Source of the DNA: Candidatus Amesbacteria bacterium GW2011_GWB1_47_19
GTDB taxonomy: Bacteria > Patescibacteriota > Microgenomatia > CAZETR01 > Amesbacteraceae
Assembly (NCBI GenBank): GCA_001002325.1
Contig: LCNZ01000007.1
Coordinates: 91,410-155,409, forward strand
Length of the DNA: 64,000 nucleotides
Direction: 5' to 3'
Numbering within the stretch: position 1 is the first letter of the stretch; every line of letters starts with the position of its first letter. The notes below the pieces were generated by a model. The model saw only the letters and a list, made by a program, of their open reading frames with translations. It made no database searches and had not been told where the DNA came from. A program made the position numbers and the translations under genes. This document shows, in pieces, positions 1-64,000 of the stretch.

Positions 1-389
1 AAGAGGTCCTCTTGTGCGGGGGGACGGAGACCCCTCCGAGTTCCAGAATTCATAAGGCGGCGGTGGGGACGGAAACATGGGTGCCCTGGCGGTATTTCAA
101 AAGCGCTCAGGAAGCGCTTTTTGATCTCAGATCGCAGATCCCAGATCTCAGAATAATAGCAGTCGAGCAGGATAAACGCTCCGCTTCAATTTTCAATTTT
201 CAATTTTCAATTTTCAAAAATATGCCGGCAGCTGTGGTGGTGGGGCATGAGACGGAGGGGGTATCCAAAGAAGTGCTGGAGATGGCGGATAAGATTGTGG
301 AGATCCCTATGTGGGGGGTTAATAAATCTTTGAACGTGGTGGTGAGCCTGGGGATAGTGCTGTATCAATTATTGACCCCTGGGAATTAG
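1..389 (+). CDS. SpoU/TrmH-family RNA 2'-O-methyltransferase, C-terminal part. The 5' end is truncated by the window edge; the ORF is open to nt 1.
   Basis: C-terminal SpoU motifs are present (PAAVVVGHETEGVS..IPMWGVNKSLNVVVSLGIVLYQL). An in-frame caatttt repeat insertion (FNFQFSIFKN) sits just upstream of the glycine-rich motif. Confidence 0.6.
   Translation, partial: EVLLCGGTETPPSSRIHKAAVGTETWVPWRYFKSAQEALFDLRSQIPDLRIIAVEQDKRSASIFNFQFSIFKNMPAAVVVGHETEGVSKEVLEMADKIVEIPMWGVNKSLNVVVSLGIVLYQLLTPGN
125..152 (+). repeat. cagatcN heptamer tandem repeat inside the SpoU CDS.
   Basis: ctcagatcgcagatcccagatctcagaa. Confidence 0.6.
187..217 (+). repeat. caatttt tandem repeat (4.4 units) inside the SpoU CDS, in frame.
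   Basis: caattttcaattttcaattttcaattttcaa. Confidence 0.8.
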
Positions 390-1870
390 TTGTGGAGCCG
401 GGCGAGGCGGGTAGGGGTAAGAAAACGCCAGAAGAAGGGGACGCGCAACTGGGAAAGGCGATTTTCCACCTGGATAGGGCAGCTGACAGCTTCGCACCTG
501 ATGTCGTACACACTATAAATGTAGGCGGCGTTGAAATATAAACCTACGGTGAGTAGAACCAGGAGTGTGCATTGGCGCAGACGATTGAGAAGGTGCGACG
601 GGAAAATTTCATACGAGAGAAAAGGAAGGAAAAACAGGATTACCAGAGCTTTGAAGGTTAATGAGGAGGTGGTAGGCATAAAAGCATTGTGGAGATAAAA
701 CCGGGATGACAGCCAGGTGCCGATAGCTAGAAGTGCCCACAGGAGATTGGGTTTTTTTATAGCTTCGATAACAGCGAGTGAGCCGGTGAGGGCAAATAGA
801 GGGAAGAGGGGGTATCGGTACCAACCCAGGGGATCCTGTTCACCGGAGGAGATAACTATGACTGTCATCCAAAAAACAATCGAAGTTGTTAGATACCGGA
901 CTTTGGGATGCGAATTTTTCAGGATAAGAATTGCCAAACTGCTGACTAGAATAAAAATATACCAACCGTCATAAAAGGTTTCGTTGCTGGTGCTGTAATA
1001 AGGGGTGGAGAGAACATAGCCTAATGATGACCAGCCGGAGGGACGGAAACCCTGGATGCGAAGAATGGTCCAGGCAAAGTCTCCGCCCTGCCACAAGTAA
1101 TATCCCAAAAAAGCGCCCACAAAGGGGAAGATTCCCAGGACAATGAGAAAAGCTTTTTTCCAGTGCTTATACCGGGCGAGAAAAAAAGCAAAAAGAAAAA
1201 TTATGAGAAATCCGGTGGGTTTCATGAGCCCGGCCAAACCGGAGGCAATCACTATCCCGATGAGAAGTAGGATATTGGATCTGGAGTTCTGCTTGCGATG
1301 GTCATAAAAAGTGAATAAATATAGGCTGAGAATAAAGAGGAAGGAGATACCATTTTCGGGCAGGGAGTAGCGGGAGCCGAAAAGGAAAATTGGGGTGAGG
1401 GTGTAGAGGGTGGCGGGCAATAAACCAAAACCCGGACCAAACCATTTTTTTCCCCATGAATAAAGCAAAAGGGTTGTACAGAGACCAAAAATAATCGACG
1501 GGAGACGGATGTGGCTGACTGGCAGGACAGAAAGCAGTTTGTCCCGGTATAAATGAGCGACGCCGCCTGAAAGGAGGGAGTAAAGAGGGGGTTCGTCCAA
1601 CCATGGACGAACCATTTTGACACCCACAGGGATATCCTCTTCCTTACCCAGGAGACCATCGAAGAAAGTCCATGATTTTGGGTAAATGTTGTGCTGGGAC
1701 CAACCAACCGGCCGGCCGGTTTCGATAAGACCCAGACCCGACCATCCATAGTTTTGTTCATCGGCATGGCCGGCTAACGGCCAGCGACCGTAGTTGTGAA
1801 CCCTGATGATGAACAGGAAAATTAATACCAACAAGACTGCCGCTGTTGAGAAAATTCGTTTCCGGGTCAT
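386..1870 (-). CDS. GT-C fold glycosyltransferase (ArnT/PMT-like), polytopic membrane protein.
   Basis: 494 aa with many predicted TM helices. The DEPPLY loop motif is typical of the ArnT/PMT family. Confidence 0.5.
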   Translation of the reverse strand: MTRKRIFSTAAVLLVLIFLFIIRVHNYGRWPLAGHADEQNYGWSGLGLIETGRPVGWSQHNIYPKSWTFFDGLLGKEEDIPVGVKMVRPWLDEPPLYSLLSGGVAHLYRDKLLSVLPVSHIRLPSIIFGLCTTLLLYSWGKKWFGPGFGLLPATLYTLTPIFLFGSRYSLPENGISFLFILSLYLFTFYDHRKQNSRSNILLLIGIVIASGLAGLMKPTGFLIIFLFAFFLARYKHWKKAFLIVLGIFPFVGAFLGYYLWQGGDFAWTILRIQGFRPSGWSSLGYVLSTPYYSTSNETFYDGWYIFILVSSLAILILKNSHPKVRYLTTSIVFWMTVIVISSGEQDPLGWYRYPLFPLFALTGSLAVIEAIKKPNLLWALLAIGTWLSSRFYLHNAFMPTTSSLTFKALVILFFLPFLSYEIFPSHLLNRLRQCTLLVLLTVGLYFNAAYIYSVYDIRCEAVSCPIQVENRLSQLRVPFFWRFLTPTRLARLHN

Positions 1871-1888
1871 GATACGGATGAGATGGGA

Positions 1889-3385
1889 TTAATGGCTGAC
1901 ACTGACGGCAATGTTAACATCAACGGATTCGGGTTTCTGCAATTTGATGCCGGCGGGGATGACCAGTTTCGCGGGGATGACAAAGGATTCGGTTTGACCA
2001 GACAGATCAACCAGCTCGGTAACAACGCTTTTGGGGGTGGCAAAGCCATCCGGAATCCAGAGATCTACCTGGTTCGGGGTGACAGACAGAGTTGTAATGG
2101 TGTAACCGGATGGAAGTTCACCTTTGGTTTTGATATCGATACCGACGGAAGCCGAATAATATTTTTTGGCGGTAAGAAGAATAACGTTGGGATCGATGGA
2201 GATGATAGACAGGTTGAGCGGCTGTTTTATTAATTGAGGCGAGATGTCGAATTTGTTGACGCCGTCGGTCAGAATTGAGGTGTCGAGGTCGATCTTGAAG
2301 TCGCCGGTGTCGATACCGGTAAATGCCAGGTCCCCCCGGCCGACAACGGTGACGGCAATTTCCTTGGGGCTGTAGGTTTCGATAAGGACATCCTGGGGAA
2401 GCTGGGTGAAGTTTATGGGGATACTGTAGGTTTTACTGATGATTTCGGTCCGGTACGCACTGAAAAACCAAATAATTGCCGCTGAGAACAGGGCGAGCGT
2501 TTTCAGAGTGAGATTCTTGCTGACCAAATATTTCAGGTTCCAGGAGGGGGTGGAAACGAATTTGGCTTTTATAAATTTTTCCATTTCTTTTTCCAGGTCG
2601 GAAAATTCAGTTAATGTCTTGAGTTTGCCGTCGCGACAGATTGAAATTCTGCCTTTTTCTTCGGAAACCACGATACAGAGAGCGTCGCAATTTTCGGATA
2701 AACCGAGGGCGGCACTATGTCGGGTGCCGCGTTTTCCCAATTGATTGAAATTGTTGGATAAGGGTAAATGGGCGCCGAATTTGGTGATTCGACCATTGCT
2801 GATGACCAGTGCACCGTCATGGCCCAGGGAATGGGGATCGAAGATGCTTAATAGCACTTCCTCGGAAATTATTCCATCGAGTAAAATACCGCCTTCCAGA
2901 AGGTGGTCCAGAGCGTCATGGCCCTGGACAACGATCAGGGCTCCGATTCTGGACTGGGCCATTTTGACAGTTGACTGGAGGATTTCCCCGGTAGACGGAG
3001 ATTTTGTAGTCAGGCGGCCGACTTTGATACGCCTGGTACCTAAAAGGCCCAGCAGCTCGAAATATTTTCGGATTTCCGACTGGAAAATGATAATAAAAAC
3101 CACGACTGAAACCCCGAAGAAGTATTGCAAGGCTGACGAGGTGAGATAAAGATTAAAAATCCTGGCCAGGACATACAGCAGGGAGATAATGATCAACCCA
3201 AAAAGAATGAGGAAAGTCCGGGTTCTTTTAAACAGATACAGGATTGAGTAAATAAATAGGGTGATGATGAAGATATCCAAAAGGTCTGTAGGATATATTT
3301 GGCCGGTAAAGTTGAAAATGCCTTTCGGACCGGTGAAATAGGAGAGCAGGGCCCGGAAAGTCGGGGAGCTTAACAGGAATTGCAT
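1889..3385 (-). CDS. cdaA: Diadenylate cyclase CdaA fused to YbbR-domain CdaR-like region. Start is taken at the internal Met MQFLL; the ORF track extends to 3493.
   Basis: N-terminal TM helices, then a DAC domain (DGALVI..GTRHSAALGLSE..DALCIVVSEEKGRIS). This is followed by another TM segment and repeated YbbR-like beta domains. Confidence 0.65.
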   Translation of the reverse strand: MQFLLSSPTFRALLSYFTGPKGIFNFTGQIYPTDLLDIFIITLFIYSILYLFKRTRTFLILFGLIIISLLYVLARIFNLYLTSSALQYFFGVSVVVFIIIFQSEIRKYFELLGLLGTRRIKVGRLTTKSPSTGEILQSTVKMAQSRIGALIVVQGHDALDHLLEGGILLDGIISEEVLLSIFDPHSLGHDGALVISNGRITKFGAHLPLSNNFNQLGKRGTRHSAALGLSENCDALCIVVSEEKGRISICRDGKLKTLTEFSDLEKEMEKFIKAKFVSTPSWNLKYLVSKNLTLKTLALFSAAIIWFFSAYRTEIISKTYSIPINFTQLPQDVLIETYSPKEIAVTVVGRGDLAFTGIDTGDFKIDLDTSILTDGVNKFDISPQLIKQPLNLSIISIDPNVILLTAKKYYSASVGIDIKTKGELPSGYTITTLSVTPNQVDLWIPDGFATPKSVVTELVDLSGQTESFVIPAKLVIPAGIKLQKPESVDVNIAVSVSH

Positions 3386-3494
3386 GCACCCAGAGTAATC
3401 TGAAGGACGAAAAAAGTCCAGGGTGGGAATGCCTTTACAGGTGGGGGTGATTGAGGTACAATTGCGTTTGCTTCTTGGAGATCGGTCTGGCACT

Positions 3495-3530
3495 TTGACA
3501 AGTGAGTGATTTTTGAGTAAGGAGCTACTT
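3495..3530 (+). promoter_or_regulatory. Candidate rRNA promoter (TTGACA -35 box) upstream of 16S.
   Basis: ttgaca at 3495-3500, about 65 nt upstream of the 16S 5' end. The -10 box is not clear. Confidence 0.25.
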
Positions 3531-3563
3531 CTTGTATTTCAGGAAGTGGTAGGAATTTTTTTT

Positions 3564-3599
<36 letters not shown>

Positions 3600-4569
3600 A
3601 GTGCCTTAGGCATGCAAGTGGAATGTCGATAATCCCGCAAGGGATGATCGGCATCGCAGACGGGTGAGTACAGCGTAGGAATTTGCCCAATGGTGGGGAA
3701 TAACTCGCCGAAAGGCGGGCTAATACCGCATAAGATCGCAAGATGAAAGGCCGTAACTGGCCGCCGATGGAGAAGCCTACGTCCTATCAGCTAGTTGGTG
3801 GGGTAAAAGCCTACCAAGGCTATGACGGGTAGCTGGACTGAGAGGTTGGTCAGCCACAATAGCACTGAGACACGGGCTATACATCTACGGATGGCAGCAA
3901 CCGGGAATATTGCGCAATGGACGAAAGTCTGACGCAGCGACTCCGCGTGAGGGATGACGGCCTTCGGGTCTTAAACCTCTTTTGTCCCGCTATACGGCGG
4001 GGAGAATAAGCACCTGCTAACCACGTGCCAGCAGCCGCGGTAATACGTGGGGTGCAAGCGTTATCCGGATTTACTGGGCGTAAAGAGTTCGTAGGCGTTT
4101 TGCCAAGTTTTGTTTGAAAGACCGAGGCTCAACTTCGGAAACGGACGAAATACTGGCAGAATCGAGTTAGTTAGGGGGTACTGGAACTATCAGTGTAGCA
4201 GTGAAATGCGTTGATATTGACAGGAACACCAAGGGCGAAGGCAGGTACCTGGGACTTAACTGACGCTGAGGAACGAAAGCTAGGGGAGCGAAACGGATTA
4301 GAGACCCGTGTAGTCCTAGCCGTAAACTATGTACGCTTGATCCTTGATTTCCGCCTTTGGCGGAGCTGGGGGTTGGAGCTAACGCGTGAAGCGTACCGCC
4401 TGGGGAGTACGACCGCAAGGTTAAAACTCAAAGGAATTGACGGGGAAGTGCACAACCAGGGGAGCATGTGGTTCAATTCGATACGAAGCGAAGGACCTTA
4501 CCCAGACTTGACATCTCGAAGTTCTACTTTGCAGAAATGCGAAGGAGTCCGTAAGGAGATCGAGACAGC

Positions 4570-4600
<31 letters not shown>

Positions 4601-4915
4601 GGGTGTCGACTTAAGTGTCGAAACGAGCGCAACCCTTATCGCATGTTCAATAGTCTTGCGAAACCTACAATGGGGAGTAACAACGGGTTGCCAAGCCGCA
4701 AGGCGGAGCTAATCCCATCAAACCTCCCCCCAGTTCAGATTGAGGGCTGCAACTCGCCCTCATGAAGACGGACTTGGTAGTAATCGCGGATCAGCAGGCC
4801 GCGGTGAATACGTTCTCACTTCTTGTACACACCGCCCATCAAGCCAGCAAAGTCGGCAATACCTGAAACTCTGGGTTTCCCGGGGCAAGGGTAGGGTCGG
4901 CGATGAGGGCTAAGT

Positions 4916-5640
4916 TGTAAATTGTTGCAACTTGCAGGAGTAATTCTGCAAACAAATCTCGCTGTATCGGTGGAGCCTAAATTGATTTCGGGTATATTTC
5001 GGTATACACTTAATTGACATGGGAATACCGAGGGAACCCTTCGGCTTCGCTCAGGGCAAGCCGCTGGGACGCCGTAGAGACTACACGCGAGCGCCGGTAA
5101 CAAAGGCATATTTAATGGGTATTATTCATGACGCAACCGAGAGAAAGTTAACTTTCCGTATTGCCCAGAAAAGTGAAGAATTTCTTCGCTATTTGAGCAG
5201 GGAATTGGCGCTATCGGATATCAAATCCTGGATTTATAAGGAAGGGAAAACCAGGCAAGTTTGGATTTTGGAATTTTCCAAAAAACATTTGACCGGAATA
5301 AAGATTAAATCCAGAAAAGATAAAGTTGATTATCTGAGGGGTTATTTTGACGCGGAAGGCGGAATTGCCAGAAATCCTAATGTAAGGTTTTACCTGTATT
5401 ATTGTCAAAAGAATTTTGATGAAATGGTGCAGGTGAAAACAATGCTGGAGGATATCGGGATAAGTTGCGGGAAGATTCATAACCCAAACAGGATAAAAGA
5501 CCCGGATTTTTATAGATTTTATATCAGAGCAAAATCTTATACGGATTTTGCCCGAAAAATTGGGTCGTTGCATCCTGAAAAGATGTCTTTGTTGAGGATG
5601 AAGATATAGTCCAAGCCCCGATGAAAATCGGGGAGCACCT
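4916..5640 (+). mobile_element. Group I intron in 16S rRNA (E. coli position ~1506) carrying a homing-endonuclease ORF. Boundaries are accurate to about +/-10 nt.
   Basis: Exon sequence ...gggctaagt is interrupted and resumes at ...gaacaaggtatccc..ggatcacctcc. The intron shares the motif 'tcgggtatatttcgg' with 23S intron 1. Confidence 0.7.
5019..5609 (+). CDS. LAGLIDADG homing endonuclease, intron-encoded.
   Basis: A LRGYFDAEGG motif plus a degenerate upstream motif (YLMGIIHDATE). The ORF lies wholly inside the 16S insertion. Confidence 0.7.
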   Translation: MGIPREPFGFAQGKPLGRRRDYTRAPVTKAYLMGIIHDATERKLTFRIAQKSEEFLRYLSRELALSDIKSWIYKEGKTRQVWILEFSKKHLTGIKIKSRKDKVDYLRGYFDAEGGIARNPNVRFYLYYCQKNFDEMVQVKTMLEDIGISCGKIHNPNRIKDPDFYRFYIRAKSYTDFARKIGSLHPEKMSLLRMKI

Positions 5641-5820
5641 TGAACAAGGTATCCCTAGCCGAAGCTGGGGATGGATCACCTCCTTTCTAGGAGTATCTAA
5701 TACACCCCGAGGTTACGGATAAGGTTCTCGTAAAAAAACCTATCACATGAAACGGGATTGGTTGACTAACGTCAAATCACCAACCGCCGTTTTCCTACCA
5801 CTTCTTGGAATATAATAAGA

Positions 5821-5878
5821 ATAACTCACCCCTAACCCCTCTCTTAATCTAAGAGAGGGGATAAGAAGAGGGGGAGGA
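5821..5878 (+). repeat. Nested palindromic repeat, copy A (intergenic).
   Basis: ctcacccctaacccctctcttaatctaagagagggg... is an inverted repeat. It matches copies at 30121, 41092, 42012 and 42287. Confidence 0.7.
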
Positions 5879-5882
5879 AGAA

Positions 5883-5908
5883 AGCCCGCCATACGGTGGG
5901 TTTTTTGG
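5883..5908 (+). terminator. Rho-independent terminator after 16S.
   Basis: Stem cccgcc/ggtggg with an atac loop, followed by tttttt. Confidence 0.55.
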
Positions 5909-5914
5909 TGGCTA

Positions 5915-6763
5915 TTAGAGTTTTTCGGAGGTGGATTCGGAGAGTTTTTGTTCGGCCAGTATGCGGCGGTTCATTTTGCGGGCAGCCTGAAAAATTTCAG
6001 CGGGAATTTTTTGCCGGGAGCAATAGTCTATCCAGGTGACCAGATCTTTAGGGAAGCATTTACCTTTGACGCCGCGATGTCCCCGGTGCCAGATTACCCG
6101 ATAGTGGCGGCCCATGGGAACGCCCACCCACTTTGAAGCCATGGCGGCCTTGATAACCCGTTCGTAGTCCAGTTTTTCTTTGCGGCAAACTTCCCAATAA
6201 TGATTAGATTCCAGAACTTCCAGGACTCCGTGCAGATTATTAATGTACTTTAGAAGTTCGGCTTCTTTGGCCGGAAAAATCATATCGTAAGGGCTGACGG
6301 GGAGGGAATTGAGGACTTTTATAGCCATGGATAATGATTGTCCGGTATAGCCGATAAACTGGCGGTCGGGATTGTTGAAGTCGCTATCGGCGGTGGCTTC
6401 GGACAAGAATTCCGGGTTGAACAGCAGTTTCAGACCGGGGAATTTTTTTTGCAGCCGGTCGGTGGTGCCGACAGTGACAGTGCTTTTGAGAACGACAGTT
6501 TTGCCAATCGGAATCAGGGAGAGGACTGAAATTACTGCCGAGTCATCGTAGGTTTTTTTGATCCAGAGATAGGGGGTGGGGACGCATACGAAAATCAGGT
6601 CAGCATTTAGGGCCTGTTTTTTTTGCGTTTGTTCACGGAGATCGTAGCCCCAGACCGGGTAACCCGATTTTTTGAAGTAACGGTAGACAGTACCGCCGAC
6701 CATGCCCAAATGGCCGATCACTCCTACAGATTTAAAATGTTTAAGAGAAATAATAATGCCCAT
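5915..6763 (-). CDS. UDP-glucose/GDP-mannose dehydrogenase family protein (short form).
   Basis: N-terminal GxGxxG (VGVIGHLGMVGG) and catalytic-Cys motif GKCFPKD. At 282 aa it is shorter than a typical Ugd. Confidence 0.5.
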   Translation of the reverse strand: MGIIISLKHFKSVGVIGHLGMVGGTVYRYFKKSGYPVWGYDLREQTQKKQALNADLIFVCVPTPYLWIKKTYDDSAVISVLSLIPIGKTVVLKSTVTVGTTDRLQKKFPGLKLLFNPEFLSEATADSDFNNPDRQFIGYTGQSLSMAIKVLNSLPVSPYDMIFPAKEAELLKYINNLHGVLEVLESNHYWEVCRKEKLDYERVIKAAMASKWVGVPMGRHYRVIWHRGHRGVKGKCFPKDLVTWIDYCSRQKIPAEIFQAARKMNRRILAEQKLSESTSEKL

Positions 6764-6785
6764 TATACTACGATTATTTTATGTG

Positions 6786-6814
6786 TTGACAATTTAATGC
6801 GGGGGGTGTAATCT
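6786..6814 (+). promoter_or_regulatory. Candidate sigma70-type promoter (TTGACA, 17-nt spacer, TAATCT).
   Basis: ttgacaatttaatgcggggggtgtaatct. A 47-codon ORF follows at about 6832-6975. Confidence 0.3.
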
Positions 6815-6989
6815 TCTAAGATTTACTGATTATGGAAAATAAGAAAACGAGATCTATTTTCGATAAGCCGGATAGGGAGACGGTTACTCCTGAATTGCTT
6901 AAGAGGGCAGGGCTTTTTGTGAATCAGGATTTTTTGAATGTGTGGAGAGAAGGAGCGGGGGACAAAAGTAATAGGGAGAGAAAATAAGA

Positions 6990-7214
6990 TTAGCGGAGGT
7001 AGGGATTTCTTTTGGAAAGCTGGGCCTGGGTGGTTTCGACGATATCCGCGATCCAGGAGCCGATGAGGGGTAACCCCCCGGCGGATTTAAGGAGTATTAC
7101 CAGGGTTGTTGAGACGGCGACGAAACCGAGGGTAACTCCAAATGCCCAACCGATACCCCGCAAAAATCCGTCTCTGATTAAATGTGCCACATGGGGGGAA
7201 GGAACAGAGTCCAT
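6990..7214 (-). CDS. Small membrane protein, hypothetical.
   Basis: 74 aa with two hydrophobic segments. It overlaps a plus-strand 69-aa ORF that appears less protein-like. Confidence 0.3.
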   Translation of the reverse strand: MDSVPSPHVAHLIRDGFLRGIGWAFGVTLGFVAVSTTLVILLKSAGGLPLIGSWIADIVETTQAQLSKRNPYLR

Positions 7215-7250
7215 AGTTTAATATTAGGCCAATGGAGTAAAATTTAGCAA

Positions 7251-7460
7251 ATGGATGCGAAACAAAAAACAAAAATAACCGAACTGGAAGCCAAACTGGC
7301 AAAATACATGCCGATATATTTGGAAAAAAAGAGGCAATTCAGAGGGATAAAACACGAAGATTCGTTATCGGAACTGCGCTATACACAATATATGGTCTAC
7401 AAAGATTTGGTGGAGGGATTGGAGAGGGAAATTGTGAGGTTAAAAATCGGAAAATATTGA
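7251..7460 (+). CDS. Hypothetical small protein.
   Basis: 69-aa ORF, charged and helical. It overlaps the next ORF by 4 bp. Confidence 0.3.
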   Translation: MDAKQKTKITELEAKLAKYMPIYLEKKRQFRGIKHEDSLSELRYTQYMVYKDLVEGLEREIVRLKIGKY

Positions 7461-7672
7461 TAATTATGGCTGAATTAAAAGTCAACACAGCGGAAAAAGT
7501 ATTTTGGGCGACCGGAGGTGTGTTGGTGGCAGTAGGATTGTTGGGATTGGCGGAAATGTTACGGATCAGGGACTGGGAAGCGGGATTGGTGATTTTTTGC
7601 GGTTTGGGCAGCGGGGTATTGGGATGGGTAAATTTGGTCAGCCGGAGGGATGCAGCCAAGAGCAAGCAATAA
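7457..7672 (+). CDS. Hypothetical small membrane protein.
   Basis: 71 aa with two TM-like segments. Confidence 0.3.
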   Translation: MIIMAELKVNTAEKVFWATGGVLVAVGLLGLAEMLRIRDWEAGLVIFCGLGSGVLGWVNLVSRRDAAKSKQ

Positions 7673-7675
7673 TTG

Positions 7676-7747
7676 TGGGCGGACATGGAATCGAACCATG
7701 GACCTCTTTCTTATCAGGAAAGCGTTCTACCACTGAACTATCCGCCC
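7676..7747 (-). tRNA. tRNA-Ile (anticodon GAU).
   Basis: The reverse complement folds as a cloverleaf with a GGGCGGA/TCCGCCC acceptor and anticodon loop cuGAUaa. No CCA is encoded. Confidence 0.8.
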
Positions 7748-7824
7748 GGTGTGGTTGAAATTATACTACGGAGGCGGGAATATTGGTGGTAAAATACCGG
7801 AGTTTGAGTATAATTATTGCGGAT

Positions 7825-8823
7825 ATGAAGAAGTTTTTGAGCAGAAGAAATATTATTTTGCTGGTAATAGCCGGGCTACTTTTGGGCGGATGGTGGTATC
7901 AGTCCAAGTCCAAGTCCAAGTCCAAGGACATTCGGACGGCGGAAGTGACGCGGGGGACGGTAGAGGAAGTAATCAGCGTTTCCGGGGAGGTTAAGGCTGA
8001 AAATAAGGCAATATTGAATTTTCCGGTACCGGGCAAATTAGGATATGTGAAAGTGAGTGAAGGGCAAAAAGTGGTAAAAGGCCAGGCGCTAATGGGATTG
8101 GACAGCCGGGATATTGCAGTGGCGGAGGTGGCGGCGTATTACAATTATCTAGCGGCGGACGCGAATGCCAAGGAGGTAGAAGATTCAGTAAAAGACCATG
8201 ATAAAGATGAGACGTTTGCCCAAAAGAATGACCGGGTGGCAGCTCAAACGGCACGGGATAAAGCATATGATGCCTGGCAGACTGCCAAACGTGCTTACAT
8301 CAATACCAGTTTGGTAGCGCCGTTTGCGGGAGTTGTGACGAGCCTGACTACTACCGTGGCGGGGGATACGGTGGGAGTTACCGACGGTTTGACAGTGGTA
8401 GATCCGCAGGGTTTGTATTTTGAAATAGAGGTGGATGAGTCAGATATCGGGAAAATCAAACCGGAACAGCCGGTGCAGATAAAGCTGGATGCGTTTGCCG
8501 GGGAGCAGTTTGAGGGTAAATTAGATAAAATCGGATTTGAGGCCAGGCTTTCAACCACCGGGGCGACAGTATTTCCGGTTTGGGTGGTTTTTCCCGAAAC
8601 CGCAATGGAGATGCTGAGGCTGGGGATGAACGGTGATGCGGAAATTGTGTTACAAAAGCGGGAGAACGTATTGAAACTGCCGATAGAAGCCATTGTTGAT
8701 GGAGAAGTAACATTAGCAGGCGAGCTGGCGCAGACGGTCAAGGTTGAAACAGGGCTGGAAAGTGATACGGAGGTGGAAATTACTTCGGGCCTTCAGGAAG
8801 GCGCAGAAGTTGTAATCAAGTAA
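7825..8823 (+). CDS. Efflux periplasmic adaptor (HlyD/MacA family). Start is taken at MKKFLSRR; the ORF track begins at 7783.
   Basis: N-terminal TM segment, then an SKSKSKSK linker encoded by an agtcca x4 repeat, then a biotin-lipoyl-like domain. It lies immediately upstream of ABC ATPase and permease genes. Confidence 0.65.
   Translation: MKKFLSRRNIILLVIAGLLLGGWWYQSKSKSKSKDIRTAEVTRGTVEEVISVSGEVKAENKAILNFPVPGKLGYVKVSEGQKVVKGQALMGLDSRDIAVAEVAAYYNYLAADANAKEVEDSVKDHDKDETFAQKNDRVAAQTARDKAYDAWQTAKRAYINTSLVAPFAGVVTSLTTTVAGDTVGVTDGLTVVDPQGLYFEIEVDESDIGKIKPEQPVQIKLDAFAGEQFEGKLDKIGFEARLSTTGATVFPVWVVFPETAMEMLRLGMNGDAEIVLQKRENVLKLPIEAIVDGEVTLAGELAQTVKVETGLESDTEVEITSGLQEGAEVVIK
7900..7927 (+). repeat. 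agtcca hexamer x4 (SKSKSKSK) in macA.
   Basis: cagtccaagtccaagtccaagtccaagg. Confidence 0.7.
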
Positions 8824-8825
8824 AA

Positions 8826-9554
8826 ATGAAGGTCAAAGAAACCCCGGTGGTGAAATTTAGTAATGTCTGCCGGTATTACGGAAGTACCGGCAATGGGGGA
8901 GAGGTGGTTAAGGCCTTGTGCGGGGTGTCTTTTGAAATTACCAAAGGGGAATTTTTAGCAGTTACCGGACCATCGGGGTCAGGGAAATCAACACTTTTAC
9001 ATTTAATGGGCCTTCTTGACAGGCCGAGTGAAGGAGAAATAGATATTGACGGGGTGCCGGTATCGAAAATGTCTGATACCAGTTTAGCCAAATTGCGCAA
9101 CCAGAAAATCGGATTTATTTTTCAACAGTTTAATTTGTTGCCTAAAACGTCTTCGTTGAAGCAGGTGGAATTACCACTGGTGTATGCGGGGGTGCCTGCC
9201 GGGAAAAGGCGGGAGATGGCGAAAAAAGAGTTGGAAGCGGTGGGGCTGGCGGATAAAATGAATAACCGGCCGTCACAACTTTCAGGCGGCCAGCAGCAGC
9301 GGGTGGCGATAGCCCGGGCGATGGTCACGGGACCGGCCTTGCTTCTGGCAGATGAACCTACAGGAAATCTGGACAGTAAATCCGGTGCGTCAATTCTGGA
9401 ATTATTTGAGCAGTTGCACGAAGGTGGGGTCACGGTAATAATTGTCACTCATGACCGGGATGTAGCGGCACATGCTCCCCGGCAATTGGTGATCCGGGAC
9501 GGGGAGCTGGTGGAGGACCAGCCTACGCGGAGGCTACGGCCGGCAAGTAAATAA
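8826..9554 (+). CDS. ABC transporter ATP-binding protein (MacB/LolD-like).
   Basis: Walker [10 protein letters not shown], signature [14 protein letters not shown] and Walker B LLLADEPT. Confidence 0.85.
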
Positions 9555-9556
9555 CC

Positions 9557-10756
9557 ATGGAAATAAAAGAATTATTAAGTACAGCTTTTGTGGCGATCAG
9601 GACGAACAAAACCCGGTCGGTGCTGACTACTTTGGGGATTATCATCGGGGTGGGTTCGGTGATATTGTTGGTGGCGATAGGCAGCGGACTTCAAAGTTTT
9701 GTGACAAAAGAGTTTGAAGCTTTGGGATCAAATGTATTGTTTATCTCTCCGGGTAGAGTAAGTTTTTCAGGCGGACCCCCGCAAAATGTGGAAGCCAAAT
9801 TTGATTTTGAAGATGTGCGGAAGATAGGTGAACTGGGGGCACCGATAGTCAAATCGAGCGGAATGATATCCAAGGGAGTGACTATAAAATACCGGTCCGA
9901 GTCTTTTTACGGAAACTTAGCGGGGGTGGAAGAAGACTACCAGGAATTCGGCAATGTGGAAATTGATAAGGGACGTTTTTTTACCAAGAATGCGGTAGAA
10001 AGGGGACAATTTGTAGGAGTGATAGGGCATAAGGTTTACACGGAATTGTTCGGTGAAGGCAGAGAGGCTGTGGGGAAAGAAGTGGACATCTCGGGAAGAC
10101 AAATAAAAGTTATCGGTGTCCTGAAGGAAAAAGGGGGAGGAATCGGGGGGAGCAGTAATGAAAATACTTTTGCCATAATTCCGGTTACCACGGCTTCGAA
10201 ATTGACGGGAATTAATAAACCGGCGGCGGTGATGGTCCGAACAGCTACGGCGGAAGACACAACCATCGCTACCCGGAAAGTAAAGGAATATTTTTACAGG
10301 AAAGATTTAACTGATGATGATTTTACAATCCTGGAACCCAAAGAGCTGTTGAGCACAATCAATTCGTTTTTGGGTGTGGTGACGGGAGCTTTATCGGGGA
10401 TTGCCGCAATATCGCTGGTGGTGGGTGGCATCGGGATTGCCAATATTATGCTGGTTTCCGTGACTGAAAGAACCCGGGAAATCGGTCTGAGGAAAGCTCT
10501 GGGAGCGACAAGAAGGGATATTTTGTTGCAATTTTTGATTGAGGCTGTAGTATTGTCTGTCGTAGGAGGGGGAATTGGGGTGGCCGGAGGCTGGGGACTG
10601 TCGGTATTGATGTCGCGATTCATTGAGACAGCGGTGACACCCTGGTCGGTGGGATTGGCATTCGGAATTTCTGCGGGAGTGGGGGTGGTTTCAGGGTTGG
10701 CTCCGGCAATCCGTGCCGCCAGGCTGGACCCCATTGCCGCCCTGAGGTATGAATAA
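9557..10756 (+). CDS. ABC transporter permease, FtsX/MacB family.
   Basis: 399 aa with an N-terminal TM segment, a periplasmic domain and a C-terminal FtsX-like four-helix bundle. It completes a three-gene operon with the two genes upstream. Confidence 0.75.
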   Translation: MEIKELLSTAFVAIRTNKTRSVLTTLGIIIGVGSVILLVAIGSGLQSFVTKEFEALGSNVLFISPGRVSFSGGPPQNVEAKFDFEDVRKIGELGAPIVKSSGMISKGVTIKYRSESFYGNLAGVEEDYQEFGNVEIDKGRFFTKNAVERGQFVGVIGHKVYTELFGEGREAVGKEVDISGRQIKVIGVLKEKGGGIGGSSNENTFAIIPVTTASKLTGINKPAAVMVRTATAEDTTIATRKVKEYFYRKDLTDDDFTILEPKELLSTINSFLGVVTGALSGIAAISLVVGGIGIANIMLVSVTERTREIGLRKALGATRRDILLQFLIEAVVLSVVGGGIGVAGGWGLSVLMSRFIETAVTPWSVGLAFGISAGVGVVSGLAPAIRAARLDPIAALRYE

Positions 10757-10791
10757 TTGTTTTATATAGATTTATAACCTATAATGTGTGA

Positions 10792-11019
10792 ATGGGATGC
10801 CTTAAGGAACTGGCGGGAGTGGGAGGAGCTGTTTGTCTGGGTGTGGGGACGTTGGGCGTGATTGTGTGTTTTGGGGCTGCTTTGAATCCGGAAAATTCAA
10901 TTGAAGTTCAATATGAATTATTCAATGGATTTTTGAAATTTTATGGGTTACTTGCGGTTGGACTTTTACTGTCGGTATTTGGGAGTGATGGAAAGCCGAA
11001 AAATGGGAATTTATCTTAA
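10792..11019 (+). CDS. Hypothetical small membrane protein.
   Basis: 75 aa, hydrophobic. Confidence 0.25.
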   Translation: MGCLKELAGVGGAVCLGVGTLGVIVCFGAALNPENSIEVQYELFNGFLKFYGLLAVGLLLSVFGSDGKPKNGNLS

Positions 11020-11066
11020 GAATGTGGGGATATTAACTGGTATTGGCCCGAGGTATGAATAGGGGT

Positions 11067-11095
11067 TGACAGGGGATGGGGGGACAGGTAATATC
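11067..11095 (+). promoter_or_regulatory. Candidate sigma70 promoter (TTGACA, 17-nt spacer, TAATAT) upstream of tRNA-Ala/23S.
   Basis: ttgacaggggatggggggacaggtaatat. Confidence 0.4.
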
Positions 11096-11192
11096 AGGCT
11101 ACCTTTGCGAGGCTGTATATATTTCATGGAAACTTTGCTTGTACCCAATTTTGACGAAAGCCATTAGGACTATCGGGTAGGCAAAGCTGTGG

Positions 11193-11222
11193 CCCCGCGA
11201 ATGCGGGGTTTTTTTATTTACA
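11193..11222 (+). terminator. Hairpin plus T-tract (gccccgc gaat gcggggt ttttttt), between the candidate promoter and tRNA-Ala.
   Basis: A GC-rich 7-bp stem followed by seven T residues. Confidence 0.4.
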
Positions 11223-11237
11223 ATTTATTTTATCCGG

Positions 11238-11310
11238 GGGCCCATAGCTCAGTTGGCTAGAGCGTCGCATTTGCAATGCGGAGGTCGCCGGTCCGAGCCC
11301 GGCTGGGTCC
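11238..11310 (+). tRNA. tRNA-Ala (anticodon UGC).
   Basis: Cloverleaf with anticodon loop uuUGCaa and the G3:U70 alanine identity pair. It lies immediately 5' of the 23S gene. Confidence 0.85.
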
Positions 11311-11892
11311 ACTATTGAAAGTTGACCCCGGTTTCCCTTCGCGGGAGGCCGAGGTTAGCTTTCAAAAAGTAAGGCTTGTACCTTGAAAAGTGAAGAGAAT
11401 AAAGTTAGTAGAGCCGTATTTTTTACTTCCGTAAGGCAGACAACGAATGCCTAGGATACTGAAGCCGAAGAAGGACGTACGTGGCCACGAAAGTCGTCGG
11501 GGAGCTGCCAAGAAGCTTTGATCCGGCGGTGTCCGAATGGGGAAACCCCCTCTTTATGAGGACCCCGCCTATGGCGGGGGGGGCACGCCCTGAACTGAAA
11601 CATCTAAGTAAGGGCAGGAAAAGAAATCAACGTTCGCGCAAGCGAGAGAGATTCCGTAAGTAAGCGGTGAGCGAAAGCGGAACAGCCTAAACCCCGCCGC
11701 AAGGCGAGGGTGTTGCGGGAAGGCCGAGTGACCGGCAAGGGTAGTCGAACTGTCTGGAAAGGCAGGCTATAAAACGTGACAGCCGTGTAGGCGAAACCCA
11801 AGCCGGCGTGAAGCCGAATTCCCAAGTACCATGAGGCACATACCTTGTGGGAATCCGGGGTGACCACACTCCAAGGCTAAATACTTCAGTGT

Positions 11893-11933
<41 letters not shown>

Positions 11934-13382
11934 GGGTGAGAAACCTAGTGAAATAGAACCTGAAATTGTCTGCTGTCAAGCAGACGGAGTCCCGCCTTTG
12001 GCGGGATGACGTCGTGCCTATTGAAGAATGATCCGGCGAGTTTTCGTTACATGCATGTCTAATCCGTCTAAAGCGGAGGAGGCGTAGTGAAAGCGAGGGT
12101 TAACAGCCCGTATATTGCATGTGATGGAAGACCCGAAACCTGGTGAGCTAACCATGAGCAGGGTGAACCCCGTCGAAAGACGGGGGGAGGCCCGCACTCG
12201 TCAGAGTTACAAATCTGTGAGATGACTTGTGGTTAGGGGTAATATGCCAATCGAACCAGGAGATAGCTGGCTCTCCCCGAAATATATATAGGTATAGCCT
12301 TAAGACTAACTTTCAAGAGGTAGAGCACTGGATGGGCAGGGCATCTTTAGGTGTCCTATTCAATCAAACTCCGAATTCTTGAAAGCTACATCTTAGGAGT
12401 CAGAACGACCCGGCTAAGCGGGCCGCTCTAAAGGGAAACAACCCAGACTGTCGTCTAAGGCCTCTAAATGAATGCTCAGTGTTGAACGAAGTCAAATTCC
12501 TCAGACAGCCAGGAGGTTGGCTCAGAAGCAGCCATCCTTTAAAGAAAGCGTAACAGCTCACTGGTCGACCTTGGAATTTGGCGCGGAAAATGAACCGAGG
12601 CTTAAGCATTCTGCCGAAGACACAGATTTTTTTGACGTTCGCGTCAAAAAAGTGGTAGGGGAGCGTTGAAGGAGCAGTGAAGTCCCTCTGTAAAGATCGG
12701 GATGGAGCGACTTCAAGTGAGAATGCCGGAATGAGTAGCGTAAGCCCGATGAGAATTCGGGCCGCCGAAACCCCAAGGTTTTCCCAGCCATGTTGTTCAG
12801 CTGGGAGTGAGTCGGCACCTAAGGTGAGGCCTAAGTTGGCGTAACCGATGGACGAGCCGTTAACATTCGGCTACATGATAAGTATCGTTATAAAATCAGG
12901 GATGGACAAAATGAGAATATCCGAACGCACGTAGTGAATGTGGCGTTTAAGCAGCAAGACAGTTAGGCTTGGAAAAACCGGTCTGACGTTTAATTGAGCT
13001 GTGATGAGAAGTCTGGCGAGAAATCAACGGGCAACTCGGACGGTTTTTGTTTTCCAGAAAAGATTCGTGGTGAGATATTTATTATGCCGTACCGCAAACC
13101 GACACTGGTGGGGTGGTCGAGTAGACCAAGGCGATCGGGAGAAGGTAGTTCAAGGAACTCGGCAAAAAATCTGGACGTAATCTAGAGAGATGTCCTTCCC
13201 GCCTATGGCGGGACGCAGCGAAAGATTATTCCCCGACTGTTTAACTAAAACACAGGTCTGTGCAAACTTGAAAGAGAAAGTATACAGGCTGAGGCCTGCC
13301 CAGTGCTCGTAAGTTAAGTGGATGGCTGAGATTACATCAAGGCTTGAAATGAAGCCCGAGTGAACGGCAGCAGTAACTATGA

Positions 13383-14074
13383 GCCGAAAGGCCGTTGTAG
13401 TTAAAAAAGTCGACTATATGCTGGAATATCTGGAGTATCTAGCACTAGTTTATTTCGGGTATATTTCGGAGTAGACTGAAAATGTGTCTAGTGCAGACAA
13501 TCAGCAGGAAAGGTTAAAGACAGGACATTTTTTGGCAGGATTTGTTGAAGGCGAAGGAAGTTTTAATATTTCCATACGCCGTAAAGCAGACTATAAAGTA
13601 AGTTGGCAGGTGGTGTTGAGCTTTAATGTATCTCAACGCGATCCATCACTTTTATATTTGCTAAAACAAACTCTTGATTGTGGGATTATTAAAAAACGTT
13701 TTGATGGTGTTTATTCGTTTGATGTGACAACACCTGCGGACGCGATTTATAAAGTAATTCCATTTTTCCAAGAATTTCCGCTTCGTTCAAAGGATAAAAT
13801 TCGTAACTTTAACTTATTTGTTAAAGTGGCGAATTTAATGAAGAACGGAGAACACAAAACCCAAGAAGGACTGTTTAATATTCTGAGCATCAGAGAGAAA
13901 ATAAACTTGGGTAAGGGGAGGACTAGAAAATATTCGATTTTCGATGTATTTCCCAATCTGTCTTTAGAATCCCCAGAGACTATACGTCGACTTCGGCAAT
14001 CGCCGAAATGATATAGTCCGGACTCCATGGCGACATGGAGAGACGTAACCAATCGTCCTTTGTAACAAATCGAA
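13383..14074 (+). mobile_element. Group I intron 1 in 23S (E. coli position ~1917) with a homing-endonuclease gene.
   Basis: The exon breaks after ..gtaactatga and resumes at ..ctgttctatggtagcgaagttcc. Confidence 0.7.
13484..14011 (+). CDS. LAGLIDADG homing endonuclease (single-motif type).
   Basis: LAGFVEGEGSF motif. The ORF is inside the intron. Confidence 0.75.
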   Translation: MSSADNQQERLKTGHFLAGFVEGEGSFNISIRRKADYKVSWQVVLSFNVSQRDPSLLYLLKQTLDCGIIKKRFDGVYSFDVTTPADAIYKVIPFFQEFPLRSKDKIRNFNLFVKVANLMKNGEHKTQEGLFNILSIREKINLGKGRTRKYSIFDVFPNLSLESPETIRRLRQSPK

Positions 14075-14109
14075 CTGTTCTATGGTAGCGAAGTTCCTTG
14101 TCGGGTAAG

Positions 14110-14784
14110 CGGCGGAAGCAAGCCCGACGTAAAAAACTGACTCATATCGGTGGAGCCTCTTGACCTTCGGGTTTTATAAGGTCAGGATGGTAATACCGAG
14201 GGAAGTCGTCCGGTTGATAACTGGATTGACCCCGTAACGACTTAGGATGCACGTACATCCTGGAGGCATTATGCCTAACACGTCAGTATCACGGAATGTT
14301 TGCTGGTATCTATCGGGTTACGCCGATGGAGAAGGCAGCTTTTGTGTAAGTTTTTCTCCCAGAAATAAGTTAAGGTCCAAACTTGAAGTTAGACCGAGTT
14401 TTTCGGTATCGCAAAACGCTGATAGATCCGAAGTCCTTTCTCTGTTTCAACAGATATTGGGATGCGGAACTATCAGGCCAGATAGAAGCGATAAGACTTT
14501 AAAGTTTGAAATCCGAAGTTTATCTGAACTAGTTGAAAAAGTGATACCTTTTTTTGAAAAATATCACTTGATGTCTTCTAAAAGAAAAGATTTTTCTGTA
14601 TTTTCCCAAATTTGTCATTTGATGAATGAAGGAAATAAAAGTAAATCGGAATTAGAACATATCATTAGACTGGCGATGAAGATGAATGTTTCTGGAAAAA
14701 GAAAATATAACACACATAAACTTATAAGTATTTTGTGATAAAGGTATAGTCTATCCCATTGGTGACAATGGATTTAAAGATGAA
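14110..14784 (+). mobile_element. Group I intron 2 in 23S (E. coli position ~1931). It lies only ~35 nt of exon downstream of intron 1.
   Basis: The exon breaks after ..cttgtcgggtaag and resumes at gttccgacccgcacgaa. Confidence 0.7.
14247..14738 (+). CDS. LAGLIDADG homing endonuclease (single-motif type).
   Basis: LSGYADGEGSF motif. The ORF is inside the intron. Confidence 0.75.
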   Translation: MHVHPGGIMPNTSVSRNVCWYLSGYADGEGSFCVSFSPRNKLRSKLEVRPSFSVSQNADRSEVLSLFQQILGCGTIRPDRSDKTLKFEIRSLSELVEKVIPFFEKYHLMSSKRKDFSVFSQICHLMNEGNKSKSELEHIIRLAMKMNVSGKRKYNTHKLISIL

Positions 14785-15310
14785 GTTCCGACCCGCACGA
14801 AAGGCTTAACGAGGGAATAACTGTCTTGAACTATCACCCGGCGAATTTGAAATGGCTGTGAAGATGCGGCCTAACTCTACTAGGACAAAAAGACCCTATG
14901 GAGCTTTACTGTACCCAGGCCCTGTTTTGGATTTTGAGATAGTTTAGAGTAGGAGGGAGTTCTCGGACAAAAGTGAAACACCTCCCGTTTTGGAATTTCA
15001 AAACTTACCCAGACCAGCTGGAAACGCTGGTGGGGACGAGGTCTGGATGGCAGTTTTACTGGGGAGGTATCCTGCTAAAAGGTAACGCAGGAGTACCAAG
15101 GTGCACTAGGCTCGGATGGAAATCGAGCGAGTCGTATAACGGCATAAGTGCGCTTGACTGCGAGAGCGACGGTTCGAGCAGGGACGAAAGTCGGTCGTAA
15201 TGATCCTCGTTAGCCTTGTGGGAGGCTACGAGCTTAACGGATAAAAGCTACCCTAGGGATAACAGGCTGATCGCCGCCAAGAGTCCATATCGACGCGGCG
15301 GTTTGGCACC

Positions 15311-16135
15311 TTAACCAAAAAGGTCATCGGGGTGCATGGCTAGCAATAGCTTTAGCAAGTCTGTTTTAATTGGTTATTTCTGACTCATATCGGGGAACTC
15401 CTTGAATTCGTGTTTGTTTCGGTTTAGTCTAGATTAACATGAACGAGGACAATCCCGAGGGAAGTCTTACGGAAATGGAAAAGCACATTGTTGAGGGTTG
15501 CCTATTGGGTGACGCAACGATGAGAATAAAAACTAATTCTTTGATTGAAATCAACCACTCTTTCAAACAGAAGGCCTTGGTTGATCATTTGTACTTTGTT
15601 TTGAAAAGATTTGTGATTACAAAACCAAAAATGCGGAGAGGTAATGGAACAAGGTTTGCTTATCGGTTTACTACCCGGTCTTTATCTTTGTTCAACGATT
15701 TTTTCTTTCGCTTTTATGCTGGTGGGAAAAAGAAAATTCCTCATGATCTAGATTTAACTCCTGTTCATCTGGCGTATTGGCTTATGGATGATGGGAGCAG
15801 AACTTATAATACCGTGTATTTAAATACTCAACAATTTATAAAAAGTGATCAAGAGGTATTATTAAGCAAACTCCGTGAATTACACATTGCGGCTTCGTTA
15901 AACAAAGACAAGACATATCAAAGAATAAGGATTGCCGTATCAAGCATTCCGAGATTGAAAAATGTGGTGATACCATATATTCTTCCGGAAATGCGATACA
16001 AAATTCCGTAATGACCCTGTATCGACTTGTGGTTTCAAGACCACGGACTCGCCTTTCGGCGGGTAAGACGTCAGCTCCCGATTTGCTTTATTGGGATGAA
16101 GGTATAGTCAGCGCTTCGAGTAATCGGAGTATCTA
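15311..16135 (+). mobile_element. Group I intron 3 in 23S (E. coli position ~2449).
   Basis: The exon breaks after ..ggtttggcacc and resumes at ..gcgatgtcggctcaccctatcctgg. Confidence 0.7.
15439..16011 (+). CDS. LAGLIDADG homing endonuclease (double-motif type).
   Basis: Two motifs, CLLGDATM and WLMDDGS. The ORF is inside the intron. Confidence 0.65.
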   Translation: MNEDNPEGSLTEMEKHIVEGCLLGDATMRIKTNSLIEINHSFKQKALVDHLYFVLKRFVITKPKMRRGNGTRFAYRFTTRSLSLFNDFFFRFYAGGKKKIPHDLDLTPVHLAYWLMDDGSRTYNTVYLNTQQFIKSDQEVLLSKLRELHIAASLNKDKTYQRIRIAVSSIPRLKNVVIPYILPEMRYKIP

Positions 16136-16205
16136 TGCGATGTCGGCTCACCCTATCCTGGAGGGGCAGTACCTTCCAAGGGTCCGTCTGTTCGCCGGTT
16201 AAAAG

Positions 16206-16242
<37 letters not shown>

Positions 16243-17051
16243 GACCCGCCTTAACATTTGGCGGGTGACACTGAGCTGTCCATCCTTCAAAACGTTTTGA
16301 ATGTATAAGAGGAGTCTGTTAATTGAAGGTCCCAAAATCAGTTTGGGAATAAATCTGACTAAATGCTGGAAAACCTTGTTAAGTAGTATCTACTAGTATA
16401 TGATTTGTATACTAGTAACAAAGATACCTAATTCGGTGGATACGAAGCAAGGCAATCAGCAGGAAAGGCTAGTTAAAGAAATCAGCGACGATTATTTGAG
16501 AGGTTTTGTAGAAGGCGAGGGCTGTTTCTATATAGGAATAGTTAAGTCTTCTGAAACACTTACTCATTGGCAAGTGGTCTATTTTTTCAAAGTTTCCCAA
16601 AATCCATCCGGAAGGGTGGTGTTGGAGAAGCTTAAGGAAAAACTGGGCTGCGGTTATATTAAAAGAAATAGTCTAACTGACAAAACCGATAAAAGTTTGG
16701 CATTTGTTGTGAGAGACTTGCCAAGTTTGTCCGAGAAAGTAATTCCGTTTTTTAAGGATATGCTGTTTACACAAAAGAAGGACGACTTTCAAAAGTTTTC
16801 TCAAGTTGTGGTAATAGTATCTTTGGGGAAACATCTAAAAAAGACCGGAATGAAAGAAATTCTTGACGTCGCTTATACGATGAATACAGGTAAACGCAAG
16901 TATTCAAAGGAAGAGATACTGAAGAATTTTGATGACTAGAATCCTCAACGACTATACGTCAGATCCCGCTTGGCGGGAAAGATATAGTCTGAACCCTATA
17001 GTGATATAGGGAGCGAATACTATTCGCCGTTTTTTAACGTAACAATAATGT
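16243..17051 (+). mobile_element. Group I intron 4 in 23S (E. coli position ~2593, the classical I-CreI/I-CeuI homing region).
   Basis: The exon breaks after ..cgtgagacagtt and resumes at cggtctctatccagtagag..cagtacgagaggacc. Confidence 0.7.
16400..16939 (+). CDS. LAGLIDADG homing endonuclease (single-motif type).
   Basis: LRGFVEGEGCF motif. The ORF is inside the intron. Confidence 0.75.
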   Translation: MICILVTKIPNSVDTKQGNQQERLVKEISDDYLRGFVEGEGCFYIGIVKSSETLTHWQVVYFFKVSQNPSGRVVLEKLKEKLGCGYIKRNSLTDKTDKSLAFVVRDLPSLSEKVIPFFKDMLFTQKKDDFQKFSQVVVIVSLGKHLKKTGMKEILDVAYTMNTGKRKYSKEEILKNFDD

Positions 17052-17181
17052 CGGTCTCTATCCAGTAGAGTCGTGGAGTTTTTGAGGGGGTCTGACCTCA
17101 GTACGAGAGGACCAGGTTGGAGGCACCACTGGTGTGCCGGTTGTAGCGTCAGCTGCACCGCCGGGTAGCTAAGTGCCTACG

Positions 17182-17214
<33 letters not shown>

Positions 17215-17420
17215 CTACCCAAGATAAGAAACTCGTCCCGCCGTAAGGCGGGTAAAGACACGGGGTAGACTACCCCGTATAAGAGGCTGGCGGTGTAAGT
17301 TCGGTAACGGATTTAGCCTACCAGTACTAATAAGTCTTTTCGAAGTTGATTTACGGTTTTTACTGCTTTCATTCTCTTCACCTTTCGGGGTACAAATAAA
17401 ATTCATTTAAGAGCGCATTG

Positions 17421-17540
17421 TTCTCGGTCATCTGAGCGGCGTGGAACTACTTCTTCCCATTCCGAACAGAACCGTAAAACGCGCCAGCGCCGACAATAGC
17501 TGAGGGGCAACCTTCCGTGAAGATAGGTCATGGCCGAGAA
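17421..17540 (+). rRNA. rrf: 5S rRNA.
   Basis: The CCGAACAGAACCGTAAAACGCGCCAGCGCCGA core matches 5S loop B/C. A terminal helix forms between ttctcggtcat and atggccgaga. A longer flanking stem and a T-tract follow. Confidence 0.8.
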
Positions 17541-17611
17541 TAATGCGCTTTTTTATGTTTAGAAGCTAGTTATTTTGAACTTAGGTATATTATAGGTTAT
17601 AATCTGACGTT

Positions 17612-17890
17612 ATGAGTTGGTTTGATCCTATGAACAAGAATGATCGGGAAAAGGCGGAAGAGATAATGGGTAATCCTGATGACCCGAAACACCGAGAAAT
17701 TCGGAAACTTGGATGTATTCACGTTGCGTTTTGCCTATTAGCAGTTGGTATTTCGTTTGCATTATATGAGACTATAGACAAGAATTTGCCTGTATATTTA
17801 ATGCTGGCGGTAGGCTTATCGGTTGTAGGAATGTATTTTTCAAGGAGAAATGCCGCGAAAGTGATAAGAAGACAAGATGGGGAGGAGTAA
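17612..17890 (+). CDS. Hypothetical membrane protein.
   Basis: 92 aa with two hydrophobic segments. Confidence 0.3.
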   Translation: MSWFDPMNKNDREKAEEIMGNPDDPKHREIRKLGCIHVAFCLLAVGISFALYETIDKNLPVYLMLAVGLSVVGMYFSRRNAAKVIRRQDGEE

Positions 17891-17984
17891 AATCAGTGGA
17901 TGGGACGAAAGAAAGTGGCATTGGTACTGCATGGGTATCCGGCGGTACTGTCGAATTTGAAAAAGGCTGATTTGATAAACTCAT

Positions 17985-19001
17985 GTGGTAATGATTAAGG
18001 TAATTGCGGCAGTATTAATCGGAATAGTTTTGGGGGGATTGGGGATGGGGGGATATTTTCAGCTGACGGAAAAAACGAAATTGCCGGCGGAACAAAGGGA
18101 AGAAAAACAATTGACACTTTTGAAATACAGCATTGAGAATTTGAGCCAAAGAGCCTATGGGTCGGTGATAGTTTGGGATGAGGCATCGGCAACGATGGCG
18201 GCTAACCTTGGAAAACCCGGATTTACCGCCAGGCGGTTTCATTTTGATTCAGACGGGCGGCGGGTGAACGGATTGGCGCATATTCCCGAGGGGAACGGGC
18301 CTTTTCCGGTGATAATACAGATCAGGGGGTTTATAGATCAAAGCGGCTATCTGCCTGGCGCAGGGACGTGGCGGAGCGCGGAAAAGTTTGTCCAGGCGGG
18401 ATTTTTGTCGCTGGCTCCGGACTTTTTGGGATACGGGGGATCAGATAATCCGTCAGCGAATATCTTTGAGGCCAGATTTCAGACTTACACGACTGTTTTA
18501 AATCTACTGGCTGACATATCCTCTTTACCTATGGCAGATGCGGGGAAAGTGGGTCTGTGGGGACACAGTAACGGCGGGCAAATAGCATTGACGGTTTTGG
18601 AGGCATCGGGGCGGGATTATCCCACTTCACTTTGGGCTCCGGTAACGGCTAGATTTCCCTATTCGATTCTGTATTATACCGATGACGCTGAAGACGGGGG
18701 AAAAGCGCTGAGGGAAGATCTGGCAGAATTTGAGAGCGATTATGATTCGGATGAATTTGCCATGACTCAACATCCGGATTTAATAGATGCCCCAATAATC
18801 TTACATCAAGGTACAAGGGATACCTGGGTACCGGTAAGCTGGAGCAGAAACTTGGTGAAAAGACTGAAAGATCTGGATAAAAAAATTAATTATGTTGAAT
18901 ATCCCGGAGCGGACCATAATTTATTACCCGTGTGGCAGACGGTGGTAGATAAGGACATTCAGTTTTTTAGAGAAGAGATGGGGTTGACGCAAAGCGAATA
19001 G
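17985..19001 (+). CDS. Alpha/beta-hydrolase fold protein (peptidase S9/dienelactone-hydrolase-like) with an N-terminal membrane anchor.
   Basis: GHSNGG nucleophile elbow and a C-terminal HQGTRDTWVP..YPGADHNL block. Confidence 0.55.
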   Translation: MVMIKVIAAVLIGIVLGGLGMGGYFQLTEKTKLPAEQREEKQLTLLKYSIENLSQRAYGSVIVWDEASATMAANLGKPGFTARRFHFDSDGRRVNGLAHIPEGNGPFPVIIQIRGFIDQSGYLPGAGTWRSAEKFVQAGFLSLAPDFLGYGGSDNPSANIFEARFQTYTTVLNLLADISSLPMADAGKVGLWGHSNGGQIALTVLEASGRDYPTSLWAPVTARFPYSILYYTDDAEDGGKALREDLAEFESDYDSDEFAMTQHPDLIDAPIILHQGTRDTWVPVSWSRNLVKRLKDLDKKINYVEYPGADHNLLPVWQTVVDKDIQFFREEMGLTQSE

Positions 19002-19012
19002 GTTGGTAATAA

Positions 19013-20749
19013 TTGATGGTGCGCGGAATAAAATACGTCTTCGTTTCCGGAGGAGTGATATCCGGGTTGGGAAAGGGGATAACAGCCGCCTCGACGGGGT
19101 TGCTTTTAAATTCCAAGGGGGTGAGGACAACGATGGTGAAAATTGATATGTACCTGAACGTGGATGCGGGGACGATCAGGCCGGCAGAACATGGGGAGGT
19201 ATTTGTGACCGACGACGGAATTGAAACCGATCAGGATATCGGTCACTATGAAAGATTTTTGAACCAGACTTTAAGAAGGGAAAATTATATGACCACGGGG
19301 ATGGTGTATAAGGCAGTGATAGACAGAGAGAGGGCCTTCGGATACAACGGGGAGGACGTGGAAGCGATTCCGCATGTTACGGATGAAATAATCGCCAGAA
19401 TTATTAAGGCCGGGGAAGTGAACAATGCCCAAGTGGTGATTGTCGAGCTGGGGGGGACGGTTGGTGAATATCAGAACGGATTGTTTTTTGAAGCCGGCAG
19501 GATAATGAAACTAAGACAACCCAAAGATGTGGTGCATATCCATGTTTCGTATCTACCGGTGATAAAAAGTATCGGTGAACTGAAAAGTAAACCGACCCAG
19601 CAGTCGGTGCATGTGCTCAATTCCATGGGAATACAGCAGGATTTCCTGGTGGCTAGGAGTGAGAAAGAGATAGACAAGAGACGACGGGAAAGACTGGCAT
19701 TATTCTGTAACATGCGGGATGAAGATATCATTACCAACCCCGATCTGACGAATATCTATGAAGTTCCGATTTGGCTTGAAAAACAGGACTTTTCGAATAA
19801 ATTACTGCGCAGAGCCGGCCTAAAGCCCCGGAAAAAAGATTTGAAAGAATGGCGGGAGTTTGCCGGAAAACTGGCAACAGGGGGAAAAGAATTAAGAATA
19901 GCCATGGTGGGTAAGTATTTTCAAACCGGTGATTATATGTTGTCTGATGCTTATATCTGTGTAATAGAGGCGTTAAAACATGCCGGGGTAATAATGGGAG
20001 TAAGGCCGGTGGTGGAGTGGGTGATTTCGGATAAAGTTGACAGGAAAGCGGTAGATAAACAATTGAATGGTTTTGACGGAATTATTGTACCCCAAGGATG
20101 GGGAAGCCGGGGAGTGGAAGGAAAAATTGCGGCGGTAGAATTCGCCAGGAGGAAAAAAATTCCGTACCTGGGATTGTGTTTCGGAATGCAGATGGCAGTT
20201 ATTGAATACAGCAGGAACATTCTGGGACTTGACGAAGCCAATTCGACTGAGGTGAATCCGAAAACTAAATATCCGGTGATTCATATCATGCCGGACCAAA
20301 AAAAGTATCTGGAAGCACACCATTACGGCGGAACGATCAGACTAGGTTCCTGGCCTTGCTCGGTTGAACCAGGGTCAATATTAGAGAAAGCGTATAAAAG
20401 TTATGGGAAAGAACCAAACAAAATTTTTAATGACCAATTTGAAATTTTAAATCAATTTAAAAATTTAAATTTGAATGAAAATTTGAAATTAAAAATTAGT
20501 AATTTAATTTATGAAAGACATAGGCACAGATATGAAGTGAATAATGAATATCGGGAAAAACTGGAAAAAGCAGGTTTGGTGGTGTCCGGAGTCAGCCCGG
20601 ACGGGAAGCTAGTGGAGGCGGTGGAGTTACCCCGGAAAGTACATCCGTTTTTCGTAGGCACCCAGTTTCATCCGGAATATAAATCCCGGCCGTTGTCAGC
20701 ACACCCGCTGTTTTTGAGTTTTATAAAAGCGGCCATTGACCGGAGATAG
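19013..20749 (+). CDS. pyrG: CTP synthase.
   Basis: N-terminal KYVFVSGGVISGLGKGI and C-terminal glutaminase ERHRHRYEVN..GTQFHPE. An AT-rich, low-complexity ~30-aa insertion lies at 20427-20520. Confidence 0.9.
   Translation: MMVRGIKYVFVSGGVISGLGKGITAASTGLLLNSKGVRTTMVKIDMYLNVDAGTIRPAEHGEVFVTDDGIETDQDIGHYERFLNQTLRRENYMTTGMVYKAVIDRERAFGYNGEDVEAIPHVTDEIIARIIKAGEVNNAQVVIVELGGTVGEYQNGLFFEAGRIMKLRQPKDVVHIHVSYLPVIKSIGELKSKPTQQSVHVLNSMGIQQDFLVARSEKEIDKRRRERLALFCNMRDEDIITNPDLTNIYEVPIWLEKQDFSNKLLRRAGLKPRKKDLKEWREFAGKLATGGKELRIAMVGKYFQTGDYMLSDAYICVIEALKHAGVIMGVRPVVEWVISDKVDRKAVDKQLNGFDGIIVPQGWGSRGVEGKIAAVEFARRKKIPYLGLCFGMQMAVIEYSRNILGLDEANSTEVNPKTKYPVIHIMPDQKKYLEAHHYGGTIRLGSWPCSVEPGSILEKAYKSYGKEPNKIFNDQFEILNQFKNLNLNENLKLKISNLIYERHRHRYEVNNEYREKLEKAGLVVSGVSPDGKLVEAVELPRKVHPFFVGTQFHPEYKSRPLSAHPLFLSFIKAAIDRR
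20427..20520 (+). repeat. AT-rich low-complexity in-frame insertion in pyrG.
   Basis: ccaatttgaaattttaaatcaatttaaaaatttaaatttgaatgaaaatttgaaattaaaaatt. Confidence 0.6.
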
Positions 20750-20757
20750 TATCATGG

Positions 20758-21048
20758 ATGTTCATGGGATTTTTTGAGCAGGTTTATAAATTTGTAAAAC
20801 AGATACCGGAAGGCAAGGTAATGACTTACGGGCAGGTGGCGCAGGCTATCGGGACAAGGGATGCAAGAAGAGTGGGCCAGGTACTGCATGCCAACAAGGA
20901 TTCGAAAGTACCCTGTCACCGGGTGGTTTTTGCCGACGGATCTCTGGCTCCCGGTTATGCTTTCGGTGGGGCGGAAGAGCAAAGGAAAAGACTGTTGGCC
21001 GAGGGGGTGGAGTTTGTCGGTGACAAGGTGAGCCCTGAGGCGTTATAA
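20758..21048 (+). CDS. Stand-alone MGMT/Ogt C-terminal DNA-binding-domain protein (methylated-DNA-protein-cysteine methyltransferase-like).
   Basis: PCHRVV active-site motif, and a YGQVAQAIG helix-turn-helix. Only 96 aa. Confidence 0.6.
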   Translation: MFMGFFEQVYKFVKQIPEGKVMTYGQVAQAIGTRDARRVGQVLHANKDSKVPCHRVVFADGSLAPGYAFGGAEEQRKRLLAEGVEFVGDKVSPEAL

Positions 21049-21083
21049 TATGGCTATTCTTTTAAGAAAGGCGGAAATGAATT

Positions 21084-22226
21084 TTGAAACGACAAAGTAT
21101 CCAGGCAACAAAGTTGCAGAGTAAACAGGACCCCCAGACAATGGAGGAGCTTTTGGCTTTGACCGGATATAAGCCCAAGGGTTTTAAACGGGGAGAAACG
21201 GTGAAGGGGAAAGTGGCCGAGGTGACAGGTAAGACAGTGTATGTGGATATAAACGGAAAGGCGGAGGCCGTAGTGGCCGAGCAGGAGTTTGAGCTGGCCA
21301 AGGATTATTTCCGAGCCTTAAAACCAGGGGATGAGGTGACGGGAGTGGTGCTGATTTCGGAGAATGAAGCCGGACAGGTGATTTTGTCTTTAAGGCGGGC
21401 GGCGGTGGAGAGTAAATGGAAGACTTTTGAACAGGCATTGGCTGATGACCAGGTGATTTTGGTGAGAGGAAAAGAGGCAACCCGCGGCGGAATACTGGTG
21501 GACGCGGACGGTATATATGGTTTTATCCCGACCTCGCAGGTTGGTCGGGAGCTGGAGGGTAGTTCAGGTTCTCTGGCAGGAAAGTCCATTGCGGTGAAAG
21601 TGCTGGAGGTTGATAAACTCCAGAACAGACTGGTGTTGTCTGAAAGGGCGGTGTCGGAGGCGGAGGAGATCGAGAAAAGGCGTTTAGCTCTGTCCAAGGT
21701 GACCATCGGCGGAGAATATGACGGCCGGGTGGTGGGTATGGTTCCGTTCGGAGTGTTTGTAGAGATTGAAACCAAATCTAAACCCAAGACCAAGAAGGAC
21801 GAGGAGATGAAACTAGAGGGGTTGGTGCATATCTCCGAGTTGTCCTGGGAAAAGGTGGAAGATGTAAATAAGGCTGTGAAGGAAGGTGAACCCCTGAAAG
21901 TACAGGTAATCGGAATTGATGAGGAAAACGGGAAGCTGGCATTGTCAGTAAAAAGACTGACATCCGATCCCTGGCTGATAGTCGGGAAAAAGTATAAAAC
22001 AGACAGCAAGCATAAGGGAGTTGTAACAAAGGTAGCTCCTTATGGAGTGTTGGTCAGGCTGGAACGCGGAATTGAAGGGCTGATCCATGCATCCAAGATG
22101 CCCGCCGGAGTGGCTTTTAAAGAGGGTGATGAAGTTGAGGTATTTGTGGAATCAGTCGATCTGGACAAACGCCGTCTTTCACTGGGAGTAGTATCCAAGG
22201 ATACAAAGGGAATAATCTACAAATAA
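21084..22226 (+). CDS. rpsA: 30S ribosomal protein S1.
   Basis: Four S1 domains (for example GETVKGKV..VYVDI, GGEYDGRVVGMVPFGVFVEI, HISELSW, KHKGVVTKVAPYGVLVRL..GLIHASK). Confidence 0.8.
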   Translation: MKRQSIQATKLQSKQDPQTMEELLALTGYKPKGFKRGETVKGKVAEVTGKTVYVDINGKAEAVVAEQEFELAKDYFRALKPGDEVTGVVLISENEAGQVILSLRRAAVESKWKTFEQALADDQVILVRGKEATRGGILVDADGIYGFIPTSQVGRELEGSSGSLAGKSIAVKVLEVDKLQNRLVLSERAVSEAEEIEKRRLALSKVTIGGEYDGRVVGMVPFGVFVEIETKSKPKTKKDEEMKLEGLVHISELSWEKVEDVNKAVKEGEPLKVQVIGIDEENGKLALSVKRLTSDPWLIVGKKYKTDSKHKGVVTKVAPYGVLVRLERGIEGLIHASKMPAGVAFKEGDEVEVFVESVDLDKRRLSLGVVSKDTKGIIYK

Positions 22227-22528
22227 ATCAATGTATGATTAAAGAAGGGGAATATACCATTGAATGGTCACCTACAGCCGGGAATTGTTCTGAGAAATGT
22301 GGGCCGTTCAGGTCGGCATTGCGCCTCGTAATGAAAAAACTCAAAAACAGAACCAGGTGGGAACCGGGACTTACGGGGTTGGGGTTTAGTTGCGGAGTAG
22401 AAGGATGCAAGGCTAAATTTTTTGTGGAATGGTGTCCGAGAAGGCATCTATTAACGGTCGGTAAGTCCTCTGGGAAAAACCCCGGATGTTTGGAGTAGTT
22501 GGTTTTAGGTTTGTGGTATAAGTGAGAA

Positions 22529-23842
22529 ATGGCCAGACAAAGGAGCAAGTGGATTTGCCAGCAATGCGGATTCAGCCAGAGCGGGTGGGCGGGGAGGTGT
22601 CCGGAATGCGGCGCCTGGAATAGTCTGGTGGAAACGGTGGAGAAATCTAACAACTCTAAACGTAAAACGCTAAAACCTGGGAAAATTTACAGGTCGTCTG
22701 AAGTCAAGATTTCGGAAAGAGGAAGGATAAAGACTGGTATAGGAGAATTGGATAACGTGCTGGGAGGGGGGTTGGTTGCCGGAATGGCGGTGCTGGTAGC
22801 CGGAGAACCGGGGATCGGCAAATCGACCCTTTTGACACAGGTGGCAATGGCGAATCCAGGTGTATTGTATGTGTGCGGAGAGGAGAGTGCTTCACAAGTT
22901 GTTTTACGGGTGAAACGGCTGGAAGCAATAATCCATAAGACTCGAACTCCAGGTTTTCTATTATTTGAAAGCACGAATACGGACGAGATAGAGTCTGAGG
23001 TAGAGAAACTGAAGCCGGGCCTGGTGATTGTAGACTCCATTCAGACACTGACCACACAGGATTTAGCCGGGACGGCGGGATCGGTCGGACAGGTGAGAGA
23101 ATGTGCGCACAGACTGACTTTATTGGCAAAAAGGCTTGATATCCCTGTATTTTTAGTCGGTCATGTGACTAAAGAAGGAAATATTGCCGGACCGGCGGTG
23201 TTGATGCATGTAGTAGATACAGTGCTGTGGTTTGAGGGAGAACGAGGCCAGGCATTGAGATTGGTGAGAGCTGTGAAAAACCGGTTCGGGCCGACAGACG
23301 AGACGGGGGTATTTGAAATGACCGAAACTGGGTTGTCAGGTGTGGCTAATCCATCCCGGATGCTGTTGGCAGAAAGGATGGAAAAGGTCCCCGGAAGCGT
23401 GGTATCTGTGGTGTTGGAGGGGACGAGGCCGATGCTGGTGGAAATTCAGGCGTTGACCGTATCTACCCAGTCCCCGCTACCCAGGCGGGTGGCGACAGGG
23501 ATAGATTTTTCCCGGCTGCAGACCTTGGTGGCGGTGTTGATGGCCAGAGTGGGCCTACATTTGGGGAATGTGGATATCTTTGTGAATGTGACCGGGGGTA
23601 TCAAGCTGGCAGACAGAGGTGTGGACTTGGCGATTTGTCTGGCAATCGCTTCAGCTTTTTTGGCCAGGAGTTTGCCTGCGGATGTGGCCGCGGTCGGTGA
23701 GGTGGGGCTGATGGGAGAGGTGCGCAAAGTAACAGGCTTGGAGCGACGAGTCAAGGAGGCTAAAAAGATGGGCTACAAGGTAGCATCGGCTGAGTCGGGA
23801 AGGTCGGTAGCTGCGGCGGTAAAGAAACTGCTCACAAATTGA
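22529..23842 (+). CDS. radA: DNA repair protein RadA/Sms.
   Basis: N-terminal C4 zinc finger (CQQCG..CPECG), Walker A GEPGIGKSTLL, KNRFG motif and a Lon-like C-terminal domain. Confidence 0.85.
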   Translation: MARQRSKWICQQCGFSQSGWAGRCPECGAWNSLVETVEKSNNSKRKTLKPGKIYRSSEVKISERGRIKTGIGELDNVLGGGLVAGMAVLVAGEPGIGKSTLLTQVAMANPGVLYVCGEESASQVVLRVKRLEAIIHKTRTPGFLLFESTNTDEIESEVEKLKPGLVIVDSIQTLTTQDLAGTAGSVGQVRECAHRLTLLAKRLDIPVFLVGHVTKEGNIAGPAVLMHVVDTVLWFEGERGQALRLVRAVKNRFGPTDETGVFEMTETGLSGVANPSRMLLAERMEKVPGSVVSVVLEGTRPMLVEIQALTVSTQSPLPRRVATGIDFSRLQTLVAVLMARVGLHLGNVDIFVNVTGGIKLADRGVDLAICLAIASAFLARSLPADVAAVGEVGLMGEVRKVTGLERRVKEAKKMGYKVASAESGRSVAAAVKKLLTN

Positions 23843-24359
23843 TAACAGGCAAGTGTGAAAAATATTCGGGAATATTACCAAGTTATATACTATCCACAAG
23901 AGCCTTTATATGGTCGTTATATTAGTTTGTTCTAACTTATAGGACTATCTATTTATAAGTATTAATAACTATAGGTTGCGATAGTTGACAAAAGGTGATA
24001 AACTTCCGCTTGAGGGTCACGTAGCAATGAAGAAACTGCTCAAGTTTTGGACAGGAAGGACTGCCCGCAGGCGGAAAGGTGGTCGTGCAATATTAAACCA
24101 GAGAGGTTGGATGAGAGACCAGTTGGAAAGAATGATACGTATGGAACAGGGGATTATTTCAGGCAGTGTAGGGAGGTAAAAAAAGAAAAATAGAAAAGAG
24201 CATCGCCATCGCTGGTTTGAGGGCCACGAGTAGCAATGCTCTTTGAGAGGAAATCGCCTGGACAGATCTGGCGATTTACACTTGATATAGGTGATAACAC
24301 TGCCCCCAATCTCTTGTCAAGAAAAATATTACTTGATAGATTGCTCTTTTTTTAATGTT

Positions 24360-24500
24360 TTAGCCAGGAGGAATCATCCCGAGCGGTACGGGGATGATAC
24401 TCAGCATGGAAGACCGGCAAATCCGGTGAAAACCGGTTGGTAGGTAGGGCAGGCCGACCAATTGCTACCGGGTGAGCAGGTCTTCCATACTGAGTTATAA
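24360..24500 (+). promoter_or_regulatory. Candidate structured 5' leader RNA upstream of the sortase-substrate gene. Its class is unassigned.
   Basis: A long-range closing helix (actcagcatggaagacc ... ggtcttccatactgagt) encloses internal hairpins (ccggtgaaaaccgg, ggtag..ctacc) and a GGUAGGUAG tract. Confidence 0.3.
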
Positions 24501-24524
24501 TGGACGGATTTCCTAAAGAAGAGT

Positions 24525-25328
24525 ATGAAAAAAAATCTGAAAATATGGATTGTATGGATGGCTGCGACAGCAGCGGCTTTTGCTACCGGAGCTGCTGTGA
24601 ATGCGGCAGCGATCAATTTCGGCGGGGGAGTGTATGTGAATTTGTGCGGAAGCGGAACCGCGGCTTCGTATTACAGCTGTGATCCGGGTTGCAGTATTCA
24701 GACAGGATCCTGCCAAAGCCAGAATGAGGGAGTGGTAAAGTGGATTTGCAGTGGAAAGTGGGGACAATGCCTGGAATCGGAGTCAGGGTGGAGTAATTTT
24801 GAGGATGTAGATAGCCCGGGATGTTCAAAAACCATTCAGATTTCACTGTTTGATAAGAAATGCCGCCGGCAGGATAACAGCTGGGATGAAAGCTGCAAAA
24901 TGCTGGGTTATATGGTGTGGTATTCGGGTGATTGCCGGACCTCTACCAGTCCGACAGTGACACCGAGGTTGACACCTACCCCGTCAGCAGGACCAACCAG
25001 AACTCCCACACCAACGACGGCTCCCAAACCAACCACCACCCCGGCGTCCAAGATTTCCAGTCCGGTTCCGACGCTGATTCCCGGTGTGGCAAACGTTTGC
25101 GGAAATTACTGTACCAAAGGCGAAGACTGCGGGGCGGGCTTTGCGTGCCAGGACGGAGTGTGCAGGAATCCCAGCTGCCCGGGTGACGAGAGCTGCTTTT
25201 GCGGCGATGTAGCCGGGGCTGTCACAGATAAAAATCCGAAGACGGGATGGGAGGAATGGGTATTGCTGGCGGGTGCGTTGATACTGGGACCGGCGGGATG
25301 GAAATTGAAGCGCATGGCTAAAGCATGA
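24525..25328 (+). CDS. Secreted cysteine-rich surface protein with a Thr/Pro-rich stalk and a C-terminal sortase sorting signal (NPKTG).
   Basis: Signal peptide, many Cys, and a TPTPT linker. It ends in NPKTG, then a hydrophobic stretch, then a KLKRMAKA tail. Confidence 0.7.
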   Translation: MKKNLKIWIVWMAATAAAFATGAAVNAAAINFGGGVYVNLCGSGTAASYYSCDPGCSIQTGSCQSQNEGVVKWICSGKWGQCLESESGWSNFEDVDSPGCSKTIQISLFDKKCRRQDNSWDESCKMLGYMVWYSGDCRTSTSPTVTPRLTPTPSAGPTRTPTPTTAPKPTTTPASKISSPVPTLIPGVANVCGNYCTKGEDCGAGFACQDGVCRNPSCPGDESCFCGDVAGAVTDKNPKTGWEEWVLLAGALILGPAGWKLKRMAKA

Positions 25329-25996
25329 GACTGAAAAAAAGATTTTATCTATTCACCGGAGGGAGCATGGAGGTGGCAGCGGTGTTGCTGGTGCTGATAG
25401 GGGGCGGGGCATTTTTGGGCAGGGAACTTAAATATGTCTGGATCAGGACACCTTTGGGAAGGACTGTGCAAAGATTTGAACAATTACCTCCGCCGCAACT
25501 GGTGGTGGAAAACGAATTGGGTAACACAGCCATACAAGCTGAACAACCGGGGTGGAAAGTACCTGATGATAATTATTCACTGTTTATTCCGGAAATCGGG
25601 GCTATTAGCCGGGTCATTTCAGCCGTAGATGCGGGAGATGCGAACGAGTATCTTCCGGCCTTACAACAGGGAGTAGCGGAGGCAAAAGGAATGGCGCATC
25701 CCGGTGAAAAGGGGACCACTTATCTGTTTGCCCATTCGGTAGGGAGCAGAGCCGATTTTGCCCGTTATAACGCAGTATTTTATTTGCTACATAAACTTGA
25801 AACCGGGGATAAGGTGGAAGTGGTTTACGGAGGCAGGCTGTTTAAATATGAAGTTGAAATACGGGAGATTCTGGAGCCGAAAAATGTGAAATACCTGGTG
25901 CCCCAGTCGGAGGAAGAAAAGTTGGTTTTGGCCACCTGTTATCCTCCGGGCACAACCTGGAAAAGGCTGGTGGTAGTGGCCAAACCGGCCTATTGA
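25325..25996 (+). CDS. Sortase family transpeptidase.
   Basis: N-terminal TM anchor. Catalytic His (YLFAHS), TLxTC-like Cys (LVLATCYP) and a downstream Arg. It is adjacent to the NPKTG substrate. Confidence 0.75.
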   Translation: MRLKKRFYLFTGGSMEVAAVLLVLIGGGAFLGRELKYVWIRTPLGRTVQRFEQLPPPQLVVENELGNTAIQAEQPGWKVPDDNYSLFIPEIGAISRVISAVDAGDANEYLPALQQGVAEAKGMAHPGEKGTTYLFAHSVGSRADFARYNAVFYLLHKLETGDKVEVVYGGRLFKYEVEIREILEPKNVKYLVPQSEEEKLVLATCYPPGTTWKRLVVVAKPAY

Positions 25997-26115
25997 CACC
26001 CGGATGGAGGATGCTATACTAACAGCAATTCTCCGGGTTTTTGGAAATTTCCCCTCTAATCCCGAAATTTTAATGATACTGTGATAATTGCAGCTACTTC
26101 CTAAACAGTTTTTTT

Positions 26116-27462
26116 ATGGCTGATGACCTTTCGGATGTTAACGGCAACCAGGATTTGGGGGCGGATTCCGGACCTCTGACCGGGTCGGGGGTGCGCTCGG
26201 TTATGAGACCGGGTGTAGTCAGGGTAATTGGACGGGTAACACCCCGGCAATCGTCAGGGGGTTACGGCCGAATTCAGCCAAGACAGGTAGTCAGACCGGT
26301 GGTTACTCCGGTTTCTTTTGACGGGGTGGTGGATGACAGAGTGATTCCGGATGCGGGTTTGCCGACAGAGTACGTAGAAGGGTTTTTGGACATCACACCG
26401 GACGGGCACGGTTATCTGAGGCCGAAGATGATCCCTTCGTCAAAGGATGTATATATCTCTGCTTCACAAGTCCGGCGGTTTAATTTACGGCCGGGAGATA
26501 TGGTGGGAGGACAGGCAAGAGAGCCCAAGGAGAACGAGAGGTTTTGGGGCCTTTTGAAAGTGGAAAAGGTGAACAATTTGCCGGCAGAGGAAGCTGCCAA
26601 CAGACCTGCTTTTGACAGCATGACGGCGGTTTTTCCGGAAGGACAACTGCGGCTGGAAACAGACCCGGAAATACTTTCGACCCGGATTATTGATTTAATT
26701 GCCCCGATCGGAAAGGGACAGCGCGGGCTGATTGTAGCCCAGCCAAAAGCCGGAAAAACCTGGCTACTGCGGGAAATTGCTACTGCTCTTTCAAAGAATT
26801 ATCCGGAAATGCATTTGATGGCAGTTCTGATAGGGGAACGACCGGAGGAAGTAACGGAAATTACCAGATCCCTGAAGGGGGAGGTGGCTGCTTCTCATTT
26901 TGATGAGCCGCCGCTGGAGCAGGTAAGAATTGCGGAGCTGGCATTGGAACGGGCTAAAAGACTGGTGGAGTTAAAGAAAGACGTGTTTGTGCTGCTGGAC
27001 TCTATTACCCGATTGGCCCGGGCATACAATATGATTTCTCCGGATTCAGGTAAGACGCTATCCGGAGGCTTTTCCGCGGCGGCTATTTATCCGGCTAAAA
27101 AAGCGTTCGGAGCAGCTAGAAGGTTTGAAGAAGGGGGGTCCCTGACTATCTTGGGGACTTGTTTGGTGGATACCGGTTCCCGGCAGGATGACTTGGTTTA
27201 TGAGGAATTCAAAGGAACCGGAAACATGGAATTACATCTAGACAGGCGGTTGGCCGACAGGCGGATTTTCCCGTCATTTAATTTGTTACAAAGCGGAACC
27301 AGAGGAGAAGAGAAGCTGCTGGGTGACAGGCTGGAGAAAGTGATCCAGCTGCGCCGGATGCTGGACATGCTGGACGGGGACGAGAGGACGGAACTGTTGA
27401 TTGCCAAAATGAAAAAAACCAAGGATAACGAGGACTTTTTGAAAAATCTGACGAAGTCCTGA
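26116..27462 (+). CDS. rho: Transcription termination factor Rho.
   Basis: DLIAPIGKGQRGLIVAQPKAGKTWLL Walker A, a RecA-like core and an N-terminal extension. Confidence 0.9.
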   Translation: MADDLSDVNGNQDLGADSGPLTGSGVRSVMRPGVVRVIGRVTPRQSSGGYGRIQPRQVVRPVVTPVSFDGVVDDRVIPDAGLPTEYVEGFLDITPDGHGYLRPKMIPSSKDVYISASQVRRFNLRPGDMVGGQAREPKENERFWGLLKVEKVNNLPAEEAANRPAFDSMTAVFPEGQLRLETDPEILSTRIIDLIAPIGKGQRGLIVAQPKAGKTWLLREIATALSKNYPEMHLMAVLIGERPEEVTEITRSLKGEVAASHFDEPPLEQVRIAELALERAKRLVELKKDVFVLLDSITRLARAYNMISPDSGKTLSGGFSAAAIYPAKKAFGAARRFEEGGSLTILGTCLVDTGSRQDDLVYEEFKGTGNMELHLDRRLADRRIFPSFNLLQSGTRGEEKLLGDRLEKVIQLRRMLDMLDGDERTELLIAKMKKTKDNEDFLKNLTKS

Positions 27463-27492
27463 CACGTTGCCCAGGGAGAGTAGAATTGGAGT

Positions 27493-28017
27493 ATGAATTT
27501 GATATTGCTGCCGGGGAATAATTGGCGCAATCAGGCTTGGATAGAGCAGTTAAAGCAAGCGGTAGAGCCGGATTTTGAACAGATTTGGGTGCAGTACTAC
27601 GATAATTGGAAAGCACGGACCGCGCTATTAAATATTGATTTGGAAACGGATAAATTGGCTAAAAATTCGCGGAGTCTCGGGAAATATTGCATTCTGGCAA
27701 AATCGGCGGGTACGTTATTGGCGATGAAAGCAGTGAAAGAGGGGGAAATAAAACCGGTTAAATGTATATTTGTAGGGACAGCTATCAGATGGGGACAGGA
27801 GCAAGGTTGGCCGGCGGAAAAATGGGCAGAAGGCTACTCCGTCCCGACTTTGTTTATACAGAAATCAGAAGATCCGGTGATGACATTCGGAGAACTGCGA
27901 TTTACATTGGAAAAGGCGGGGGTAAAAAAATCCAAATTGGTGGAATTGCCGGGACGGTCCCATCACTATGAAGATATAATGGGCTTGCGATTTATGGTTA
28001 AAGACTTTGTGAAATGA
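27493..28017 (+). CDS. Small alpha/beta hydrolase (RBBP9/YdeN-like), putative.
   Basis: 174 aa with an ILAKSAGT serine-elbow-like motif. The assignment is weak. Confidence 0.35.
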   Translation: MNLILLPGNNWRNQAWIEQLKQAVEPDFEQIWVQYYDNWKARTALLNIDLETDKLAKNSRSLGKYCILAKSAGTLLAMKAVKEGEIKPVKCIFVGTAIRWGQEQGWPAEKWAEGYSVPTLFIQKSEDPVMTFGELRFTLEKAGVKKSKLVELPGRSHHYEDIMGLRFMVKDFVK

Positions 28018-28982
28018 ATTCAGCTACTGCCGTTTCGCCGGCAAATATAGCCTTTATCAAATTTTGGGGGAAGACAGATTCGAACCAGAATATTCCATAT
28101 AACGATTCGATGTCGATGAATTTGAGTGGATGCCTGACAACGACGACGGTGGAATTTGACCCGAGACTGGATGACGACCGGATAGTTATCAACAAATTCG
28201 AAGCCAGCGGCAGTGGTAAACAGAGAGTGGTCAGAATATTGGATATTGTCAGGAGGGAAGCAGGGATGGGGCTGAAAGCCAAAGTGGAGTCCGCTAATAA
28301 TTTTCCGACAGCATCAGGGATTGCCTCGTCGGCAGCTGCCTTTTCCGCCCTGGCTATGGCGGCGAGTACGGCAGCGGGTTTGACGCTGTCAAAAAGGGAA
28401 CTTTCGAGATTGGCCAGATTAGGCTCCGGATCGGCCTGCCGGTCGATTTTTGACGGATTTGTGTACTGGAAAGGGGGAAAAGACGACAGGACTTCTTATG
28501 CTTACCAACTGGCTCCGGTTACCCACTGGGATCTCTGGGACATTGTGGCTGTGGTGGCCAAAGAGAGTAAAAAAGCCAGCTCCACCCAAGGGCACTCTGT
28601 TGCGACCAGCAGCCCGTATTTCCGGCAGAGACAAAGGGGATTACCGCTGCGGATTAAGCAGATGAAAGAGGCGATGTTGAAAAAAGATTTTCCTAAGTTC
28701 GGGAGGCTTTTGGAGGAGGAAGCGGTTGATTTGCATGTGATGGCGATGACATCCCGGCCGCCTATTTTTTATTGGAACAGCGGGACAATGGAGGTAATGA
28801 AAAAGATCCGGGAATGGAGGGAGGAGGGTAAGGAAGCTTACTTCACGATGGATGCGGGGGCAAACGTCCATGTAATCTGCCGGGCGAAAGATGAAGCAGA
28901 AATAAACCAGAGACTCGGGAGGATTGCCGGGATCGAAAGCACGATTGTAAACAAGCCGGGCAGAGGGACATGGTTGATATGA
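28014..28982 (+). CDS. mvaD: Diphosphomevalonate (or phosphomevalonate) decarboxylase, GHMP kinase family.
   Basis: PANIAFIKFWGK and NDSMSMNL motifs and a GHMP ATP loop (PTASGIASSAAAFSALA). Confidence 0.75.
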   Translation: MNSATAVSPANIAFIKFWGKTDSNQNIPYNDSMSMNLSGCLTTTTVEFDPRLDDDRIVINKFEASGSGKQRVVRILDIVRREAGMGLKAKVESANNFPTASGIASSAAAFSALAMAASTAAGLTLSKRELSRLARLGSGSACRSIFDGFVYWKGGKDDRTSYAYQLAPVTHWDLWDIVAVVAKESKKASSTQGHSVATSSPYFRQRQRGLPLRIKQMKEAMLKKDFPKFGRLLEEEAVDLHVMAMTSRPPIFYWNSGTMEVMKKIREWREEGKEAYFTMDAGANVHVICRAKDEAEINQRLGRIAGIESTIVNKPGRGTWLI

Positions 28983-29731
28983 AAAAAATAGTGATGATCA
29001 AATTGGGAGGTGGACTAATCGCGCCGAAGGAGTGGGCTTGGGAGACTCCGGACGGGGGAGTAATCGGCCGGCTGGTAAAAGAAATTAAATCGGGCAGCGG
29101 TGATAGGGGGATAGTTTTGGTGAGCGGGAGCGGGAACTTCGGCCACCAGGCGGTGAAAAAATACGGGATAGATACGGAAGACGGGGTGGAGAAGGTCAGG
29201 AAAAGTGCCGGTAAAATCGGAGCGATTGTCGCCGGTGATGCGGCTGCTGCCGGTTTGAAAATTGAACTGATTGTGCCCCATGAAATATGGCCAAACGGCC
29301 GCACGGAATCGGTCTCAGAATCCTTAAAAGCCGGGAATACGGTGGTACTGTATGGGGATGTGATGGGGATTGGACGGGGGGAGTGGAAAGTGTGGTCCGG
29401 GGAGAAGTTAATTTCGGAAACGGTTAAACATATGAATGAATCGGGGCGCGAGATCGGGATGATAATTCAGGTGAGCCGGGAGGAGGGGGTATGGGATAAA
29501 AACGGGAAAATAATTCCGGAAATAAATCAGAATAACTGGAGAAAAATAAGGAGTGAGGTGGGGGGAGCGACAGGGACGGATGTGACCGGAGGGATGCTGC
29601 ATAAAGTGGAGGAAAGTTTGGAAATTACCCGGAAATTCGGTATAAAAACATGGATTATCAGCGGGAGAGTGAAAGGGAGACTGGAAAAATTGTTGGCGGG
29701 GGAGAAAGTTTTTGGGACAGTGGTGGGTTAG
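28970..29731 (+). CDS. Isopentenyl phosphate kinase (amino-acid kinase fold).
   Basis: IKLGGGLI..VSGSGNFGHQ motifs typical of the IPK/FomA family. It is adjacent to the decarboxylase. Confidence 0.6.
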   Translation: MVDMKKIVMIKLGGGLIAPKEWAWETPDGGVIGRLVKEIKSGSGDRGIVLVSGSGNFGHQAVKKYGIDTEDGVEKVRKSAGKIGAIVAGDAAAAGLKIELIVPHEIWPNGRTESVSESLKAGNTVVLYGDVMGIGRGEWKVWSGEKLISETVKHMNESGREIGMIIQVSREEGVWDKNGKIIPEINQNNWRKIRSEVGGATGTDVTGGMLHKVEESLEITRKFGIKTWIISGRVKGRLEKLLAGEKVFGTVVG

Positions 29732-29997
29732 AAACCCGGTTCTCGGTTTTTTAATGCCAAGATAGCAGCTTCAGTGGGTGAAAGCGGCTGATTATTACCC
29801 AGCTTTGCTTCGATTAGTTCGATGGCTCTTCGTTCTCTACGAGGAGGTCGTCCAAGATTTGCCAAGCGAGTGATGATGGCGTAGTGTATTGGGATGGATG
29901 TATCGGCAATAATTGCTGCCAGATTGAAGAGACTCGGATTTAGAGTTGCTTCTTGGCGAAGAGCTTGAAGGGCTTGTTCTCTGAGAGTTGTAGCCAT
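29728..29997 (-). CDS. Hypothetical protein.
   Basis: 89-aa ORF with no recognisable motif. Confidence 0.25.
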   Translation of the reverse strand: MATTLREQALQALRQEATLNPSLFNLAAIIADTSIPIHYAIITRLANLGRPPRRERRAIELIEAKLGNNQPLSPTEAAILALKNREPGF

Positions 29998-30120
29998 GAG
30001 ATTAAAAATCCGGCTGAGCCGGATCAGACCTCCTCAAAGCTGTCTAATTGCAGCTTATATTTTGTATTATACCCGGGGGCTTGAAGCAAGTCAATTTTGG
30101 AGAATAGAATACTCAGATAA

Positions 30121-30175
30121 ATAACTCACCCCTAGCCCCTCCCTTAACTTAAGGGAGGGGAATAAAAGAGGAGAG
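30121..30175 (+). repeat. Nested palindromic repeat, copy B (intergenic).
   Basis: ctcacccctagcccctcccttaacttaagggagggg... Confidence 0.7.
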
Positions 30176-30191
30176 TTGATAATAAATAAAT

Positions 30192-30440
30192 ATGAATTTA
30201 TATCAATTGGAGGAAAAGTTAGCCCGGTTGCGGGAGAGGTTGCGCGCACTGGAAACGGTTGAGGCGGAAAAGATCCGCCGGAAGCGGATATTGGCTGATA
30301 TGGGTGATGACTATCGGGAGAATGAAGGGGCAAAACTGGTAATGGAGGACCACAATCTATTTCACCAACGGGTTTTGAGCCTGAAGAAAGAAATTTACGA
30401 AGTCAAAAAGCAGATTATGAAATTGAAGCATTTTGGGTAA
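30192..30440 (+). CDS. GreA/GreB N-terminal coiled-coil-domain-like small protein.
   Basis: 82 aa. The MGDDYRENEGAKL block resembles the GreA GDLSENAEY finger. There is no C-terminal FKBP-like domain. Confidence 0.35.
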   Translation: MNLYQLEEKLARLRERLRALETVEAEKIRRKRILADMGDDYRENEGAKLVMEDHNLFHQRVLSLKKEIYEVKKQIMKLKHFG

Positions 30441-31668
30441 GGGACTCTACGATGGTTTCGAAGTGGAAGGAGCGGGAGGCCTTGATAAGAATGCAGAGAT
30501 GAGAGTTGCGAGAGGAGAAATCTATGACACGTTGGGATAGGGTTTCGACGGTGTCGAAATACTGCCCGGTGCCGGCGGCGGCAATGGTGTATTTGGTAGC
30601 CGGACCGGTACACAATAAATTCTCTATTTTCAATTTACGAATTTTCAGACCGACTTCTTCATGAGCAGATTGTTCGTATTGACCCAGCTCGTTCATTTGT
30701 CCGAAAACAAAAACCGGAGTATTGCCTGTTAAGCGGGAAATTTCGATTAGTGTGTCCAATGAAGCAGCGACTGCCAGAGGATTGGCATTGTGGGTGTCGT
30801 CTAAAAGCAGCGGTCCGTTTTTGACTGGGATGAGATAGAGGCGTCGGGAGGGGACCGGGGAATGCTCCAATCCATAGACTATATTTTGCGGATGAACATT
30901 AAACAGAATGGCAATTGTGGCGGCAGCAGCAGCAGGATAGGCAAAGTGGCGTCCCAGAAACGGGAGATGAATGGTAAATGATTTTTGATTGATGACTAGT
31001 TCGACTTTGGTTTTGAGGTCGGAGGAGATGACAGAAGATTTGATTTGGGTGAAGCAATTCGGTGAAGCACCAAATTTGAAGACTGAGCCAGAGACCGGGA
31101 GGTTAATATTCGGATCGTCGGCATTGATGACTGCCGGGGCAGACGGTACTAATGCATCAATGAGCTTAGCTTTTTCCGAGGCGACGACAGAAACATCTTT
31201 CAGATACTGGGTGTGGGTGCGGTTGGCATTGAGATAGACAGCCCCGTCAGGCCGGGCTAGCCAAGTATAAAAGTCCATATCACCGGGATACTCAATGCTC
31301 ATTTCCAGGATAAGATAGCGAGTGCGCATGGAACAGCGGAGAATTGTGGTGGGCAGGTTGTAGGTGGAGGTAATATTGTCCAGGGTGGAGACGGTTGGTC
31401 CTTCCAGGGAAAAGACGGAAGTGAGCATATTTTTGGTGATGGTTTTACCGGCAGAGCCGGTAACGGCGATGACCTTGAGTCCGGAAATACGCTGTAGAAA
31501 CAGCAGGTAGTATTTGGCGATACGGCGCTTCAACGGGTGAATGAACCAGTGGAGAAGGGGATTGATTTGCCGGTCCGGAAAAAGTTCCTGGTGGGGAAGA
31601 GGTCCGGTCCAAAGCCGAAGCAAATAATTCGTATCAGTCATAGACTTTACCGCGGTAATCGACATCAT
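30415..31668 (-). CDS. murF: UDP-N-acetylmuramoyl-tripeptide--D-alanyl-D-alanine ligase.
   Basis: Mur ligase P-loop VIAVTGSAGKTITK and the MurF signature DDTHNANP. Confidence 0.75.
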   Translation of the reverse strand: MMSITAVKSMTDTNYLLRLWTGPLPHQELFPDRQINPLLHWFIHPLKRRIAKYYLLFLQRISGLKVIAVTGSAGKTITKNMLTSVFSLEGPTVSTLDNITSTYNLPTTILRCSMRTRYLILEMSIEYPGDMDFYTWLARPDGAVYLNANRTHTQYLKDVSVVASEKAKLIDALVPSAPAVINADDPNINLPVSGSVFKFGASPNCFTQIKSSVISSDLKTKVELVINQKSFTIHLPFLGRHFAYPAAAAATIAILFNVHPQNIVYGLEHSPVPSRRLYLIPVKNGPLLLDDTHNANPLAVAASLDTLIEISRLTGNTPVFVFGQMNELGQYEQSAHEEVGLKIRKLKIENLLCTGPATKYTIAAAGTGQYFDTVETLSQRVIDFSSRNSHLCILIKASRSFHFETIVESLTQNASIS

Positions 31669-31882
31669 AAATATATAAAGTTTGGTTTGGGGGATCGAAG
31701 GAATAGATTATTCTTAGTGGCCAGGCATAGTAACTTCGGTAGCCTAACAAAACACCACCCAGCTGCTTACCGAGGAGTGGGTTGTCTTTTAGTATACCGA
31801 TTTTTTTTCTGGCCTTTTTCTTTTCCACCGGACCTATTTTTTGGAGGTGTTTGACTGCCGTCGGGGAGAAAATAATCTCCAT
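31634..31882 (-). CDS. Type II toxin, RelE/ParE family.
   Basis: 82 aa with a C-terminal YRIIY..IYDVDYRGKVY pattern. It lies downstream of a Phd/YefM-like gene. Confidence 0.6.
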   Translation of the reverse strand: MEIIFSPTAVKHLQKIGPVEKKKARKKIGILKDNPLLGKQLGGVLLGYRSYYAWPLRIIYSFDPPNQTLYIYDVDYRGKVYD

Positions 31883-31892
31883 GAATTAGAGT

Positions 31893-32171
31893 TTACCATC
31901 CGATAAGTTTGTCGGCTTTAGCAGCGGGGATACCTTTGCCTGATTTAATCTCTTTGATTCCCTTTTTGATAGATGTAACAAATTCTTTATCAGACATTAT
32001 TTTCATAGTCTCTAACCACCCTTCGTATTCTTCAAACGGCATAATGACAACTTTGGTTTTACCGCGTAGAGTAATGGTGAATTGGCGGAGTTTATCCGAA
32101 GCTTCATCCAAAAGCTGATAGAAATTAGCTCTAGCTTCGTGGGCTTGGAGAGTGGAACTTAATTGGGTCAC
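31893..32171 (-). CDS. Type II antitoxin, Phd/YefM family.
   Basis: 92-aa acidic protein with a Phd-like N-terminus (ARANFYQLLDEA). It is adjacent to the RelE-like gene. Confidence 0.55.
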   Translation of the reverse strand: MTQLSSTLQAHEARANFYQLLDEASDKLRQFTITLRGKTKVVIMPFEEYEGWLETMKIMSDKEFVTSIKKGIKEIKSGKGIPAAKADKLIGW

Positions 32172-32195
32172 GATATAATGGTACTACTAGTGGTA

Positions 32196-33281
32196 CTACT
32201 TTGTCAAGAGGCGGGGGATAAACGGGGAGAGGCGGGTGAGAACTTCGTAAGCGATATTACCCGTGGATTTTGCCAAGTCCCAGGCACTCTGATTAGAACC
32301 CAATATTTCTACTGTTTTTCCCAATGGATTGGCCACATTAGATAAGTCCAAAGAGATAAAGTTCATAGCAACTCTGCCAATAATCGGGGTGGATTTATTA
32401 TTTATATACACCAGGCCTTTATTTGCCAGACGGATATCTAAGCCGTCACTATACCCTAAGGGTATCAGACCCATAACCTTTTTTTGATTCGTGGTATAGG
32501 TTGCACCATATCCCACCGTTTCTTCTGTGGATAAGTTACGGACTAAAACAATTTTAGATTTCCATAGGATAGCTGGTTTTAGAGCAGGAATAATGGTGAG
32601 GCTAGGGTTTGGAGAAAGACCATAAATTGTAATTCCCGGGCGGACGAGATCCAGGTGGGTTTGGGAATAGTTGAAAATGGCGGCAGAGTTGGCGCAGTGG
32701 GCCAAAACGGCGGGAAAAAGATATTTGGTTTGGGAGACGGTTTGGAGGAAAACATCGAGTTGTTTGAGGGTGGCTATTTTGTTTGTATCGGCGCTGTGAA
32801 AATGAGTGTAAATACCTTCAAGAGTCAGATGGGGGGATCTTTTGATTAAAGCCAGAGCTGATAGCAGTTCGATGGGGGAAAGACCTAAGCGGTTCATGCC
32901 GGTATTGACTTTGAGATGAATGGAGATAGAGGATCGAGATAGAGATAGAGATTGAAGAAAATCGAGTGAGTGGACACATAAGGAGATGTGATGTTTGGCG
33001 ACGAGGAGAAAGTCTGACGGAGAAACCGGGGCAGTGATCAAGATGGGTGTTTTTAAACCTAATTTTCTGATAGTTAGAGCTTCTGAAATGGTGTTTACGC
33101 CAAAGAAATCGACGTGGGGTGCAAGCACCGGAGCGGCGATGTTCAGTCCGTGGCCATAGGCGTTGGCTTTGACCATAGCCATAATTTTGGCGGATTTGGG
33201 AATTTTCCGGCGGAGCACGTGCAGGTTGTGACGGAGAGCAGAGGCAGAAATTTCTATCCAATGGAGAGGGGAATCTCCCAT
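32196..33281 (-). CDS. alr: Alanine racemase.
   Basis: PLP-binding motif AMVKANAYGHG, 361 aa. Confidence 0.85.
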   Translation of the reverse strand: MGDSPLHWIEISASALRHNLHVLRRKIPKSAKIMAMVKANAYGHGLNIAAPVLAPHVDFFGVNTISEALTIRKLGLKTPILITAPVSPSDFLLVAKHHISLCVHSLDFLQSLSLSRSSISIHLKVNTGMNRLGLSPIELLSALALIKRSPHLTLEGIYTHFHSADTNKIATLKQLDVFLQTVSQTKYLFPAVLAHCANSAAIFNYSQTHLDLVRPGITIYGLSPNPSLTIIPALKPAILWKSKIVLVRNLSTEETVGYGATYTTNQKKVMGLIPLGYSDGLDIRLANKGLVYINNKSTPIIGRVAMNFISLDLSNVANPLGKTVEILGSNQSAWDLAKSTGNIAYEVLTRLSPFIPRLLTK

Positions 33282-34335
33282 GCTTGCGTATTATAATGCA
33301 GGCATGACAAAAATGAGAGTAGGGTTGGTGTTTGGGGGCAGATCCGGAGAGCATGAGGTGAGTGTAAGGTCGGCGAAATCCATTTATGAAGCGCTGGATA
33401 AGAATAAATATGAAGTGGAACTTTTGGGAGTGGATAAGACCGGGCAGTGGCACAGAATGGACCAGAAATGGCTACCGAAAGGGGCGGAGATGAAAGCGTT
33501 GCCCAGCGGGGAAAAGGGGTTGGCGGTGCAGGAAGAGAAGGTGGATATATTTTTTCCGATTATCCACGGAACTTTCGGAGAGGATGGGACACTACAAGGT
33601 CTCTTTGAACTTTTGGATGTGGCATATGTGGGGGCGGGGGTGCTGGGGTCGGCGGTCGGGATGGATAAGGATGTGCAAAAGAGATTGTTGATTCAGGCCG
33701 GGATACCGGTAGCAAATTATGTCAGTCTAAGTTTAAGTACAAGTTCAGGAAACCCAAAGATTCCTTTTAAATTCCCGGTGTTTGTGAAACCGGCGAATAT
33801 GGGATCGTCGGTGGGGATAAGTAAGATAGAGAAAGAGATAGAGGTAGAGAAAGCGATAAAATTGGCTTTTCAGTATGACACTAAAGTGATTGTTGAGGAG
33901 GCGGTAGAGGGCAGGGAGATTGAAATATCAGTGTTAGGAAATGAGGAGCCGACAGCATCGTTACCGGGGGAAGTGATACCCCGGGGGCATGAGTTTTATG
34001 ACTATGAGGCCAAATATATTGATGAGAATGGGGCGGAATTGGTGATTCCGGCCAGATTGTCAGCAGAACAGATAAAGATATGTCAGGAATTAGCGGTTAA
34101 AACATTTAAAGTTTTGGAATGTTCCTGTATGGCACGGGTGGACATGTTCCTGACTCCGGAGGGTAAATTTGTGGTTAACGAAATTAACACCTTACCGGGA
34201 TTTACCAATATTTCGATGTACCCTAAGTTGTGGGAAGCGACGGGAATAAAATATGCCGATTTATTGGATAAACTTATCCGACTGGCGTTGGAAAAGAAGA
34301 AGGAAAAGGATAAATTGAAGAGAAGTTATTCTTGA
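33280..34335 (+). CDS. ddl: D-alanine--D-alanine ligase.
   Basis: N-terminal VGLVFGGRSGEHEVSVRSA and an ATP-grasp core (FVKPANMGSSVGIS). It contains an in-frame agtNNa x4 hexamer repeat (SLSLSTSS). Confidence 0.85.
   Translation: MLAYYNAGMTKMRVGLVFGGRSGEHEVSVRSAKSIYEALDKNKYEVELLGVDKTGQWHRMDQKWLPKGAEMKALPSGEKGLAVQEEKVDIFFPIIHGTFGEDGTLQGLFELLDVAYVGAGVLGSAVGMDKDVQKRLLIQAGIPVANYVSLSLSTSSGNPKIPFKFPVFVKPANMGSSVGISKIEKEIEVEKAIKLAFQYDTKVIVEEAVEGREIEISVLGNEEPTASLPGEVIPRGHEFYDYEAKYIDENGAELVIPARLSAEQIKICQELAVKTFKVLECSCMARVDMFLTPEGKFVVNEINTLPGFTNISMYPKLWEATGIKYADLLDKLIRLALEKKKEKDKLKRSYS
33724..33747 (+). repeat. agtNNa hexamer x4 (SLSLSTSS) in ddl.
   Basis: agtctaagtttaagtacaagttca. Confidence 0.5.
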
Positions 34336-34383
34336 GTAATGAACTTGACAAGTATTTAATGTGGTTATATACTTTGCATTATT

Positions 34384-34665
34384 ATGTATACAGTTACATT
34401 AACTCGGCAGGGACAGATTACCATACCATCGGGGATGAGGAAGAGTATGGACATTAAGGGGGGTGATAAATTGAACTTTATTGTTCGGGGAAAGGGAATT
34501 GAGGTGTCCAAAGCGACCGGTTGGGAGTCCTTAAGGGGCGTGCTGGTGGAATTTAAAGGAAATTATCCGACTAAGAGACAACTTGCCAGGGCTCATATAT
34601 CCGGTTTGAATCTAAGAACCCGAAAGGATGCAAAAAATACTAGTCGATACCAACGTTTTGCTTAG
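34384..34665 (+). CDS. AbrB/MazE/SpoVT-family antitoxin (VapB-like).
   Basis: Swapped-hairpin motif GQITIPSGMRKSMDIKGGDKL. It lies upstream of a PIN gene. Confidence 0.6.
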   Translation: MYTVTLTRQGQITIPSGMRKSMDIKGGDKLNFIVRGKGIEVSKATGWESLRGVLVEFKGNYPTKRQLARAHISGLNLRTRKDAKNTSRYQRFA

Positions 34666-34993
34666 GTATCTGGTAGACGGTGATACGTTACTAGAAAAAA
34701 TAGCTGATAAGGGTGTTGTGTGGCTGGTTGAGGAAGTCGTGATAGAGCTGGTGTTTGCGTTACAGGAGCACTATGGTCAATCCAGAGAGAAAATATTTGG
34801 ATGGGTAGTGGATTTACTTATGAAGCCAAATTGCGAAAGTAACAGAACTTTATTATTTAATACCTTGGCCGTTTACAGAGATCAAACTAACTTGAGTATT
34901 GTTGATGCATATTTATTTGCCTTGTCAGAAGAAAATAAAGTTGAATTGGTAACTTACGACAAGAAGCTTAAACGGAAATTGATTAAACAATAA
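34628..34993 (+). CDS. PIN-domain toxin (VapC-like).
   Basis: N-terminal ILVDTNVLL acidic motif, 121 aa. It overlaps the antitoxin gene. Confidence 0.6.
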   Translation: MQKILVDTNVLLRYLVDGDTLLEKIADKGVVWLVEEVVIELVFALQEHYGQSREKIFGWVVDLLMKPNCESNRTLLFNTLAVYRDQTNLSIVDAYLFALSEENKVELVTYDKKLKRKLIKQ

Positions 34994-36020
34994 CGACTTC
35001 GTATTCCAGATCAATTGAGAAATGTTTTTTGATGTCGGCGCGCATGGCCTCGGCGAATTCGTAAACTTCGGCACCCGTGGCACCGGGGTAGGTTACGATG
35101 ACTAAGGCGTGTTGATCGAAAGTGCCGACGTTACCGACTCTTTTGCCTTTCCAACCCAATTCATCGAGGAGTCTTCCGGCCGGTATTTTGACATAGTCGG
35201 AGGTAGCCAGGGCAGGATCGGTAAGTTTAGGGTAGTCCATGCCCGTAGTGGGGTAGTACTGAATATCCGGGATTTTATTTTGGAGATCGGCTAATTTGGT
35301 TTTGGTAATAAAAGGGTTTTTGAAGAAACTGCCGGCGGTACCCTGTTTGTGCCAATCGGGCATTTTTTGGGTACGGATGTTAATTACTGCACGGCTGACA
35401 TCCTGGACGGCGTAGGGAGGTTCAGCAATTTTTGCAATTTCCGTCTGAAGAGATTCGTAACGGGAATAATAGTCGAGTTTGGAGTGAGAAGATTTGGAAA
35501 GTCTGAAGGTAACTGAGGTAATTAAGAATTGATTTTTCAGTTCGTGTTTAAAGGTGCTATTCCGATATTTGAATTGACAATCGGAATTGGAGAGGATGTA
35601 AGATTTTTGGGCTGAGAGATTGAAATAATTTACAGAATCGATTGTTTGATCCACGGATTGGCCGTAGGCCCCGATATTTTGAATGGGAGCGGCTCCAACA
35701 CAGCCGGGGATAAGAGCCAGGTTTTCGATTCCCGACCAACTGTTTTCTGCGGTGTACATGACAAATTTGTGCCAGTTTTCACCGGCACCAACCTCGATGA
35801 CGACGGAATCTGCGGATTCTTTGAGGACATTTATCCCAGGAAGATTAATTTTGGCAACAGTTCCGGGAAAGTCTTTTGTAAATAGCACGTTTGCCCCCTC
35901 GCCCAGGAAAAAGACATTTTCGGAAGGGAGTTTTTTAATATCAGCCAAAGTATTTATTTCTATCAACTTTTCGGTTTTGGCGGGTACACGCAAAGTAGTA
36001 TATGGGGAGAGGTCAACCAT
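34983..36020 (-). CDS. murB: UDP-N-acetylenolpyruvoylglucosamine reductase.
   Basis: FAD-binding N-terminus (FLGEGANVLF) and the TAGSFFKNP motif. Confidence 0.75.
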   Translation of the reverse strand: MVDLSPYTTLRVPAKTEKLIEINTLADIKKLPSENVFFLGEGANVLFTKDFPGTVAKINLPGINVLKESADSVVIEVGAGENWHKFVMYTAENSWSGIENLALIPGCVGAAPIQNIGAYGQSVDQTIDSVNYFNLSAQKSYILSNSDCQFKYRNSTFKHELKNQFLITSVTFRLSKSSHSKLDYYSRYESLQTEIAKIAEPPYAVQDVSRAVINIRTQKMPDWHKQGTAGSFFKNPFITKTKLADLQNKIPDIQYYPTTGMDYPKLTDPALATSDYVKIPAGRLLDELGWKGKRVGNVGTFDQHALVIVTYPGATGAEVYEFAEAMRADIKKHFSIDLEYEVVIV

Positions 36021-36178
36021 TAGGGTTTAAATTCGATGATGAGGAAATTCTTTCTGGCGATTAATTTGAGTTTATCACCAATCTTTAGGCGAAACCTTTG
36101 CTTGATTTGTTGAGGTATTGCGAAAGTACCATTTTGGAAATGGATGGGGATTTCAAATGGAAGAGCTTTGTTAATCAT
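36020..36178 (-). CDS. Orphan AbrB/SpoVT-like small DNA-binding protein. Start is taken at the internal Met; the ORF track extends to 36262 and overlaps murA.
   Basis: C-terminal IPQQIKQRFRLKIGDKLKL swapped-hairpin motif. Confidence 0.35.
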   Translation of the reverse strand: MINKALPFEIPIHFQNGTFAIPQQIKQRFRLKIGDKLKLIARKNFLIIEFKP

Positions 36179-37463
36179 GGCGGTCGACGCGTTCGATTTT
36201 GGCTCCAAGGGAAGCAAAGCGGGAGGCGGGGTCTTCGTAACCGCGCTCGATGATTTCCGCATGGTCTATGATGCTTTCCCCTTCGGCGGCCAGAGCAGCG
36301 ATGAGTATGGACATGCCGGCCCGGATATCCGGGGAAGCCAGATGGCGGCCGACCAGGGGGGTGGGACCGGTAACCAGACAGCGGTGCGGGTCGCAGAGAG
36401 TGATATTAGCACCCATTGCCACCAGTTTGTCGGTGAAGAACATCCGGGTTTCGTACATCCAATCGTGCATCAAAACAGTTCCTTGGGTTTGGGTGGCCAG
36501 TACGATCAGAGGACTGAGCAGATCTGTGGGGAAACCCGGCCAGGGACGGGTCTGGAATTTTTGGCGGATGCCCAACTTCTCCGGATCGACTGAGAGCCGG
36601 GAAGGCAGGATTTTGAGGGTGTCACTTTTGGGCCAGGAATATTTAACGCCGAAGCGGGATAAGTAGAGCAGAATCATGCGCAGATCTTTGGGATCTACTG
36701 GAGAAATGGTGATAGTACCGCCGGTGGCGGCAGCCGCAATAGCGAAGGTGCCGGCGTCTATATAATCCGGGGAGACCGGATAGGTTACGGCTTTGAGATT
36801 GGGCGTGCCCAGGACGCTGATGATACCTGATCCCAAACCGGTGATTTCGGCTCCCATACGGGTCAGGAATTGCCCCAGATCGCCCACATGCGGCTCGCAG
36901 GCGGCATCTTCGATGGTAGTAGTGTTGGGTTGAGTAGAGGCCAGAATAAGGGCATTTTCTGTGGCTGTGACGGAAGCCTCGTCCAGAAAGACGGCGACGG
37001 GTTGTTTCGGGGGGGTGAAGCTGCCGGAGACGGTGTCATTGAGGATATCGAATTTTGCTCCCAGACGGGTCAGGGCATCCAGATGGGTGCCGATAGCCCT
37101 TTTGCCAATGACGTCACCACCGGGAAAGCCGATTTTGACCCGTCCGAATTTGGCCAGCAGGGGAGACAGGAACATGACGGAGGAGCGGACTTTGCGGGAT
37201 AATTCCGGGCTGACTTCCCAGTTGTTGCATCCGCGGGGATCGATAGTGATTTTAGGGGTGGCAAGGCCGGTGACTTTTGCCCCCAGAGATTCCAGAATTT
37301 CGGCCATGGCGGAGACGTCACGGATGACCGGGGCCCGGGTCAGAGTTACCGGACCGTCTGCCAAAAGAGAAGCAGCCATGAGTTTGAGAACGGAGTTTTT
37401 ATTACCGGAGATGGTAATGTGACCTGAGAGCGGCGTCCCTCCGGTAACAAAAAATTGGCCCAT
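36171..37463 (-). CDS. murA: UDP-N-acetylglucosamine 1-carboxyvinyltransferase.
   Basis: N-terminal ISGNKNSVLKLMAASLLA, EPT-fold, 430 aa. Confidence 0.85.
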   Translation of the reverse strand: MGQFFVTGGTPLSGHITISGNKNSVLKLMAASLLADGPVTLTRAPVIRDVSAMAEILESLGAKVTGLATPKITIDPRGCNNWEVSPELSRKVRSSVMFLSPLLAKFGRVKIGFPGGDVIGKRAIGTHLDALTRLGAKFDILNDTVSGSFTPPKQPVAVFLDEASVTATENALILASTQPNTTTIEDAACEPHVGDLGQFLTRMGAEITGLGSGIISVLGTPNLKAVTYPVSPDYIDAGTFAIAAAATGGTITISPVDPKDLRMILLYLSRFGVKYSWPKSDTLKILPSRLSVDPEKLGIRQKFQTRPWPGFPTDLLSPLIVLATQTQGTVLMHDWMYETRMFFTDKLVAMGANITLCDPHRCLVTGPTPLVGRHLASPDIRAGMSILIAALAAEGESIIDHAEIIERGYEDPASRFASLGAKIERVDRHD

Positions 37464-38051
37464 GCCAGGGTATTATACCGGGATAGGGCAAGGTATAATC
37501 AAGCAGTGAAAGTCAAAAGAGGGCCGTGGGTAGTGACCGGGACAAAGACTGTTTACAAAAATCCCTGGATATCGGTAAGAGAAGATGAGGTGATCCGTCC
37601 GGATGGAAAGCCCGGGATTTTCGGGGTGGTAACTATGAAGGCCGGGGTGACAGTATTACCTGTAGATAATAAGGGGAAGGTATATTTAACACGGGAATTT
37701 CATTATGGGATAGGAAGAATAACAGCAGAAGCCATAAGTGGGGGAATATACTCTGGAGAAGATAAGTTGGCGGCTGCGAAACGGGAGTTGGAGGAAGAAA
37801 CAGGACTTAAAGCAGCCAGGTGGCAATATCTGGACTGGATTGATCCATTTACTACTGCTGTGGTATCCCCCAACTATTTGTATCTGGCTTGTGGACTGAC
37901 TGAAGGACAAAGTCATCCGGAAGGTACGGAAACGATACGCGTGATAAAAGTGCCATATGAAAAAGCATTAGAAATGGTAGAAGAAGGCGAAATTACGCAT
38001 TCGGCTACAGTGGTGTTGCTGTTGAAAGCAAAAGATATTTTGGGGAAATAA
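37455..38051 (+). CDS. NUDIX hydrolase (ADP-ribose pyrophosphatase-like). The true start may lie downstream of 37455.
   Basis: Nudix box SGGIYSGEDKLAAAKRELEEETGL. Confidence 0.65.
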   Translation: MAHARVLYRDRARYNQAVKVKRGPWVVTGTKTVYKNPWISVREDEVIRPDGKPGIFGVVTMKAGVTVLPVDNKGKVYLTREFHYGIGRITAEAISGGIYSGEDKLAAAKRELEEETGLKAARWQYLDWIDPFTTAVVSPNYLYLACGLTEGQSHPEGTETIRVIKVPYEKALEMVEEGEITHSATVVLLLKAKDILGK

Positions 38052-38777
38052 ATGTATAGACTTAAAACTTTGGCGAAATTCCCGGAGTTGATGCATGGGG
38101 TGTCGACGGCGGAGGAGGGGAATATGGCTGAGAAATGGGGAAACAAAGAAGAGGTAAACAGGAACAGGAGAAGATTTTTAGATAAATTAAATATTAAGAT
38201 TGGGGACTGTGTGATGGCCAGTCTGGAATTGGGTATCCGGGTTATGCGGGTGGGGGGCAAAGATAAAGGAATGTATGTTGATGGTGATGTGTTGATAACC
38301 TCTGAGACGGGAGTCGGTTTGTGGATGGTGACAGCGGATTGTCATGCGACGGTGGTATATGATCCGGCAAAGAAGATTTTGGCACTGGCACACTTGGGAA
38401 GACAGGGGCTGGACGGGGGGTTGCCCGGTTTGGTAATCAATAAATTCAGGCAGTTGGGGTCAGATACGGGGGAAATTACCGTAGCGGCGGGACCGGGGAT
38501 AAAGAAGGAATCGTATACCTGGATCGGGAAGTTACCATTTAAAAGAGACTGGGGGAGATTTGCGGAAAAGACAGGTGAAGATGGATATTTACTTGATACC
38601 GGAGAGTTTTTGAAACAGCAATTTATTGAAGCAGAGATAACGAAGCAGAATATAGGGGTAAGTGAAGCGGACGTGTTTTCCGACCGGAGATTTTTTTCCC
38701 ACGTGCGTTCTGTGAAAAACGGTGAACCCGAAGGCCGATTTGCGACGGTGGTGATGATGAACTGGTTAGGGAATTAA
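38052..38777 (+). CDS. pgeF: Peptidoglycan editing factor PgeF / YfiH (DUF152) family.
   Basis: VTADCHATVVYDP..LAHLGRQGL block typical of YfiH/LACC1. Confidence 0.65.
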   Translation: MYRLKTLAKFPELMHGVSTAEEGNMAEKWGNKEEVNRNRRRFLDKLNIKIGDCVMASLELGIRVMRVGGKDKGMYVDGDVLITSETGVGLWMVTADCHATVVYDPAKKILALAHLGRQGLDGGLPGLVINKFRQLGSDTGEITVAAGPGIKKESYTWIGKLPFKRDWGRFAEKTGEDGYLLDTGEFLKQQFIEAEITKQNIGVSEADVFSDRRFFSHVRSVKNGEPEGRFATVVMMNWLGN

Positions 38778-38789
38778 CTTCCGAAAATT

Positions 38790-39773
38790 CTAATTCGGGA
38801 TTCTACAACGGCGACAGATTTCAGGCAGTAAGTCGTATTTGCCATGCCTCAGGGCGCGGCGCATCTGACGGTAGTATTTATTATCCCAAACGTCATGGAA
38901 TCCCGATTTGGAAATATTACCCAGAGGTGTTTTAATGAGCGCATCACTGGCGCAAAGTATAGTTGTGCCATCTACGGTGATCTCCATTGTAAAAGACGGA
39001 TGAACACAGCGGTTGGTCGGGCTTTGCAGAAGTGCTTCGGCAACATTAATGTTACCCCCTCTATTTGACAACTTTGTTAGCGGAGGATTTAGCTTTAAAA
39101 TTCCATCCTCAAAATATTTTTCACCCAAGTCTTGGAGCCGGGAACTGAATTTTCCATCGTGCGGGGTCATGATTATTTCGTTGATGCCTACGTTTCTGAG
39201 CTGCAAGTAAAGATCTTCTGTCAGGTTATCACCATTGGAGTAAAAGCCGATCGTGGCCTCTGGCAATTTTTTTCTGGCATACTCGGTTCTTTGGACAATT
39301 TTTTTATCAATAGTCGGTTCTCCATAGCCATTCAGATGTAATACTCCGTTAAACCCCTTTTGGTTTGCACGCCGGGGGATTTCGCTCAAGGTATCTATAA
39401 TAGAGTTATATATTTCGTCCCGCATGACCCTATATGGTCGTGTTTCGGGAAATTCTTGTTTACTTACCGGACAATAGGAACATTTTCGGGTGCAGGAGGC
39501 TACAGTCTCCACTCCAACGGCTAATGGCATGTCTGTTCTGCCATATGTGATAAATGAGGAAAATTCGGAGGCGGCCAGCTTTAGGAGCGGGAGCCAGCTT
39601 TCATGTCCGGGAATAGCGTACAGGACATTATTGTTTCTGATTTTTAACCTGGCAGTTTGTACCAGCTCTATTGGAGCAGATTTGAGTTTGTCATGAAGAC
39701 GGGAAAAGAAACCAGAGATGTTTTTTTCGGGAGTAATGGCAGTATCCGCTTGTATTTCAAATTGTTGATCCAT
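38790..39773 (-). CDS. Radical SAM protein with a SPASM/twitch-like C-terminal Cys cluster.
   Basis: CTRKCSYC (Cx3Cx2C). C-terminal cysteines in CVHPSF..ILCASD..EICRRCR. An ~90-aa N-terminal extension precedes the core. Confidence 0.6.
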   Translation of the reverse strand: MDQQFEIQADTAITPEKNISGFFSRLHDKLKSAPIELVQTARLKIRNNNVLYAIPGHESWLPLLKLAASEFSSFITYGRTDMPLAVGVETVASCTRKCSYCPVSKQEFPETRPYRVMRDEIYNSIIDTLSEIPRRANQKGFNGVLHLNGYGEPTIDKKIVQRTEYARKKLPEATIGFYSNGDNLTEDLYLQLRNVGINEIIMTPHDGKFSSRLQDLGEKYFEDGILKLNPPLTKLSNRGGNINVAEALLQSPTNRCVHPSFTMEITVDGTTILCASDALIKTPLGNISKSGFHDVWDNKYYRQMRRALRHGKYDLLPEICRRCRIPN

Positions 39774-39794
39774 GAACTTTTATACTATATAAGA

Positions 39795-41078
39795 TCAGCC
39801 AGCAATAGTAGATCCAGTAATAAACTTTATATATTGTTCTGCTTCGTCGCGGTAGTCTTTGAAAAGGGTGAAACTGGGAGCGGCGGGGGAGAGGAGGCAA
39901 ATTTCCCCTGATGCAGTATGATCCAGTGCCAGTTTGACTGCATCCTGCATACTTTCAGTGTAATAGTACCCGATGTTCGGGTTTTGTTTAACAGAGATAA
40001 TTTCACTCCAAATCCGGGGTCCGGTGGCGGGGAAAGCAATAAGTGTCTTTATACCTGAAGATAGTATCTTTTTTGCTAATTCGGAGTAATTTTGTTTGCG
40101 ATCATGGCCGCCGGCGATAAGAGTGGTGACTTTGGGGTGTAATGCGTCTATAGCAGCGATTGTCGCTTCAGGAATGGTCGCCAGAGTGTCGGAGTAAAAC
40201 TCAATTCCTTTTTTTGTACCTACCGGTTGCAGGCGGGTATCCAGGGGGGTGAATTCTTTGACCGCGGCGTAGAGTTTATCCTTCGGGAGATTAAGAATTT
40301 CAGCGACTTTCAGGGCGGGAATGATATTGAGCCGATTGTGTTTGCCAAGGAGTTTGGTTTTTGTAGCCGGACCGAAGTCATTAAAGGAAAATATAATTTT
40401 TTTGGCAAGGGTGGGAATATCTGTTTGAGTGATCAGATAATCTTTGGCAGATTGGAAATTGGTAATATTGTATTTGGCATTTTTATATTCCTCGAAGCCT
40501 GTGTGGTAGTCCAAATGATCCGAATAAATGGCCTGCAAAACTGCGATATGTGGGCTGGTTTGCAGATCCATCAGCTGGTAAGAAGACAGCTCTAACACGA
40601 CCCAGGTGTCTGGGGTGATTTCCGGCAGGAAATCCAGCGCTGGACGACCGATATTGCCTACCAATACTACCGGTAAACTCGATTTTTTGATAACTTCATA
40701 TATCAGACTGGTAGTAGTAGATTTACCCTTTGTGCCGGTAATACCGATAGTATTTTTGCTGGGGCAGACCTCAAAGAATATTTCCGTATGGGAAGTGAAA
40801 ACTGCACCCCTTTTTTTAGCGGCTACTAATTCAGGTTTATGGGGAGAGATACCGGGACTTTTAATTACCAATTTCCAATTTTCAATTTTCAAATAATTTT
40901 CACCAAACTGTATATGTATCAGGGGGTCGTCGGGGAGCCAGTCGGGGGTTTTTTGATCGGCCAGACCGATAATCAGTTCAGGAAATTTCGCACGCAGATA
41001 TTTGTAAGTGGATTGGCCTTCCCGGGCAAAACCCAATATGAGAACTTTATCGGATTGGGAAATTTTATCGATAATCAT
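39795..41078 (-). CDS. murD: UDP-N-acetylmuramoylalanine--D-glutamate ligase.
   Basis: Mur ligase P-loop IGITGTKGKSTTTS. It contains an in-frame caatttt-family insertion (LKIENWKL) near the N-terminus. Confidence 0.7.
   Translation of the reverse strand: MIIDKISQSDKVLILGFAREGQSTYKYLRAKFPELIIGLADQKTPDWLPDDPLIHIQFGENYLKIENWKLVIKSPGISPHKPELVAAKKRGAVFTSHTEIFFEVCPSKNTIGITGTKGKSTTTSLIYEVIKKSSLPVVLVGNIGRPALDFLPEITPDTWVVLELSSYQLMDLQTSPHIAVLQAIYSDHLDYHTGFEEYKNAKYNITNFQSAKDYLITQTDIPTLAKKIIFSFNDFGPATKTKLLGKHNRLNIIPALKVAEILNLPKDKLYAAVKEFTPLDTRLQPVGTKKGIEFYSDTLATIPEATIAAIDALHPKVTTLIAGGHDRKQNYSELAKKILSSGIKTLIAFPATGPRIWSEIISVKQNPNIGYYYTESMQDAVKLALDHTASGEICLLSPAAPSFTLFKDYRDEAEQYIKFITGSTIAG
40868..40893. repeat. 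caatttt-family repeat inside murD (coding on the minus strand as LKIENWKL).
   Basis: ccaatttccaattttcaattttcaaa. Confidence 0.7.
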
Positions 41079-41091
41079 ATTAAGTTTTTAA

Positions 41092-41147
41092 AACCTCACC
41101 TCTAACCCCTCTCCTAATTCAGGAGAGGGGAACCGAAGGGGTGAGGT
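41092..41147 (+). repeat. Nested palindromic repeat, copy C. It overlaps the 3' end of the PP-loop gene, and the TGA stop lies in its loop.
   Basis: cctcacctctaacccctctcctaattcaggagaggggaaccgaaggggtgagg, with inner and outer inverted repeats. Confidence 0.7.
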
Positions 41148-42477
41148 ATTGGGATTTTAATATATCTTCGAATTCCTTTGGCATGTTGGGATTATCCTGC
41201 CAGGAGGAGAGGATCCGGTCTAGTCCTTTTCCGGTAAAAGCCGCATTGGCTTCGGCGCGGGTGAGGACGCATTCGAAAGGTTTGACGGGGTTTTTGCCCA
41301 GCAGGTCATCCATAATACTTATATTTTCGGGCAGGTCAGGGGGATATGAGCCCATTATTTCCGACACTTTATCTTTACCTATAAAACAAGCCAGCATCAT
41401 GGCGGTGGAAACGCATTTGGGACAGTGTTGACACCATAAGCCTTTGGGATGGCTTTTGGGATCCAGTTTGAAGTTGGTGTTGCAGCTGGAAAAGATTTTG
41501 AAATATTGTGGATAGCGGGAAAAGATTTTGGTAATTTGGATTTCGTAGAGAGGACGGAGGAAGGAAAAATATGAGATATGAGAATTGAGAAATAAGAGAT
41601 ATTGGTTGAAATCAGTTTCAAATTCCAGTGACTTGGAATATTGATGGTTGATGGTGTGGTCCAAATATTCGGTGTTACCTTCATCACTGCTGCGCTCGTT
41701 ACTGAAGGTGATATATTTGCATTCGGTAATTTGGGCTGCCAATAATGCTTCAAATGAATGTGTAGCAGTGATAGGGACATGACCATTCAAATAGCCTAGT
41801 GAATTAAGTTCATGGAGATGGGGATCGATGGTGCTGGTCAGGATAAAAGGCGACAGGCTTGCGGTCTTGCAGACGTTTAACATCAGAGGGACAGGGTCGA
41901 CCAGGAAGGGAATAACATTGTAGTGGGGTTTGAGGAGTTCGAGGGTGACGATGGAGTCTTTGCCCCCACCGACTGGAACCAGAACTTTGTTATTCCCCCA
42001 TATTTTCTTAAATACCTCACCCTCTTCTCCCTCTCCTAATCTAGGAGAGGGATGGGGAGAGGTTTTAAAAGCGCTTAATGCCAGAAAATCCTTTTCGGTA
42101 AAATCAATTTGATTCTTGTAAAAATATTCCCCCATGCCTTTTAAAAACAATTTTTCCCAAAAAGAAATTTGAGAGGCAGACAGGTTTCCGGCCCGGATTT
42201 CGATGACGGGGGAGCAGGTGGATTTCCAGTAGGAGGGCATTAAAGACAGACCCATATGGAAGATGAGATTATCCAGGGTTGGTAGTACCTCACCCCTTTG
42301 ATTCCCCTCTCCTAATTTAGGAGAGGGGTTAGGGGAGAGGTTAATTTTATGGGTGAAGTGGTGATCAGGTGGGATGGAATAGAAAAATTTAATTTCCAAA
42401 TCCCCGTTTACTATTTCGTACTCAAACTTCTCGTAAATAAATTTGGGGTATTTATGGCGAAGTTCCTGATACTTCAT
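41119..42477 (-). CDS. PP-loop (SGGxDS-type) ATP pyrophosphatase family protein of unknown specificity, embedded between murD and murC.
   Basis: VLVPVGGGKDS PP-loop at about residue 165 and a downstream CQHCPKC. Two in-frame copies of the palindromic repeat encode SP(H/N)PSP(R/K)LGEG..GEV. Confidence 0.5.
   Translation of the reverse strand: MKYQELRHKYPKFIYEKFEYEIVNGDLEIKFFYSIPPDHHFTHKINLSPNPSPKLGEGNQRGEVLPTLDNLIFHMGLSLMPSYWKSTCSPVIEIRAGNLSASQISFWEKLFLKGMGEYFYKNQIDFTEKDFLALSAFKTSPHPSPRLGEGEEGEVFKKIWGNNKVLVPVGGGKDSIVTLELLKPHYNVIPFLVDPVPLMLNVCKTASLSPFILTSTIDPHLHELNSLGYLNGHVPITATHSFEALLAAQITECKYITFSNERSSDEGNTEYLDHTINHQYSKSLEFETDFNQYLLFLNSHISYFSFLRPLYEIQITKIFSRYPQYFKIFSSCNTNFKLDPKSHPKGLWCQHCPKCVSTAMMLACFIGKDKVSEIMGSYPPDLPENISIMDDLLGKNPVKPFECVLTRAEANAAFTGKGLDRILSSWQDNPNMPKEFEDILKSQYLTPSVPLS
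42012..42065 (+). repeat. Nested palindromic repeat, copy D (inside the PP-loop CDS, in frame).
   Basis: cctcaccctcttctccctctcctaatctaggagagggatggggagagg. Confidence 0.7.
42287..42342 (+). repeat. Nested palindromic repeat, copy E (inside the PP-loop CDS, in frame).
   Basis: cctcacccctttgattcccctctcctaatttaggagaggggttaggggagagg. Confidence 0.7.
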
Positions 42478-43826
42478 AGAGATTCAAATATCTGCCGGGA
42501 GAGTTTGTGGGAGAGGCCACTGCCCATCACCAGGATAACCGTGTTAGATAGAGATATTCGCGCTTCGCTAAGAGAGCGGAGATAGAGAATAATATCATTA
42601 AATTCTGGAATATAGCGGCAATTATCGTGTTTGGAGGCGGCGGTGATATCCGCGCCGGAAAAATCACCGGGGTCGGTTTCTCGGGAGGCGAATATTTTTG
42701 AAATGATAACCTTATCGGCAGCTCTAAGACTTTCGGGTAGTTGGGGGAGGAGGGTGCGCAATCGGGTGAAGGTGTGGGGTTCGATGACGGCAATAACCTG
42801 GTCCTGTGGGTGGAGTTGTTTGACGCCATTGATGGTGGCAGCGAAGGCTGTCGGGTGGTTGGCATAATCATCGTAGATCTTAACCCCATTTTTTTCTCCG
42901 ATTAATTCCAGCCGACGTCCGATACCGGAGAATTGTTTAAGAGTTGAGTTTAAGTCTGAGTGATTAATATTCAGAATTTCGGCCAGTTTTATGATACCCA
43001 GAGCATTAGATATGTTGTGGCGGCCGGGAATTTTCAGTGAGTACTTGTGTCTGTGGTATTCGAAAGAAGTTGAGTCGGGGGTAGGCTCGATATTATTAGT
43101 ATCTTTGAGTGAGTAGTAGTGGGTGGCGGGGGGTAATCGGAGCTGGGTGATAAGGGGAGAATCGCGATTAACAATAATGTGCCCTCCGGGTTTGAGGCTG
43201 TTAATAAAATTTTGATACGTATCCAAAAGATTTTCCTCGCTGGTGAAAAATTCGGGGTGATCCATTTCGATATTGTTAAGAATGATGATATCCGGGCGGT
43301 AAGAGGCGAAATTTTCGTGAAATTCGTCTGCTTCGGATATGAAATAATCGGATTTGCCCAGACGAAAATTGTTGTGCCAGACAAGGACAGTGGCACCGAC
43401 CTCTACCGTGGGGTCTAAGCCGGCAGTTTCCAATAATATTCCCGCCAAAGCAGTGGTGGTGGATTTGCCATGTGTGCCGGCAATACAAATCACGAATTTG
43501 TTTTTGTGCAGATATTTACCCATAAATTCCTGCCATTTCATGAGAATGCTTTTCTCCCGTCCCAGAGCGGTTTCGGGGTGATCGTCGTTTTGGTAAAACA
43601 CGGCAGGCGTCACAGCGAGGATGTCAATATCTTTAAGATGGCCGGAATTGTGGCCCATTGAGACAGTGATGCCAAGTTTCTTGACCTTTTCAATATAGGG
43701 TGTATCGGTTTGAAGATCACAACCGGTGACGATGTATCCCCGGGCATGAGCAATCTGGGCTACAGCTGACATACCGGAGCCGCCGATACCCATAAAATGG
43801 ATTCTGAGGGGGCGTTTTTCTTGCAC
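42474..43826 (-). CDS. murC: UDP-N-acetylmuramate--L-alanine ligase.
   Basis: N-terminal IHFMGIGGSGMSAVA and Mur ligase P-loop IAGTHGKSTTTA. Confidence 0.85.
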   Translation of the reverse strand: MQEKRPLRIHFMGIGGSGMSAVAQIAHARGYIVTGCDLQTDTPYIEKVKKLGITVSMGHNSGHLKDIDILAVTPAVFYQNDDHPETALGREKSILMKWQEFMGKYLHKNKFVICIAGTHGKSTTTALAGILLETAGLDPTVEVGATVLVWHNNFRLGKSDYFISEADEFHENFASYRPDIIILNNIEMDHPEFFTSEENLLDTYQNFINSLKPGGHIIVNRDSPLITQLRLPPATHYYSLKDTNNIEPTPDSTSFEYHRHKYSLKIPGRHNISNALGIIKLAEILNINHSDLNSTLKQFSGIGRRLELIGEKNGVKIYDDYANHPTAFAATINGVKQLHPQDQVIAVIEPHTFTRLRTLLPQLPESLRAADKVIISKIFASRETDPGDFSGADITAASKHDNCRYIPEFNDIILYLRSLSEARISLSNTVILVMGSGLSHKLSRQIFESL

Positions 43827-43839
43827 TGAGGGTATTATA

Positions 43840-44880
43840 ATGGATAACGTGCACTTCTATTTCGGTCTGATAATCCTGGCTTTCGTTATTACGTTCTTAT
43901 TGATGATACCGTTTATCGGTTTTTTGTACCGGATGAAATTCCAGCGTTCGGCGGAAACGCAGGAAGTGAGAAAGTCTGCCACCAGGGCTTTTTATAAGAT
44001 CAGAGAAATGCACGCCGTTAAAGTAGGTGTACCGACGGGTGGTGGAATTCTGGTTTCTGCAGTGGTGATCGTAATATTCGGTGTAGTTTTTTTGATTCGT
44101 AACGGTCAAATGATCTCCGGGCATGAGTTGTGGCGCGAACTCGGAGTGATACTGCTGACTTTTTCAGGTTTCGGAGCTTTGGGTTTTTATGACGATGTAA
44201 TAAAGATTTTCGGATTTGCAAAAACCGGCTTTTTCGGATTGAGAATGCGGCAAAAGTTTCTATTGCAGTTATTGGTGGGACTGGCTGTGGGGGCGTTTTT
44301 ATATTTTGGGTTGGGAATTGATATAATAAATATTCCCATTGTGGGAAGATATTTTCATCTGGAATGGGGGATAATTCCCCTGGCTGCATTTCTGATTGTG
44401 GGTTTTGCTAATTCTTTTGATTTTACTGACGGTCTGGACGGACTTTCCGGCGGACTTTTGATGATTTGCTTAATGGCGTTTGTGGTGATCGCCTCGAGGG
44501 AGTTGGATGAAGTGCTGCTGACTTTTATTGTTTTGTGGTTGGGTGCCCTGATGGCGTATTTATATTTCAACATCTTTCCTGCGAGGATAATGCTGGGTAA
44601 TGTGGGAGGTCTGGCTTTCGGAGCCACGCTGGCAGTTATTGGACTGCTGTCAGGAAAGACGGTGGCATTACTGGTTATAGGAGGCATCTTTCTGGCTGAG
44701 GGGATGAGCAGTCTGTTGCAGCTTTTCAGCAAGAAGTTTATGAAAAAAAGGATTTTTCCCATTGCCCCATTTCACCATTGGTTACAGCTTCTGGGTTGGG
44801 AGGAACCAAAGATCGTGGCCAGAGCCTGGCTGGCGGGATTTATTTTGGCGGTATTCGGTGTGTGGCTGGCAGTGCTATAA
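43840..44880 (+). CDS. mraY: Phospho-N-acetylmuramoyl-pentapeptide transferase.
   Basis: Polytopic membrane protein with NSFDFTDGLDGLSGG and a HHW motif. Confidence 0.85.
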   Translation: MDNVHFYFGLIILAFVITFLLMIPFIGFLYRMKFQRSAETQEVRKSATRAFYKIREMHAVKVGVPTGGGILVSAVVIVIFGVVFLIRNGQMISGHELWRELGVILLTFSGFGALGFYDDVIKIFGFAKTGFFGLRMRQKFLLQLLVGLAVGAFLYFGLGIDIINIPIVGRYFHLEWGIIPLAAFLIVGFANSFDFTDGLDGLSGGLLMICLMAFVVIASRELDEVLLTFIVLWLGALMAYLYFNIFPARIMLGNVGGLAFGATLAVIGLLSGKTVALLVIGGIFLAEGMSSLLQLFSKKFMKKRIFPIAPFHHWLQLLGWEEPKIVARAWLAGFILAVFGVWLAVL

Positions 44881-44917
44881 GTATTGACATTGTATATATA
44901 TTGTATATACTCGTCGT

Positions 44918-45205
44918 ATGGACACGGCGGTGATTAATGTCAGAACGGATCCCAAACTGAAGCGGGCTGCTATGCAAACTGCCCGGGAGTTGGGGTTTAG
45001 CTTAAGTGCTTTGGTGAATGCATATTTAATGAATCTGATAAAAACCAGGACTATTCATATTTCTGATTCGGAAGAACCGAGTGAATATTTGATTCAGGCT
45101 ATTAGGGAAGCGGAGGAAGAACGAAAAAGGGGAAAATATTATTCTTTCGATTCTGCTGATAAGGCGTTGAAGTTTTTGGATAAGGTAATTGCAGGGAAGA
45201 AATAA
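44918..45205 (+). CDS. Type II antitoxin, RelB/DinJ family.
   Basis: Ribbon-helix-helix-like N-terminus (INVRTDPKLKRAAMQTARELGFSLSALV). It lies upstream of a YafQ-like gene. Confidence 0.55.
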   Translation: MDTAVINVRTDPKLKRAAMQTARELGFSLSALVNAYLMNLIKTRTIHISDSEEPSEYLIQAIREAEEERKRGKYYSFDSADKALKFLDKVIAGKK

Positions 45206-45207
45206 AT

Positions 45208-45468
45208 ATGCATGTTGACTATGCGGAGAAGTTTATTAAACAATTAAAAAAGGCTTCGAAACCAGTGCAAAAATCGGTACGGGAAAGAGTTGAAATATAT
45301 ATATCTGACAAGTTTCACCCGCTCCTGAATAACCATGCACTGTCCGGAAAATATCAGGGATACAGAAGTATTAATGTTACTGGTGACTGGCAAGCGGTTT
45401 TTCGGATGATCGATGATGACACGGTATATTTTGAAATGCTCGGTACACACAGTCGGTTGTACAAATAG
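45208..45468 (+). CDS. Type II toxin, YafQ/RelE family mRNA interferase.
   Basis: 86 aa ending ...FRMIDDDTVYFEMLGTHSRLYK. Confidence 0.6.
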   Translation: MHVDYAEKFIKQLKKASKPVQKSVRERVEIYISDKFHPLLNNHALSGKYQGYRSINVTGDWQAVFRMIDDDTVYFEMLGTHSRLYK

Positions 45469-45492
45469 GGAGATATTAGTAGAATTGGGGCG

Positions 45493-46368
45493 GTGGAAAT
45501 TGAGAAGGTGATCAAGGAGTTTGTGGACGAGTTTTGTGATTTGGTATGGAAGGAGTTGGGAGGAAAGGGAATAAAGGGAATTGGAGTAACCGGAAGTTAT
45601 GCTCGGGGTGATTACTCCAAAACAAGACCTGATGTTAATTTTGCAGTATTTGGGACATCGGATGCTGCGGTTTCATGGAAAATAGGCCGGGTGGCATCCG
45701 GTTTAAATAAAAAATATTCCCAGTGGGTAAATTTGCGTCCGGAATATCATCCGGAAAGATTTGCAGCTCCGTGGGGGAGAGATATAAATAAAACCGATTT
45801 GTTTTTTAAAATAGCGTTTTTTGATGTTAAGGAGAGGGATTTATTAATGCCCTTCGGGCGGCCGGGATATGTATTGGAAGGTCACAAATTGTCGATAAAA
45901 ATGTGGCATGGTAGAAATTTATTTGAGGATATCATTGTTACATCGAGTAATGATGAAGTAATTAAGGGGTGCAATTATATGTATTCACAGTGGGTGAGAG
46001 CAATAAAACTTACCCCTTTGGCATATGACTTGGAGCAGGATGCGGATCTGTTCTTTGGCGAAGCATTAGTATGGGGAAAAATTGCGGTTCAGCAGTATGC
46101 TTGGGTACAGGGGATAAAAAACGGACTGGATTATGTGAATGATGAGGATAGGATGAAAATATTTAGTCGGGTGCATGACAAAGAAAAACTCCGGGGTTTT
46201 TTTAAGCTACCCAGGAAAGAGCAGGAGATGGTGAATTTAATATTAGATGCAAGGAAGAAATATCAGGAATGGAAGACAGATTCCAAGATGGCAGAAAAGC
46301 TATATCAAAGTTCATATCACCTTCTAAATTATTTCTGGGATGAGACAAAGAAATTGATGCCTAAATAA
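45493..46368 (+). CDS. Nucleotidyltransferase-domain protein (pol-beta superfamily, MNT/KNTase-like).
   Basis: GSYARGDYSKTRPDVNF matches hG[GS]x9-13Dh[DE]h, but the second acidic residue is replaced by N. At 291 aa it is larger than a minimal MNT. Confidence 0.45.
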   Translation: MEIEKVIKEFVDEFCDLVWKELGGKGIKGIGVTGSYARGDYSKTRPDVNFAVFGTSDAAVSWKIGRVASGLNKKYSQWVNLRPEYHPERFAAPWGRDINKTDLFFKIAFFDVKERDLLMPFGRPGYVLEGHKLSIKMWHGRNLFEDIIVTSSNDEVIKGCNYMYSQWVRAIKLTPLAYDLEQDADLFFGEALVWGKIAVQQYAWVQGIKNGLDYVNDEDRMKIFSRVHDKEKLRGFFKLPRKEQEMVNLILDARKKYQEWKTDSKMAEKLYQSSYHLLNYFWDETKKLMPK

Positions 46369-46396
46369 TACTGAAGAGGGATGACTTTTTGGTAAG

Positions 46397-47641
46397 ATGG
46401 GGGATATGGATAAAGTGAAACTGAAAAAGGAAATTAGGTGGTGGGGACAGAGGGTGAAGAATGTGTATCATTTCCTGGTATCGGCGGCGATGGTAATAAA
46501 ATACGGATATCCGGCGGGAAAACTGACAGTAATCGGAGTGACGGGGACGGACGGAAAGACGACGACATGCACTCTGATATACGAAATACTCAAGGCTGCA
46601 GGGTACAAAACAGCTTTGATTTCCACCGTGGTAGCGAAAATAGGTGATCAGGAGATAGAAACCGGTCTGCATACGACGAATCCGGATGCGAGACAGATGC
46701 AGCCTTTGTTAGCGCGAATGGTAAAGGCGGGAGTGACGCATCTGGTGATGGAGGTGACAGCGCACGGACTGGACCAATACCGGGTATGGGGGTGCAATTT
46801 TTATATCGGGGTACTGACGAATATAACCCATGAACATCTGGATGATTTTGTGGATATGAGGAGATATATATCTGCTAAAGCCAAGTTGTTTAGGGGAGTA
46901 AAGTTTGCCGTATTGAATGGGGATGATCTGTCGTTTAGGAATTTACAATTTTCAATTTACAATTTTCAATCAAATTCAAAACCCCAAATAATTAAATATT
47001 CAAAAACAAAATTAAAAAATATCAGTCCAGCGCTTTTTGGGGGATACAATTTATATAATATCGGCGCGGCGGAAGCGGTGTGCCGAATATTAGAAATTAG
47101 AAGTGAGATAGTAGAATTGACAGTAGGTAATTTTTCAGGAGTACCGGGGAGGAGGGAAGAAGTGAAGGTGGGGCAAAAATTCAGGATATACGTTGATTTT
47201 GCTCATACTCCCAATGCTTTGGAACAGATGCTAAGGACACTTCAAGCGGAGCAGGCACAGCAGGCAAAGAAAGGTAAAATAATTCTGGTTTTTGGGTGCA
47301 CGGGGGAGAGAGATAAAGATAAAAGACCTATGATGGGAGAGATTGCCGCGAGGCTGGCGGATGTGGTGATAGTTACTTCGGACGATACGAGGATGGAAGA
47401 TCAAAATGAGATTGCCCGGCAAATTGTCGCCGGGATAGAAAAGAGAGACAGAAACAGAGTAATTATTGAAAATGACAGGCGGAAAGCGATTGAAATGGCA
47501 GTGGGTAAGGCCAAACCCGGCGACGCTGTATTATTGGCAGGAAAAGGGCATGAAAAGTCTATTCTGATAGGTAAAACCGAGAGACATTGGTCGGACAAAG
47601 AAGAGGTAATACAGGCTTTTGAAAAGCAGGTTTGTCTGTGA
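46397..47641 (+). CDS. murE: UDP-N-acetylmuramoyl-L-alanyl-D-glutamate--2,6-diaminopimelate (or L-Lys) ligase.
   Basis: P-loop VIGVTGTDGKTTT and the MurE DFAHTPNAL motif. An AT-rich in-frame insertion (NLQFSIYNFQSNSKPQIIKYSKTKLKN) lies at 46941-47030. Confidence 0.7.
   Translation: MGDMDKVKLKKEIRWWGQRVKNVYHFLVSAAMVIKYGYPAGKLTVIGVTGTDGKTTTCTLIYEILKAAGYKTALISTVVAKIGDQEIETGLHTTNPDARQMQPLLARMVKAGVTHLVMEVTAHGLDQYRVWGCNFYIGVLTNITHEHLDDFVDMRRYISAKAKLFRGVKFAVLNGDDLSFRNLQFSIYNFQSNSKPQIIKYSKTKLKNISPALFGGYNLYNIGAAEAVCRILEIRSEIVELTVGNFSGVPGRREEVKVGQKFRIYVDFAHTPNALEQMLRTLQAEQAQQAKKGKIILVFGCTGERDKDKRPMMGEIAARLADVVIVTSDDTRMEDQNEIARQIVAGIEKRDRNRVIIENDRRKAIEMAVGKAKPGDAVLLAGKGHEKSILIGKTERHWSDKEEVIQAFEKQVCL
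46941..47030 (+). repeat. caatttt-family AT-rich module inside murE, in frame.
   Basis: aatttacaattttcaatttacaattttcaatcaaattcaaaacccc... Confidence 0.7.
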
Positions 47642-48752
47642 TAAGGTGGGGAAGCTTATGAGGAGATATTTTCGGTTATATCGAACTGATCTGGGAGAGT
47701 ATATTTATGCCTGGTATCGGTATGTTTACCGCCGGCTGTACGGGGTTTTTTCCAAGTTTGAAAGGATCAAGGGCCTGATTACAGTTGTGTTGTACCGACA
47801 GCGGGGAAGATTTACCAGGCCGTTTGTGCATACCGCAATGGGCGGGTTGGTGGCCATGTCTGTGGTTCTGGCACCGGTTCTGGCCAGTTCGTTTCCCGGG
47901 GTGGATAAGGAAAGCCTGACAGACCAACAACCGGAAACGGAAATAATGCGTACGACGGAAACGGATACGGCAACCCAGGTGTCCGAGAAGGTGCGGGATA
48001 AAGTTATGGATTACCAGGTTCAAACCGGGGATACAGCATCGGAGATTGCCGATAAATTCGGGATATCTGTGGATACCATCCGTTGGGAAAACAACCTGAC
48101 CTCGGTAAATCAGATTAAACCCGGTCAAACTCTGAAGATTCTACCAGTGACGGGAGTGAAACATAAAGTCGGCAGGGGGGAAACGATTTATTCCATTGCC
48201 AAGAAATACAACGCCAATCCTCAGGGTGTGGTAGATTTTCCGTTTAATACCTTTGCGGATAATGAGGTTTTTTCTTTAGCGGTGGGTCAGGAATTGATTA
48301 TTCCCGATGGTGTAAAACCGGCAGAAATACAATGGTCTCCGGCCAGGAGTGTTGCCCAACAGACTCCGAATGCGGGTGTGGTATCAGCGCTGGGTAATTT
48401 TGTATGGCCAATCGGAGGCAGGATAACCCAGGGTTACAGGTTTTATCATCAGGGGATCGATATAGCTACAGCTTTCGGGACTCCGGTTGTAGCTGCAGAC
48501 TCGGGGAGGGTTGTTGTGTCCGGGTGGCCTGACGGATCCGGGTATGGGATACGGGTGGAAATTGACCACGGCAACGGCTACATTACCAGGTATGGCCATT
48601 TGTCAAAAACACTGGTGGGAACAGGTCAGACAGTAAACAGGGGAGACAGGATCGGGCTGGAAGGGTCAACGGGGAGGTCGACAGGGCCGCATTTGCATTT
48701 TGAAATAGTCAGAGGAGGAGTCAAACTGAACCCCCTGAATTTCCTGAAATAG
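47619..48752 (+). CDS. M23 family metallopeptidase with two LysM domains.
   Basis: LysM (YQVQTGDTASEIADKFGISV; HKVGRGETIYSIAKKY). The M23 core contains HQGIDIA and HLHFEI. Confidence 0.8.
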   Translation: MKSRFVCDKVGKLMRRYFRLYRTDLGEYIYAWYRYVYRRLYGVFSKFERIKGLITVVLYRQRGRFTRPFVHTAMGGLVAMSVVLAPVLASSFPGVDKESLTDQQPETEIMRTTETDTATQVSEKVRDKVMDYQVQTGDTASEIADKFGISVDTIRWENNLTSVNQIKPGQTLKILPVTGVKHKVGRGETIYSIAKKYNANPQGVVDFPFNTFADNEVFSLAVGQELIIPDGVKPAEIQWSPARSVAQQTPNAGVVSALGNFVWPIGGRITQGYRFYHQGIDIATAFGTPVVAADSGRVVVSGWPDGSGYGIRVEIDHGNGYITRYGHLSKTLVGTGQTVNRGDRIGLEGSTGRSTGPHLHFEIVRGGVKLNPLNFLK

Positions 48753-48920
48753 GGGTGGCTATGCTATAATCAGTGCAACCCAGTTCCAAGTCCTTCTGGA
48801 ATAAATTCCCGGAAGTGAAATAAACAGGGATTTTTAACTAGAAGGAGGTGATAAAAAAAGATAATACAATTGGTTAGGGTCCTTTTTACGGGGCCTTTTT
48901 TAATTGATTAACGAATTTAT

Positions 48921-49208
48921 ATGAGCGATGCTAAATTAGCAGACCAAACTTTGACATGTAAGGATTGCGGAAATCAGTTTGTATGGACGGTCGGGGAACA
49001 AAAGTTCTATCAGGAGAAAGGGTTTACCAACCCTCCCACCAGATGTCCGGATTGCCGTGCAAAAAAGAAATCCGAATCCATGGGTCAACGCAGAGACTTT
49101 CCGATTACCTGCAGTAATTGCGGTAAACAGGATACAGTACCGTTTGAACCCAGAGGAGATAAGCCGGTATTGTGCCGGGACTGTTTCCGAAACAGCCGCA
49201 AGGCTTAA
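48921..49208 (+). CDS. Zinc-ribbon protein (two CxxC pairs, twice).
   Basis: CKDCG..CPDCR and CSNCG..CRDCF. Confidence 0.45.
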   Translation: MSDAKLADQTLTCKDCGNQFVWTVGEQKFYQEKGFTNPPTRCPDCRAKKKSESMGQRRDFPITCSNCGKQDTVPFEPRGDKPVLCRDCFRNSRKA

Positions 49209-49210
49209 AT

Positions 49211-49243
49211 AAAAAAAGCGCCTTTTTTAAGGCGCTTTTTTTA
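49211..49243. terminator. Bidirectional rho-independent terminator between convergent genes.
   Basis: aaagcgcctt / aaggcgcttt perfect hairpin with A/T tracts on both sides. Confidence 0.65.
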
Positions 49244-50719
49244 ACGATATTTATCAGTAAGAGTTTGGGCCAATATATATTCGGCCGGGTTGTAGTTGTC
49301 GGTGAAAACCGGATACGCGGAGAGATTTACCGCGGAAGTATTTATAAAGGTATCAGCATGGGAGGATGTGTCAAACTCAGCCGGAGAATCGGAGTTGATA
49401 CCCACAATAAGGATGTTTTGGACAGAGTCAGGCCGGGAGGGGTTCAGGGCAAAAACCCAGGTTTGGGGAAAAACATAAGTAAATGTTTTTAACTGTGAGT
49501 AAAAATAGGAAGGGATTACTGGGGTCAGGTTGCCGACAAAATTACCAATAAACATGCCCCCGGGATTGAGGCGGGATCTGGCCAGGGAGAAAAACTCCAC
49601 GGTGGTCAGATGCGCAGGAATGGAAAGAAGCGAGTAATAGGCATCTGAAAATATCAGGTCATATTTTTTTGAGTTGCGAGTGAGAAAATAGCGGCCGTCA
49701 GAGATAAAGTTGCGTAAACGGTTAGATGGCTTCAGCCGGAAATACTTTTCGGACAGTTCGTAGAGGCCAGGTTCGATGTCAATCACGTCTACCCGGAATG
49801 ACGGATCGGAATTCAATAAGGCTTTGGGGATGGTGTAAGCCCCGGCTCCGATAACCAAAGCGGTACGGGCGGAGGGGTTGAATATACGATAGAGGTCTGC
49901 GTATCGGGTGTAAGGAAAGACATGATCGTCTGATTCAAGGTAGGTGGCCGCGGAGACATTACGATCCTGGATAAGGTATCTGACTGCCGGTGTGGAATGA
50001 GGCTGTGAGACGGAGATTTTTTGGTAAAAGCCATCGGCAGAATAGATCAGGGGATTGTCGGGGGAGGGAGAAAGGGAACTGACCAGCAGGATTTGGAGAA
50101 GGAGAATCAGGACGGCAAAGATGGGAAGGGGATGGAATTTCAGCCTGGTACCGGCCAAGCCAAGCAGTGTGAGGCCGATGGCAGTACCATAGATTATTTT
50201 GTCGATACCGAAGTTCGGAATCAGTAAAAATCCGGTCGAGAGACTGCCGATAATGCTTCCCAGGGTTGACCAGAAAAAAACTATACCGGAAGCCTGACCG
50301 ATTTTTTCCGGAGGGAAGAAACCGGAACTGAGCTTGATGGCAAAAGGGGAGAGGGTACCGAGAATGAAGGCCGGAAGGAGGAATAGCAGGAGGGAACTAA
50401 CCAACGGACCTACCGCCAGCGAAAAGATGGAAGAAAAAACAGGCAGGAGAACCACACCGATAATTTTGATAAAAAAGGTAGCCAGACCGGAGACAGTGAT
50501 GAAGAAGTAGAAAATCCGAGGGTGCGGGAAACGATCGGCAATCCTGCCGCCGAAATAATACCCCAGGCTGAGAGCTGTGAGAATGACGGTAAGAACGCTG
50601 GAGAGGCTGAAGATAGTGTTGCCGAAAAAGGGTGCCAGAATCCGGGTGGCCGTAACTTCGAGGATAAGGACAGCTGCACCAGTGAGAAATATGGTGAGAT
50701 AGAGAAAAATCCGGCTCAT
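49241..50719 (-). CDS. Fused polytopic membrane domain plus spermidine-synthase-like (class I SAM-MTase fold) protein.
   Basis: ~8 TM helices, then LVIGAGAYT..VDVIDIEP..DLIFSDAY, the spermidine synthase family pattern. Confidence 0.55.
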   Translation of the reverse strand: MSRIFLYLTIFLTGAAVLILEVTATRILAPFFGNTIFSLSSVLTVILTALSLGYYFGGRIADRFPHPRIFYFFITVSGLATFFIKIIGVVLLPVFSSIFSLAVGPLVSSLLLFLLPAFILGTLSPFAIKLSSGFFPPEKIGQASGIVFFWSTLGSIIGSLSTGFLLIPNFGIDKIIYGTAIGLTLLGLAGTRLKFHPLPIFAVLILLLQILLVSSLSPSPDNPLIYSADGFYQKISVSQPHSTPAVRYLIQDRNVSAATYLESDDHVFPYTRYADLYRIFNPSARTALVIGAGAYTIPKALLNSDPSFRVDVIDIEPGLYELSEKYFRLKPSNRLRNFISDGRYFLTRNSKKYDLIFSDAYYSLLSIPAHLTTVEFFSLARSRLNPGGMFIGNFVGNLTPVIPSYFYSQLKTFTYVFPQTWVFALNPSRPDSVQNILIVGINSDSPAEFDTSSHADTFINTSAVNLSAYPVFTDNYNPAEYILAQTLTDKYR

Positions 50720-50997
50720 AAAATTTCAGGAGGTACGGGCCTGGAGAATTTGACTGAGAATGGGCCATTTCCGGCCAAATTGTTTGGTCAGACTGATAAG
50801 TATAGAAATTTGGCAACCGATCCCAAAAAGTTCGATATGCTGATTCATATTTGCCTTTAGAGGGGGTGGTTGTTGGTTAAGTGAGGTTTTAAGGGCACAC
50901 TGGGCGTCGGGATTGATACTTCTGGCACAAAGAGCTGCCCTGCAGGGGCCGGAATCCACAGGTTGAAGTTCAAGATTTCTCATAGGATATTTATTGG

Positions 50998-51068
50998 TGG
51001 ACCCGAGGGGAATTGAACCCCTTTCTACTCCATGCCATGGAGTTATTCTACCGGTGAACTACGGGCCC
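50998..51068 (-). tRNA. tRNA-Ala (anticodon GGC).
   Basis: Cloverleaf on the minus strand. Anticodon loop auGGCau and the G3:U70 pair. Confidence 0.75.
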
Positions 51069-51350
51069 GACCGGACTACGGAATTATAAGTCATATTAAA
51101 GCAAGTTTGAAGCGGACGTTTACGGGTTGAATCTACGCTTATAATCAGGCTCATGGAAATCGTCTAGGGCCAGGGATAGCTGCCGCGATGGCACATGAAA
51201 TTGAGCATCTCAGGCAACCTGTTGGGTTCCCGGAACAAAGTTGTCCGGTCGAAGTCGGAGCCGGTGCCAACGGGCATGCTGATTGTAGAAAGGTAGATTA
51301 AGACGTTTGAGATCGGAGGAGTGGCGGGGTAGACTTAAGCCAGGAGGGAT

Positions 51351-52016
51351 GTGACGAAAAAGAAACTGGGCTTGTTTAAACGGTTGGTAATAGGGGGATT
51401 GGTGGCCGGTCTGGTGGTATCGGGGACTGTGAATGCGTATTTTTGGAAAACCAAACAGGAAGAGATGCGGGTAATACATGTGCTGGATGGGGATACCTTT
51501 ACCCTGAAAAGGGGAGTGAGAGTGAGGCTGATCGGAGCCGACGCCCCGGCGTATGACGCTTGTCTGGGCCAGGAAGCAACCAAAAAATTAGAGGAGTTCG
51601 TGTTGGGGAAAACGGTGAGGCTGGAAGGAATTAAATGGGACCAGTGGGGGCGGCAGATGGCGTTGGTTTATGCAGACGGGGTGTGGGTGGATGAGGCGAT
51701 GATTAAAGCCGGGCTGGCCAAGGCTGAGTATCCGGACTCGAAGGTGAACGCCGGACTGCGGGCAGCCCACAATGAATCCTCTGAAAAGAAAGTCGGAATA
51801 TTCGGCCCCGAATGTAATCAGAAATACAATGCAGAAGAAGTGAATTGCCAGATTAAGGGTAATTTTGATCAAACCAAATGGACGAAAAAATATTACTTGC
51901 CGGAATGTCCGCATTACAACACGGTCAGGGTGAATCTGGCGGCCGGGGACAAGTTTTTCTGCAACGAAGATGAAGCCCAAAAAGCAGGATTCCTATTGGC
52001 TGAAGATTGCAAATAA
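51351..52016 (+). CDS. Thermonuclease (staphylococcal nuclease-like) with an N-terminal membrane anchor and a Cys-containing C-terminal extension.
   Basis: VLDGDTFTL..VRLIGADAP..GRQMALVY SNase motifs. Confidence 0.7.
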   Translation: MTKKKLGLFKRLVIGGLVAGLVVSGTVNAYFWKTKQEEMRVIHVLDGDTFTLKRGVRVRLIGADAPAYDACLGQEATKKLEEFVLGKTVRLEGIKWDQWGRQMALVYADGVWVDEAMIKAGLAKAEYPDSKVNAGLRAAHNESSEKKVGIFGPECNQKYNAEEVNCQIKGNFDQTKWTKKYYLPECPHYNTVRVNLAAGDKFFCNEDEAQKAGFLLAEDCK

Positions 52017-52021
52017 ATGTG

Positions 52022-52092
52022 TGGACTCACCGGGAATTGAACCCGGATCTCGTCGATGCGAACGACGTGTTCTACCGTTTAACTATGAGCCC
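52022..52092 (-). tRNA. tRNA-Ala (anticodon CGC).
   Basis: Cloverleaf on the minus strand. Anticodon loop uuCGCau and the G3:U70 pair. Confidence 0.75.
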
Positions 52093-52118
52093 GAGAATGT
52101 ATTTGAATTTTATCATTT

Positions 52119-52511
52119 GTGGGTGATAATCCGGTAATGAATACGGAGCTCAATTGTCGGAGGGATTGCTTGGCTGCTTGCTGCAGGAGGATTAACATAA
52201 GATTGCATACAACTGAAGCGGAGATTTTGACAAAACACGGGGCAAGATTAAGATTACTCGAAGATCTACCAGACGGGATGGGGCGGCATTTATATTATAT
52301 GCCGGGATGCCCGTTTCTGCGGTTTCGAAGTCGGGGTGAGCAAGGTGTTAAAGGTGTTATAGATTGTGGAGTGTATACAGCACCTCAAAAGATGCAAATT
52401 TGTGAGCAAGTACCCGTGGGAGGGAGGGTGTGTCTGGCAATGAGAAATACCTCGGGAGGTGTCAAAAAAAGAGAAACTGAGGCGGATAGAAGGTTTTGGG
52501 AGAGAATTTAA
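52119..52511 (+). CDS. Cysteine-rich hypothetical protein.
   Basis: CRRDCLAACC cluster plus further Cys residues. 130 aa. Confidence 0.35.
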   Translation: MGDNPVMNTELNCRRDCLAACCRRINIRLHTTEAEILTKHGARLRLLEDLPDGMGRHLYYMPGCPFLRFRSRGEQGVKGVIDCGVYTAPQKMQICEQVPVGGRVCLAMRNTSGGVKKRETEADRRFWERI

Positions 52512-54586
52512 CGGGCGGGAGTGGGAGTAGCACTCACGGGGGAGGGAGCAGGTGTACCGCTGGTTTCAGGACCCAGTTCGGAAGGAAGTTCAATAGGAGG
52601 CGTAATTTTGGGAGAAGGGAGGGCTTTGGGGGCGACCAGCTCGGTTTGAGCAGGAGCCTGAACCGGGGTTTGGGGTTGAGCGGAGGTCTCACCCAATTTC
52701 TTGCGCAGTTCTTCCAGTTCGGCTGAGGCTTTGGTAAAGTCCGCGGAACCCTTGTCGATCAGGTTGACCACTGCCTGCATGGCTGTGAAAGCGTTTCTGT
52801 TATCTCCTTTTTCGCGGTAAGCGGCAGCCAGATTGTAATAAGCGTTGGCTTGGTCGGGTTTGAGATCAACAGCCTGTTGGAAGAAACGGATAGCCTCGTC
52901 GTAGTTCTTGGTGGCGTAAAGAACACCTCCCAGGGAAATTCTCAAATTGGGGTTGACGGGATCCAGAAGTATGGCCTGGCGATAGGAGGCTACAGTCCAG
53001 ACATCTGCACCCTGGGCGAAATTGACCAGATTGCGATAAACATTAGCCAGATTTTCCACATTGGTGACTTTGACCGGGTTTAAGGAAACGGCGTTTTTAG
53101 CCTCACGGATCGACTGCTGAATGAGCTGGGTGATAGTATTGCGGTCTTCGGGAGTTAGTTCCTGCTTGGCTGCGGCAGTATTGGCCAAGAGTAAATTGGT
53201 TTGAGAATAAGCTACCCGGTATGAGTCCCTATAAGGATTGGTGCGCATGGCGGCAATCAGGTTGTCGTAAGTTCCTTTGCCCTGGTTGGCTGCAGCAGAC
53301 CTGAGAGCATTCTGGAAGTAAATTTCTGCAATATAACCCCGGATGCCCAGGTAAACGATAGGGACAACCAGGGTCAAAGCTAAACCGAAACTGACTATGG
53401 GCAAAATGGGTGAATGTATTCCGGAATCCGAGGCAGCTACAATGTCGATATTGGCTTCGTGTACCATGGATGACCCCATTTGTTTGAAAGACTGAACCAG
53501 AATGAGTATCAGGGTAAAGATCAGAAACAGAGATACCAGGGAGACGGGAGTGAATAGCTGAAGGGTGAAGGCGGCTATAAGGGAAAGTCCGGAACCCAAG
53601 GCTAATATACGGAAAGGGGATTCCGAGGTTGATTTTACGGCTTGCACAAACAGATTGAGGGATTTGATGATGACAAAGACGTAGGCCAGAAGCCCGAGTA
53701 TTCCCAAGGTGGACATGATTTGCAGGTAATAGTTACTAGCGCTGGTAAACCGGACGTTCCACAGGGGACTCAAATTGAAACTAATTGGTCGGAAGCGGCT
53801 AAAATTAACCAGGTATGTTGCAGGGCCGGTACCGAGCAGCGGGGATGATTTCAGAGATTCCAACGCTATAGCCCAACTGACGGATTGGGGAAGAAACGCC
53901 GGACGGGAAGCAATACCCTGACCAAAAAGGCGGTAGGTAAGTAAGCCACCGGCAATAATCGAACCCAAAAGGGACAGGGAGAGAAGCAAAGTTTTTGTGG
54001 AGTTACTTTTATCTTTGAGGATGAGGACAATATGAAGAGGCAAAAGGGTAGCCAGGAAAATAACGGTAGCCAACGAATTGCCGGTGGGGGACCAGAGAGG
54101 AGTTTTCATAAAGTTGAAAGGGATGATCTGAGGAAGAAGTCCGGAAGAAAAAAGAATCGTGACAATAGATAAAACTCCAGTGGATAGTATGAGACCATAA
54201 ATCAAAAACTCCAGCTCCTTTTTGTGCCGGATCAGGTTGACGGAAGTGAAAAAGAATAAGACCAAACCCAGCATGGTGGCTGTCTGCCCGGGTTCAATCA
54301 GAGCGTCGAATTTGTTCGGGGTACGTAAAACAGTAGACAGGACCCAGGTAGCTAAAAGTGCCAGTAGAGGCAGACCCAGAGGGCTTCTCACTAATCGTAC
54401 CTGACGGTTGATGACAAAACTGGCAGTCCAGATGACCAGTAGAACAAGAGAAGAGAGAACAAGCAGGTACTGCTTGTTAAACTCGTAGAATTCAGAGGTA
54501 ACGGGGGCAAAAAAGAGGGGAATTACAACTATGGTTCCCAGAATTACAAAGTAGCCGATTTTTTGCAGGGTGGAGGCGAGTTTCAT
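52508..54586 (-). CDS. O-antigen ligase/polymerase-like (Wzy_C) polytopic membrane protein with C-terminal TPR repeats and a Pro/Thr/Ala-rich tail.
   Basis: ~12 TM helices, then TPR-like YYNLAAAYREKGD repeats, then a low-complexity PAPSPVSATPTPA tail. Confidence 0.55.
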   Translation of the reverse strand: MKLASTLQKIGYFVILGTIVVIPLFFAPVTSEFYEFNKQYLLVLSSLVLLVIWTASFVINRQVRLVRSPLGLPLLALLATWVLSTVLRTPNKFDALIEPGQTATMLGLVLFFFTSVNLIRHKKELEFLIYGLILSTGVLSIVTILFSSGLLPQIIPFNFMKTPLWSPTGNSLATVIFLATLLPLHIVLILKDKSNSTKTLLLSLSLLGSIIAGGLLTYRLFGQGIASRPAFLPQSVSWAIALESLKSSPLLGTGPATYLVNFSRFRPISFNLSPLWNVRFTSASNYYLQIMSTLGILGLLAYVFVIIKSLNLFVQAVKSTSESPFRILALGSGLSLIAAFTLQLFTPVSLVSLFLIFTLILILVQSFKQMGSSMVHEANIDIVAASDSGIHSPILPIVSFGLALTLVVPIVYLGIRGYIAEIYFQNALRSAAANQGKGTYDNLIAAMRTNPYRDSYRVAYSQTNLLLANTAAAKQELTPEDRNTITQLIQQSIREAKNAVSLNPVKVTNVENLANVYRNLVNFAQGADVWTVASYRQAILLDPVNPNLRISLGGVLYATKNYDEAIRFFQQAVDLKPDQANAYYNLAAAYREKGDNRNAFTAMQAVVNLIDKGSADFTKASAELEELRKKLGETSAQPQTPVQAPAQTELVAPKALPSPKITPPIELPSELGPETSGTPAPSPVSATPTPAR

Positions 54587-54654
54587 ATATGTGTGATTGT
54601 ATTAAGTAAAATATTTTTGTGGCGAATAGTCAAGATGATAAATGAATGAGCTGT

Positions 54655-54670
54655 TTCCTATTGCGCAATA
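54655..54670. promoter_or_regulatory. Perfect 16-bp palindrome upstream of the RAYT-like gene.
   Basis: cctattgcgcaatagg equals its own reverse complement. Confidence 0.4.
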
Positions 54671-54695
54671 GGTGGCTCCTTGATATTGTTGGGTT

Positions 54696-55391
54696 ATGGA
54701 GCCTCGCTGGTACCATATATATAATAGAGGCATTGACGGAAGGCAGGTGTTTACTTCTTCCGGCGACTACGACAAATTTATTTGGGTTCTGAAAACATAC
54801 TTAGGAGAATTCAAAATAAAACAAGATCCGAGATTTAAGACCGACAGACCGTATATCAGCAGACATAAGCAAAGAATGAATTTACATGACAAAGTTTGTC
54901 TGGCAGCTTATTGCTTGATGCCTAATCATTTTCATCTGCTGGTACAACCGGAATCTGCCGGTCGGGTGACATATCTGATGAGAAGGGCTATGACAAATTA
55001 CGGAATGTATTTTAATCAGAAATATCAGCGGAGGGGTACATTATGGGAAGGAAGTTACAGATGTGTTGAAGTCTGGGGGGAAGAGAGGATTGTCCATCTT
55101 TCCAGATGGATTCATCTAAATCCGTTGCAGCAGGAAATACGAAGGTTTGGTTTAGTGACTACGGTAACCGGAGCTCGCCCTGAGGAATATTTGTACTCAA
55201 GTTATCATTGGTATCTGCATACCGGAGAAATTGATGACTGGATAAGACCTGACCTGGTACTGGATATCTTTAAAGGATTTAACCAAGGACGCTGGGGTAG
55301 TTATCAACAGTTTATAGAGGACTCCAGATTAAACACGGTCAGCATCATAGGATCCATGGCTATTGATACGGGGAGAGAAAAAATTTCTTAG
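54696..55391 (+). CDS. IS200-like / REP-associated tyrosine transposase (RAYT) family HUH protein.
   Basis: N-terminal YHIYNRG, HuH motif PNHFHLL, and downstream Tyr-containing region (YSSYHWY). Confidence 0.6.
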   Translation: MEPRWYHIYNRGIDGRQVFTSSGDYDKFIWVLKTYLGEFKIKQDPRFKTDRPYISRHKQRMNLHDKVCLAAYCLMPNHFHLLVQPESAGRVTYLMRRAMTNYGMYFNQKYQRRGTLWEGSYRCVEVWGEERIVHLSRWIHLNPLQQEIRRFGLVTTVTGARPEEYLYSSYHWYLHTGEIDDWIRPDLVLDIFKGFNQGRWGSYQQFIEDSRLNTVSIIGSMAIDTGREKIS

Positions 55392-55486
55392 TCAACCGTA
55401 TTTTTTCGACCCGCTGTAGGGCTGTCTGCCGGGCGTTTTTTCAGACGGATAATATAAGACATATTGAAGAAATCAGAGGAGGCAGT

Positions 55487-56062
55487 TTATTTAAGGAGGA
55501 AGTAAGTGAGAAAGAAGCTGCCGATAAAGATTATCAAAAGCAGGGGGTAGACGATTGCCGGAGCAAATGATGATACCCTATTTTTAACGGGAGTTGTGTG
55601 AACCACCTCCGGCATGAGTTTTATCAAATCGAAATGATTTGGAGTGGATGAGTCCAACGGCCTGATAGGTTCTGATAACGGTGGAGAATAGGAAGGGGTC
55701 GGGGGAGTTGGCGCCGGTGGAGGAGGAGAAAAAGTAACATCGGGGGTTTGAATCGGGGGAATAGGGGCAGGCTGGAGCAGATTGGTCTGATGACAAAAGT
55801 CTATAAATTTTCTCATTGAAGACAAGCGACGTTTTACCGTAGCCGGAGGATTGGTACTGGTGAGGTATTCCTCGTATTTTTTTGCCACTTCAGGTTGTGT
55901 GATTGTGGATAAGCTTTCGGGGGTAAGAGGCTGGTATTGAGTGGAGACAAAGAAGAGAAGAACCCTTAAGTCGGATACATAGTTTTTTAAAGTATTGGGT
56001 GAAACTGACTGGCTGATCAGCTGTTGCCGAAATTGAGAGAGTAAATCCTGAGTATAATCCAT
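55487..56062 (-). CDS. Membrane-anchored protein with a phage-integrase N-terminal SAM-like (core-binding) domain and a Pro-rich linker.
   Basis: N-terminal LSQFRQQL..NTLKNYVSDLRVLL..VKRRLSSMRKF resembles the XerC/D N-domain. There is a PPPPAPTPPTP linker and a C-terminal TM helix, but no catalytic domain. Confidence 0.35.
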   Translation of the reverse strand: MDYTQDLLSQFRQQLISQSVSPNTLKNYVSDLRVLLFFVSTQYQPLTPESLSTITQPEVAKKYEEYLTSTNPPATVKRRLSSMRKFIDFCHQTNLLQPAPIPPIQTPDVTFSPPPPAPTPPTPSYSPPLSEPIRPLDSSTPNHFDLIKLMPEVVHTTPVKNRVSSFAPAIVYPLLLIIFIGSFFLTYFLLK

Positions 56063-56436
56063 ATTATAAGTTTGGATTATATCAATAATTAAACATTATA
56101 CAAGTGTATACCTTCATGAAATAATAATGAAAAACATGTAATTAGCGAAAGGTAAAAGTGTATTCAGAACTGTGAGAAAAGTGTGAAAAATAGGTCATTA
56201 TTGTATATTATTAAATACTATAAGGTTAGTAAAATATGAAGATAGCAAACATGTCTTTGGAATGCCAAGGGATGAAATGATTAAAAATTATAGATAAATT
56301 GATTGTTATTTAAAAATTATAAAAAAATATTTTAATAATTTTTTAGATTGTATAATTTAAATAGAGGATAGTCAGATTAAAATATATAATATGTGTAATA
56401 ATTGAGAATGACATTTAAAGGAATTAAAATATAGGA
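56063..56436. promoter_or_regulatory. Markedly AT-rich divergent intergenic region upstream of leuS.
   Basis: About 375 bp that is compositionally distinct from the flanking DNA. Confidence 0.4.
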
Positions 56437-58863
56437 ATGAATAAAAATAAGCTTGAAACGGGACAAGGCTTCATAAGGAAGTGGGAGGAAAAGCAACTTT
56501 ATAAGGCTGAAGAAAATAAAAATAATAAGAAATATATTTTAATCGAGTTCCCGTATCCTTCAGGAGAGAGACTTCATGTAGGGCATGCCAGAAGCTACTG
56601 TTGTCTGGATGCGGTGGCAAGGTGGCTGAGAATGAAAGGGAGCAATGTTTTGTTTCCTTTCGGGTGGGACGCTTTCGGACTGCCGGCAGAAAATTACGCT
56701 ATCAAGACAGGAGTACATCCGTCTGTTACTACCAGGGAAAATATTGACAACTCCAGCAAGCAGGCTAAAGATTGGGGACTATCATTTGACTGGAGCCGAG
56801 AGATAAACACTACCGATCCCGGGTACTACAAATGGACACAGTGGATTTTTGTGCAGATGTTTAAGAAGGGACTGGCTTACAAGGCTGAAATTCCGGTTAA
56901 CTGGTGCCCATCCTGCAAGATTAACCAGGCTAACGAGGAGGTGATAGACGGAAAGTGCGAAAGATGCGGAACTCCGGTAACCAGAAGAAATCAGTCACAA
57001 TGGTTGCTGGCTATTACCAAATATGCAGACAGACTGCTGGATGGCTTGAAAACCGTGAATTACAGGAGTGATATAGCTGCGCAGCAAGTGAATTGGATAG
57101 GGAGGAAAGAGGGAGCACAAATAAGATTCAAAATTCTGACGCAGTCAACGCTACGCGAGCAAAATTCAAATGACAAATATTTGGAAGCATTTACTACCAG
57201 GATTGATACTTTGTTCGGGGTAACGTTTGTAGTAATAGCCCCCGAAGTGGCGGATACCCTGGCGGAGATGGTGCCTGAAAGCAGGAAAGAGGAGGTGAAG
57301 GAGTATATAAGAGCGGCATTGAATAAAAGCGAAAGGGAGAGGAAACAAAAGAAGGAAAATACTGGGGTGGATACGGGACTTGTGGCGGAGAATCCGGCTG
57401 ACGGGAAGAAGATTCCGGTATGGGTGGCCGAGTATGTAATGACAGATGTAGGGACCGGAGTGGTGATGGGGGTTCCGGCACATGACGCCCGGGACTTGGA
57501 GTTTGCCCGCACATTCAAACTCCCGGTTATACCTGTAATCGAAGCCGGGAGGAGCGGGGAGTTATACGAGGGGGAGGGGAAGCTGGTTAATTCCGGCAGG
57601 TATAACGGAATGGACAGCATCCTGGCCAGAAGACAGATGACGAAAGACGGTTTGGGAAAATCCAGTGTGACATACCATTTGCGGGATTGGGTCTTTTCCA
57701 GACAACATTATTGGGGGGAACCGATACCCATGATTGAGTGTAAAAAGTGCGGATGGGTGCCCGTGCCTGAAAATCAGTTACCGGTAAAACTGCCTGAAGT
57801 AGAGAAATATCTGCCTACGGATACCGGGGAATCACCACTGGCACACATAGAGGAATGGGTAAATACCACCTGTCCCAATTGCGGCGGGCCAGCTGAGAGA
57901 GAGACGGATACCATGCCTAACTGGGCTGGTTCATCCTGGTATTTCCTGAGGTTTTGTGATCCGCACAATGATAATCAGCTGGCCGACAAGAAGAAGCTGA
58001 AATACTGGCTGCCGGTCGATTTGTATAACGGGGGAATGGAACATACGACATTGCATTTGCTGTACTCGAGGTTTTGGCATAAGTTTCTGTTTGATATCGG
58101 AGTAGTGCCGATCCCGGAACCTTTTGATAAGCGGACCAGCCATGGTGTAATTTTGGGCTCTGACAACCGGAAGATGAGTAAAAGCCGGGGGAACGTAATT
58201 AACCCTGATGAGATTGTCTCCAAATATGGCGCAGATACACTTAGGATGTATGAAATGTTTATCGGCCCTTTTGAGCAAACGGTAGTGTGGAGTATCGAGT
58301 CCCTTGAGGGGGTATACAGGTTTTTGAAAAGGATCAGGGTGCTGGCGGAGGGAACCGGGCACAAGAGCGGGTCTGAGGAAGCGGGATCCAAATTGGCAGA
58401 ATTAGCTGTCAGGATAGGCAGAGATTTAGAGGTGATGAAATTTAATACGGCAGTGGCTGCGATGATGGAGTTTGCCAACTGGTGGGGAGAACATAAGGCT
58501 GAAATGGGGATTGATGAAGCCAGGGATTTCATAAAAATACTGGCACCGATGGCTCCGTTCATGGCAGAAGAGTTGTGGCAGCGCTTGAATGGGGAGAGTG
58601 ATAAAAAGATGTTTGTGTCGGTACACCAACAGGGATGGCCTGAATCAACAGTGGTTCGCGACTTTAATATAACGGTAACGTTGGCAGTTCAAGTGAACGG
58701 AAAAGTAAGAGCTCTGATGGAAAGCCACAAAGCGGACGAGGAGGAGAGGGTAAGAGAGAAGGCACTGCAATTGGAGAATGTCAGAAAATACACTGAAGGC
58801 AAGAAGTGTAAAGTGATATTTGTGCCCGGGAAGGTAATCAATTTTGTAATTTCCGATGATTGA
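56437..58863 (+). CDS. leuS: Leucyl-tRNA synthetase.
   Basis: HVGHARSY (HIGH) and KMSKSRGN motifs. 808 aa. Confidence 0.9.
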   Translation: MNKNKLETGQGFIRKWEEKQLYKAEENKNNKKYILIEFPYPSGERLHVGHARSYCCLDAVARWLRMKGSNVLFPFGWDAFGLPAENYAIKTGVHPSVTTRENIDNSSKQAKDWGLSFDWSREINTTDPGYYKWTQWIFVQMFKKGLAYKAEIPVNWCPSCKINQANEEVIDGKCERCGTPVTRRNQSQWLLAITKYADRLLDGLKTVNYRSDIAAQQVNWIGRKEGAQIRFKILTQSTLREQNSNDKYLEAFTTRIDTLFGVTFVVIAPEVADTLAEMVPESRKEEVKEYIRAALNKSERERKQKKENTGVDTGLVAENPADGKKIPVWVAEYVMTDVGTGVVMGVPAHDARDLEFARTFKLPVIPVIEAGRSGELYEGEGKLVNSGRYNGMDSILARRQMTKDGLGKSSVTYHLRDWVFSRQHYWGEPIPMIECKKCGWVPVPENQLPVKLPEVEKYLPTDTGESPLAHIEEWVNTTCPNCGGPAERETDTMPNWAGSSWYFLRFCDPHNDNQLADKKKLKYWLPVDLYNGGMEHTTLHLLYSRFWHKFLFDIGVVPIPEPFDKRTSHGVILGSDNRKMSKSRGNVINPDEIVSKYGADTLRMYEMFIGPFEQTVVWSIESLEGVYRFLKRIRVLAEGTGHKSGSEEAGSKLAELAVRIGRDLEVMKFNTAVAAMMEFANWWGEHKAEMGIDEARDFIKILAPMAPFMAEELWQRLNGESDKKMFVSVHQQGWPESTVVRDFNITVTLAVQVNGKVRALMESHKADEEERVREKALQLENVRKYTEGKKCKVIFVPGKVINFVISDD

Positions 58864-59401
58864 TGTCAGGAAATGGGAGATACTACTGGCTGTAATAGGT
58901 GTAACTTTGGTGGGAGCGGGGGTATTTTGGTGGAAAGGCGGGGGAAATACCCAACCCGAGGTGGAGATAATTACCGAGTCGGAGACAACCGGGGTAACTG
59001 TAGACGTGTCAGGGGCGGTGGTGAAGCCCGGAGTTTACCAGCTTAACGCACAATCAAGAGTGGAAGAAGCTCTGACAGCTGCCGGCGGGTTAACTTCTGA
59101 GGCTGATTTGGTGTGGGTGGATAAGAATGTCAACAGGTCTGCCAAGCTGGTAGACGGGGCCAAGATATATATTCCACCGGCCGGAGAGCAGTCGGGACTT
59201 CAGATCCGGATGAGCCAGGAGCAGGTGAATTTGAACTCGGCTTCTCAATCGCAACTTGAGGAGTTGCCGGGGATAGGGCCGGTGACAGCGGAAAAAATTA
59301 TTTCCGGCCGGCCGTACATGAGACCGGAGGAGTTGATAGAGCGAAAAATACTGACTAGAAAGGTGTGGGACCAAATTCAGGATAAAATAAGTTTGTGGTG
59401 A
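58856..59401 (+). CDS. comEA: ComEA-like DNA-binding competence protein.
   Basis: N-terminal TM, an SLBB-like domain and a C-terminal helix-hairpin-helix (LEELPGIGPVTAEKII). Confidence 0.65.
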   Translation: MIDVRKWEILLAVIGVTLVGAGVFWWKGGGNTQPEVEIITESETTGVTVDVSGAVVKPGVYQLNAQSRVEEALTAAGGLTSEADLVWVDKNVNRSAKLVDGAKIYIPPAGEQSGLQIRMSQEQVNLNSASQSQLEELPGIGPVTAEKIISGRPYMRPEELIERKILTRKVWDQIQDKISLW

Positions 59402-60603
59402 AATGGCTGTTTTTAACGGGGTTGGTGATTCTGGCCGGGGTACGGGTGTTTATAGCAGACAGAGGCAGGTCTGTGGTAAAGGAAGGGGACAAAATAAGAA
59501 TCAGGTTTGTCCTGACGAGTGAGCCTTACTCCAGGTATGGAAAAAGTTATGTGAGGTACAAAACCGGTTTTGAATCGGGTGTGGAAATAGAAATACCGAA
59601 GAATGCGGAATATGCAGACAGAATTGTGGCTGAAGGCAGATTGGAAGGAGGGAAGCTGCGGGATGTAAAATCGGCAGTTGTCACAAGCACCGGGGGGTGG
59701 ATAAAAAGGGTATATGATCTGAGGATAAAATTATCCGGAAGGATCCAGTCCTGGTTGGGGGGAGATGAAGGGGCTTTGGCGGCGGGGATATTGATGGGGG
59801 GGAGCGGCAGCTTTACGGCTGAAGGCAAAGAAAATTTCAGAAAGACGGGATTACTACACGTGGTAGCGGCCTCCGGTTATAATGTAAGTGTAGTGGCCGG
59901 GTGGGCAATGGTGGCGGGTGCAGGCTGGCTGGGGAGGCGACGGGTGATTATATTTGTTATATTAAGTATTGTTTTGTATGTAATTATGGCAGGAGCAGGA
60001 GCTGCTGTGATCAGGGCGGGGATTATGGGTATTTTGACTTGGACAGGATTGGCTTACGGGCGAAAAAGTGATGCGGGGTGGATGCTGGTCCTGGCAGCAT
60101 TGGGAATGGTGATGGTAAAACCGGAGTGGTGGTGGGATGTCGGATTTCAATTGTCGGTGACAGCAACGGCCGGACTGGTGTGGCTGTATCCGGTATTTGA
60201 CCGACGCAGGATGATCAGAGCGCGATGGTTGGAATGGTTGGAAAAGGATATTAAGGTATCTATGGCTGCATATATAGCTACACTACCTCTGATACTGCAT
60301 CATTTTGGGAACGTGAGCGTCATAGCACCGGCTATTAATGCGCTGGTGTTGTGGGTGGTACCACCGGTGATGCAGTTAACTGCGCTGGCTGTGGCAATAG
60401 GGTTTTTTATACCCACTGCCGGACAGGTGATTTCCTGGTTGTGCTGGCCGCTGGTCAGATATATGACGGGAGTGGTTAACATGGCTGCCGGATGGGAATG
60501 GGCCGGTTGGGAAAGGGGCAGTCTGGATTGGTTATGGGTAGCGGGGTATTATCTGGTGCTGTTGTTAATGATCAGAATTGCCCGGCCGCTTAATCGGGAA
60601 TGA
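59395..60603 (+). CDS. comEC: ComEC/Rec2 competence channel, membrane part.
   Basis: Polytopic, with the LLHVVAASGYNVSVVAG competence-domain motif. Confidence 0.65.
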   Translation: MVKWLFLTGLVILAGVRVFIADRGRSVVKEGDKIRIRFVLTSEPYSRYGKSYVRYKTGFESGVEIEIPKNAEYADRIVAEGRLEGGKLRDVKSAVVTSTGGWIKRVYDLRIKLSGRIQSWLGGDEGALAAGILMGGSGSFTAEGKENFRKTGLLHVVAASGYNVSVVAGWAMVAGAGWLGRRRVIIFVILSIVLYVIMAGAGAAVIRAGIMGILTWTGLAYGRKSDAGWMLVLAALGMVMVKPEWWWDVGFQLSVTATAGLVWLYPVFDRRRMIRARWLEWLEKDIKVSMAAYIATLPLILHHFGNVSVIAPAINALVLWVVPPVMQLTALAVAIGFFIPTAGQVISWLCWPLVRYMTGVVNMAAGWEWAGWERGSLDWLWVAGYYLVLLLMIRIARPLNRE

Positions 60604-61445
60604 GCAGTCAAATTTTGAAGTTACTGATCTTGGCGGCTGTCACCGTGTGGACTGCGGTGGGGGTAATGCCGGACGGAAAACTTCATGTAGTGGTTTGCGA
60701 TGTGGGTCAGGGGGATGCCATTTTAATCATCCGGGGCACATCACAAATACTGGTAGACGGTGGTCCGGGGAGGGAAGTATTGGGGTGCCTGGCGGATCAT
60801 ATACCTTTTTATGACCGGAGATTGGAAGCGGTGGTGCTGACACATCCCCAGTCGGACCATTATGGCGGCCTATCTTATGTCTTTGAAAGTTATAGAGTGT
60901 TACTGTTTGTTAGTGGTCCGGAGGGGAGTAATTCGGGTGAATTTGAAAAATTGACTAAAATGATCAGGGATTCGGGAGCGAAACAGGCAAATTTATACGC
61001 GGGCGAGGAGATGAAAGTTGACGGGATAAATTTTACGGTAGTGTGGCCGACGCGGGAGTATATGGTTTTGGGGGCGGAAAGTGACGGGACAGATGTGAAT
61101 GCTTTCGCGATAACCGGAGTAGTGAAATACGGTGATTTTGACATGCTATTGACCGGGGATGCAGATAGCCAAGTGCAAGATGACCAGCTGAGGGGGGGGA
61201 GAATCGGGGACGTGGATGTACTGAAAGTGCCGCATCATGGGGGAAAAGCGGCAATGAACGGAAACTGGCTGGGACGGATAAGTCCGGAGCTGGCTGTGAT
61301 TTCGGTAGGTAAAAATAACAGTTATGGCCACCCCAGGCAGGAAACATTAAAATTGTTGACCGAAGCGGGAGTAAAAGTGATGAGAACAGATTCAGACGGA
61401 GATGTGGAAGTGGTCAGTGACGGCAAAAGGTGGTGGGTGAAATAG
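60600..61445 (+). CDS. ComEC C-terminal metallo-beta-lactamase domain, encoded as a separate ORF (4-bp overlap).
   Basis: VVCDVGQGDA..THPQSDHYGG..VPHHGG MBL motifs. Confidence 0.6.
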   Translation: MSSQILKLLILAAVTVWTAVGVMPDGKLHVVVCDVGQGDAILIIRGTSQILVDGGPGREVLGCLADHIPFYDRRLEAVVLTHPQSDHYGGLSYVFESYRVLLFVSGPEGSNSGEFEKLTKMIRDSGAKQANLYAGEEMKVDGINFTVVWPTREYMVLGAESDGTDVNAFAITGVVKYGDFDMLLTGDADSQVQDDQLRGGRIGDVDVLKVPHHGGKAAMNGNWLGRISPELAVISVGKNNSYGHPRQETLKLLTEAGVKVMRTDSDGDVEVVSDGKRWWVK

Positions 61446-61459
61446 TATAATTATTAAGT

Positions 61460-61954
61460 ATGCGTGTTTGGGCTAAGTGGGTGAGGGTGACAGGAATGAT
61501 ATTCGGAATCGGTTTTTGCGGTTTTCTTTTCAGTAAATATGTGTTTGATTTGCGGGGTTTGGTGGGATTGTTGGGGCGTGAATCCTGTTCCAGACGAGTG
61601 AACTTTGATTTGGATAAGAAATATCCGGTGACTGACATTTGGGATAAAGCCCGGATGGCTGGTTATAGTTTGGAAGAAGGTGATACAGAGCCGATGATGA
61701 GGAATTTGGCTACGTTGGGTGCGAGTATCGTGGTGGAGTTGTCCGGTAAAAGATATGATTTGGGTTTTTGGCATAAAGGCGGGATGACAGTCAGGGATGT
61801 GACAGGAGATGTTGAGGGGAAATATATCTGCTTCGTTCCGGAATGGATTATCAGATCTGACTTGAACGGGATATTCCGTAAAATGGGGGTGGGGTTGGAT
61901 ATGCGATTGGGGATTGAGGTCGAGCATTTTTATAAAATCCTGCCTTTACTTTAG
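61460..61954 (+). CDS. Hypothetical protein with an N-terminal TM segment.
   Basis: 164-aa ORF with no recognisable motif. Confidence 0.3.
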   Translation: MRVWAKWVRVTGMIFGIGFCGFLFSKYVFDLRGLVGLLGRESCSRRVNFDLDKKYPVTDIWDKARMAGYSLEEGDTEPMMRNLATLGASIVVELSGKRYDLGFWHKGGMTVRDVTGDVEGKYICFVPEWIIRSDLNGIFRKMGVGLDMRLGIEVEHFYKILPLL

Positions 61955-61957
61955 GGT

Positions 61958-63079
61958 ATGAGGATCGGGGTTGATGCCAGCAGGGCGTTTGTGCCTGACA
62001 GGACCGGGACGGAGGAGTATTCGTGGCAGATAATAAAGCATATTTTAGCTTTGCCGGAGGCGCGGAAGCATGAGTGGATACTTTATGTTAAACCAAATTT
62101 TCAATTTTCAATTTTCAATTTTCAATCAATTCCAAATGTTCAAATTTTGAAAATTCAAATCCCGTATTTGTGGACGCAGGTGGGGTTGGTATGGCGGACG
62201 TGGGTGGACAGGCTGGATGTGCTATGGATTCCGGCACATACCTTGCCCGTACTGCGAAAACCAGGGATAAAAACCATTGTTACCATCCACGGGATTGAGT
62301 ATGAATGGCTGCCGGCGTATGAAAATGCCCTACAGCGATGGTATTTACCGCTCAGTACTCAGTACGCAGTGCTCAGTGCTCATAAAATAATAGCCGTGAG
62401 TGAATTTACCAAGCGGCAGTTAGTGGAAAGGTTGGGGGCGGAGGAAAGGAAGATTGAGGTTGTTTACGAAGGAGTTGAGACAAATTTTCAATTTTCAATT
62501 ACCAATTTTCAATCAATTTTGAAAAAATTCAAATTACAAAGTAAAAAGTACCTGTTGTTTGTGGGGACGATACAGCCGAGGAAAAATTTGGAAAGACTTA
62601 TTGAGGCATTTTCAGTACTCAGTACTCAGTGCTCAGTGCTCAATCTCAAGTTAGCCATAGCTGGGAAGTGGGGGTGGAATTATGATGGCGTGAAGCAGGC
62701 TCCGGTTAAGTTTGGGGTGGAGGACCAGGTGGAGTTCACCGGCTTTGTGGATGAACAGGAGAAGAAAATACTTCTGCAGAATTGCCTGGTATATGTCCAG
62801 CCGAGTATTACTGAAGGGTTCGGATTGCCGGTGTTGGAGGCTTTTGCAGCCGGGGTACCCGTTGTGTCCTCGTCCGGCGGGGCTTTAGGAGAGATAACGG
62901 CTGACAGCGGGCAGCTGTTTGACCCCGAATCGGCGGTAGACATGGCAGAAAAATTGAAGGCAGTGGTAAGAAACGGAAAGCTCCGGCGGGAATTGGTCCG
63001 GAAGGGGAGGGAAAGAATCAAAAAGTTCAGTTGGTCAATGGCTGCAGAAAAAACCTTAAAGATTATCGATGGCTTATAG
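61958..63079 (+). CDS. GT4-family glycosyltransferase carrying four in-frame short-repeat insertions.
   Basis: GT4 core (IGVDA..LLFVGTIQPRKNLERLIEAF..EGFGLPVLEAFAAGVPVVSS). Repeats lie at 62095-62160 and 62483-62550 (caatttt type) and at 62351-62382 and 62610-62650 (ctcagtN type). Confidence 0.75.
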   Translation: MRIGVDASRAFVPDRTGTEEYSWQIIKHILALPEARKHEWILYVKPNFQFSIFNFQSIPNVQILKIQIPYLWTQVGLVWRTWVDRLDVLWIPAHTLPVLRKPGIKTIVTIHGIEYEWLPAYENALQRWYLPLSTQYAVLSAHKIIAVSEFTKRQLVERLGAEERKIEVVYEGVETNFQFSITNFQSILKKFKLQSKKYLLFVGTIQPRKNLERLIEAFSVLSTQCSVLNLKLAIAGKWGWNYDGVKQAPVKFGVEDQVEFTGFVDEQEKKILLQNCLVYVQPSITEGFGLPVLEAFAAGVPVVSSSGGALGEITADSGQLFDPESAVDMAEKLKAVVRNGKLRRELVRKGRERIKKFSWSMAAEKTLKIIDGL

Positions 63080-63278
63080 TCAGTTATTAGCATCCTGTAG
63101 TATATATCAATTATAATACCTAAATTTTGTGGTTTATCTGTGTATATCTGTATCATTTAGATTAGAATGTTTGTAGAAGGAATTGTGTACAAGACTTTTG
63201 ACATCAGATGATGGATGTTAAATATTAAGGGCCGATAGTTAATCATTGAAATTGTGCTTTTCAGGGTAGGTAACTATA

Positions 63279-64000
63279 ATGGGAAGGGATATGACCTTTG
63301 GAGGTAAAAAACGCGAAGCTGGGGGGGATGTAATGGGCCTTGCCATGGCAAATTTATGGGGGTGGAAGATATCTGGCGCTCCTATAGATAGAGTGATAAA
63401 TAATATTGTTTATGAATTAAGTAAAAAAGACTATGTAAAGCCATATTTTGTGGTTACAGCTTATTCAGAGACTTTTTTAGAAACAGAGAAGAATCCGGAG
63501 TTTAAGAAAGCCATAGCGGGAGCGGACCTGGTACTGGCTGACGGGGTAAGTTTGCGGGCGGCGATGGATTTTAACAGGCATCGAACAGGTGACCTAGCAG
63601 GTGATTTTTTCCGGGGACTTCAGGTAGGAAGAGATATTTTGTCGGGAAAGTACCGGGGAGGGACGACGGGAGTGGAGTTAATGCGGCAGCTGATAAAATT
63701 GTCCGGAAAAAAGAGGCTGAAGGTGTTTATGCTGGGTGGTTGGGGCGGAGTGGCCGGTAGACTGGTGAAGCGATTAACGATTAACGATTCTCGATTAACG
63801 ATTGACTGGGAAGGGGGGCCGGAGAAGATAGAGATGGAGAAAGAGATAGAGAACAGCAGAATTATGGATAGGATAAATAAGTTCAGACCGGATTTGTTGT
63901 TTGTGAGCTTCGGTAGATTCAAACAGGAGGTGTGGATTGCCAATAACCTGGTGAAGTTGAAGACGAAAGTGGTAATGGGGGTGGGAAGCAGCTTTGACGA
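63279..64000 (+). CDS. WecB/TagA/CpsF-family glycosyltransferase. The 3' end is truncated by the window, and the alternative start is 63333.
   Basis: C-terminal PDLLFVSFGRFKQEVWI..VMGVGSSFD motif. It contains a cgattaa heptamer repeat (RLTINDSRLTID). Confidence 0.55.
   Translation, partial: MGRDMTFGGKKREAGGDVMGLAMANLWGWKISGAPIDRVINNIVYELSKKDYVKPYFVVTAYSETFLETEKNPEFKKAIAGADLVLADGVSLRAAMDFNRHRTGDLAGDFFRGLQVGRDILSGKYRGGTTGVELMRQLIKLSGKKRLKVFMLGGWGGVAGRLVKRLTINDSRLTIDWEGGPEKIEMEKEIENSRIMDRINKFRPDLLFVSFGRFKQEVWIANNLVKLKTKVVMGVGSSFD
63771..63806 (+). repeat. cgattaa heptamer tandem repeat inside the WecB/TagA CDS.
   Basis: cgattaacgattaacgattctcgattaacgattgac. Confidence 0.7.

Follow-up and report, generated by a model that had tools for sequence, protein, structure and literature searches.

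Inside several housekeeping genes of a Candidatus Amesbacteria genome, a member of the Candidate Phyla Radiation (CPR), the AT-rich heptanucleotide CAATTTT recurs in short tandem runs, raising the question of whether these runs represent a mobile cassette or one manifestation of a broader process. The window, which comprises the whole stretch of 64,000 nt that was analysed (contig LCNZ01000007.1 of assembly GCA_001002325.1, positions 91,410-155,409, forward strand), had been the subject of an earlier note in which the CAATTTT segments were interpreted as a small cassette tolerated as peptide insertions. The tandem CAATTTT stretches, and an AT-rich relative in pyrG, are indeed present where that note had placed them; all of these segments keep the host reading frame, and their A+T content is 0.77-0.87 compared with 0.53 for the window. 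Five further period-7 arrays built from other units had, however, been overlooked. Altogether, 10 period-7 tandem arrays with 5 different units occupy the window, compared with 0.1 expected in shuffled sequences, each consisting of 4.3-4.7 head-to-tail copies of a 7-nt unit and spanning 30-33 nt. At the threshold used for period 7, other periods yield 0-3 arrays, except for 8 at period 14, which is double of 7. All 10 arrays reside in protein genes, at positions unrelated to where the genes start or end. These arrays and the degenerate pyrG stretch are as follows.

123-152, plus strand: GATCTCA array (4.3 copies) in a SpoU/TrmH-type methyltransferase gene, encoding DLRSQIPDLR.
185-217, plus strand: perfect CAATTTT array (4.7 copies) in the same SpoU/TrmH-type methyltransferase gene, encoding ASIFNFQFSIFK.
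20427-20520, plus strand: degenerate AT-rich (87%) repeat stretch in pyrG, with two module-like matches at 20436-20457 (plus) and 20469-20490 (minus).
40863-40892, minus strand: CAATTTT-type array read antisense in murD (GAAAATT GAAAATT GGAAATT GGTAATT), encoding LKIENWKLVI.
41569-41601, minus strand: degenerate ATATGAG-type array in the gene for a 452-aa protein without a Pfam match, encoding YLLFLNSHISY.
46940-47030, plus strand: murE array, (AATTTAC AATTTTC)x2.2 at 46940-46970, followed by an AT-rich degenerate tail; the segment encodes NLQFSIYNFQS and then NSKPQIIKYSKTKLKN.
62096-62160, plus strand: GT4 glycosyltransferase site 1, AATTTTC array (4.4 copies, 62096-62126) with a degenerate tail, encoding NFQFSIFNFQS and then IPNVQILKI.
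62351-62382, plus strand: GT4 CTCAGTA array (4.6 copies), encoding the conserved LSTQYAVLSAH inside a helix and not an insertion.
62483-62550, plus strand: GT4 site 3, AATTTTC array (62483-62513) with a tail, encoding NFQFSITNFQS and then ILKKFKLQ.
62612-62642, plus strand: GT4 site 4, TCAGTAC array (4.4 copies), encoding SVLSTQCSVLN.
63771-63803, plus strand: CGATTAA array (4.7 copies) in a WecG/TagA/CpsF-family glycosyltransferase gene that extends past the window end, encoding KRLTINDSRLTI.

A comparable excess is observed in relatives, where 757 kb of sequence surrounding GT4 orthologues contains 105 arrays at period 7, as against 0-19 at periods 4-12. At these loci, 68 canonical units with a mean GC content of 0.29 account for 102 arrays, and individual families can dominate locally, as exemplified by AGAAATT at four sites within the 21 kb of one locus (L131). 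Throughout the lineage most arrays measure approximately 26-33 nt, or roughly four units, and, of 72 arrays, 25 contain minority variants common to at least two units. Coding and non-coding positions have an equal modal length, 30-33 nt (about 31), which is also found in several phyla; a filter acting on reading frame therefore fails to explain it. Only 68% of the arrays in relatives lie within ORFs, compared with 85% of random 31-nt windows, a deficit that indicates selective removal and not preferential placement in genes. Residues covered by arrays have a mean column conservation of 0.27, compared with 0.56 overall, and deviations from the unit consensus are not concentrated in the more conserved columns (p = 0.34). 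CAATTTT is one family among many heptamer arrays in weakly conserved protein parts of this genome and its relatives.

The proposal that the segments are insertions in loops holds only in part. Relative to orthologues, a net insertion is clear only in pyrG, where the repeat stretch lies within a lineage-specific insertion of approximately 31 aa preceding the ERHRHRYEVN motif (compared with the T. thermophilus CTP synthase). This version of the insertion is confined to the window's own protein cluster, and relatives carry other expansions in the same loop, which varies from 29 to 62 residues in length. The additions in SpoU (4 aa) and in murE (approximately 6 aa relative to the closest short-form MurE relative) are small, and none is found in murD or at GT4 132-142, where in both cases the array overlies conserved sequence, or at GT4 site 5. 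At the five GT4 sites, median lengths of array-bearing/array-free segments are 24/22, 21/21, 29/28, 18/17 and 27/28 residues. Because array-bearing segments are no longer than their array-free counterparts, most arrays are not insertions.

Ancestral N-F-(Q/K/R) motifs underlie the CAATTTT arrays and already encode 1.4-1.7 units, and these seed motifs are present in array-free homologues. The SpoU CAATTTT array coincides with a segment that has the ancestral sequence 'NFRE' in the 1zjr tRNA (guanosine-2'-O-)-methyltransferase chain, and the GATCTCA segment is only 2 aa longer than that of the 7edc tRNA (guanosine(18)-2'-O)-methyltransferase chain. In murD, each residue of the array has an aligned counterpart in the strand preceding the SPGI motif, in a segment 1-2 aa shorter than those of homologues. 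When read antisense, a CAATTTT array presents TGA in every frame, and the murD copy is changed at exactly that point, its third unit carrying TGG in place of TGA. The segments are, as had been suggested, lineage-specific, read in frame and tolerated in housekeeping enzymes. The additional claim that the copies are read in the same phase is correct only for murE and the two GT4 copies, which share a phase relative to the tail (NFQS), whereas SpoU reads ASIFNFQFSIFK. Since 7 and 3 have no common factor, every frame of (CAATTTT)n yields the cyclic peptide QFSIFNF, and the agreement in phase is therefore trivial.

The GT4 orthologues carry 44 arrays in 34 of 81 genes, located at five hot spots and composed of many different units. 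Site 1 is a hypervariable loop, predicted to form a loop and a short helix (pLDDT 76-82). At the protein level, the same peptides were not found in distant phyla; however, NFQFS-type peptides are present at both corresponding sites of Amesbacteria GT4 orthologues with 62-65% identity. In the clade defined by site 5, 11 orthologues (57-78% identity) share an array of one position and length in which the units differ. The in-register unit distance among these arrays is 3.59, compared with 4.71 for rotated controls (none of 2000 controls as close), and does not track protein identity (Mantel p = 0.6). Selection on DNA or RNA could be an alternative cause of the persistence of near-perfect arrays at 57-78% protein identity. 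A related GT4 gene (L127) contains an in-frame 55-nt palindromic element that truly resembles the Rickettsia palindromic elements (RPEs).

We regard it as probable, with some reserve, that these sequences are heptanucleotide microsatellite-like (STRR-like) arrays that were born on local proto-repeats, homogenised by misalignment and filtered by selection. A proto-repeat within a string of AT-rich codons would initiate an array through strand misalignment in a 7-nt register, by slippage or by microhomology-mediated duplication; for example, N-F-Q-F (AAT TTT CAA TTT) would provide 1.7 units and K-F-K-x (AAG TTC AAA G) 1.4 units. PMC4692102, citing Mrazek 2007, describes a heptamer excess among prokaryotic simple sequence repeats and a polymerase-slippage hypothesis, and microhomology-mediated tandem duplication has been proposed as an origin of tandem repeats in general (bioRxiv 10.64898/2026.02.28.708716). 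Pairing of units out of register, inside single arrays and perhaps also among members of one family, would maintain unit similarity at constant position and length. In such a gene-dense genome, survival would be limited to arrays that contain no stop codon in the coding direction, do not disturb the frame, fit the segment length and occupy weakly constrained segments, and these would eventually decay into ordinary AT-rich loop sequence. The arrays form part of the translated host proteins and, most likely, lack any function of their own; we infer both the misalignment or conversion mechanism and this neutrality. Several considerations count against the misalignment model: stepwise growth of a 7-nt repeat in an essential gene necessarily shifts the frame, and the equal segment lengths would require a hypothetical length-neutral process. 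The equal modal length of coding and non-coding arrays, the distribution of consensus deviations relative to column conservation and the failure of unit distance to track protein identity also speak against it. It is conceivable, though we judge it improbable, that a sequence-independent process operating in several phyla turns patches of approximately 31 nt into four-unit arrays in a length-neutral manner, or that a host factor measuring approximately 31 nt maintains them.

The murE, murD and GT4 proteins, together with their arrays, are on record in at least 17-26 contigs from NCBI, JGI, ENA and Logan assemblies. The arrays, at 30-33 nt, do lie near common k-mer sizes, such that longer repeats might have been collapsed to k-mer length or chimeric contigs assembled. 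The identity of the sequence across all four sources, the intact reading frames of the essential genes, and the occurrence of the same lengths in isolate genomes and in contigs named as from several pipelines ('k141_', 'NODE_') leave this explanation with almost no probability, and assembly chimerism, a concern raised by the earlier note, is excluded by the 17-26 independent contigs. These same-population contigs, which are consensus assemblies, show no variants in array length or sequence. This invariance also bears on the idea that the arrays are contingency loci whose gain or loss of units switches genes by phase variation, at least in the surface-sugar GT4 and WecG/TagA genes. The unit length is not divisible by 3, one GT4 gene has four arrays and the neighbouring WecG-family gene another, and phase variation by 7-bp repeats is known for the Haemophilus hmw genes (PMC2424069). 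Such switching is nevertheless very unlikely, as the tracts contain only about 4 units each, length variants were not found among the consensus contigs, and the same arrays occur in murD, murE, pyrG and SpoU, and thus are not restricted to surface or variable functions.

A single mobile CAATTTT cassette is contradicted by the five unit families among the 10 window arrays, the 68 units in relatives and the presence of different units at the same GT4 sites. A mobile element is further disfavoured by the absence of terminal inverted repeats, a hairpin or a flanking duplication at these sites, and the inverted repeats reported previously amount to A/U stems of 7-9 bp, with folding no more favourable than in shuffled sequence (z = -0.9 to +1.3). 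The flanks likewise lack the terminal inverted repeats and target-site duplication of a MITE/transposon-type element, and array sites at which nothing is inserted have nothing to flank. A refined version, to which we assign a low but appreciable probability, is that a CAATTTT module of approximately 31-38 nt spreads between sites through copying by ectopic gene conversion or template switching into similar sites; approximately 31 nt would be overwritten, and such a conversion patch would yield a length-neutral replacement. The module AATTTTCAATTTTCAATCAAWT, with up to 3 mismatches, matches 7 sites compared with 0 expected, including the two degenerate matches in pyrG. Five of the 10 window arrays share a unit, and murE and GT4 sites 1 and 3 have in common a derived junction, CAA-TCA-ATT (AATTTTCAA-TCA-AWT), equivalent to a pure array that lacks one TTT codon. 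Both features argue for copying between sites rather than purely local birth; for these three copies, the sequences make such copying possible. The two GT4 CTCAGTA arrays are separated by 260 nt, have 30 of 31 bases in common (62612-62642 versus 62352-62382) and exhibit a common 2+2 variant pattern, and dominant families within genomes, such as AGAAATT in L131, are also consistent with copying. However, the ancestral N-F-(Q/K/R) seeds are alike and are already held by array-free homologues, so that much of the overlap in units can be attributed to local seeds, and the 'QSIL' junction at GT4 site 3 is partly set by a conserved helix. Moreover, unrelated units occupy the same orthologue hot spots, and CAATTTT in viral contigs is no commoner than its mirror-image heptamer. 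Exact (AATTTTC)3.3 is found in more than 120 contigs from many phyla, and in viral contigs mirror-image and scrambled heptamers with identical composition occur at roughly similar frequency (35, 34 and 18 loci), the controls having broad length distributions. These control heptamers also speak against a functional cis-element, in which selection would keep four-unit arrays of approximately 31 nt because a host factor recognises them. Such a factor could be a nucleoid or replication protein that acts on DNA, or an S1, Csp or CsrA-like protein that acts on mRNA (as proposed for TAACTGA repeats), and in a gene-dense genome the arrays would be placed wherever proteins tolerate them. The modal length, which is similar whether DNA is coding or not and across several phyla, the fixed placement of near-perfect arrays across the site-5 clade and their invariance within the population fit this proposal, as does the TAACTGA regulatory hypothesis (PMC4679880); the arrays, which show no significant RNA fold relative to shuffled sequences (z -0.9 to +1.3), would be unstructured, A/U-rich single-strand targets. 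We find it rather unlikely, given that 68 units, five of them within 64 kb, speak against sequence-specific recognition, that array positions are unrelated to gene starts or ends, and that ORFs are depleted of arrays rather than chosen for them.

Among known systems, the heptanucleotide SSR/STRR repeats (the STRRs of Calothrix and Nostoc, the excess reported in Mrazek 2007, and Xanthomonas GGGAATC; PMC4692102) share with the Amesbacteria arrays their tandem 7-nt units, several unit families dispersed per genome, a strong period-7 excess over other periods and inverted pairs in some genomes. They are described as mostly intergenic and length-variable, whereas the arrays studied here lie in conserved protein genes and in frame in 10 of 10 cases, contain about 4 units, are length-neutral, keep their position in orthologues and do not vary within the population. 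TAACTGA repeats (Beggiatoaceae, Cyanobacteria, Bacteroidetes; MacGregor 2015, PMC4679880) resemble them in having 2-6 heptamer copies, a patchy distribution across phyla, freedom from stops in one orientation only and a few cases within ORFs. That class has one dominant unit situated mostly just upstream of start codons, its ORF cases falling at protein ends; the window has five units, all internal to enzymes. Amino-acid tandem repeats of Borgs (PMC9879509) similarly create new protein segments from perfect nucleotide repeats in ORFs, and form independently and differ between genomes, although every in-ORF unit is divisible by three and copy number varies, whereas the Amesbacteria arrays are short and their 7-nt unit is read in all three frames in turn. 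Phase-variable loci such as the H. influenzae hmw 7-bp repeats (PMC2424069) also have units not divisible by three that lie within or close to genes, among them genes for sugar transferases; the Amesbacteria arrays differ in showing no length polymorphism and in occurring in essential genes as well. DNA uptake sequences, with one motif at about one copy per kb, do not match five CAATTTT arrays in 64 kb accompanied by many other units. RPEs are reportedly in-frame selfish DNA, palindromic, 100-150 bp long and net insertions. They too are repeated DNA tolerated in frame at permissive places of housekeeping proteins, whereas the Amesbacteria arrays are non-palindromic tandem heptamers of approximately 31 nt, mostly not net insertions, and form no stable hairpin (z -0.9 to +1.3).

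To our knowledge, the over-representation of heptamers in prokaryotes has been known since 1990 and 2007 and has no accepted cause. No detailed study of heptamer repeats existed as of 2015 (PMC4692102), and our literature search yielded no account of heptamer arrays within CPR genes. Their setting in conserved enzymes is informative, as orthologue alignments provide a before-and-after record in which arrays recur at the same permissive positions with segment length unchanged, evolve in concert and are excluded from conserved columns. The frameshift-free origin of a 7-nt repeat in an essential gene, and the determinant of its length of approximately 31 nt, are testable now. In practical terms, peptides such as NFQFSIFNFQS are by-products of DNA repeats and not protein motifs, and the arrays supply CPR bacteria with lineage-specific protein segments. 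If the sequence-independent process considered above does exist, it would act inside essential CPR genes and steadily supply new protein segments, and the long-known heptamer excess of prokaryotes would gain a defined molecular cause that could be studied through arrays of fixed position and concerted evolution.

Re-reading of the DNA confirmed the coordinates and sequences of the AT-rich caatttt segments that an earlier note had described as lying in frame within conserved genes, and the phenomenon proved to be wider than was described there. Tandem Repeats Finder and a lag-7 scan delimit five CAATTTT-type arrays (short period-7 tandem repeats), and five arrays of other heptamers, given last here, were absent from the earlier list:

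185-217, CAATTTT-type array in SpoU
40863-40892, CAATTTT-type array in murD, a minus-strand gene
46940-46970, CAATTTT-type array in murE
62096-62126 and 62483-62513, CAATTTT-type arrays in the GT4 glycosyltransferase gene
123-152, GATCTCA array in SpoU
41569-41601, ATATGAG array, 452-aa protein without a Pfam match
62351-62382 and 62612-62642, CTCAGTA arrays in GT4
63771-63803, CGATTAA array in a WecG/TagA-family gene cut by the window end

All ten period-7 arrays, against 0.1 expected from dinucleotide-preserving shuffles, are 30-33 nt long, lie within protein-coding genes, and are in frame. Their predicted peptides include NFQFSIFNFQS, LKIENWK, and SVLSTQCSVLN. At the same threshold, other periods yielded 0-3 arrays and period 14, twice seven, yielded 8. 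The A+T content of the originally described segments is 77-87%, versus 53% for the window.

Tandem arrays of period 6, likewise intragenic and approximately 26-35 nt long, occur in four window genes:

32923-32952, minus strand, alanine racemase
33824-33858, D-Ala-D-Ala ligase
63826-63852, WecG-family gene
7901-7926, HlyD-like gene

The cyclic unit AGATAG is found at three loci, with the peptides QSLSLSRSSIS, KIEKEIEVEKAI, and EKIEMEKEIEN, and an array of 4.3 AGTCCA units encodes QSKSKSKSK. These period-6 arrays may represent a sister phenomenon of the heptamer arrays.

The MurE, MurD, and GT4 proteins derive from Candidatus Amesbacteria (Microgenomates, CPR) of the Rifle aquifer and, with their arrays, appear in 17-26 contigs assembled at NCBI, JGI, ENA, and Logan. 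Because the arrays are unchanged across contigs of several assemblies, assembly chimera and k-mer collapse are excluded. Identity to the window is 99.96-100% in six retrieved loci. Within the 90%-identity protein clusters, variation is limited to scattered point changes, the start site, or the C-terminus, and in no case touches an array; the lone apparent indel (locus L005) reflects a stretch of N in a scaffold. Hypervariability was rejected, as there are no array variants among the population contigs, and the arrays are stable within the population as far as consensus assemblies show.

The earlier description of the segments as inserted into genes holds for PyrG, applies on a small scale to SpoU and MurE, and fails for MurD. 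Residues 468-498 of PyrG are a true insertion of approximately 31 aa relative to the T. thermophilus CTP synthase; across 120 CPR orthologues this loop spans 29 to 62 residues, with the window's version confined to its own cluster, and close Amesbacteria relatives carry different low-complexity expansions, such as NSKSEYLNSKQIPNSKSKIQN. Compared with solved tRNA 2′-O-methyltransferase structures, the SpoU arrays amount to just +4 aa (1zjr) and +2 aa (7edc), and the CAATTTT array sits over an ancestral 'NFRE'. The MurE segment is approximately 6 aa longer than that of the nearest short-form representative, yet shorter than in canonical MurE. The MurD array lines up position by position with '...L.(D/N)YKL(V/I)IK(S/T)PG' in a segment 1-2 aa shorter than that of homologues, and LKIENCKLVIK is present in two orthologues of 61-65% identity. 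The MurE protein itself (46397-47641) has 414 aa, in which Pfam detects the M and C domains only and no N-terminal Mur ligase domain, and the mraY-murE interval (45493-46368) holds a RelB/ParE-YafQ toxin-antitoxin pair and a protein of about 290 aa without a Pfam domain.

One metagenome scan provided 80 loci with GT4 orthologues (757 kb in total), which contain 105 period-7 arrays, compared with 0-19 for each remaining period in the range 4-12. Array lengths span 19-45 nt and peak at 26 and 30-33 nt, in coding as well as non-coding DNA, and the 68 distinct canonical units have a mean GC of 0.29; dominant unit families appear to be genome-specific. Within GT4 genes there are 44 arrays, spread over 34 of 81 orthologues, and five hot spots, sites 1-5 (window residues 46-64, 132-142, 176-189, 218-233, and 334-348), bear many unrelated units. 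Array-bearing segments are no longer than array-free ones (medians with/without an array: 24/22, 21/21, 29/28, 18/17, and 27/28 residues), and mean column conservation is 0.27 for array-covered residues versus 0.56 for all residues. In an AlphaFold model (pLDDT 90.7), the array-encoded segments form loops and also parts of helices. In an alignment of 41 orthologues, both CAATTTT sites are loops whose length is hypervariable, and NFQFS-type peptides occur at both in orthologues of 62-65% identity. In the same alignment, the CTCAGTA array at 62351-62382 encodes an almost invariant motif, LSTQYAV.SA, which has period 7 in one subclade only, where its Ser codons are AGT/AGC, not TCN. A tendency of unit deviations to fall on conserved residues, eye-catching in murD and at GT4 residues 132-142, was not significant overall (p = 0.34). 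A contig from a related Microgenomates (L131, Ga0209727_1000273) has a dominant heptamer family of its own, AGAAATT/GGAAATT, at four sites in 21 kb (325-347, 5668-5702, 11154-11179, and 12529-12564).

The arrays are homogenised in place and appear to evolve in concert, as at site 5, where eleven orthologues (57-78% identity) each have a near-perfect array at one fixed position; the segment around it has 27 residues in all but one of them, which has 28. The units differ and comprise AAAGTGC, AGGGAAC, AGGGTAC, AAATGTC, AAAGGGT, AAAGAAT, AGAATCA, AAAGTCA, and GAAGATG. When twelve units were compared (those of the eleven orthologues and a degenerate array in locus L149), their mean distance was 3.59 in register versus 4.71 for rotated controls, none of 2000 controls was as close, and 9 of the 12 have a neighbour at distance 0-1. 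Though the units are related in register, unit distance in this clade is uncorrelated with protein identity (Mantel p = 0.6). Minority variants common to at least two units, in patterns such as AABB and ABAB, are present in 25 of 72 arrays.

Proto-repeat motifs already exist at the matching places in array-free homologues:

N-F-(Q/K/R)-F, SpoU and GT4 site 1; AAT TTT CAA TTT, or 1.7 units
(K/N)-F-K, GT4 site 3; AAG TTC AAA G, or 1.4 units of AAGTTCA
K-L-V-I-K, MurD

AAGTTCA is the unit found at GT4 site 3 in three related loci (L186, L194, and L199). For GT4 site 5, the seed would be GM-E-(K/R). Like seeds at several sites can therefore explain the use of one unit by the sites of one genome. 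The murE copy and both GT4 copies have the derived junction CAA-TCA-ATT in common, and just 1 of 31 bases differs between the CTCAGTA arrays of GT4; these shared sequences make it likely that some copying between sites has occurred.

Because 7 and 3 have no common factor, (CAATTTT)n gives the same cyclic peptide, QFSIFNF, in each reading frame. The common phase noted earlier is largely automatic, and a real phase relation exists only among murE and the two GT4 copies, which share the junction NFQ-S-(I/N). The reverse complement, (AAAATTG)n, contains TGA in all frames, and a pure CAATTTT array can therefore code in the sense orientation only; the antisense murD copy is changed precisely at this point, with AAT TGG in place of AAT TGA. 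All five arrays read CAATTTT on the plus strand, the G-rich strand. The GC skew of this strand is strongly positive throughout the window (+0.14 to +0.40), with genes on both strands. In other genomes, 115 loci split 62 to 53 in their orientation relative to GC skew (p = 0.46); a strand-orientation bias was thus rejected, and the window pattern reflects chance or a gene-orientation effect.

An exact (AATTTTC)3.3 is present in at least 120 contigs, with hosts among the matches listed that include Bacteroidota, Thermoanaerobaculia, Cyanobacteria, Gammaproteobacteria, Clostridia, Planctomycetes, and several CPR groups. Such arrays are also present in Saccharibacteria, cultivable relatives (loci L019, L023, and L039). 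The loci listed carry additional period-7 arrays, some of them in inverted pairs; array length peaks at 30-32 nt whether the DNA is coding or non-coding, and a frame filter (+21 nt) behind the mode of approximately 31 nt was rejected because non-coding arrays share it. In viral contigs, where array lengths are more broadly distributed, CAATTTT occurs at 35 loci, its mirror heptamer AACTTTT at 34, and CATATTT at 18; since the mirror is equally common there, the idea of CAATTTT as a special cross-phylum element was rejected on this viral comparison. Thermoanaerobaculia genomes (61-68% GC) contain close, hairpin-capable inverted pairs, in which an AAAATTG array and a spacer of 20-40 nt precede a CAATTTT array (L060, 495-524/546-579 and 1928-1957/1979-2008; L124, 9-52/87-116; L071, 3411-3441/3479-3509; also L058), a layout not seen in the window.

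RNA folding of array regions was in no case better than that of shuffled sequence, including the ends previously described as inverted repeats. An Rfam search of the whole window returned rRNA and tRNA only, and nothing at the arrays. The 23S rRNA gene (11420-15442 and 16138-16224) exceeds 4 kb through insertions with four LAGLIDADG homing-endonuclease ORFs (13484-14011, 14247-14738, 15439-16011, and 16400-16939); it lies about 6.5 kb, occupied by protein-coding genes and one tRNA, from the 16S rRNA (3558-4950), which matches the full-length model over just 1393 nt. Identity with DNA uptake sequences, MITEs, or Rickettsia palindromic elements was rejected, as their defining features are lacking. 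One GT4 orthologue carries, twice in frame, a palindromic GC-rich element of approximately 55 nt (CCCCCTCTTAAATCGAGCCTGCGGCTCGCGTCTTATGCCGTAAGAGGGGG) encoding PPLKSSLRLASYAVRGGRG, in variable loops where arrays occur (L127, 7477-7575 and 8029-8127; also in L130). Similar peptides are found at other sites of other GT4 orthologues (P0021, P0038, and P0077), and the element resembles the in-frame palindromic elements of Rickettsia.

The arrays fall within a known group of heptanucleotide tandem repeats in prokaryotes that still lacks an accepted cause (STRR, the 2007 heptamer excess, Xanthomonas GGGAATC, and TAACTGA repeats; PMC4692102, PMC4679880). Unlike the repeats as described in those papers, the arrays here reside inside conserved enzymes, mostly with no net length change; they recur at identical permissive positions with different units, are homogenised in place, and are stable in the population. 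They also differ from the in-ORF tandem repeats of Borg elements, whose units are always divisible by three (PMC9879509). The observation behind the earlier proposal is real, and the proposal itself, a single mobile cassette inserted into genes, is supported only in part.

The length of approximately 31 nt is independent of coding status, and arrays in essential genes would need an origin without a frameshift intermediate; there is therefore room for between-site copying or for a length-measuring factor. We regard between-site copying as an unlikely main explanation of the arrays, and a length-measuring host factor as somewhat less probable still. Most likely, we infer, arrays would be born by 7-nt-register misalignment on local proto-repeats, microhomology-mediated duplication being a published route to tandem-repeat birth (bioRxiv 10.64898/2026.02.28.708716); they would then be maintained by out-of-register conversion, and their survival would depend on strong selective filtering.

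Follow-up and report, generated by a model that had tools for sequence, protein, structure and literature searches.

The closest described counterpart of the repeat analysed here is the BoxC/PIT/TM_ECO motif, whose pattern, classes and properties were set out by Holder et al. 2015 (PMC4666352; the earlier work cited there is that of Bachellier et al. and of Hoyne/Maher). Under the triplex-motif rule, a C-rich stem is followed by its G-rich complement, and a third arm, also G-rich, mirrors this second stem; such motifs occur in Proteobacteria including E. coli, and cyanobacteria have related G/C-rich triplex motifs (PMC4666352). A stable triplex in E. coli was unsupported by in vivo DMS footprinting, and duplex DNA gave no triplex signal (PMC4666352). 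The host here belongs to the Patescibacteria, on which that survey did not report. The RPEs, found in Rickettsia only, are about 100-150 bp in length and form ten families (Ogata et al. 2000, reviewed in PMC10969869).

The window, by which we mean the whole 64-kb stretch of Amesbacteria DNA that was analysed, holds exactly five copies of a repeat, as a sequence-only reading had claimed; direct reading, profile search and scan agree on the number, and all positions fall within 1-3 nt of where that reading had placed them. The core pattern CCCCTCTCCTAATNNAGGAGAGGGG, with up to three mismatches, matched copies A, C, D and E (0 expected; 100 shuffles), and a profile built from the five copies recovered these sites alone in the 64 kb, with E-values of 4e-17 to 5e-15. 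None of the copies is expected by chance, and this is a true dispersed repeat family, as proposed. A rule-based triplex-motif scan, independent of the profile, found only five sites in the window and no match in 20 shuffles, and, as a positive control, picked up the TM_ECO pair published for E. coli.

Each unit consists of a pyrimidine stem CCCCTCTCC, a short A/T-rich loop, the complementary purine stem GGAGAGGGG, 1-9 nt and a G-rich arm, GGGG[T/A]GAGG, which mirrors the purine stem. The 9-nt stems and arm, the two short loops and the placing of T or A of the arm opposite A are as in BoxC/PIT/TM, the second loop is TTA in copies A, C and E, as in E. coli type A, and the repeat shares with BoxC its dispersed, multi-copy and highly conserved state, the absence of a linked transposase and the occurrence of units in inverted orientation. 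It differs from the E. coli motif in stem register and sequence (CCCCTCTCC(T) rather than CCCTCNCCC), in its A/T-rich loop 1 of 5-7 nt, and in that the motifs of both strands use one hairpin; the strict published pattern is unmatched here. The five copies are members of a dispersed, structure-defined class, the G/C-rich intrastrand triplex motif (BoxC/PIT/TM). On single-stranded DNA, the arm could occupy the major groove of the hairpin via G·G-C, A·A-T or T·A-T triads.

The triplex rule is satisfied on the minus strand in all five copies (8-9 of 9 triads) and on the plus strand in three. Copy A (5824..5879, minus strand, intergenic; identified by sequence, profile search, triplex-motif scan and folding) has the full motif on the minus strand (CCCCTCTCT / AGAGAGGGG / TTA / GGGGTGAGT, 9/9 triads) and a degenerate arm on the plus strand (7/9). 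Copy B (30124..30178, minus strand) is also intergenic, between 29728-29997(-) and an ORF from 30192(+); it shows 8/9 triads on the minus strand, with CTA as loop 2, and again a degenerate plus-strand arm (7/9). The remaining copies, recorded without a strand, are C at the murL-murD junction (41092..41148; 9/9 triads on the plus and 8/9 on the minus strand), D (42014..42066; 9/9 on both strands) and E (42287..42343), a perfect mirror repeat GGAGAGGGG-TTA-GGGGAGAGG; D and E lie in frame in murL. As single-stranded DNA, either strand of the copies is predicted to fold, with energies of -13.5 to -19.9 kcal/mol (z -3.7 to -6.0).

The repeat had been described as a nested palindrome. Its inner stem shows compensatory changes in copies A, B (CCCCTCCCT/AGGGAGGGG) and D; a private T-A stem variant of copy D is matched by A in the mirrored arm. 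The outer arms, however, follow the mirror rule: those of D and E contain an A/A mismatch, which the triplex rule permits and a second duplex does not. In the window a single hairpin has a mirrored arm on both strands, and it is this that gives the appearance of nesting. A reading of the outer arms as chiefly a second Watson–Crick stem was rejected on the A/A mismatch in D and E and on the single arm of most relatives elsewhere.

Relatives in other genomes were retrieved by the exact inner-hairpin pattern, and the hairpin-plus-arm unit, with one arm only, was found in many phyla (at least 119 loci); most relatives among the matches listed are one-armed. The mirrored arms match variant stems (AAGAGAGGG/GGGTGAGTT, AGGAGGGGG/GGGGGTGGT, AAGAGGGGG/GGGGGTGTT, AGGGGGGAG/GAGGGGGGT and GGGAGAGAG/GAGTGAGGG), and in 32 cases the arm matched its own stem more closely than it did the consensus stem, in 13 equally well and in four less well (sign test 2e-6, among the matches listed, with copies that are not phylogenetically independent); none of 2000 permutations reached the observed mirror covariation. 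Whereas E. coli copies are always intergenic, many in Amesbacteria and other Patescibacteria lie in frame within genes: by a stop-to-stop heuristic, in-frame or long-open-frame copies made up 28/48 in Patescibacteria vs 16/104 in other phyla (p 2e-7 among the matches listed, the copies not being phylogenetically independent). Ten Patescibacteria long-frame copies that were checked lie in real genes, e.g. those for TsaD, MiaA, MnmA and topoisomerase I, and the coding strand was either strand of the element (5 vs 6), which argues against a role dependent on the direction of transcription.

The gene that carries copies D and E (41119..42477, minus strand), earlier called a PP-loop ATPase, does encode a GGGKDS PP-loop domain and is, from ORF reading and homology, more precisely a homologue of MurL, a conserved cell-wall enzyme. 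Its ORF contains ...KINLSPNPSPKLGEGNQRGEVLPT... and ...KTSPHPSPRLGEGEEGEVFKK..., the in-frame peptides being exactly as first reported: copy D encodes TSPHPSPRLGEGEEGEV (amino acids 139-155), in the linker ahead of the PP-loop domain, and copy E encodes LSPNPSPKLGEGNQRGEV (amino acids 47-64), in a loop of the N-terminal domain, an insert found in this species only among 54 aligned homologues. Copy C has replaced the C-terminus of MurL and supplied its stop codon: it encodes the final nine residues, YLTPSVPLS, the ORF ending ...QYLTPSVPLS-TGA, and the TGA (41119..41121, minus strand) lies within loop 1, where it had been placed before. The minus-strand arm of copy C, GAGGTGAGG, stands 15 nt upstream of the murD ATG and could provide a Shine–Dalgarno-like GAGGTGA for that gene. 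The AlphaFold model of MurL (mean pLDDT 90.7) is of low confidence at amino acids 51-70, 141-160 and 445-452 only, and these are the element-encoded stretches.

Comparison with orthologues showed the inserts to be patchily distributed on the MurL tree and missing from most sequences, including the nearest, P0003 and P0006. The presence of SPxPSPxLGEG in unrelated MurL proteins had been named as a sign that the segments are native to the protein. The segment does recur at the same linker in related Microgenomates (P0004, P0005, P0007, P0019, P0015 and P0042), but there too the stretch is the DNA repeat, sister taxa have other repeats at this site, and distant MurL proteins are without it. Third-codon positions within copy D were identical in 15/15, 11/12 and 9/9 comparisons, against ~49% in the remainder of murL (p 3e-5 to 2e-3), showing that constraint acts on the DNA. 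These frozen synonymous sites, together with the other repeats in sister taxa and the absence from distant MurL, indicate an insertion rather than a native feature. Native flexible linkers, with the DNA similarity as a by-product, are effectively refuted despite this recurrence, because identical DNA units occur in intergenic DNA, unrelated genes and other phyla, the closest homologues lack the inserts, synonymous sites stay fixed while the loop codons vary, and the segments are predicted to be disordered. What is conserved is the nucleic-acid fold and not the peptide, since stems and arms are invariant or covary and loops are variable.

Copy A lies about 135 nt past the true 3' end of the 16S gene (GGATCACCTCCTT at 5673-5685). 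Its reported position beside the 16S terminator was borne out by a putative terminator-like hairpin and T run (AAAGCCCGCCATACGGTGGGTTTTTTGG, 5884..5907, plus strand), read from the sequence directly after the copy, which separates the 16S unit from the convergent gene 5915-6763(-). A group I intron with a LAGLIDADG ORF splits the 16S gene itself close to the 3' end.

The parallel first drawn with RPEs holds for behaviour, in that both are palindromic, lie in frame in unrelated housekeeping genes at fold-compatible positions, are translated, and occur in small, gene-dense genomes; it fails for membership of either the REPs or the RPEs. RPEs have no mirrored third arm, and informal comparison made no sequence resemblance evident. 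REPs are extragenic; REP/BIME elements are likewise short, dispersed, multi-copy, G/C-rich imperfect palindromes, and the window does encode a RAYT-like protein, but the repeat has no GTAG or CGTC head. Bacterial MITEs (ERIC, Correia/NEMIS and cyanobacterial) are similarly non-autonomous with inverted-repeat ends, are sometimes in frame and can bring stop codons or ribosome-binding sites. They are usually >100 bp, with target-site duplications and a parent insertion sequence. No target-site duplication could be demonstrated, the flanks being TA-like only, and no parent insertion sequence was found here. An RPE-like or MITE-like transposon, with ~22-nt terminal inverted repeats (TACCTCACCCCnnCCCCTCTCC) around the 5-7 nt loop, a transposase encoded elsewhere, perhaps a TA target duplication, and in-frame copies as survivors, is an unlikely source, although the two-sided copies form long, imperfect palindromes, often with TACCTC at the start and GAGGTA at the end, relatives hold many copies (e.g. 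six in 12.9 kb of L001), inverted unit pairs in Spirosoma flank a spacer as terminal repeats would, and RPEs and some MITEs are known to insert in frame (PMC10969869). The one-armed majority across phyla (among the matches listed) has no second terminal repeat, the mirror relation of arm and stem is required by no transposase end, 55 nt is far below RPE length, and E. coli BoxC is without transposon association (PMC4666352).

A more specific proposal has the RAYT-like Y1 transposase of the same window (54696-55391) mobilise the repeat as a REP, by recognising its single-stranded hairpin; this seems very improbable. Y1 enzymes (IS200/IS605, RAYT) act on single-stranded hairpins, the substrate type in question; the 231-aa protein matches Y1_Tnp (Pfam 35.9 bits, cut-off 23), contains conserved tyrosines as well as an HUH motif (NHFH), and has relatives in Microgenomates Gr01-1014_16 and Ignavibacteria, both element carriers. 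In NCBIfam it scores best against the model for REP-associated tyrosine transposases, but at 37, with a cut-off of 80; no copy flanks the gene within the window, and 80 metagenome loci (370 kb) around relatives of the protein gave 0 triplex-motif matches and one weak profile match. We also doubt that the repeat is a functional RNA or operon punctuation, its hairpin stabilising, processing or pausing the transcript or ribosome and its G-rich arm serving as the Shine–Dalgarno site of the next gene, and hold this to be about as unlikely as the transposon. In favour of such a role, copy A falls within the trailer of the 16S gene and copy C between murL and murD. In three genomes the murL stop codon comes from the copy at this junction, whose arm precedes the murD ATG by 15, 8 and 11 nt, and GAGGTGA has its complement in the 16S tail at 5673-5685. 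Two copies in viral contig L208 end 5-6 nt ahead of an ATG, and the position of copy D coincides exactly with a domain boundary, at which pausing of translation could aid folding. Among the matches listed, a gene start within 60 nt was found on the arm side in 62/192 cases vs 30/208 on the armless side (p 3e-5), and one at 4-12 nt in 16/192 vs 7/208 (p 0.05); the arm side thus faces a downstream gene start more often, and a subset of copies may be functional. Against a general role, 68% of arms in this set lack a start within 60 nt; copies D and E and most of those in Patescibacteria (among the matches listed) are deep in genes in either orientation to transcription; a spacing of 15 nt, as in the window, is long for a Shine–Dalgarno site; a U run is absent and an Rfam search gave no matching family. 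PIT elements showed neither promoter nor terminator activity in E. coli, and RNA does not form triplexes of the purine motif (PMC4666352).

As BoxC, this type of repeat has been described before in E. coli, and it is not a new CPR element, contrary to the initial impression that nothing comparable had been described for such genomes; we found no description in the literature of its routine insertion into genes of Patescibacteria/CPR. No transposase was found near the copies or linked to the element, and we know of no enzyme that copies it. It seems probable that the triplex-motif repeat is not a dedicated regulator but a structural DNA repeat, selfish or neutral, that is occasionally exapted. 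The element would be mobile, new copies arising by probably single-strand-dependent copying or insertion and surviving where harm is small. In four genomes, with MurL proteins about 60-65% identical, the site-D copies have a private variant in common and so look old; with the DNA-level constraint, this is more than expected of inert junk and hints at a function. Copies A, B, D and E have one stop-free frame per strand; in copy C the plus strand has two and the minus strand one. Survivors within genes would be those read in the one stop-free frame of a strand and with a length that is a multiple of three, translated as filler that is Ser/Pro-rich and then Gly/Glu-rich, and in the gene-dense Patescibacteria the tolerated sites would include gene 3' ends, linkers between domains and disordered loops at the protein surface.

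Five copies of the element were read directly in the sequence at the sites put forward in the sequence-only reading, namely at 5824–5879 (copy A), 30124–30178 (copy B), 41092–41148 (copy C), 42014–42066 (copy D) and 42287–42343 (copy E). The copies are 53–57 nt long, start with (T)ACCTC and finish with GAGGT(A), and have perfect stems of 9–11 bp with loops of 5–7 nt; all five in the window share one orientation, a number too small for a conclusion. No match to the core pattern arose in 100 shuffles of the window, and a profile search based on the copies recovered the five sites, with E-values of 4e-17 to 5e-15, and found no further match in the 64 kb searched. The hairpin fold, a check proposed in that reading, was computed on single-stranded DNA using ViennaRNA, in which only hairpins are modelled, and was stable in both strands, at −13.5 to −19.9 kcal/mol (z −3.7 to −6.0); compensatory changes in the inner stem are present in copies A, B and D. 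Copies A, B, D and E each have one stop-free frame per strand, and D and E, as had been claimed, are read in that single frame within the minus-strand ORF 41119–42477 (murL), which contains LSPNPSPKLGEGNQRGEV and TSPHPSPRLGEGEEGEV. In copy C the frame used terminates in the loop, the ORF ending YLTPSVPLS-TGA with the TGA inside the loop, also as claimed. The placing of copy A beside the 16S terminator holds in so far as a hairpin plus T run follows the copy, which lies ∼135 nt past the true 16S 3′ end (GGATCACCTCCTT at 5673–5685).

The element had been described as a nested palindrome; it is better read as two triplex motifs, one per strand, that share one hairpin. The relevant precedent is the BoxC element of Escherichia coli, identical to the PIT element and to TM_ECO, with the form CCCTCNCCC N3–6 GGGNGAGGG N3 GGGNGAGGG, whose fold, an intrastrand triplex of class II (purine motif), combines pyrimidine and purine stems with a reverse-Hoogsteen arm mirroring the purine stem; triplex folding of an isolated strand has been shown for the E. 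coli sequence (Holder et al. 2015, PMC4666352). Copy E, CCCCTCTCC-TAATTTA-GGAGAGGGG-TTA-GGGGAGAGG, is a perfect mirror and has the same second loop, TTA, as E. coli type A, and its minus strand reads CCCCTCTCC-TAAATTA-GGAGAGGGG-AATCAAA-GGGGTGAGG. We scanned for a pyrimidine stem of ∼9 nt, a short loop, a Watson–Crick purine stem and a 3′ G-rich mirror arm forming G*G-C, A*A-T or T*A-T triads with at most one mismatch. On the minus strand, the scan detected the motif in every copy (9/9 triads in A, D and E, 8/9 in B and C); on the plus strand it did so in C, D and E (9/9 each), A and B reaching 7/9. It returned no other site in the window and 0 matches in shuffles, and it recovered the published E. 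coli pair, which served as a positive control. The outer-arm mismatch of D and E (CAC against GAG) is accounted for by the triplex, which allows T or A opposite an A-T pair, whereas a duplex would not.

The strict TM_ECO regular expression matched none of the window copies, although it matched an E. coli locus (L127) twice and an Agitococcus locus (L019) once, which makes the window element a class variant rather than TM_ECO itself. TM_ECO is, moreover, exclusively intergenic, in contrast to copies D and E, inside murL, and copy C, which overlaps its 3′ end. None of the five copies matched a family in Rfam. The likening to RPE or REP elements in the sequence-only reading proved apt in one respect: like the Rickettsia palindromic elements, the element is inserted in frame into unrelated conserved genes at positions that the protein structure tolerates. 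It fails on length, host and ends, because RPEs are Rickettsia families of ∼100–150 bp, whereas this element has 53–57 nt and resides in Candidatus Amesbacteria, the comparison covering length and host. REP repeats mobilised by RAYT proteins carry a GTAG or CGTC tetranucleotide at the palindrome end, which this element lacks, and flank the RAYT gene. Strictly taken, the element belongs to none of REP, RPE and TM_ECO; we assign it to the BoxC/PIT/TM triplex-motif repeats, in a variant form that is RPE-like in behaviour. What is new is the two-armed form, the patescibacterial host, the frequency of in-frame copies within genes and the mirror covariation across phyla. The claim that no comparable element had been described for CPR genomes stands to the extent that we found no paper on palindromic or triplex repeats within Patescibacteria genes in the open-access literature, but the kind itself is known, as BoxC in E. 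coli.

As to how the element spreads, the sole transposase in the window is a RAYT-like or IS200-like Y1 transposase (54696–55391, plus strand; Pfam, HUH motif NHFH). It was rejected as the mobiliser, since no copy lies beside the gene and 370 kb around 80 relatives contained 0 triplex motifs, and no enzyme could be linked to the element. The gene is preceded by a perfect palindrome, CCTATTGCGCAATAGG (54655–54670), and its protein family has ∼5000 relatives, many in Patescibacteria; in the neighbouring minus-strand ORF, 55487–56062, the SAM-like N-terminal domain is all that is present of a Xer or phage integrase. Copies with two arms are palindromes over their full length, as the terminal inverted repeats of a MITE would be, yet most copies elsewhere are one-armed; at the filled sites examined, the flanks of two-armed copies show TA-like ends only, from which no target-site duplication could be defined. 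Carriage by phage was rejected, the core pattern being present in one viral contig of the whole collection, and so was a replication-strand bias, the strand of the motif being distributed without significant preference relative to the local GC-skew strand (14 vs 22, p 0.24). GC skew is strongly positive throughout the window (0.15–0.38), with genes on both strands, and a comparable strand disparity is reported for a Microgenomates genome (PMC7143001). The process of spread that we favour would depend on a folded single strand, with copies surviving by selection on frame and location.

BoxC-type motifs became known three decades ago, and we are aware of no evidence for a role of the triplex in cells. 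A scan for the exact inner-hairpin pattern, with one genome per species, gave at least 119 loci. The patescibacterial hosts among the matches listed are Amesbacteria, Microgenomates, Nomura-, Uhr-, Zambryski-, Wirth- and Saccharibacteria and Parcubacteria; the other hosts among them are Spirosoma, other Cytophagales and further Bacteroidota, together with Ignavibacteria, Melioribacter, Melainabacteria, Moduliflexus, Chloroflexota, Myxococcota, Oscillospiraceae, Streptococcus danieliae and Gammaproteobacteria. The unit of hairpin plus mirror arm extends far beyond the proteobacterial and cyanobacterial cases described. Nearly all hairpins listed have ACCTCACCCC at the 5′ side, GGGGTGAGGT at the 3′ side or, less often, both; among the matches listed, two-armed copies make up 17/54 of the copies in patescibacterial loci, compared with 6/141 elsewhere. 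Among the same matches, hairpins with a variant stem have the matching mirrored arm: the arm was fitted best by its own stem in 32 cases, by the consensus stem in 4 and by both alike in 13, these being copies of shared ancestry rather than independent events. When the stems were shuffled among the arms, the observed fit was reached in 0/2000 permutations, again for copies that share ancestry. Watson–Crick pairing cannot produce such a mirror relation, and reading the arm as a third strand is therefore the simplest explanation. In E. coli the motif has no promoter or terminator activity and an in vivo triplex footprint was not seen (PMC4666352), so that for the cellular relevance of the triplex the covariation is the one line of evidence.

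Several composite forms were also observed. An extra G/C hairpin (tgcccgcagggca or tggcccgaagggtcg) lies in loop 2, between purine stem and mirror arm, in loci of Microgenomates, Tidjanibacter and Melioribacter (L034 at 1599, L040 at 3138, L051 at 5835, L074 at 7173), and a copy in the murD gene of the related locus L001 (8615–8693) has a 24-nt insert in loop 1. In Spirosoma and other Cytophagales, units are paired ∼25–50 nt apart with the arms outward, giving MITE-like composites of ∼100 nt, many per genome (L068 at 5987–6080, L041 at 7742–7830, L118, L122 and L125).

The gene that carries copies D and E had been called a PP-loop ATPase, which is compatible with our annotation but less precise: by domains and synteny it is a MurL homologue. 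It matches NCBIfam NF041275 (E 8e-70, 236 bits, under the equivalog cut-off of 700), its homologues bear the Pfam domains MurL_N and MurL_epimerase_C (PF26298/PF26299), and the gene order murC-murL-murD is conserved, the window gene lying inside a large mur cluster. Comparison of orthologues, which the sequence-only reading had proposed, showed that among 54 MurL homologues the insert at the position of copy E occurs only in this species, while that at the position of copy D, an interdomain linker, is patchy, being found in the window protein, P0004, P0005, P0007, P0019 and P0042 and partly in P0015. From back-translation of the proteins, SPxxRRGxGGEV at the linker of P0002, P0010 and P0012 appears to represent this element as well, the 3′ half being read in another frame. 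In the DNA of relatives, the element was confirmed at site D (L001, L003, L004 and L005) and at the 3′ end of murL (L001 and L006), at which end it likewise supplies the TGA. At the same linker, sister taxa have quite different repeat-like peptides, namely RMTMNDxRMTMND, TPFNPPLNLRGGNS, GKLFENxKLKIENS and LPAGRQA-like stretches, and none of these occurs in the distant MurL proteins of the 54-homologue comparison. The linker is therefore a hot spot with turnover, which fits the local instability reported around the E. coli motifs (PMC4666352). RMTMNDxRMTMND, TPFNPPLNLRGGNS and LPAGRQA or GAQGEPPEGKVAEH stretches were noted there in P0023, P0030, P0032, P0034, P0036, P0039, P0044, P0052, P0056, P0113, P0016, P0018, P0022 and P0033, sister taxa differing in which of these peptides they have; TPFNPPLNLRGGNS back-translates to a palindrome, CCCCC-TTTAAATTTAA-GGGGG.

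In the AlphaFold model of the protein (mean pLDDT 90.7), low confidence is restricted to residues 51–70, 141–160 and 445–452, the three element-encoded stretches. All members of the protein's 90% cluster are either full-length (452 aa) or fragments, and the next relative is 65% identical. Against proteins 59–65% identical, third-codon positions in copy D are identical in 15/15, 11/12 and 9/9 cases, compared with ∼49% in the rest of the gene, and the differences within copy D are confined to the loops. The site-D copies of four genomes have a common private T-A variant in the stem, with the matching A in the mirrored arm in three of the four (window, L001 and L004); these copies are probably orthologous and old, whereas that of the P0019 clade looks independent. 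These comparisons show that the murL copies are insertions under constraint at the DNA level, that the positions defining the fold are conserved or covarying, that the peptide is a by-product and that copies sit where proteins tolerate them. Stem–arm covariation is the same kind of evidence that established RNA structures. We regard it as possible, though on balance doubtful, that the mirror covariation across Patescibacteria, Bacteroidota, Ignavibacteriota, Melainabacteria, Chloroflexota, Proteobacteria and others amounts to proof of a three-stranded fold under selection in living bacteria, and that the Patescibacteria copies, such as the old, frozen one at the MurL domain boundary, would be functional structural DNA overlapping essential genes under DNA-level purifying selection rather than passengers. 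If true, comparative genomics would show what wet-lab work on BoxC could not.

The murC-murL-murD cluster (39795–43826) would imply that this Amesbacteria genome encodes the MurD2/MurL route for making D-Glu. A homologue search gave 6965 MurL-like proteins at E ≤ 1e-10, the named top hits all being from Patescibacteria, and a 2021 review places MurL only in some Gamma- and Alphaproteobacteria and rare actinobacteria. Three type II toxin–antitoxin pairs are interspersed in the peptidoglycan gene cluster: ParE/Phd (31634–32171), MazE/PIN (34384–34993) and RelB/YafQ (44918–45468). A second repeat family consists of 3–4 tandem AATTTTC units on the plus strand, with all five tracts inside ORFs, namely those of a SpoU methylase (188–215), a Mur ligase (30618–30638), murD (40870–40890), another Mur ligase (46940–46967) and a glycosyltransferase (62096–62123); they are read as NFQFSIFNFQ in plus-strand genes or LKIENxKL in minus-strand genes, the same peptide that, as GKLFENxKLKIENS, occupies the MurL linker in other lineages. 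Identical or near-identical proteins bear the name Candidatus Amesbacteria (Microgenomates, Patescibacteria), in agreement with the source of the window. The 16S rRNA gene (3558–5689) is split near its 3′ end, after ∼4919, by an insertion of ∼720 nt with a LAGLIDADG_3 ORF (5019–5609) and a sub-threshold group I intron match (5498–5633, E 6e-8); the Rfam alignment stops at 4950, and the real 3′ tail, AACAAGGTA...GGATCACCTCCTTTCT, lies at 5644–5689. In the 23S region (11420–16224) the rRNA match spans 4 kb against a model of 2.9 kb, with an additional fragment at 16138–16224 and a LAGLIDADG_1 ORF (16400–16939) just downstream, and the 23S gene therefore probably carries introns too. The gap of ∼5.7 kb between 16S and 23S holds protein genes and tRNAs.

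Some copies may have been exapted at gene starts, as the arm resembles a Shine–Dalgarno site complementary to the 16S tail. The arm lies 8–15 nt before murD in three genomes and, in the viral contig L208 (IMGVR_UViG_3300007351_000082), ends 5–6 nt before ATGs. That contig has one-armed intergenic copies on the gene strand at 8877–8912, 10340–10375 and 11758–11793, two of the three finishing with GGGTGAGGT at this distance from the ATG of the following gene. Among the matches listed, the arm side faces a gene start more often than the armless side, but just 8% of the arms lie 4–12 nt before the start of a long ORF, and we rejected a Shine–Dalgarno role as the general explanation.

In a stop-to-stop test of the matches listed, 28/48 copies in Patescibacteria loci lay in long open frames, compared with 16/104 in other phyla. 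Ten copies checked against Pfam fall inside domains, or between them, in real genes, those for TsaD, MiaA, MnmA, topoisomerase I, a glycosyltransferase, a 5′-3′ exonuclease, a class I aminoacyl-tRNA synthetase, an Elp3-like radical SAM protein, Wzy_C and a PrgI-family protein, and copies also occur in Mur ligase genes of L001 and L004. Either strand of the element can be the coding strand (5 vs 6). In the ultra-small genomes of Patescibacteria, the element is regularly inside housekeeping genes and translated, altering MurL, TsaD, MnmA and topoisomerase I, and it provides stop codons and possibly ribosome-binding sites. For annotators, stretches resembling SPxPSPxLGEGxxGEV are repeat-derived, and the element represents a second, independent instance of the phenomenon known from the RPEs of Rickettsia.

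What the first reader, a model, noticed from the sequence alone, without database searches (positions are those of the whole stretch)
41119..42477. Uncharacterised PP-loop ATP pyrophosphatase wedged between murD and murC
This is a 452-aa protein with VLVPVGGGKDS (SGGxDS-type PP-loop) at about residue 165 and a later CQHCPKC. It is transcribed in the same direction as murD and murC and lies between them. Canonical dcw clusters have no PP-loop enzyme here. Plausible roles are amidation of a peptidoglycan precursor carboxylate (an asparagine-synthetase-like adenylation chemistry) or a tRNA thiolation enzyme that landed here by chance. Sequence alone cannot decide between them. It is also the gene that carries the in-frame palindromic inserts.
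Basis: inference. Interest (0 to 1): 0.55.

Follow-up and report, generated by a model that had tools for sequence, protein, structure and literature searches.

The report
MurL peptidoglycan glutamate epimerase homologue
The gene between murC and murD is a distant homologue of MurL, a known ATP-dependent enzyme that flips L-glutamate to D-glutamate on the cell-wall precursor, so it is a new member of a characterised family in a Microgenomates-type bacterium, not an unknown enzyme.

Summary
A 452-aa ORF (41119-42477, minus strand) lies between murC and murD. It carries an invariant PP-loop-like motif (PVGGGKDS) and a CxxCxxC cluster.

It is not uncharacterised. [quoted passage not shown] An identical database protein carries precomputed Pfam domains PF26298 and PF26299, as do all listed homologues.

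MurL works with MurD2, a ligase that adds L-Glu. MurL then converts that residue to D-Glu, using ATP and releasing AMP (Feng 2017, via PMC8788868).

Context agrees:
- A MurD gene follows the MurL homologue in 71 of 80 genome loci from several phyla.
- Natural fusions of MurL to MurD-like ligases exist, plus single MurC-type and MurB fusions.
- All 69 MurL-linked MurDs analysed carry MurD2-type residues. The window's ligase matches four of five and keeps Asp where X. oryzae MurD2 has Glu197.
- The window encodes MurA-F, Alr, Ddl and MraY, with no glutamate racemase match.

Profile and fold comparisons place the catalytic half with PP-loop enzymes (TtuA, LarE, QueC). This fits the proposed carboxylate adenylation.

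The amidation and tRNA-thiolation readings are rejected. The two "inserts", plus a third copy at the stop codon, belong to a dispersed palindromic repeat family. Interest is modest.

The parts
41119..42477 (-). [quoted passage not shown]
   Evidence: ORF. NCBIfam NF041275 MurL E 7.6e-70, 235.6 bits, aa 12-415 against profile positions 9-391 of 447. An identical database protein (P0001) carries PF26298+PF26299. AF2 model pLDDT 87.7, pTM 0.88.
42070..42477 (-). N-terminal alpha/beta domain (aa 1-136), role unknown, possibly substrate binding; interrupted by insert 1
   Evidence: Secondary structure and high pLDDT, except for residues 56-64. Conserved columns F13, F41, F73, G76, Y83-K85, W107, G114, G116, N122-F126.
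41122..42000 (-). Catalytic PP-loop / QueC-like domain plus C-terminal helical region (aa 160-452)
   Evidence: Foldseek top hits are PP-loop enzymes. Family profile against TtuA gives E 5.2e-5. hhalign against E. coli QueC gives E 4.9e-5 over aa 224-395.
41953..41985 (-). PP-loop motif VLVPVGGGKDS (aa 165-175), a GGGKDS variant of SGGxDS
   Evidence: Invariant P168, G170-G172, K173, D174. Across 80 loci: GGGKDS in 72, canonical SGGKDS in 3. Lies in a strand 164-168 / helix 173-182 unit. Aligns with TtuA ILVAVSGGKDS.
41413..41484 (-). Four-cysteine cluster C332 ... C349-x2-C352-x2-C355, a putative metal site
   Evidence: Invariant. CxxCxxC present in 79 of 80 loci. All four Cys align with four Cys of E. 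coli QueC.
42286..42344 (-). In-frame palindromic element, copy 1 (about aa 46-65, ...SPNPSPKLGEGNQRGEV...)
   Evidence: RNA hairpin -36.9 kcal/mol, z -5.1. Residues 56-64 have pLDDT below 50. Absent from P0025 and most homologues.
42012..42068 (-). In-frame palindromic element, copy 2 (about aa 138-156, ...SPHPSPRLGEGEEGEV...), in the linker between the two domains
   Evidence: Hairpin -32.5 kcal/mol, z -4.4. Residues 140-159 have pLDDT below 50. Similar peptide at the same site in P0005, P0015 and P0002. L117 and L155 hold the element in 449-codon read-through frames whose peptide is identical to the P0015 site-2 segment.
41093..41148 (-). Palindromic element, copy 3: encodes the last nine codons (YLTPSVPLS) and the TGA stop of murL, and fills part of the 40-nt spacer before murD
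   Evidence: Hairpin -34.6 kcal/mol, z -5.4. Not called as a terminator.
39795..41078 (-). [quoted passage not shown] Signature residues D187, L299, R327, P401, F403
   Evidence: TIGR01087 301.6 bits. Residue table: at E. coli K348 all 69 MurL-linked MurDs have R; at K319 all have L or I; at L416 all have F or Y; at D182, 63 have E and 6, including this one, have D. The P0025 fusion has the same signature.
42474..43826 (-). murC, upstream gene of the murC-murL-murD run, with an ATGA overlap onto murL
   Evidence: TIGR01082 340.4 bits. Coordinates.
30415..37463 (.). Other cell-wall precursor genes nearby: Mur ligase (MurF-like) 30415-31668 (-), alanine racemase 32196-33281 (-), Ddl 33280-34335 (+), MurB-size ORF 34983-36020 (-), MurA-size ORF 36171-37463 (-)
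   Evidence: Pfam hits. The MurA and MurB ORFs are, and their homologues sit in the matching positions in L001. They were not run through a family search here.
43840..47641 (+). mraY (43840-44880) and murE (46397-47641), divergent from murC
   Evidence: Pfam Glycos_transf_4. TIGR01085 382.2 bits.

Best explanation
The ORF encodes a MurL-type UDP-N-acetylmuramoyl-L-alanyl-L-glutamate epimerase, and the murD next to it is a MurD2-type ligase. [quoted passage not shown] MurL then uses its PP-loop to bind ATP and adenylate the alpha-carboxylate of that terminal L-Glu, releasing PPi. The acyl-adenylate makes the C-alpha proton acidic. [quoted passage not shown]

This supplies the D-Glu of peptidoglycan without a glutamate racemase. 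The catalytic half is a divergent QueC/TtuA-like PP-loop domain with a four-cysteine site, probably a structural Zn site as in QueC. The N-terminal domain probably holds the UDP-MurNAc-peptide.

Shown here: homology to MurL, the PP-loop and Cys4 features, synteny, fusions and the ligase signature. Taken from the literature on X. oryzae MurL: the reaction, the ATP-to-AMP stoichiometry and the one-way direction. Inferred: the adenylation step, the catalytic base, the metal, and that this particular protein is active despite its inserts.
For: (1) The only NCBIfam match is NF041275 MurL, E 7.6e-70, nearly full length. Five homologues, four of them from named Patescibacteria lineages, give 205-280 bits to the same model and to no other non-ligase family.
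(2) All listed homologues carry precomputed PF26298+PF26299, and several are named MurL epimerase by JGI.
(3) Synteny: a MurD hit lies downstream on the same strand in 71 of 80 loci (Patescibacteria, Bacteroidales, Clostridia, Acidobacteria). The median gap is about 28 nt, and 5 are single ORFs.
(4) Fusions: P0025 is MurL (55% identical) plus MurD (58% identical) in one chain. About a fifth of the top 150 cluster representatives are 740-1,060 aa. Eight were tested: six are fused to MurD-like or unspecified Mur ligases in either order, one to a MurC-type ligase and one to MurB.
(5) Ligase signature: all 69 MurL-linked MurDs have Arg at E. coli K348 and Leu/Ile at K319, and 63 have Glu at D182. 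These are residues reported to control L- versus D-Glu choice (PMC8788868). The window ligase has R327, L299, P401 and F403.
(6) Pathway logic: the window encodes MurA-F, Alr, Ddl and MraY. No MurI was found by phmmer with E. coli MurI or by PROSITE motifs in six frames, and no racemase or class-IV aminotransferase among 20 ORFs scanned.
(7) PP-loop: invariant GGGKDS, TtuA profile hit E 5.2e-5, Foldseek neighbours TtuA, LarE, ArtA, ArgG, GuaA, QueC hhalign E 4.9e-5 with four aligned Cys. This fits the AMP-forming reaction reported for MurL.
(8) The inserts lie in low-confidence loops of an otherwise confident model, and every family-invariant residue is intact.
Against: The score to NF041275 (235.6 bits) is far below NCBI's equivalog cutoff of 700. 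That cutoff is tuned to Xanthomonadales, so orthology to the assayed enzymes is inferred, not certified. I could not retrieve an experimentally tested MurL sequence to align directly (one search failed to reach one).

The window's ligase keeps Asp at the E. coli D182 position. The review reports that the stereospecificity of X. oryzae MurD2 was changed in the E197D mutant, so strict L-Glu specificity is not assured.

Absence of murI could be checked only in this 64-kb window. At least one Saccharibacterium is reported, by title only, to have a working glutamate racemase (reference seen).

Fold matches to PP-loop enzymes are partial and weak (best E 4.9e-3, TM 0.16-0.22), and the QueC hhalign probability is 68%. 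No biochemical data exist for any Patescibacteria MurL in the held literature.
Confidence: 0.82

Rival explanations
1. A MurL homologue with a proofreading role, not a biosynthetic one. The Asp-variant MurD would mainly use D-Glu made by a racemase encoded elsewhere in the genome, and MurL would convert occasional L-Glu mis-incorporations to D-Glu.
For: The window MurD has Asp, not Glu, at the D182 position. The review reports that stereospecificity was changed in the X. oryzae E197D mutant. A PgeF-like editing-factor gene (Cu-oxidase_4) lies nearby at 38052-38777. murI absence is untested outside the window.
Against: The same Asp-variant ligase is covalently fused to MurL in P0025 and L027, which argues for obligatory coupling. 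Lys319 of canonical MurD is replaced by Leu, as in all 69 MurL-linked ligases. No MurI was found in the window, although it holds the rest of the pathway.
Confidence: 0.08
2. An amidating PP-loop enzyme (asparagine-synthetase or MurT/GatD-like chemistry) that converts a carboxylate of the stem peptide to an amide.
For: PP-loop adenylation chemistry is shared with the amide- and nitrile-forming enzymes QueC and ArtA, which are among the nearest relatives.
Against: There was no Asn_synthase or glutaminase hit at a permissive threshold in any of 29 members, and no glutaminase partner appeared among the 25 window ORFs given to a family search. The characterised homologue epimerises and does not amidate. 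The partner ligases carry the L-Glu-selecting residues, which creates a need for an epimerase.
Confidence: 0.04
3. A tRNA thiolation or modification enzyme (TtcA/TtuA, ThiI, TilS or MnmA type) located among mur genes by chance.
For: The best PDB sequence and fold match is TtuA. The cysteine cluster could in principle hold an Fe-S cluster, as in TtuA and LarE.
Against: Similarity to TtuA covers only about 47 residues around the PP-loop. No tRNA-modification family passes any threshold in Pfam or NCBIfam. Linkage to MurD occurs in 71 of 80 loci, and the eight long forms tested are all fused to Mur enzymes.
Confidence: 0.02
4. A decaying gene inactivated by three insertions of a palindromic mobile element.
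For: Three of the four element copies in the 64-kb window lie in or at this one gene. One copy replaces the native C-terminus and supplies the stop codon.
Against: The reading frame is intact over 452 codons. Every family-invariant residue is retained. The inserts map to disordered surface loops and a variable linker in a confident model. Relatives tolerate the element at the same linker. The family's C-terminal tail is variable anyway.
Confidence: 0.04

Closest known systems
[quoted passage not shown] 2017, reviewed in PMC8788868 and PMC5808125)
   Same: Full-length homology to the MurL model (E 7.6e-70). Same two-domain architecture, PF26298+PF26299. Encoded next to a MurD-type ligase, as XOO_1319 is next to XOO_1320. 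A PP-loop fits the reported ATP-to-AMP requirement.
   Different: Very divergent: 235.6 bits against an equivalog cutoff of 700. It comes from a Microgenomates/Patescibacteria-type genome, a group not listed in the published distribution. It carries three copies of a palindromic element. Its partner ligase has Asp where X. oryzae MurD2 has Glu197. Activity is untested.
[quoted passage not shown]
   Same: The window murD has Arg at the R358 position, Pro at P433 and Phe at F435, and it lacks the Lys equivalent to E. coli K319. It is adjacent to murL.
   Different: Asp instead of Glu at the E197 position, a minority state seen in 6 of 69 MurL-linked ligases. NCBIfam would still name it a D-glutamate ligase (TIGR01087 above cutoff).
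QueC (7-cyano-7-deazaguanine synthase) and the QueC-like nitrile synthetase ArtA
   Same: PP-loop ATPases that adenylate a carboxylate. hhalign E 4.9e-5 over 136 aligned columns, with all four Cys aligned. ArtA is among the Foldseek hits. Weak Pfam QueC hits in 4 of 29 members.
   Different: No hit at Pfam thresholds. MurL has an extra N-terminal domain and a C-terminal helical region, a different substrate and a different outcome (epimerisation, not amide or nitrile formation). That the four QueC cysteines bind Zn is from my memory of the B. subtilis QueC structure, not a test made here.
TtuA/TtcA and LarE, PP-loop sulfur-transfer enzymes with [4Fe-4S] clusters
   Same: Best sequence-profile and fold matches to the PP-loop segment, and they have a cysteine-ligated metal site.
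   Different: Similarity is confined to the nucleotide-binding core. There is no tRNA or sulfur-relay context. The genomic linkage is to Mur enzymes.
MurI glutamate racemase and D-amino-acid aminotransferase, the canonical D-Glu sources
   Same: Same physiological end: D-Glu at position 2 of the stem peptide.
   Different: Unrelated folds. They act on free glutamate, need no ATP and are reversible. None was detected in the window.
Rickettsia palindromic elements (RPEs), for the inserts only
   Same: Short palindromic repeats inserted in-frame in protein-coding genes and read through as surface loops (comparison from general knowledge). Here 47 of 126 metagenomic copies lie in read-through frames of at least 150 codons.
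   Different: Unrelated sequence and host lineage. Only one stop-free frame per strand, giving PSP(K/N/R)LGEG. The mobilising enzyme is unknown.

Membership tests
[quoted passage not shown] | Full-length sequence homology to the curated MurL model | tested here: met
   NF041275 E 7.6e-70, 235.6 bits, aa 12-415 against profile positions 9-391 of 447; the only NCBIfam hit.
[quoted passage not shown] | Score above NCBI's equivalog cutoff (700 bits) | tested here: not met
   235.6 bits. Five homologues, four from named Patescibacteria lineages, score 205-280 bits. The model is Xanthomonadales-specific, so this limits automatic naming and does not argue against homology.
[quoted passage not shown] | Two-domain architecture PF26298 + PF26299 | tested here: met
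   Precomputed for the 100%-identical protein P0001 and all listed homologues. These models are not in the local Pfam copy, which returned nothing.
[quoted passage not shown] | Encoded with a MurD2-type ligase | tested here: met
   murD starts 40 nt downstream on the same strand. The same arrangement occurs in 71 of 80 loci, 5 of them fused. Fusion P0025.
[quoted passage not shown] | Genome lacks glutamate racemase and D-amino-acid aminotransferase | tested here: inconclusive
   None found in the 64-kb window. The rest of the genome is not available.
[quoted passage not shown] | ATP/Mg-dependent one-way L-to-D epimerisation with AMP release | not testable with these tools
   Biochemistry is known only for the X. 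oryzae, Micromonospora and Salinispora enzymes.
MurD2 (L-Glu-adding MurD), neighbour gene | Glu at the X. oryzae E197 position (E. coli D182) | tested here: not met
   The window has D187. Of 69 MurL-linked ligases, 63 have E and 6 have D.
MurD2 (L-Glu-adding MurD), neighbour gene | Arg at the R358 position (E. coli K348) | tested here: met
   R327; 69 of 69. Not exclusive: the S. agalactiae MurD structure 3lk7 also has Arg here.
MurD2 (L-Glu-adding MurD), neighbour gene | Loss of the Lys equivalent to E. coli K319 (K319T lets E. coli MurD accept L-Glu) | tested here: met
   L299; 69 of 69 have L or I. The four canonical MurDs compared (E. coli, 3lk7, 7sir, 4buc) keep Lys.
MurD2 (L-Glu-adding MurD), neighbour gene | Pro and Phe at the P433 and F435 positions | tested here: met
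   P401 and F403. The review reports that mutating these two does not change specificity, so they carry little weight.
PP-loop ATP pyrophosphatase (adenine nucleotide alpha-hydrolase superfamily) | SGGxDS motif in a strand-loop-helix at the start of the nucleotide-binding domain | tested here: met
   Variant GGGKDS (Ser1 replaced by Gly) between strand 164-168 and helix 173-182. Canonical SGGKDS in 3 of 80 homologues. Aligns to the TtuA SGGKDS at E 5.2e-5.
PP-loop ATP pyrophosphatase (adenine nucleotide alpha-hydrolase superfamily) | Fold similarity to solved PP-loop enzymes | tested here: inconclusive
   Top Foldseek hits are TtuA, LarE, ArtA, ArgG and GuaA, with probability up to 1.0. However, the best E is 4.9e-3 and TM is 0.16-0.22 over 113-190 columns.
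tRNA-modifying PP-loop families (TtcA/TtuA, ThiI, TilS, MnmA) | Family-level profile match beyond the PP-loop, and tRNA-related context | tested here: not met
   No Pfam or NCBIfam assignment. At E <= 1, one of 29 members touches tRNA_Me_trans. The PDB profile hit covers only 47 residues. The context is mur genes.
QueC | Match to PF06508 at the gathering threshold | tested here: not met
   Only 4 of 29 members match, best E 0.036. hhalign E 4.9e-5, probability 68%. It is a relative in fold and chemistry, not a member.

The most novel reading that the evidence does not exclude
The MurD2/MurL route may not be a rarity of a few proteobacterial and actinobacterial genera, as the 2021 review states. 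It may be a major, perhaps the main, source of peptidoglycan D-Glu across Patescibacteria and in many Bacteroidales and Clostridia, often as MurL fusions to MurD-like ligases. MurL, described by its discoverers as lacking known domains, may be a divergent QueC-like PP-loop adenylating enzyme with a conserved Cys4 metal site. Neither point appears in the literature held here. The first would weaken the case for MurD2/MurL as a narrow-spectrum antibiotic target.
Probability: 0.45. Interest if true: 0.5.

Novelty: new member of a known kind. Interest (0 to 1): 0.3.

Why it matters
For this window the result is mainly a correction of annotation. The "unknown PP-loop enzyme" is MurL. The adjacent gene, which automatic pipelines would call a D-glutamate ligase, is most likely an L-glutamate ligase. 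Together they explain how a small-genome bacterium can make D-Glu-containing peptidoglycan without a glutamate racemase.

Three by-products go beyond the window.
- The family is large: 1,540 clusters at 50% identity. It spans Patescibacteria, Bacteroidales, Clostridia and others. This contrasts with the published view of a pathway limited to a few genera, which is the basis for proposing it as a narrow-spectrum drug target.
- The PP-loop and Cys4 assignment gives a structural reason for the unusual ATP-to-AMP requirement of this epimerase, and it points to residues to mutate.
- Loss of the Lys at E. coli MurD position 319, seen in 69 of 69 MurL-linked ligases, is a simple marker that could separate MurD2 from MurD in genome annotation.

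Tried and rejected
- **Local Pfam scan of the ORF:** no hit. The relevant models, PF26298 and PF26299, are newer than the local copy.
- **Sequence search of the PDB with the single protein:** no hit at E <= 1, so no MurL structure is available for comparison.
- **Second homologue search:** I used the 'Vitreimonas' homologue (L033/P0121) as a stepping stone to reach named Xanthomonas or actinobacterial MurLs. It returned only Patescibacteria-like proteins. This was a dead end and suggests the record's taxonomic label is doubtful.
- **Peñalver et al. 2024 on a Saccharibacteria glutamate racemase:** not held.
- **Literature searches:** searches for MurL in Patescibacteria, for the Pfam accessions and for newer mechanistic work found only the two Dairi-group reviews.
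- **Promoter and terminator scan of 38500-44200:** nothing above the shuffled expectation. The element at the murL-murD junction is not called as a terminator.
- **MurI search:** phmmer with E. coli MurI plus PROSITE Asp/Glu-racemase signatures over all six-frame ORFs of the window found nothing. This says little about the rest of the genome.
- **Palindromic element in related loci:** none in the 80 related murL loci (924 kb).
- **Readings considered and rejected:** tRNA thiolation enzyme, amidotransferase and pseudogene (see rival explanations).
Full report
**Observation.** It lies between a MurD-type ligase (39795-41078, TIGR01087 301.6 bits) and MurC (42474-43826, TIGR01082 340.4 bits), all on the minus strand. 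The murC stop and this ORF's start overlap as ATGA, and murD starts 40 nt after its stop. VLVPVGGGKDS is at residues 165-175 and CQHCPKC at 349-355. It is a real, conserved gene. A word-indexed search found more than 6,900 homologues. An exhaustive profile search of 1.84 billion cluster representatives found 1,540 with E <= 1e-30.

**What it is.** The local Pfam copy and a sequence search of the PDB return nothing, which is probably why the protein looks uncharacterised. NCBIfam gives a single, strong hit: NF041275, MurL, UDP-N-acetyl-alpha-D-muramoyl-L-alanyl-L-glutamate epimerase. The E-value is 7.6e-70 at 235.6 bits, covering residues 12-415 against profile positions 9-391 of 447. A database protein identical to the ORF, and every listed homologue, carries precomputed Pfam families PF26298+PF26299, and JGI already names several of them MurL epimerase. 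Five homologues, four from named Patescibacteria lineages, score 205-280 bits against the same model. All of these are below NCBI's equivalog cutoff of 700, which is tuned to Xanthomonadales. Homology is therefore secure, but functional identity is inferred.

**What MurL does (from the literature).** MurL was discovered in Xanthomonas oryzae, which lacks glutamate racemase and D-amino-acid aminotransferase. [quoted passage not shown] MurL (XOO_1319) then converts the terminal L-Glu to D-Glu. It consumes one ATP, forms AMP, and works only in the L-to-D direction. The authors proposed adenylation of the alpha-carboxylate and stated that MurL lacks known conserved domains (PMC8788868 and PMC5808125).

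**Context.**
- In 80 genome loci encoding relatives, a MurD hit follows on the same strand in 71. These loci come from many Patescibacteria lineages including the cultured Minisyncoccus archaeiphilus, and from Bacteroidales, Lachnospiraceae, Oscillospiraceae and Acidobacteria. The median gap is about 28 nt, and five are single MurL-MurD ORFs.
- The closest genome locus (L001, Amesbacteria) has the same gene order as the window, as a mirror image.
- P0025 is a 783-aa natural fusion. Its N-terminal half is 55% identical to this ORF and its C-terminal half is 58% identical to the window's MurD.
- About a fifth of the top 150 cluster representatives are 740-1,060 aa long. Of the eight long forms tested, six are fused to MurD-like or unspecified Mur ligases in either order, one to a MurC-type ligase and one to MurB.
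- The window itself encodes a MurF-like ligase, alanine racemase, Ddl, MurB, MurA, MurD, MurC, MraY and MurE within about 18 kb. It has no match to E. coli MurI or to the Asp/Glu-racemase signatures in any frame. Every cytoplasmic step is thus represented and D-Ala has a source, so this ORF occupies the D-Glu slot.

**The partner ligase.** The review reports that Glu197 and Arg358 of X. oryzae MurD2 (Asp182 and Lys348 in E. coli MurD) control Glu chirality, and that K319T lets E. coli MurD accept L-Glu. I aligned 69 MurL-adjacent MurDs with E. coli MurD.
- All 69 have Arg at the K348 position.
- All 69 have Leu or Ile at the K319 position.
- All 69 have Phe or Tyr at the L416 position.
- At the D182 position, 63 have Glu.
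- Four canonical MurDs (E. coli and PDB entries 3lk7, 7sir, 4buc) all keep Lys at the K319 position.

The window's ligase has L299, R327, P401 and F403 but keeps Asp (D187). It shares this minority state with its nearest relative L001 and with L027, L038, L044 and L074. Because the L027 and P0025 fusions also carry Asp, this variant clearly works together with MurL. Whether it is strictly L-Glu-specific remains open.

**How it probably works.**
P168-x-GGGKD174 is invariant. Across the 80 loci the motif is GGGKDS in 72 and the canonical SGGKDS in 3.
- An AlphaFold2 model (pLDDT 87.7, pTM 0.88) places the motif between strand 164-168 and helix 173-182.
- A family profile matches the PP-loop segment of TtuA at E 5.2e-5.
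- The Foldseek neighbours are TtuA, LarE, the QueC-like nitrile synthetase ArtA, argininosuccinate synthetase and GMP synthase. The matches are partial and weak, with best E 4.9e-3.
- hhalign against E. coli QueC gives E 4.9e-5 (probability 68%) over residues 224-395. The four invariant cysteines C332, C349, C352 and C355 align with four QueC cysteines. From memory, those four form the Zn site of QueC.

QueC adenylates a carboxylate, so a QueC-like core fits the proposed acyl-adenylate mechanism and the ATP-to-AMP stoichiometry. The inferred sequence has four steps. The PP-loop binds ATP. The Glu alpha-carboxylate is adenylated. The acidified C-alpha proton is exchanged, with candidate bases among the invariant C403, H233, H278, E261 and K282. 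Hydrolysis then releases AMP and the D-Glu product.

**The inserts.** Both belong to a roughly 56-nt nested palindrome with core CCCTCTCCTRRATTAGGAGAGGG. The copies lie at 42286-42344 and 42012-42068. A third copy at 41093-41148 supplies the last nine codons and the TGA stop, and a fourth lies near 5820-5875. Each folds into a strong hairpin of -30 to -37 kcal/mol. The two internal copies coincide exactly with the only low-confidence segments of the model (56-64 and 140-159). They fall in variable linkers and are absent from P0025. All invariant residues are intact, so the gene looks functional.

The element is absent from 924 kb of related murL loci. Its exact core occurs in at least 119 metagenome contigs, many from groundwater samples. 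Only one frame per strand is free of stop codons, and it encodes PSP(K/N/R)LGEG. Of 126 copies, 47 lie inside read-through frames of at least 150 codons. This resembles the Rickettsia palindromic elements.

**Comparison and verdict.** The protein is a divergent member of the MurL family in a Microgenomates-type genome. The closest named homologues are Amesbacteria and Microgenomates. The window's uniform positive GC skew matches a published property of order UBA1400 (PMC7143001). The amidation reading is rejected: there is no glutaminase or Asn-synthase signal, and the characterised homologue epimerises. The tRNA-thiolation reading is rejected: similarity is limited to the PP-loop, and linkage to mur genes is pervasive.

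**Limits.** There is no direct alignment to an assayed MurL. No whole-genome check for murI was possible. The fold evidence is moderate. No biochemistry exists for any Patescibacteria MurL in the held literature.

Noticed in passing
window 42286-42344, 42012-42068, 41093-41148, about 5820-5875; loci L084-L202: A roughly 56-nt nested palindromic repeat (core CCCTCTCCTRRATTAGGAGAGGG). Three of its four window copies lie in or at murL. Its exact core occurs in at least 119 metagenome contigs, many from groundwater. Only one frame per strand is stop-free and encodes PSP(K/N/R)LGEG. Of 126 copies, 47 lie inside read-through frames of at least 150 codons, resembling Rickettsia palindromic elements.
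   Followed up: partly
window 1-64000: GC skew is positive (+0.14 to +0.40) in every 2-kb bin although genes lie on both strands. This matches the one-directional strand composition disparity published for Microgenomates order UBA1400 (PMC7143001).
   Followed up: partly
window 54696-55391 (+): A 231-aa ORF with an IS200-like Y1 transposase domain (PF01797, E 9.3e-9). Y1 transposases of the RAYT type mobilise REP palindromes (general knowledge), so it is a candidate mobiliser of the palindromic element. Not tested.
   Followed up: no
window 38790-39773 (-): A radical SAM/SPASM protein encoded 21 nt downstream of murD on the same strand. No homologue was detected in any of the 80 related murL loci. 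Its role is unknown.
   Followed up: partly
window 37455-38777 (+): A NUDIX hydrolase (37455-38051) directly followed by a Cu-oxidase_4 (YfiH/PgeF-type) protein (38052-38777), sitting between murA and the murD operon. PgeF is known as a peptidoglycan editing factor (general knowledge).
   Followed up: no
window 44918-45468 (+) and 45493-46368 (+): A RelB/YafQ-type toxin-antitoxin pair sits between mraY and murE, followed by a 291-aa ORF with no Pfam hit.
   Followed up: no
window 43827-43839: Only 13 nt separate the divergent start codons of murC (GTG at 43826) and mraY (ATG at 43840), so the promoters must lie inside coding sequence or one start is mis-set. No promoter signal above chance was found.
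   Followed up: partly
proteins P0264 and P0248 (other genomes): MurL is fused not only to MurD-like ligases. P0264 is a MurB-MurL fusion. P0248 has an N-terminal ligase with the PF01225 domain typical of MurC-type enzymes.
   Followed up: partly
L033 / P0121; also L006, L055, L067: Genome records labelled Vitreimonas, Gammaproteobacteria or Pseudomonadales encode MurLs whose nearest relatives are Patescibacteria (Woesebacteria and others), and some have Patescibacteria-like MraY-MurL-MurD order. The taxonomic labels may be wrong.
   Followed up: no
L014 5592-5615 and 5788-5811: A different palindrome (CCCTCTCCCTGGTCAGGGAGAGGG) occurs twice just upstream of the murL homologue in an 'Actinomycetota' MAG. 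It may be a related repeat family.
   Followed up: no
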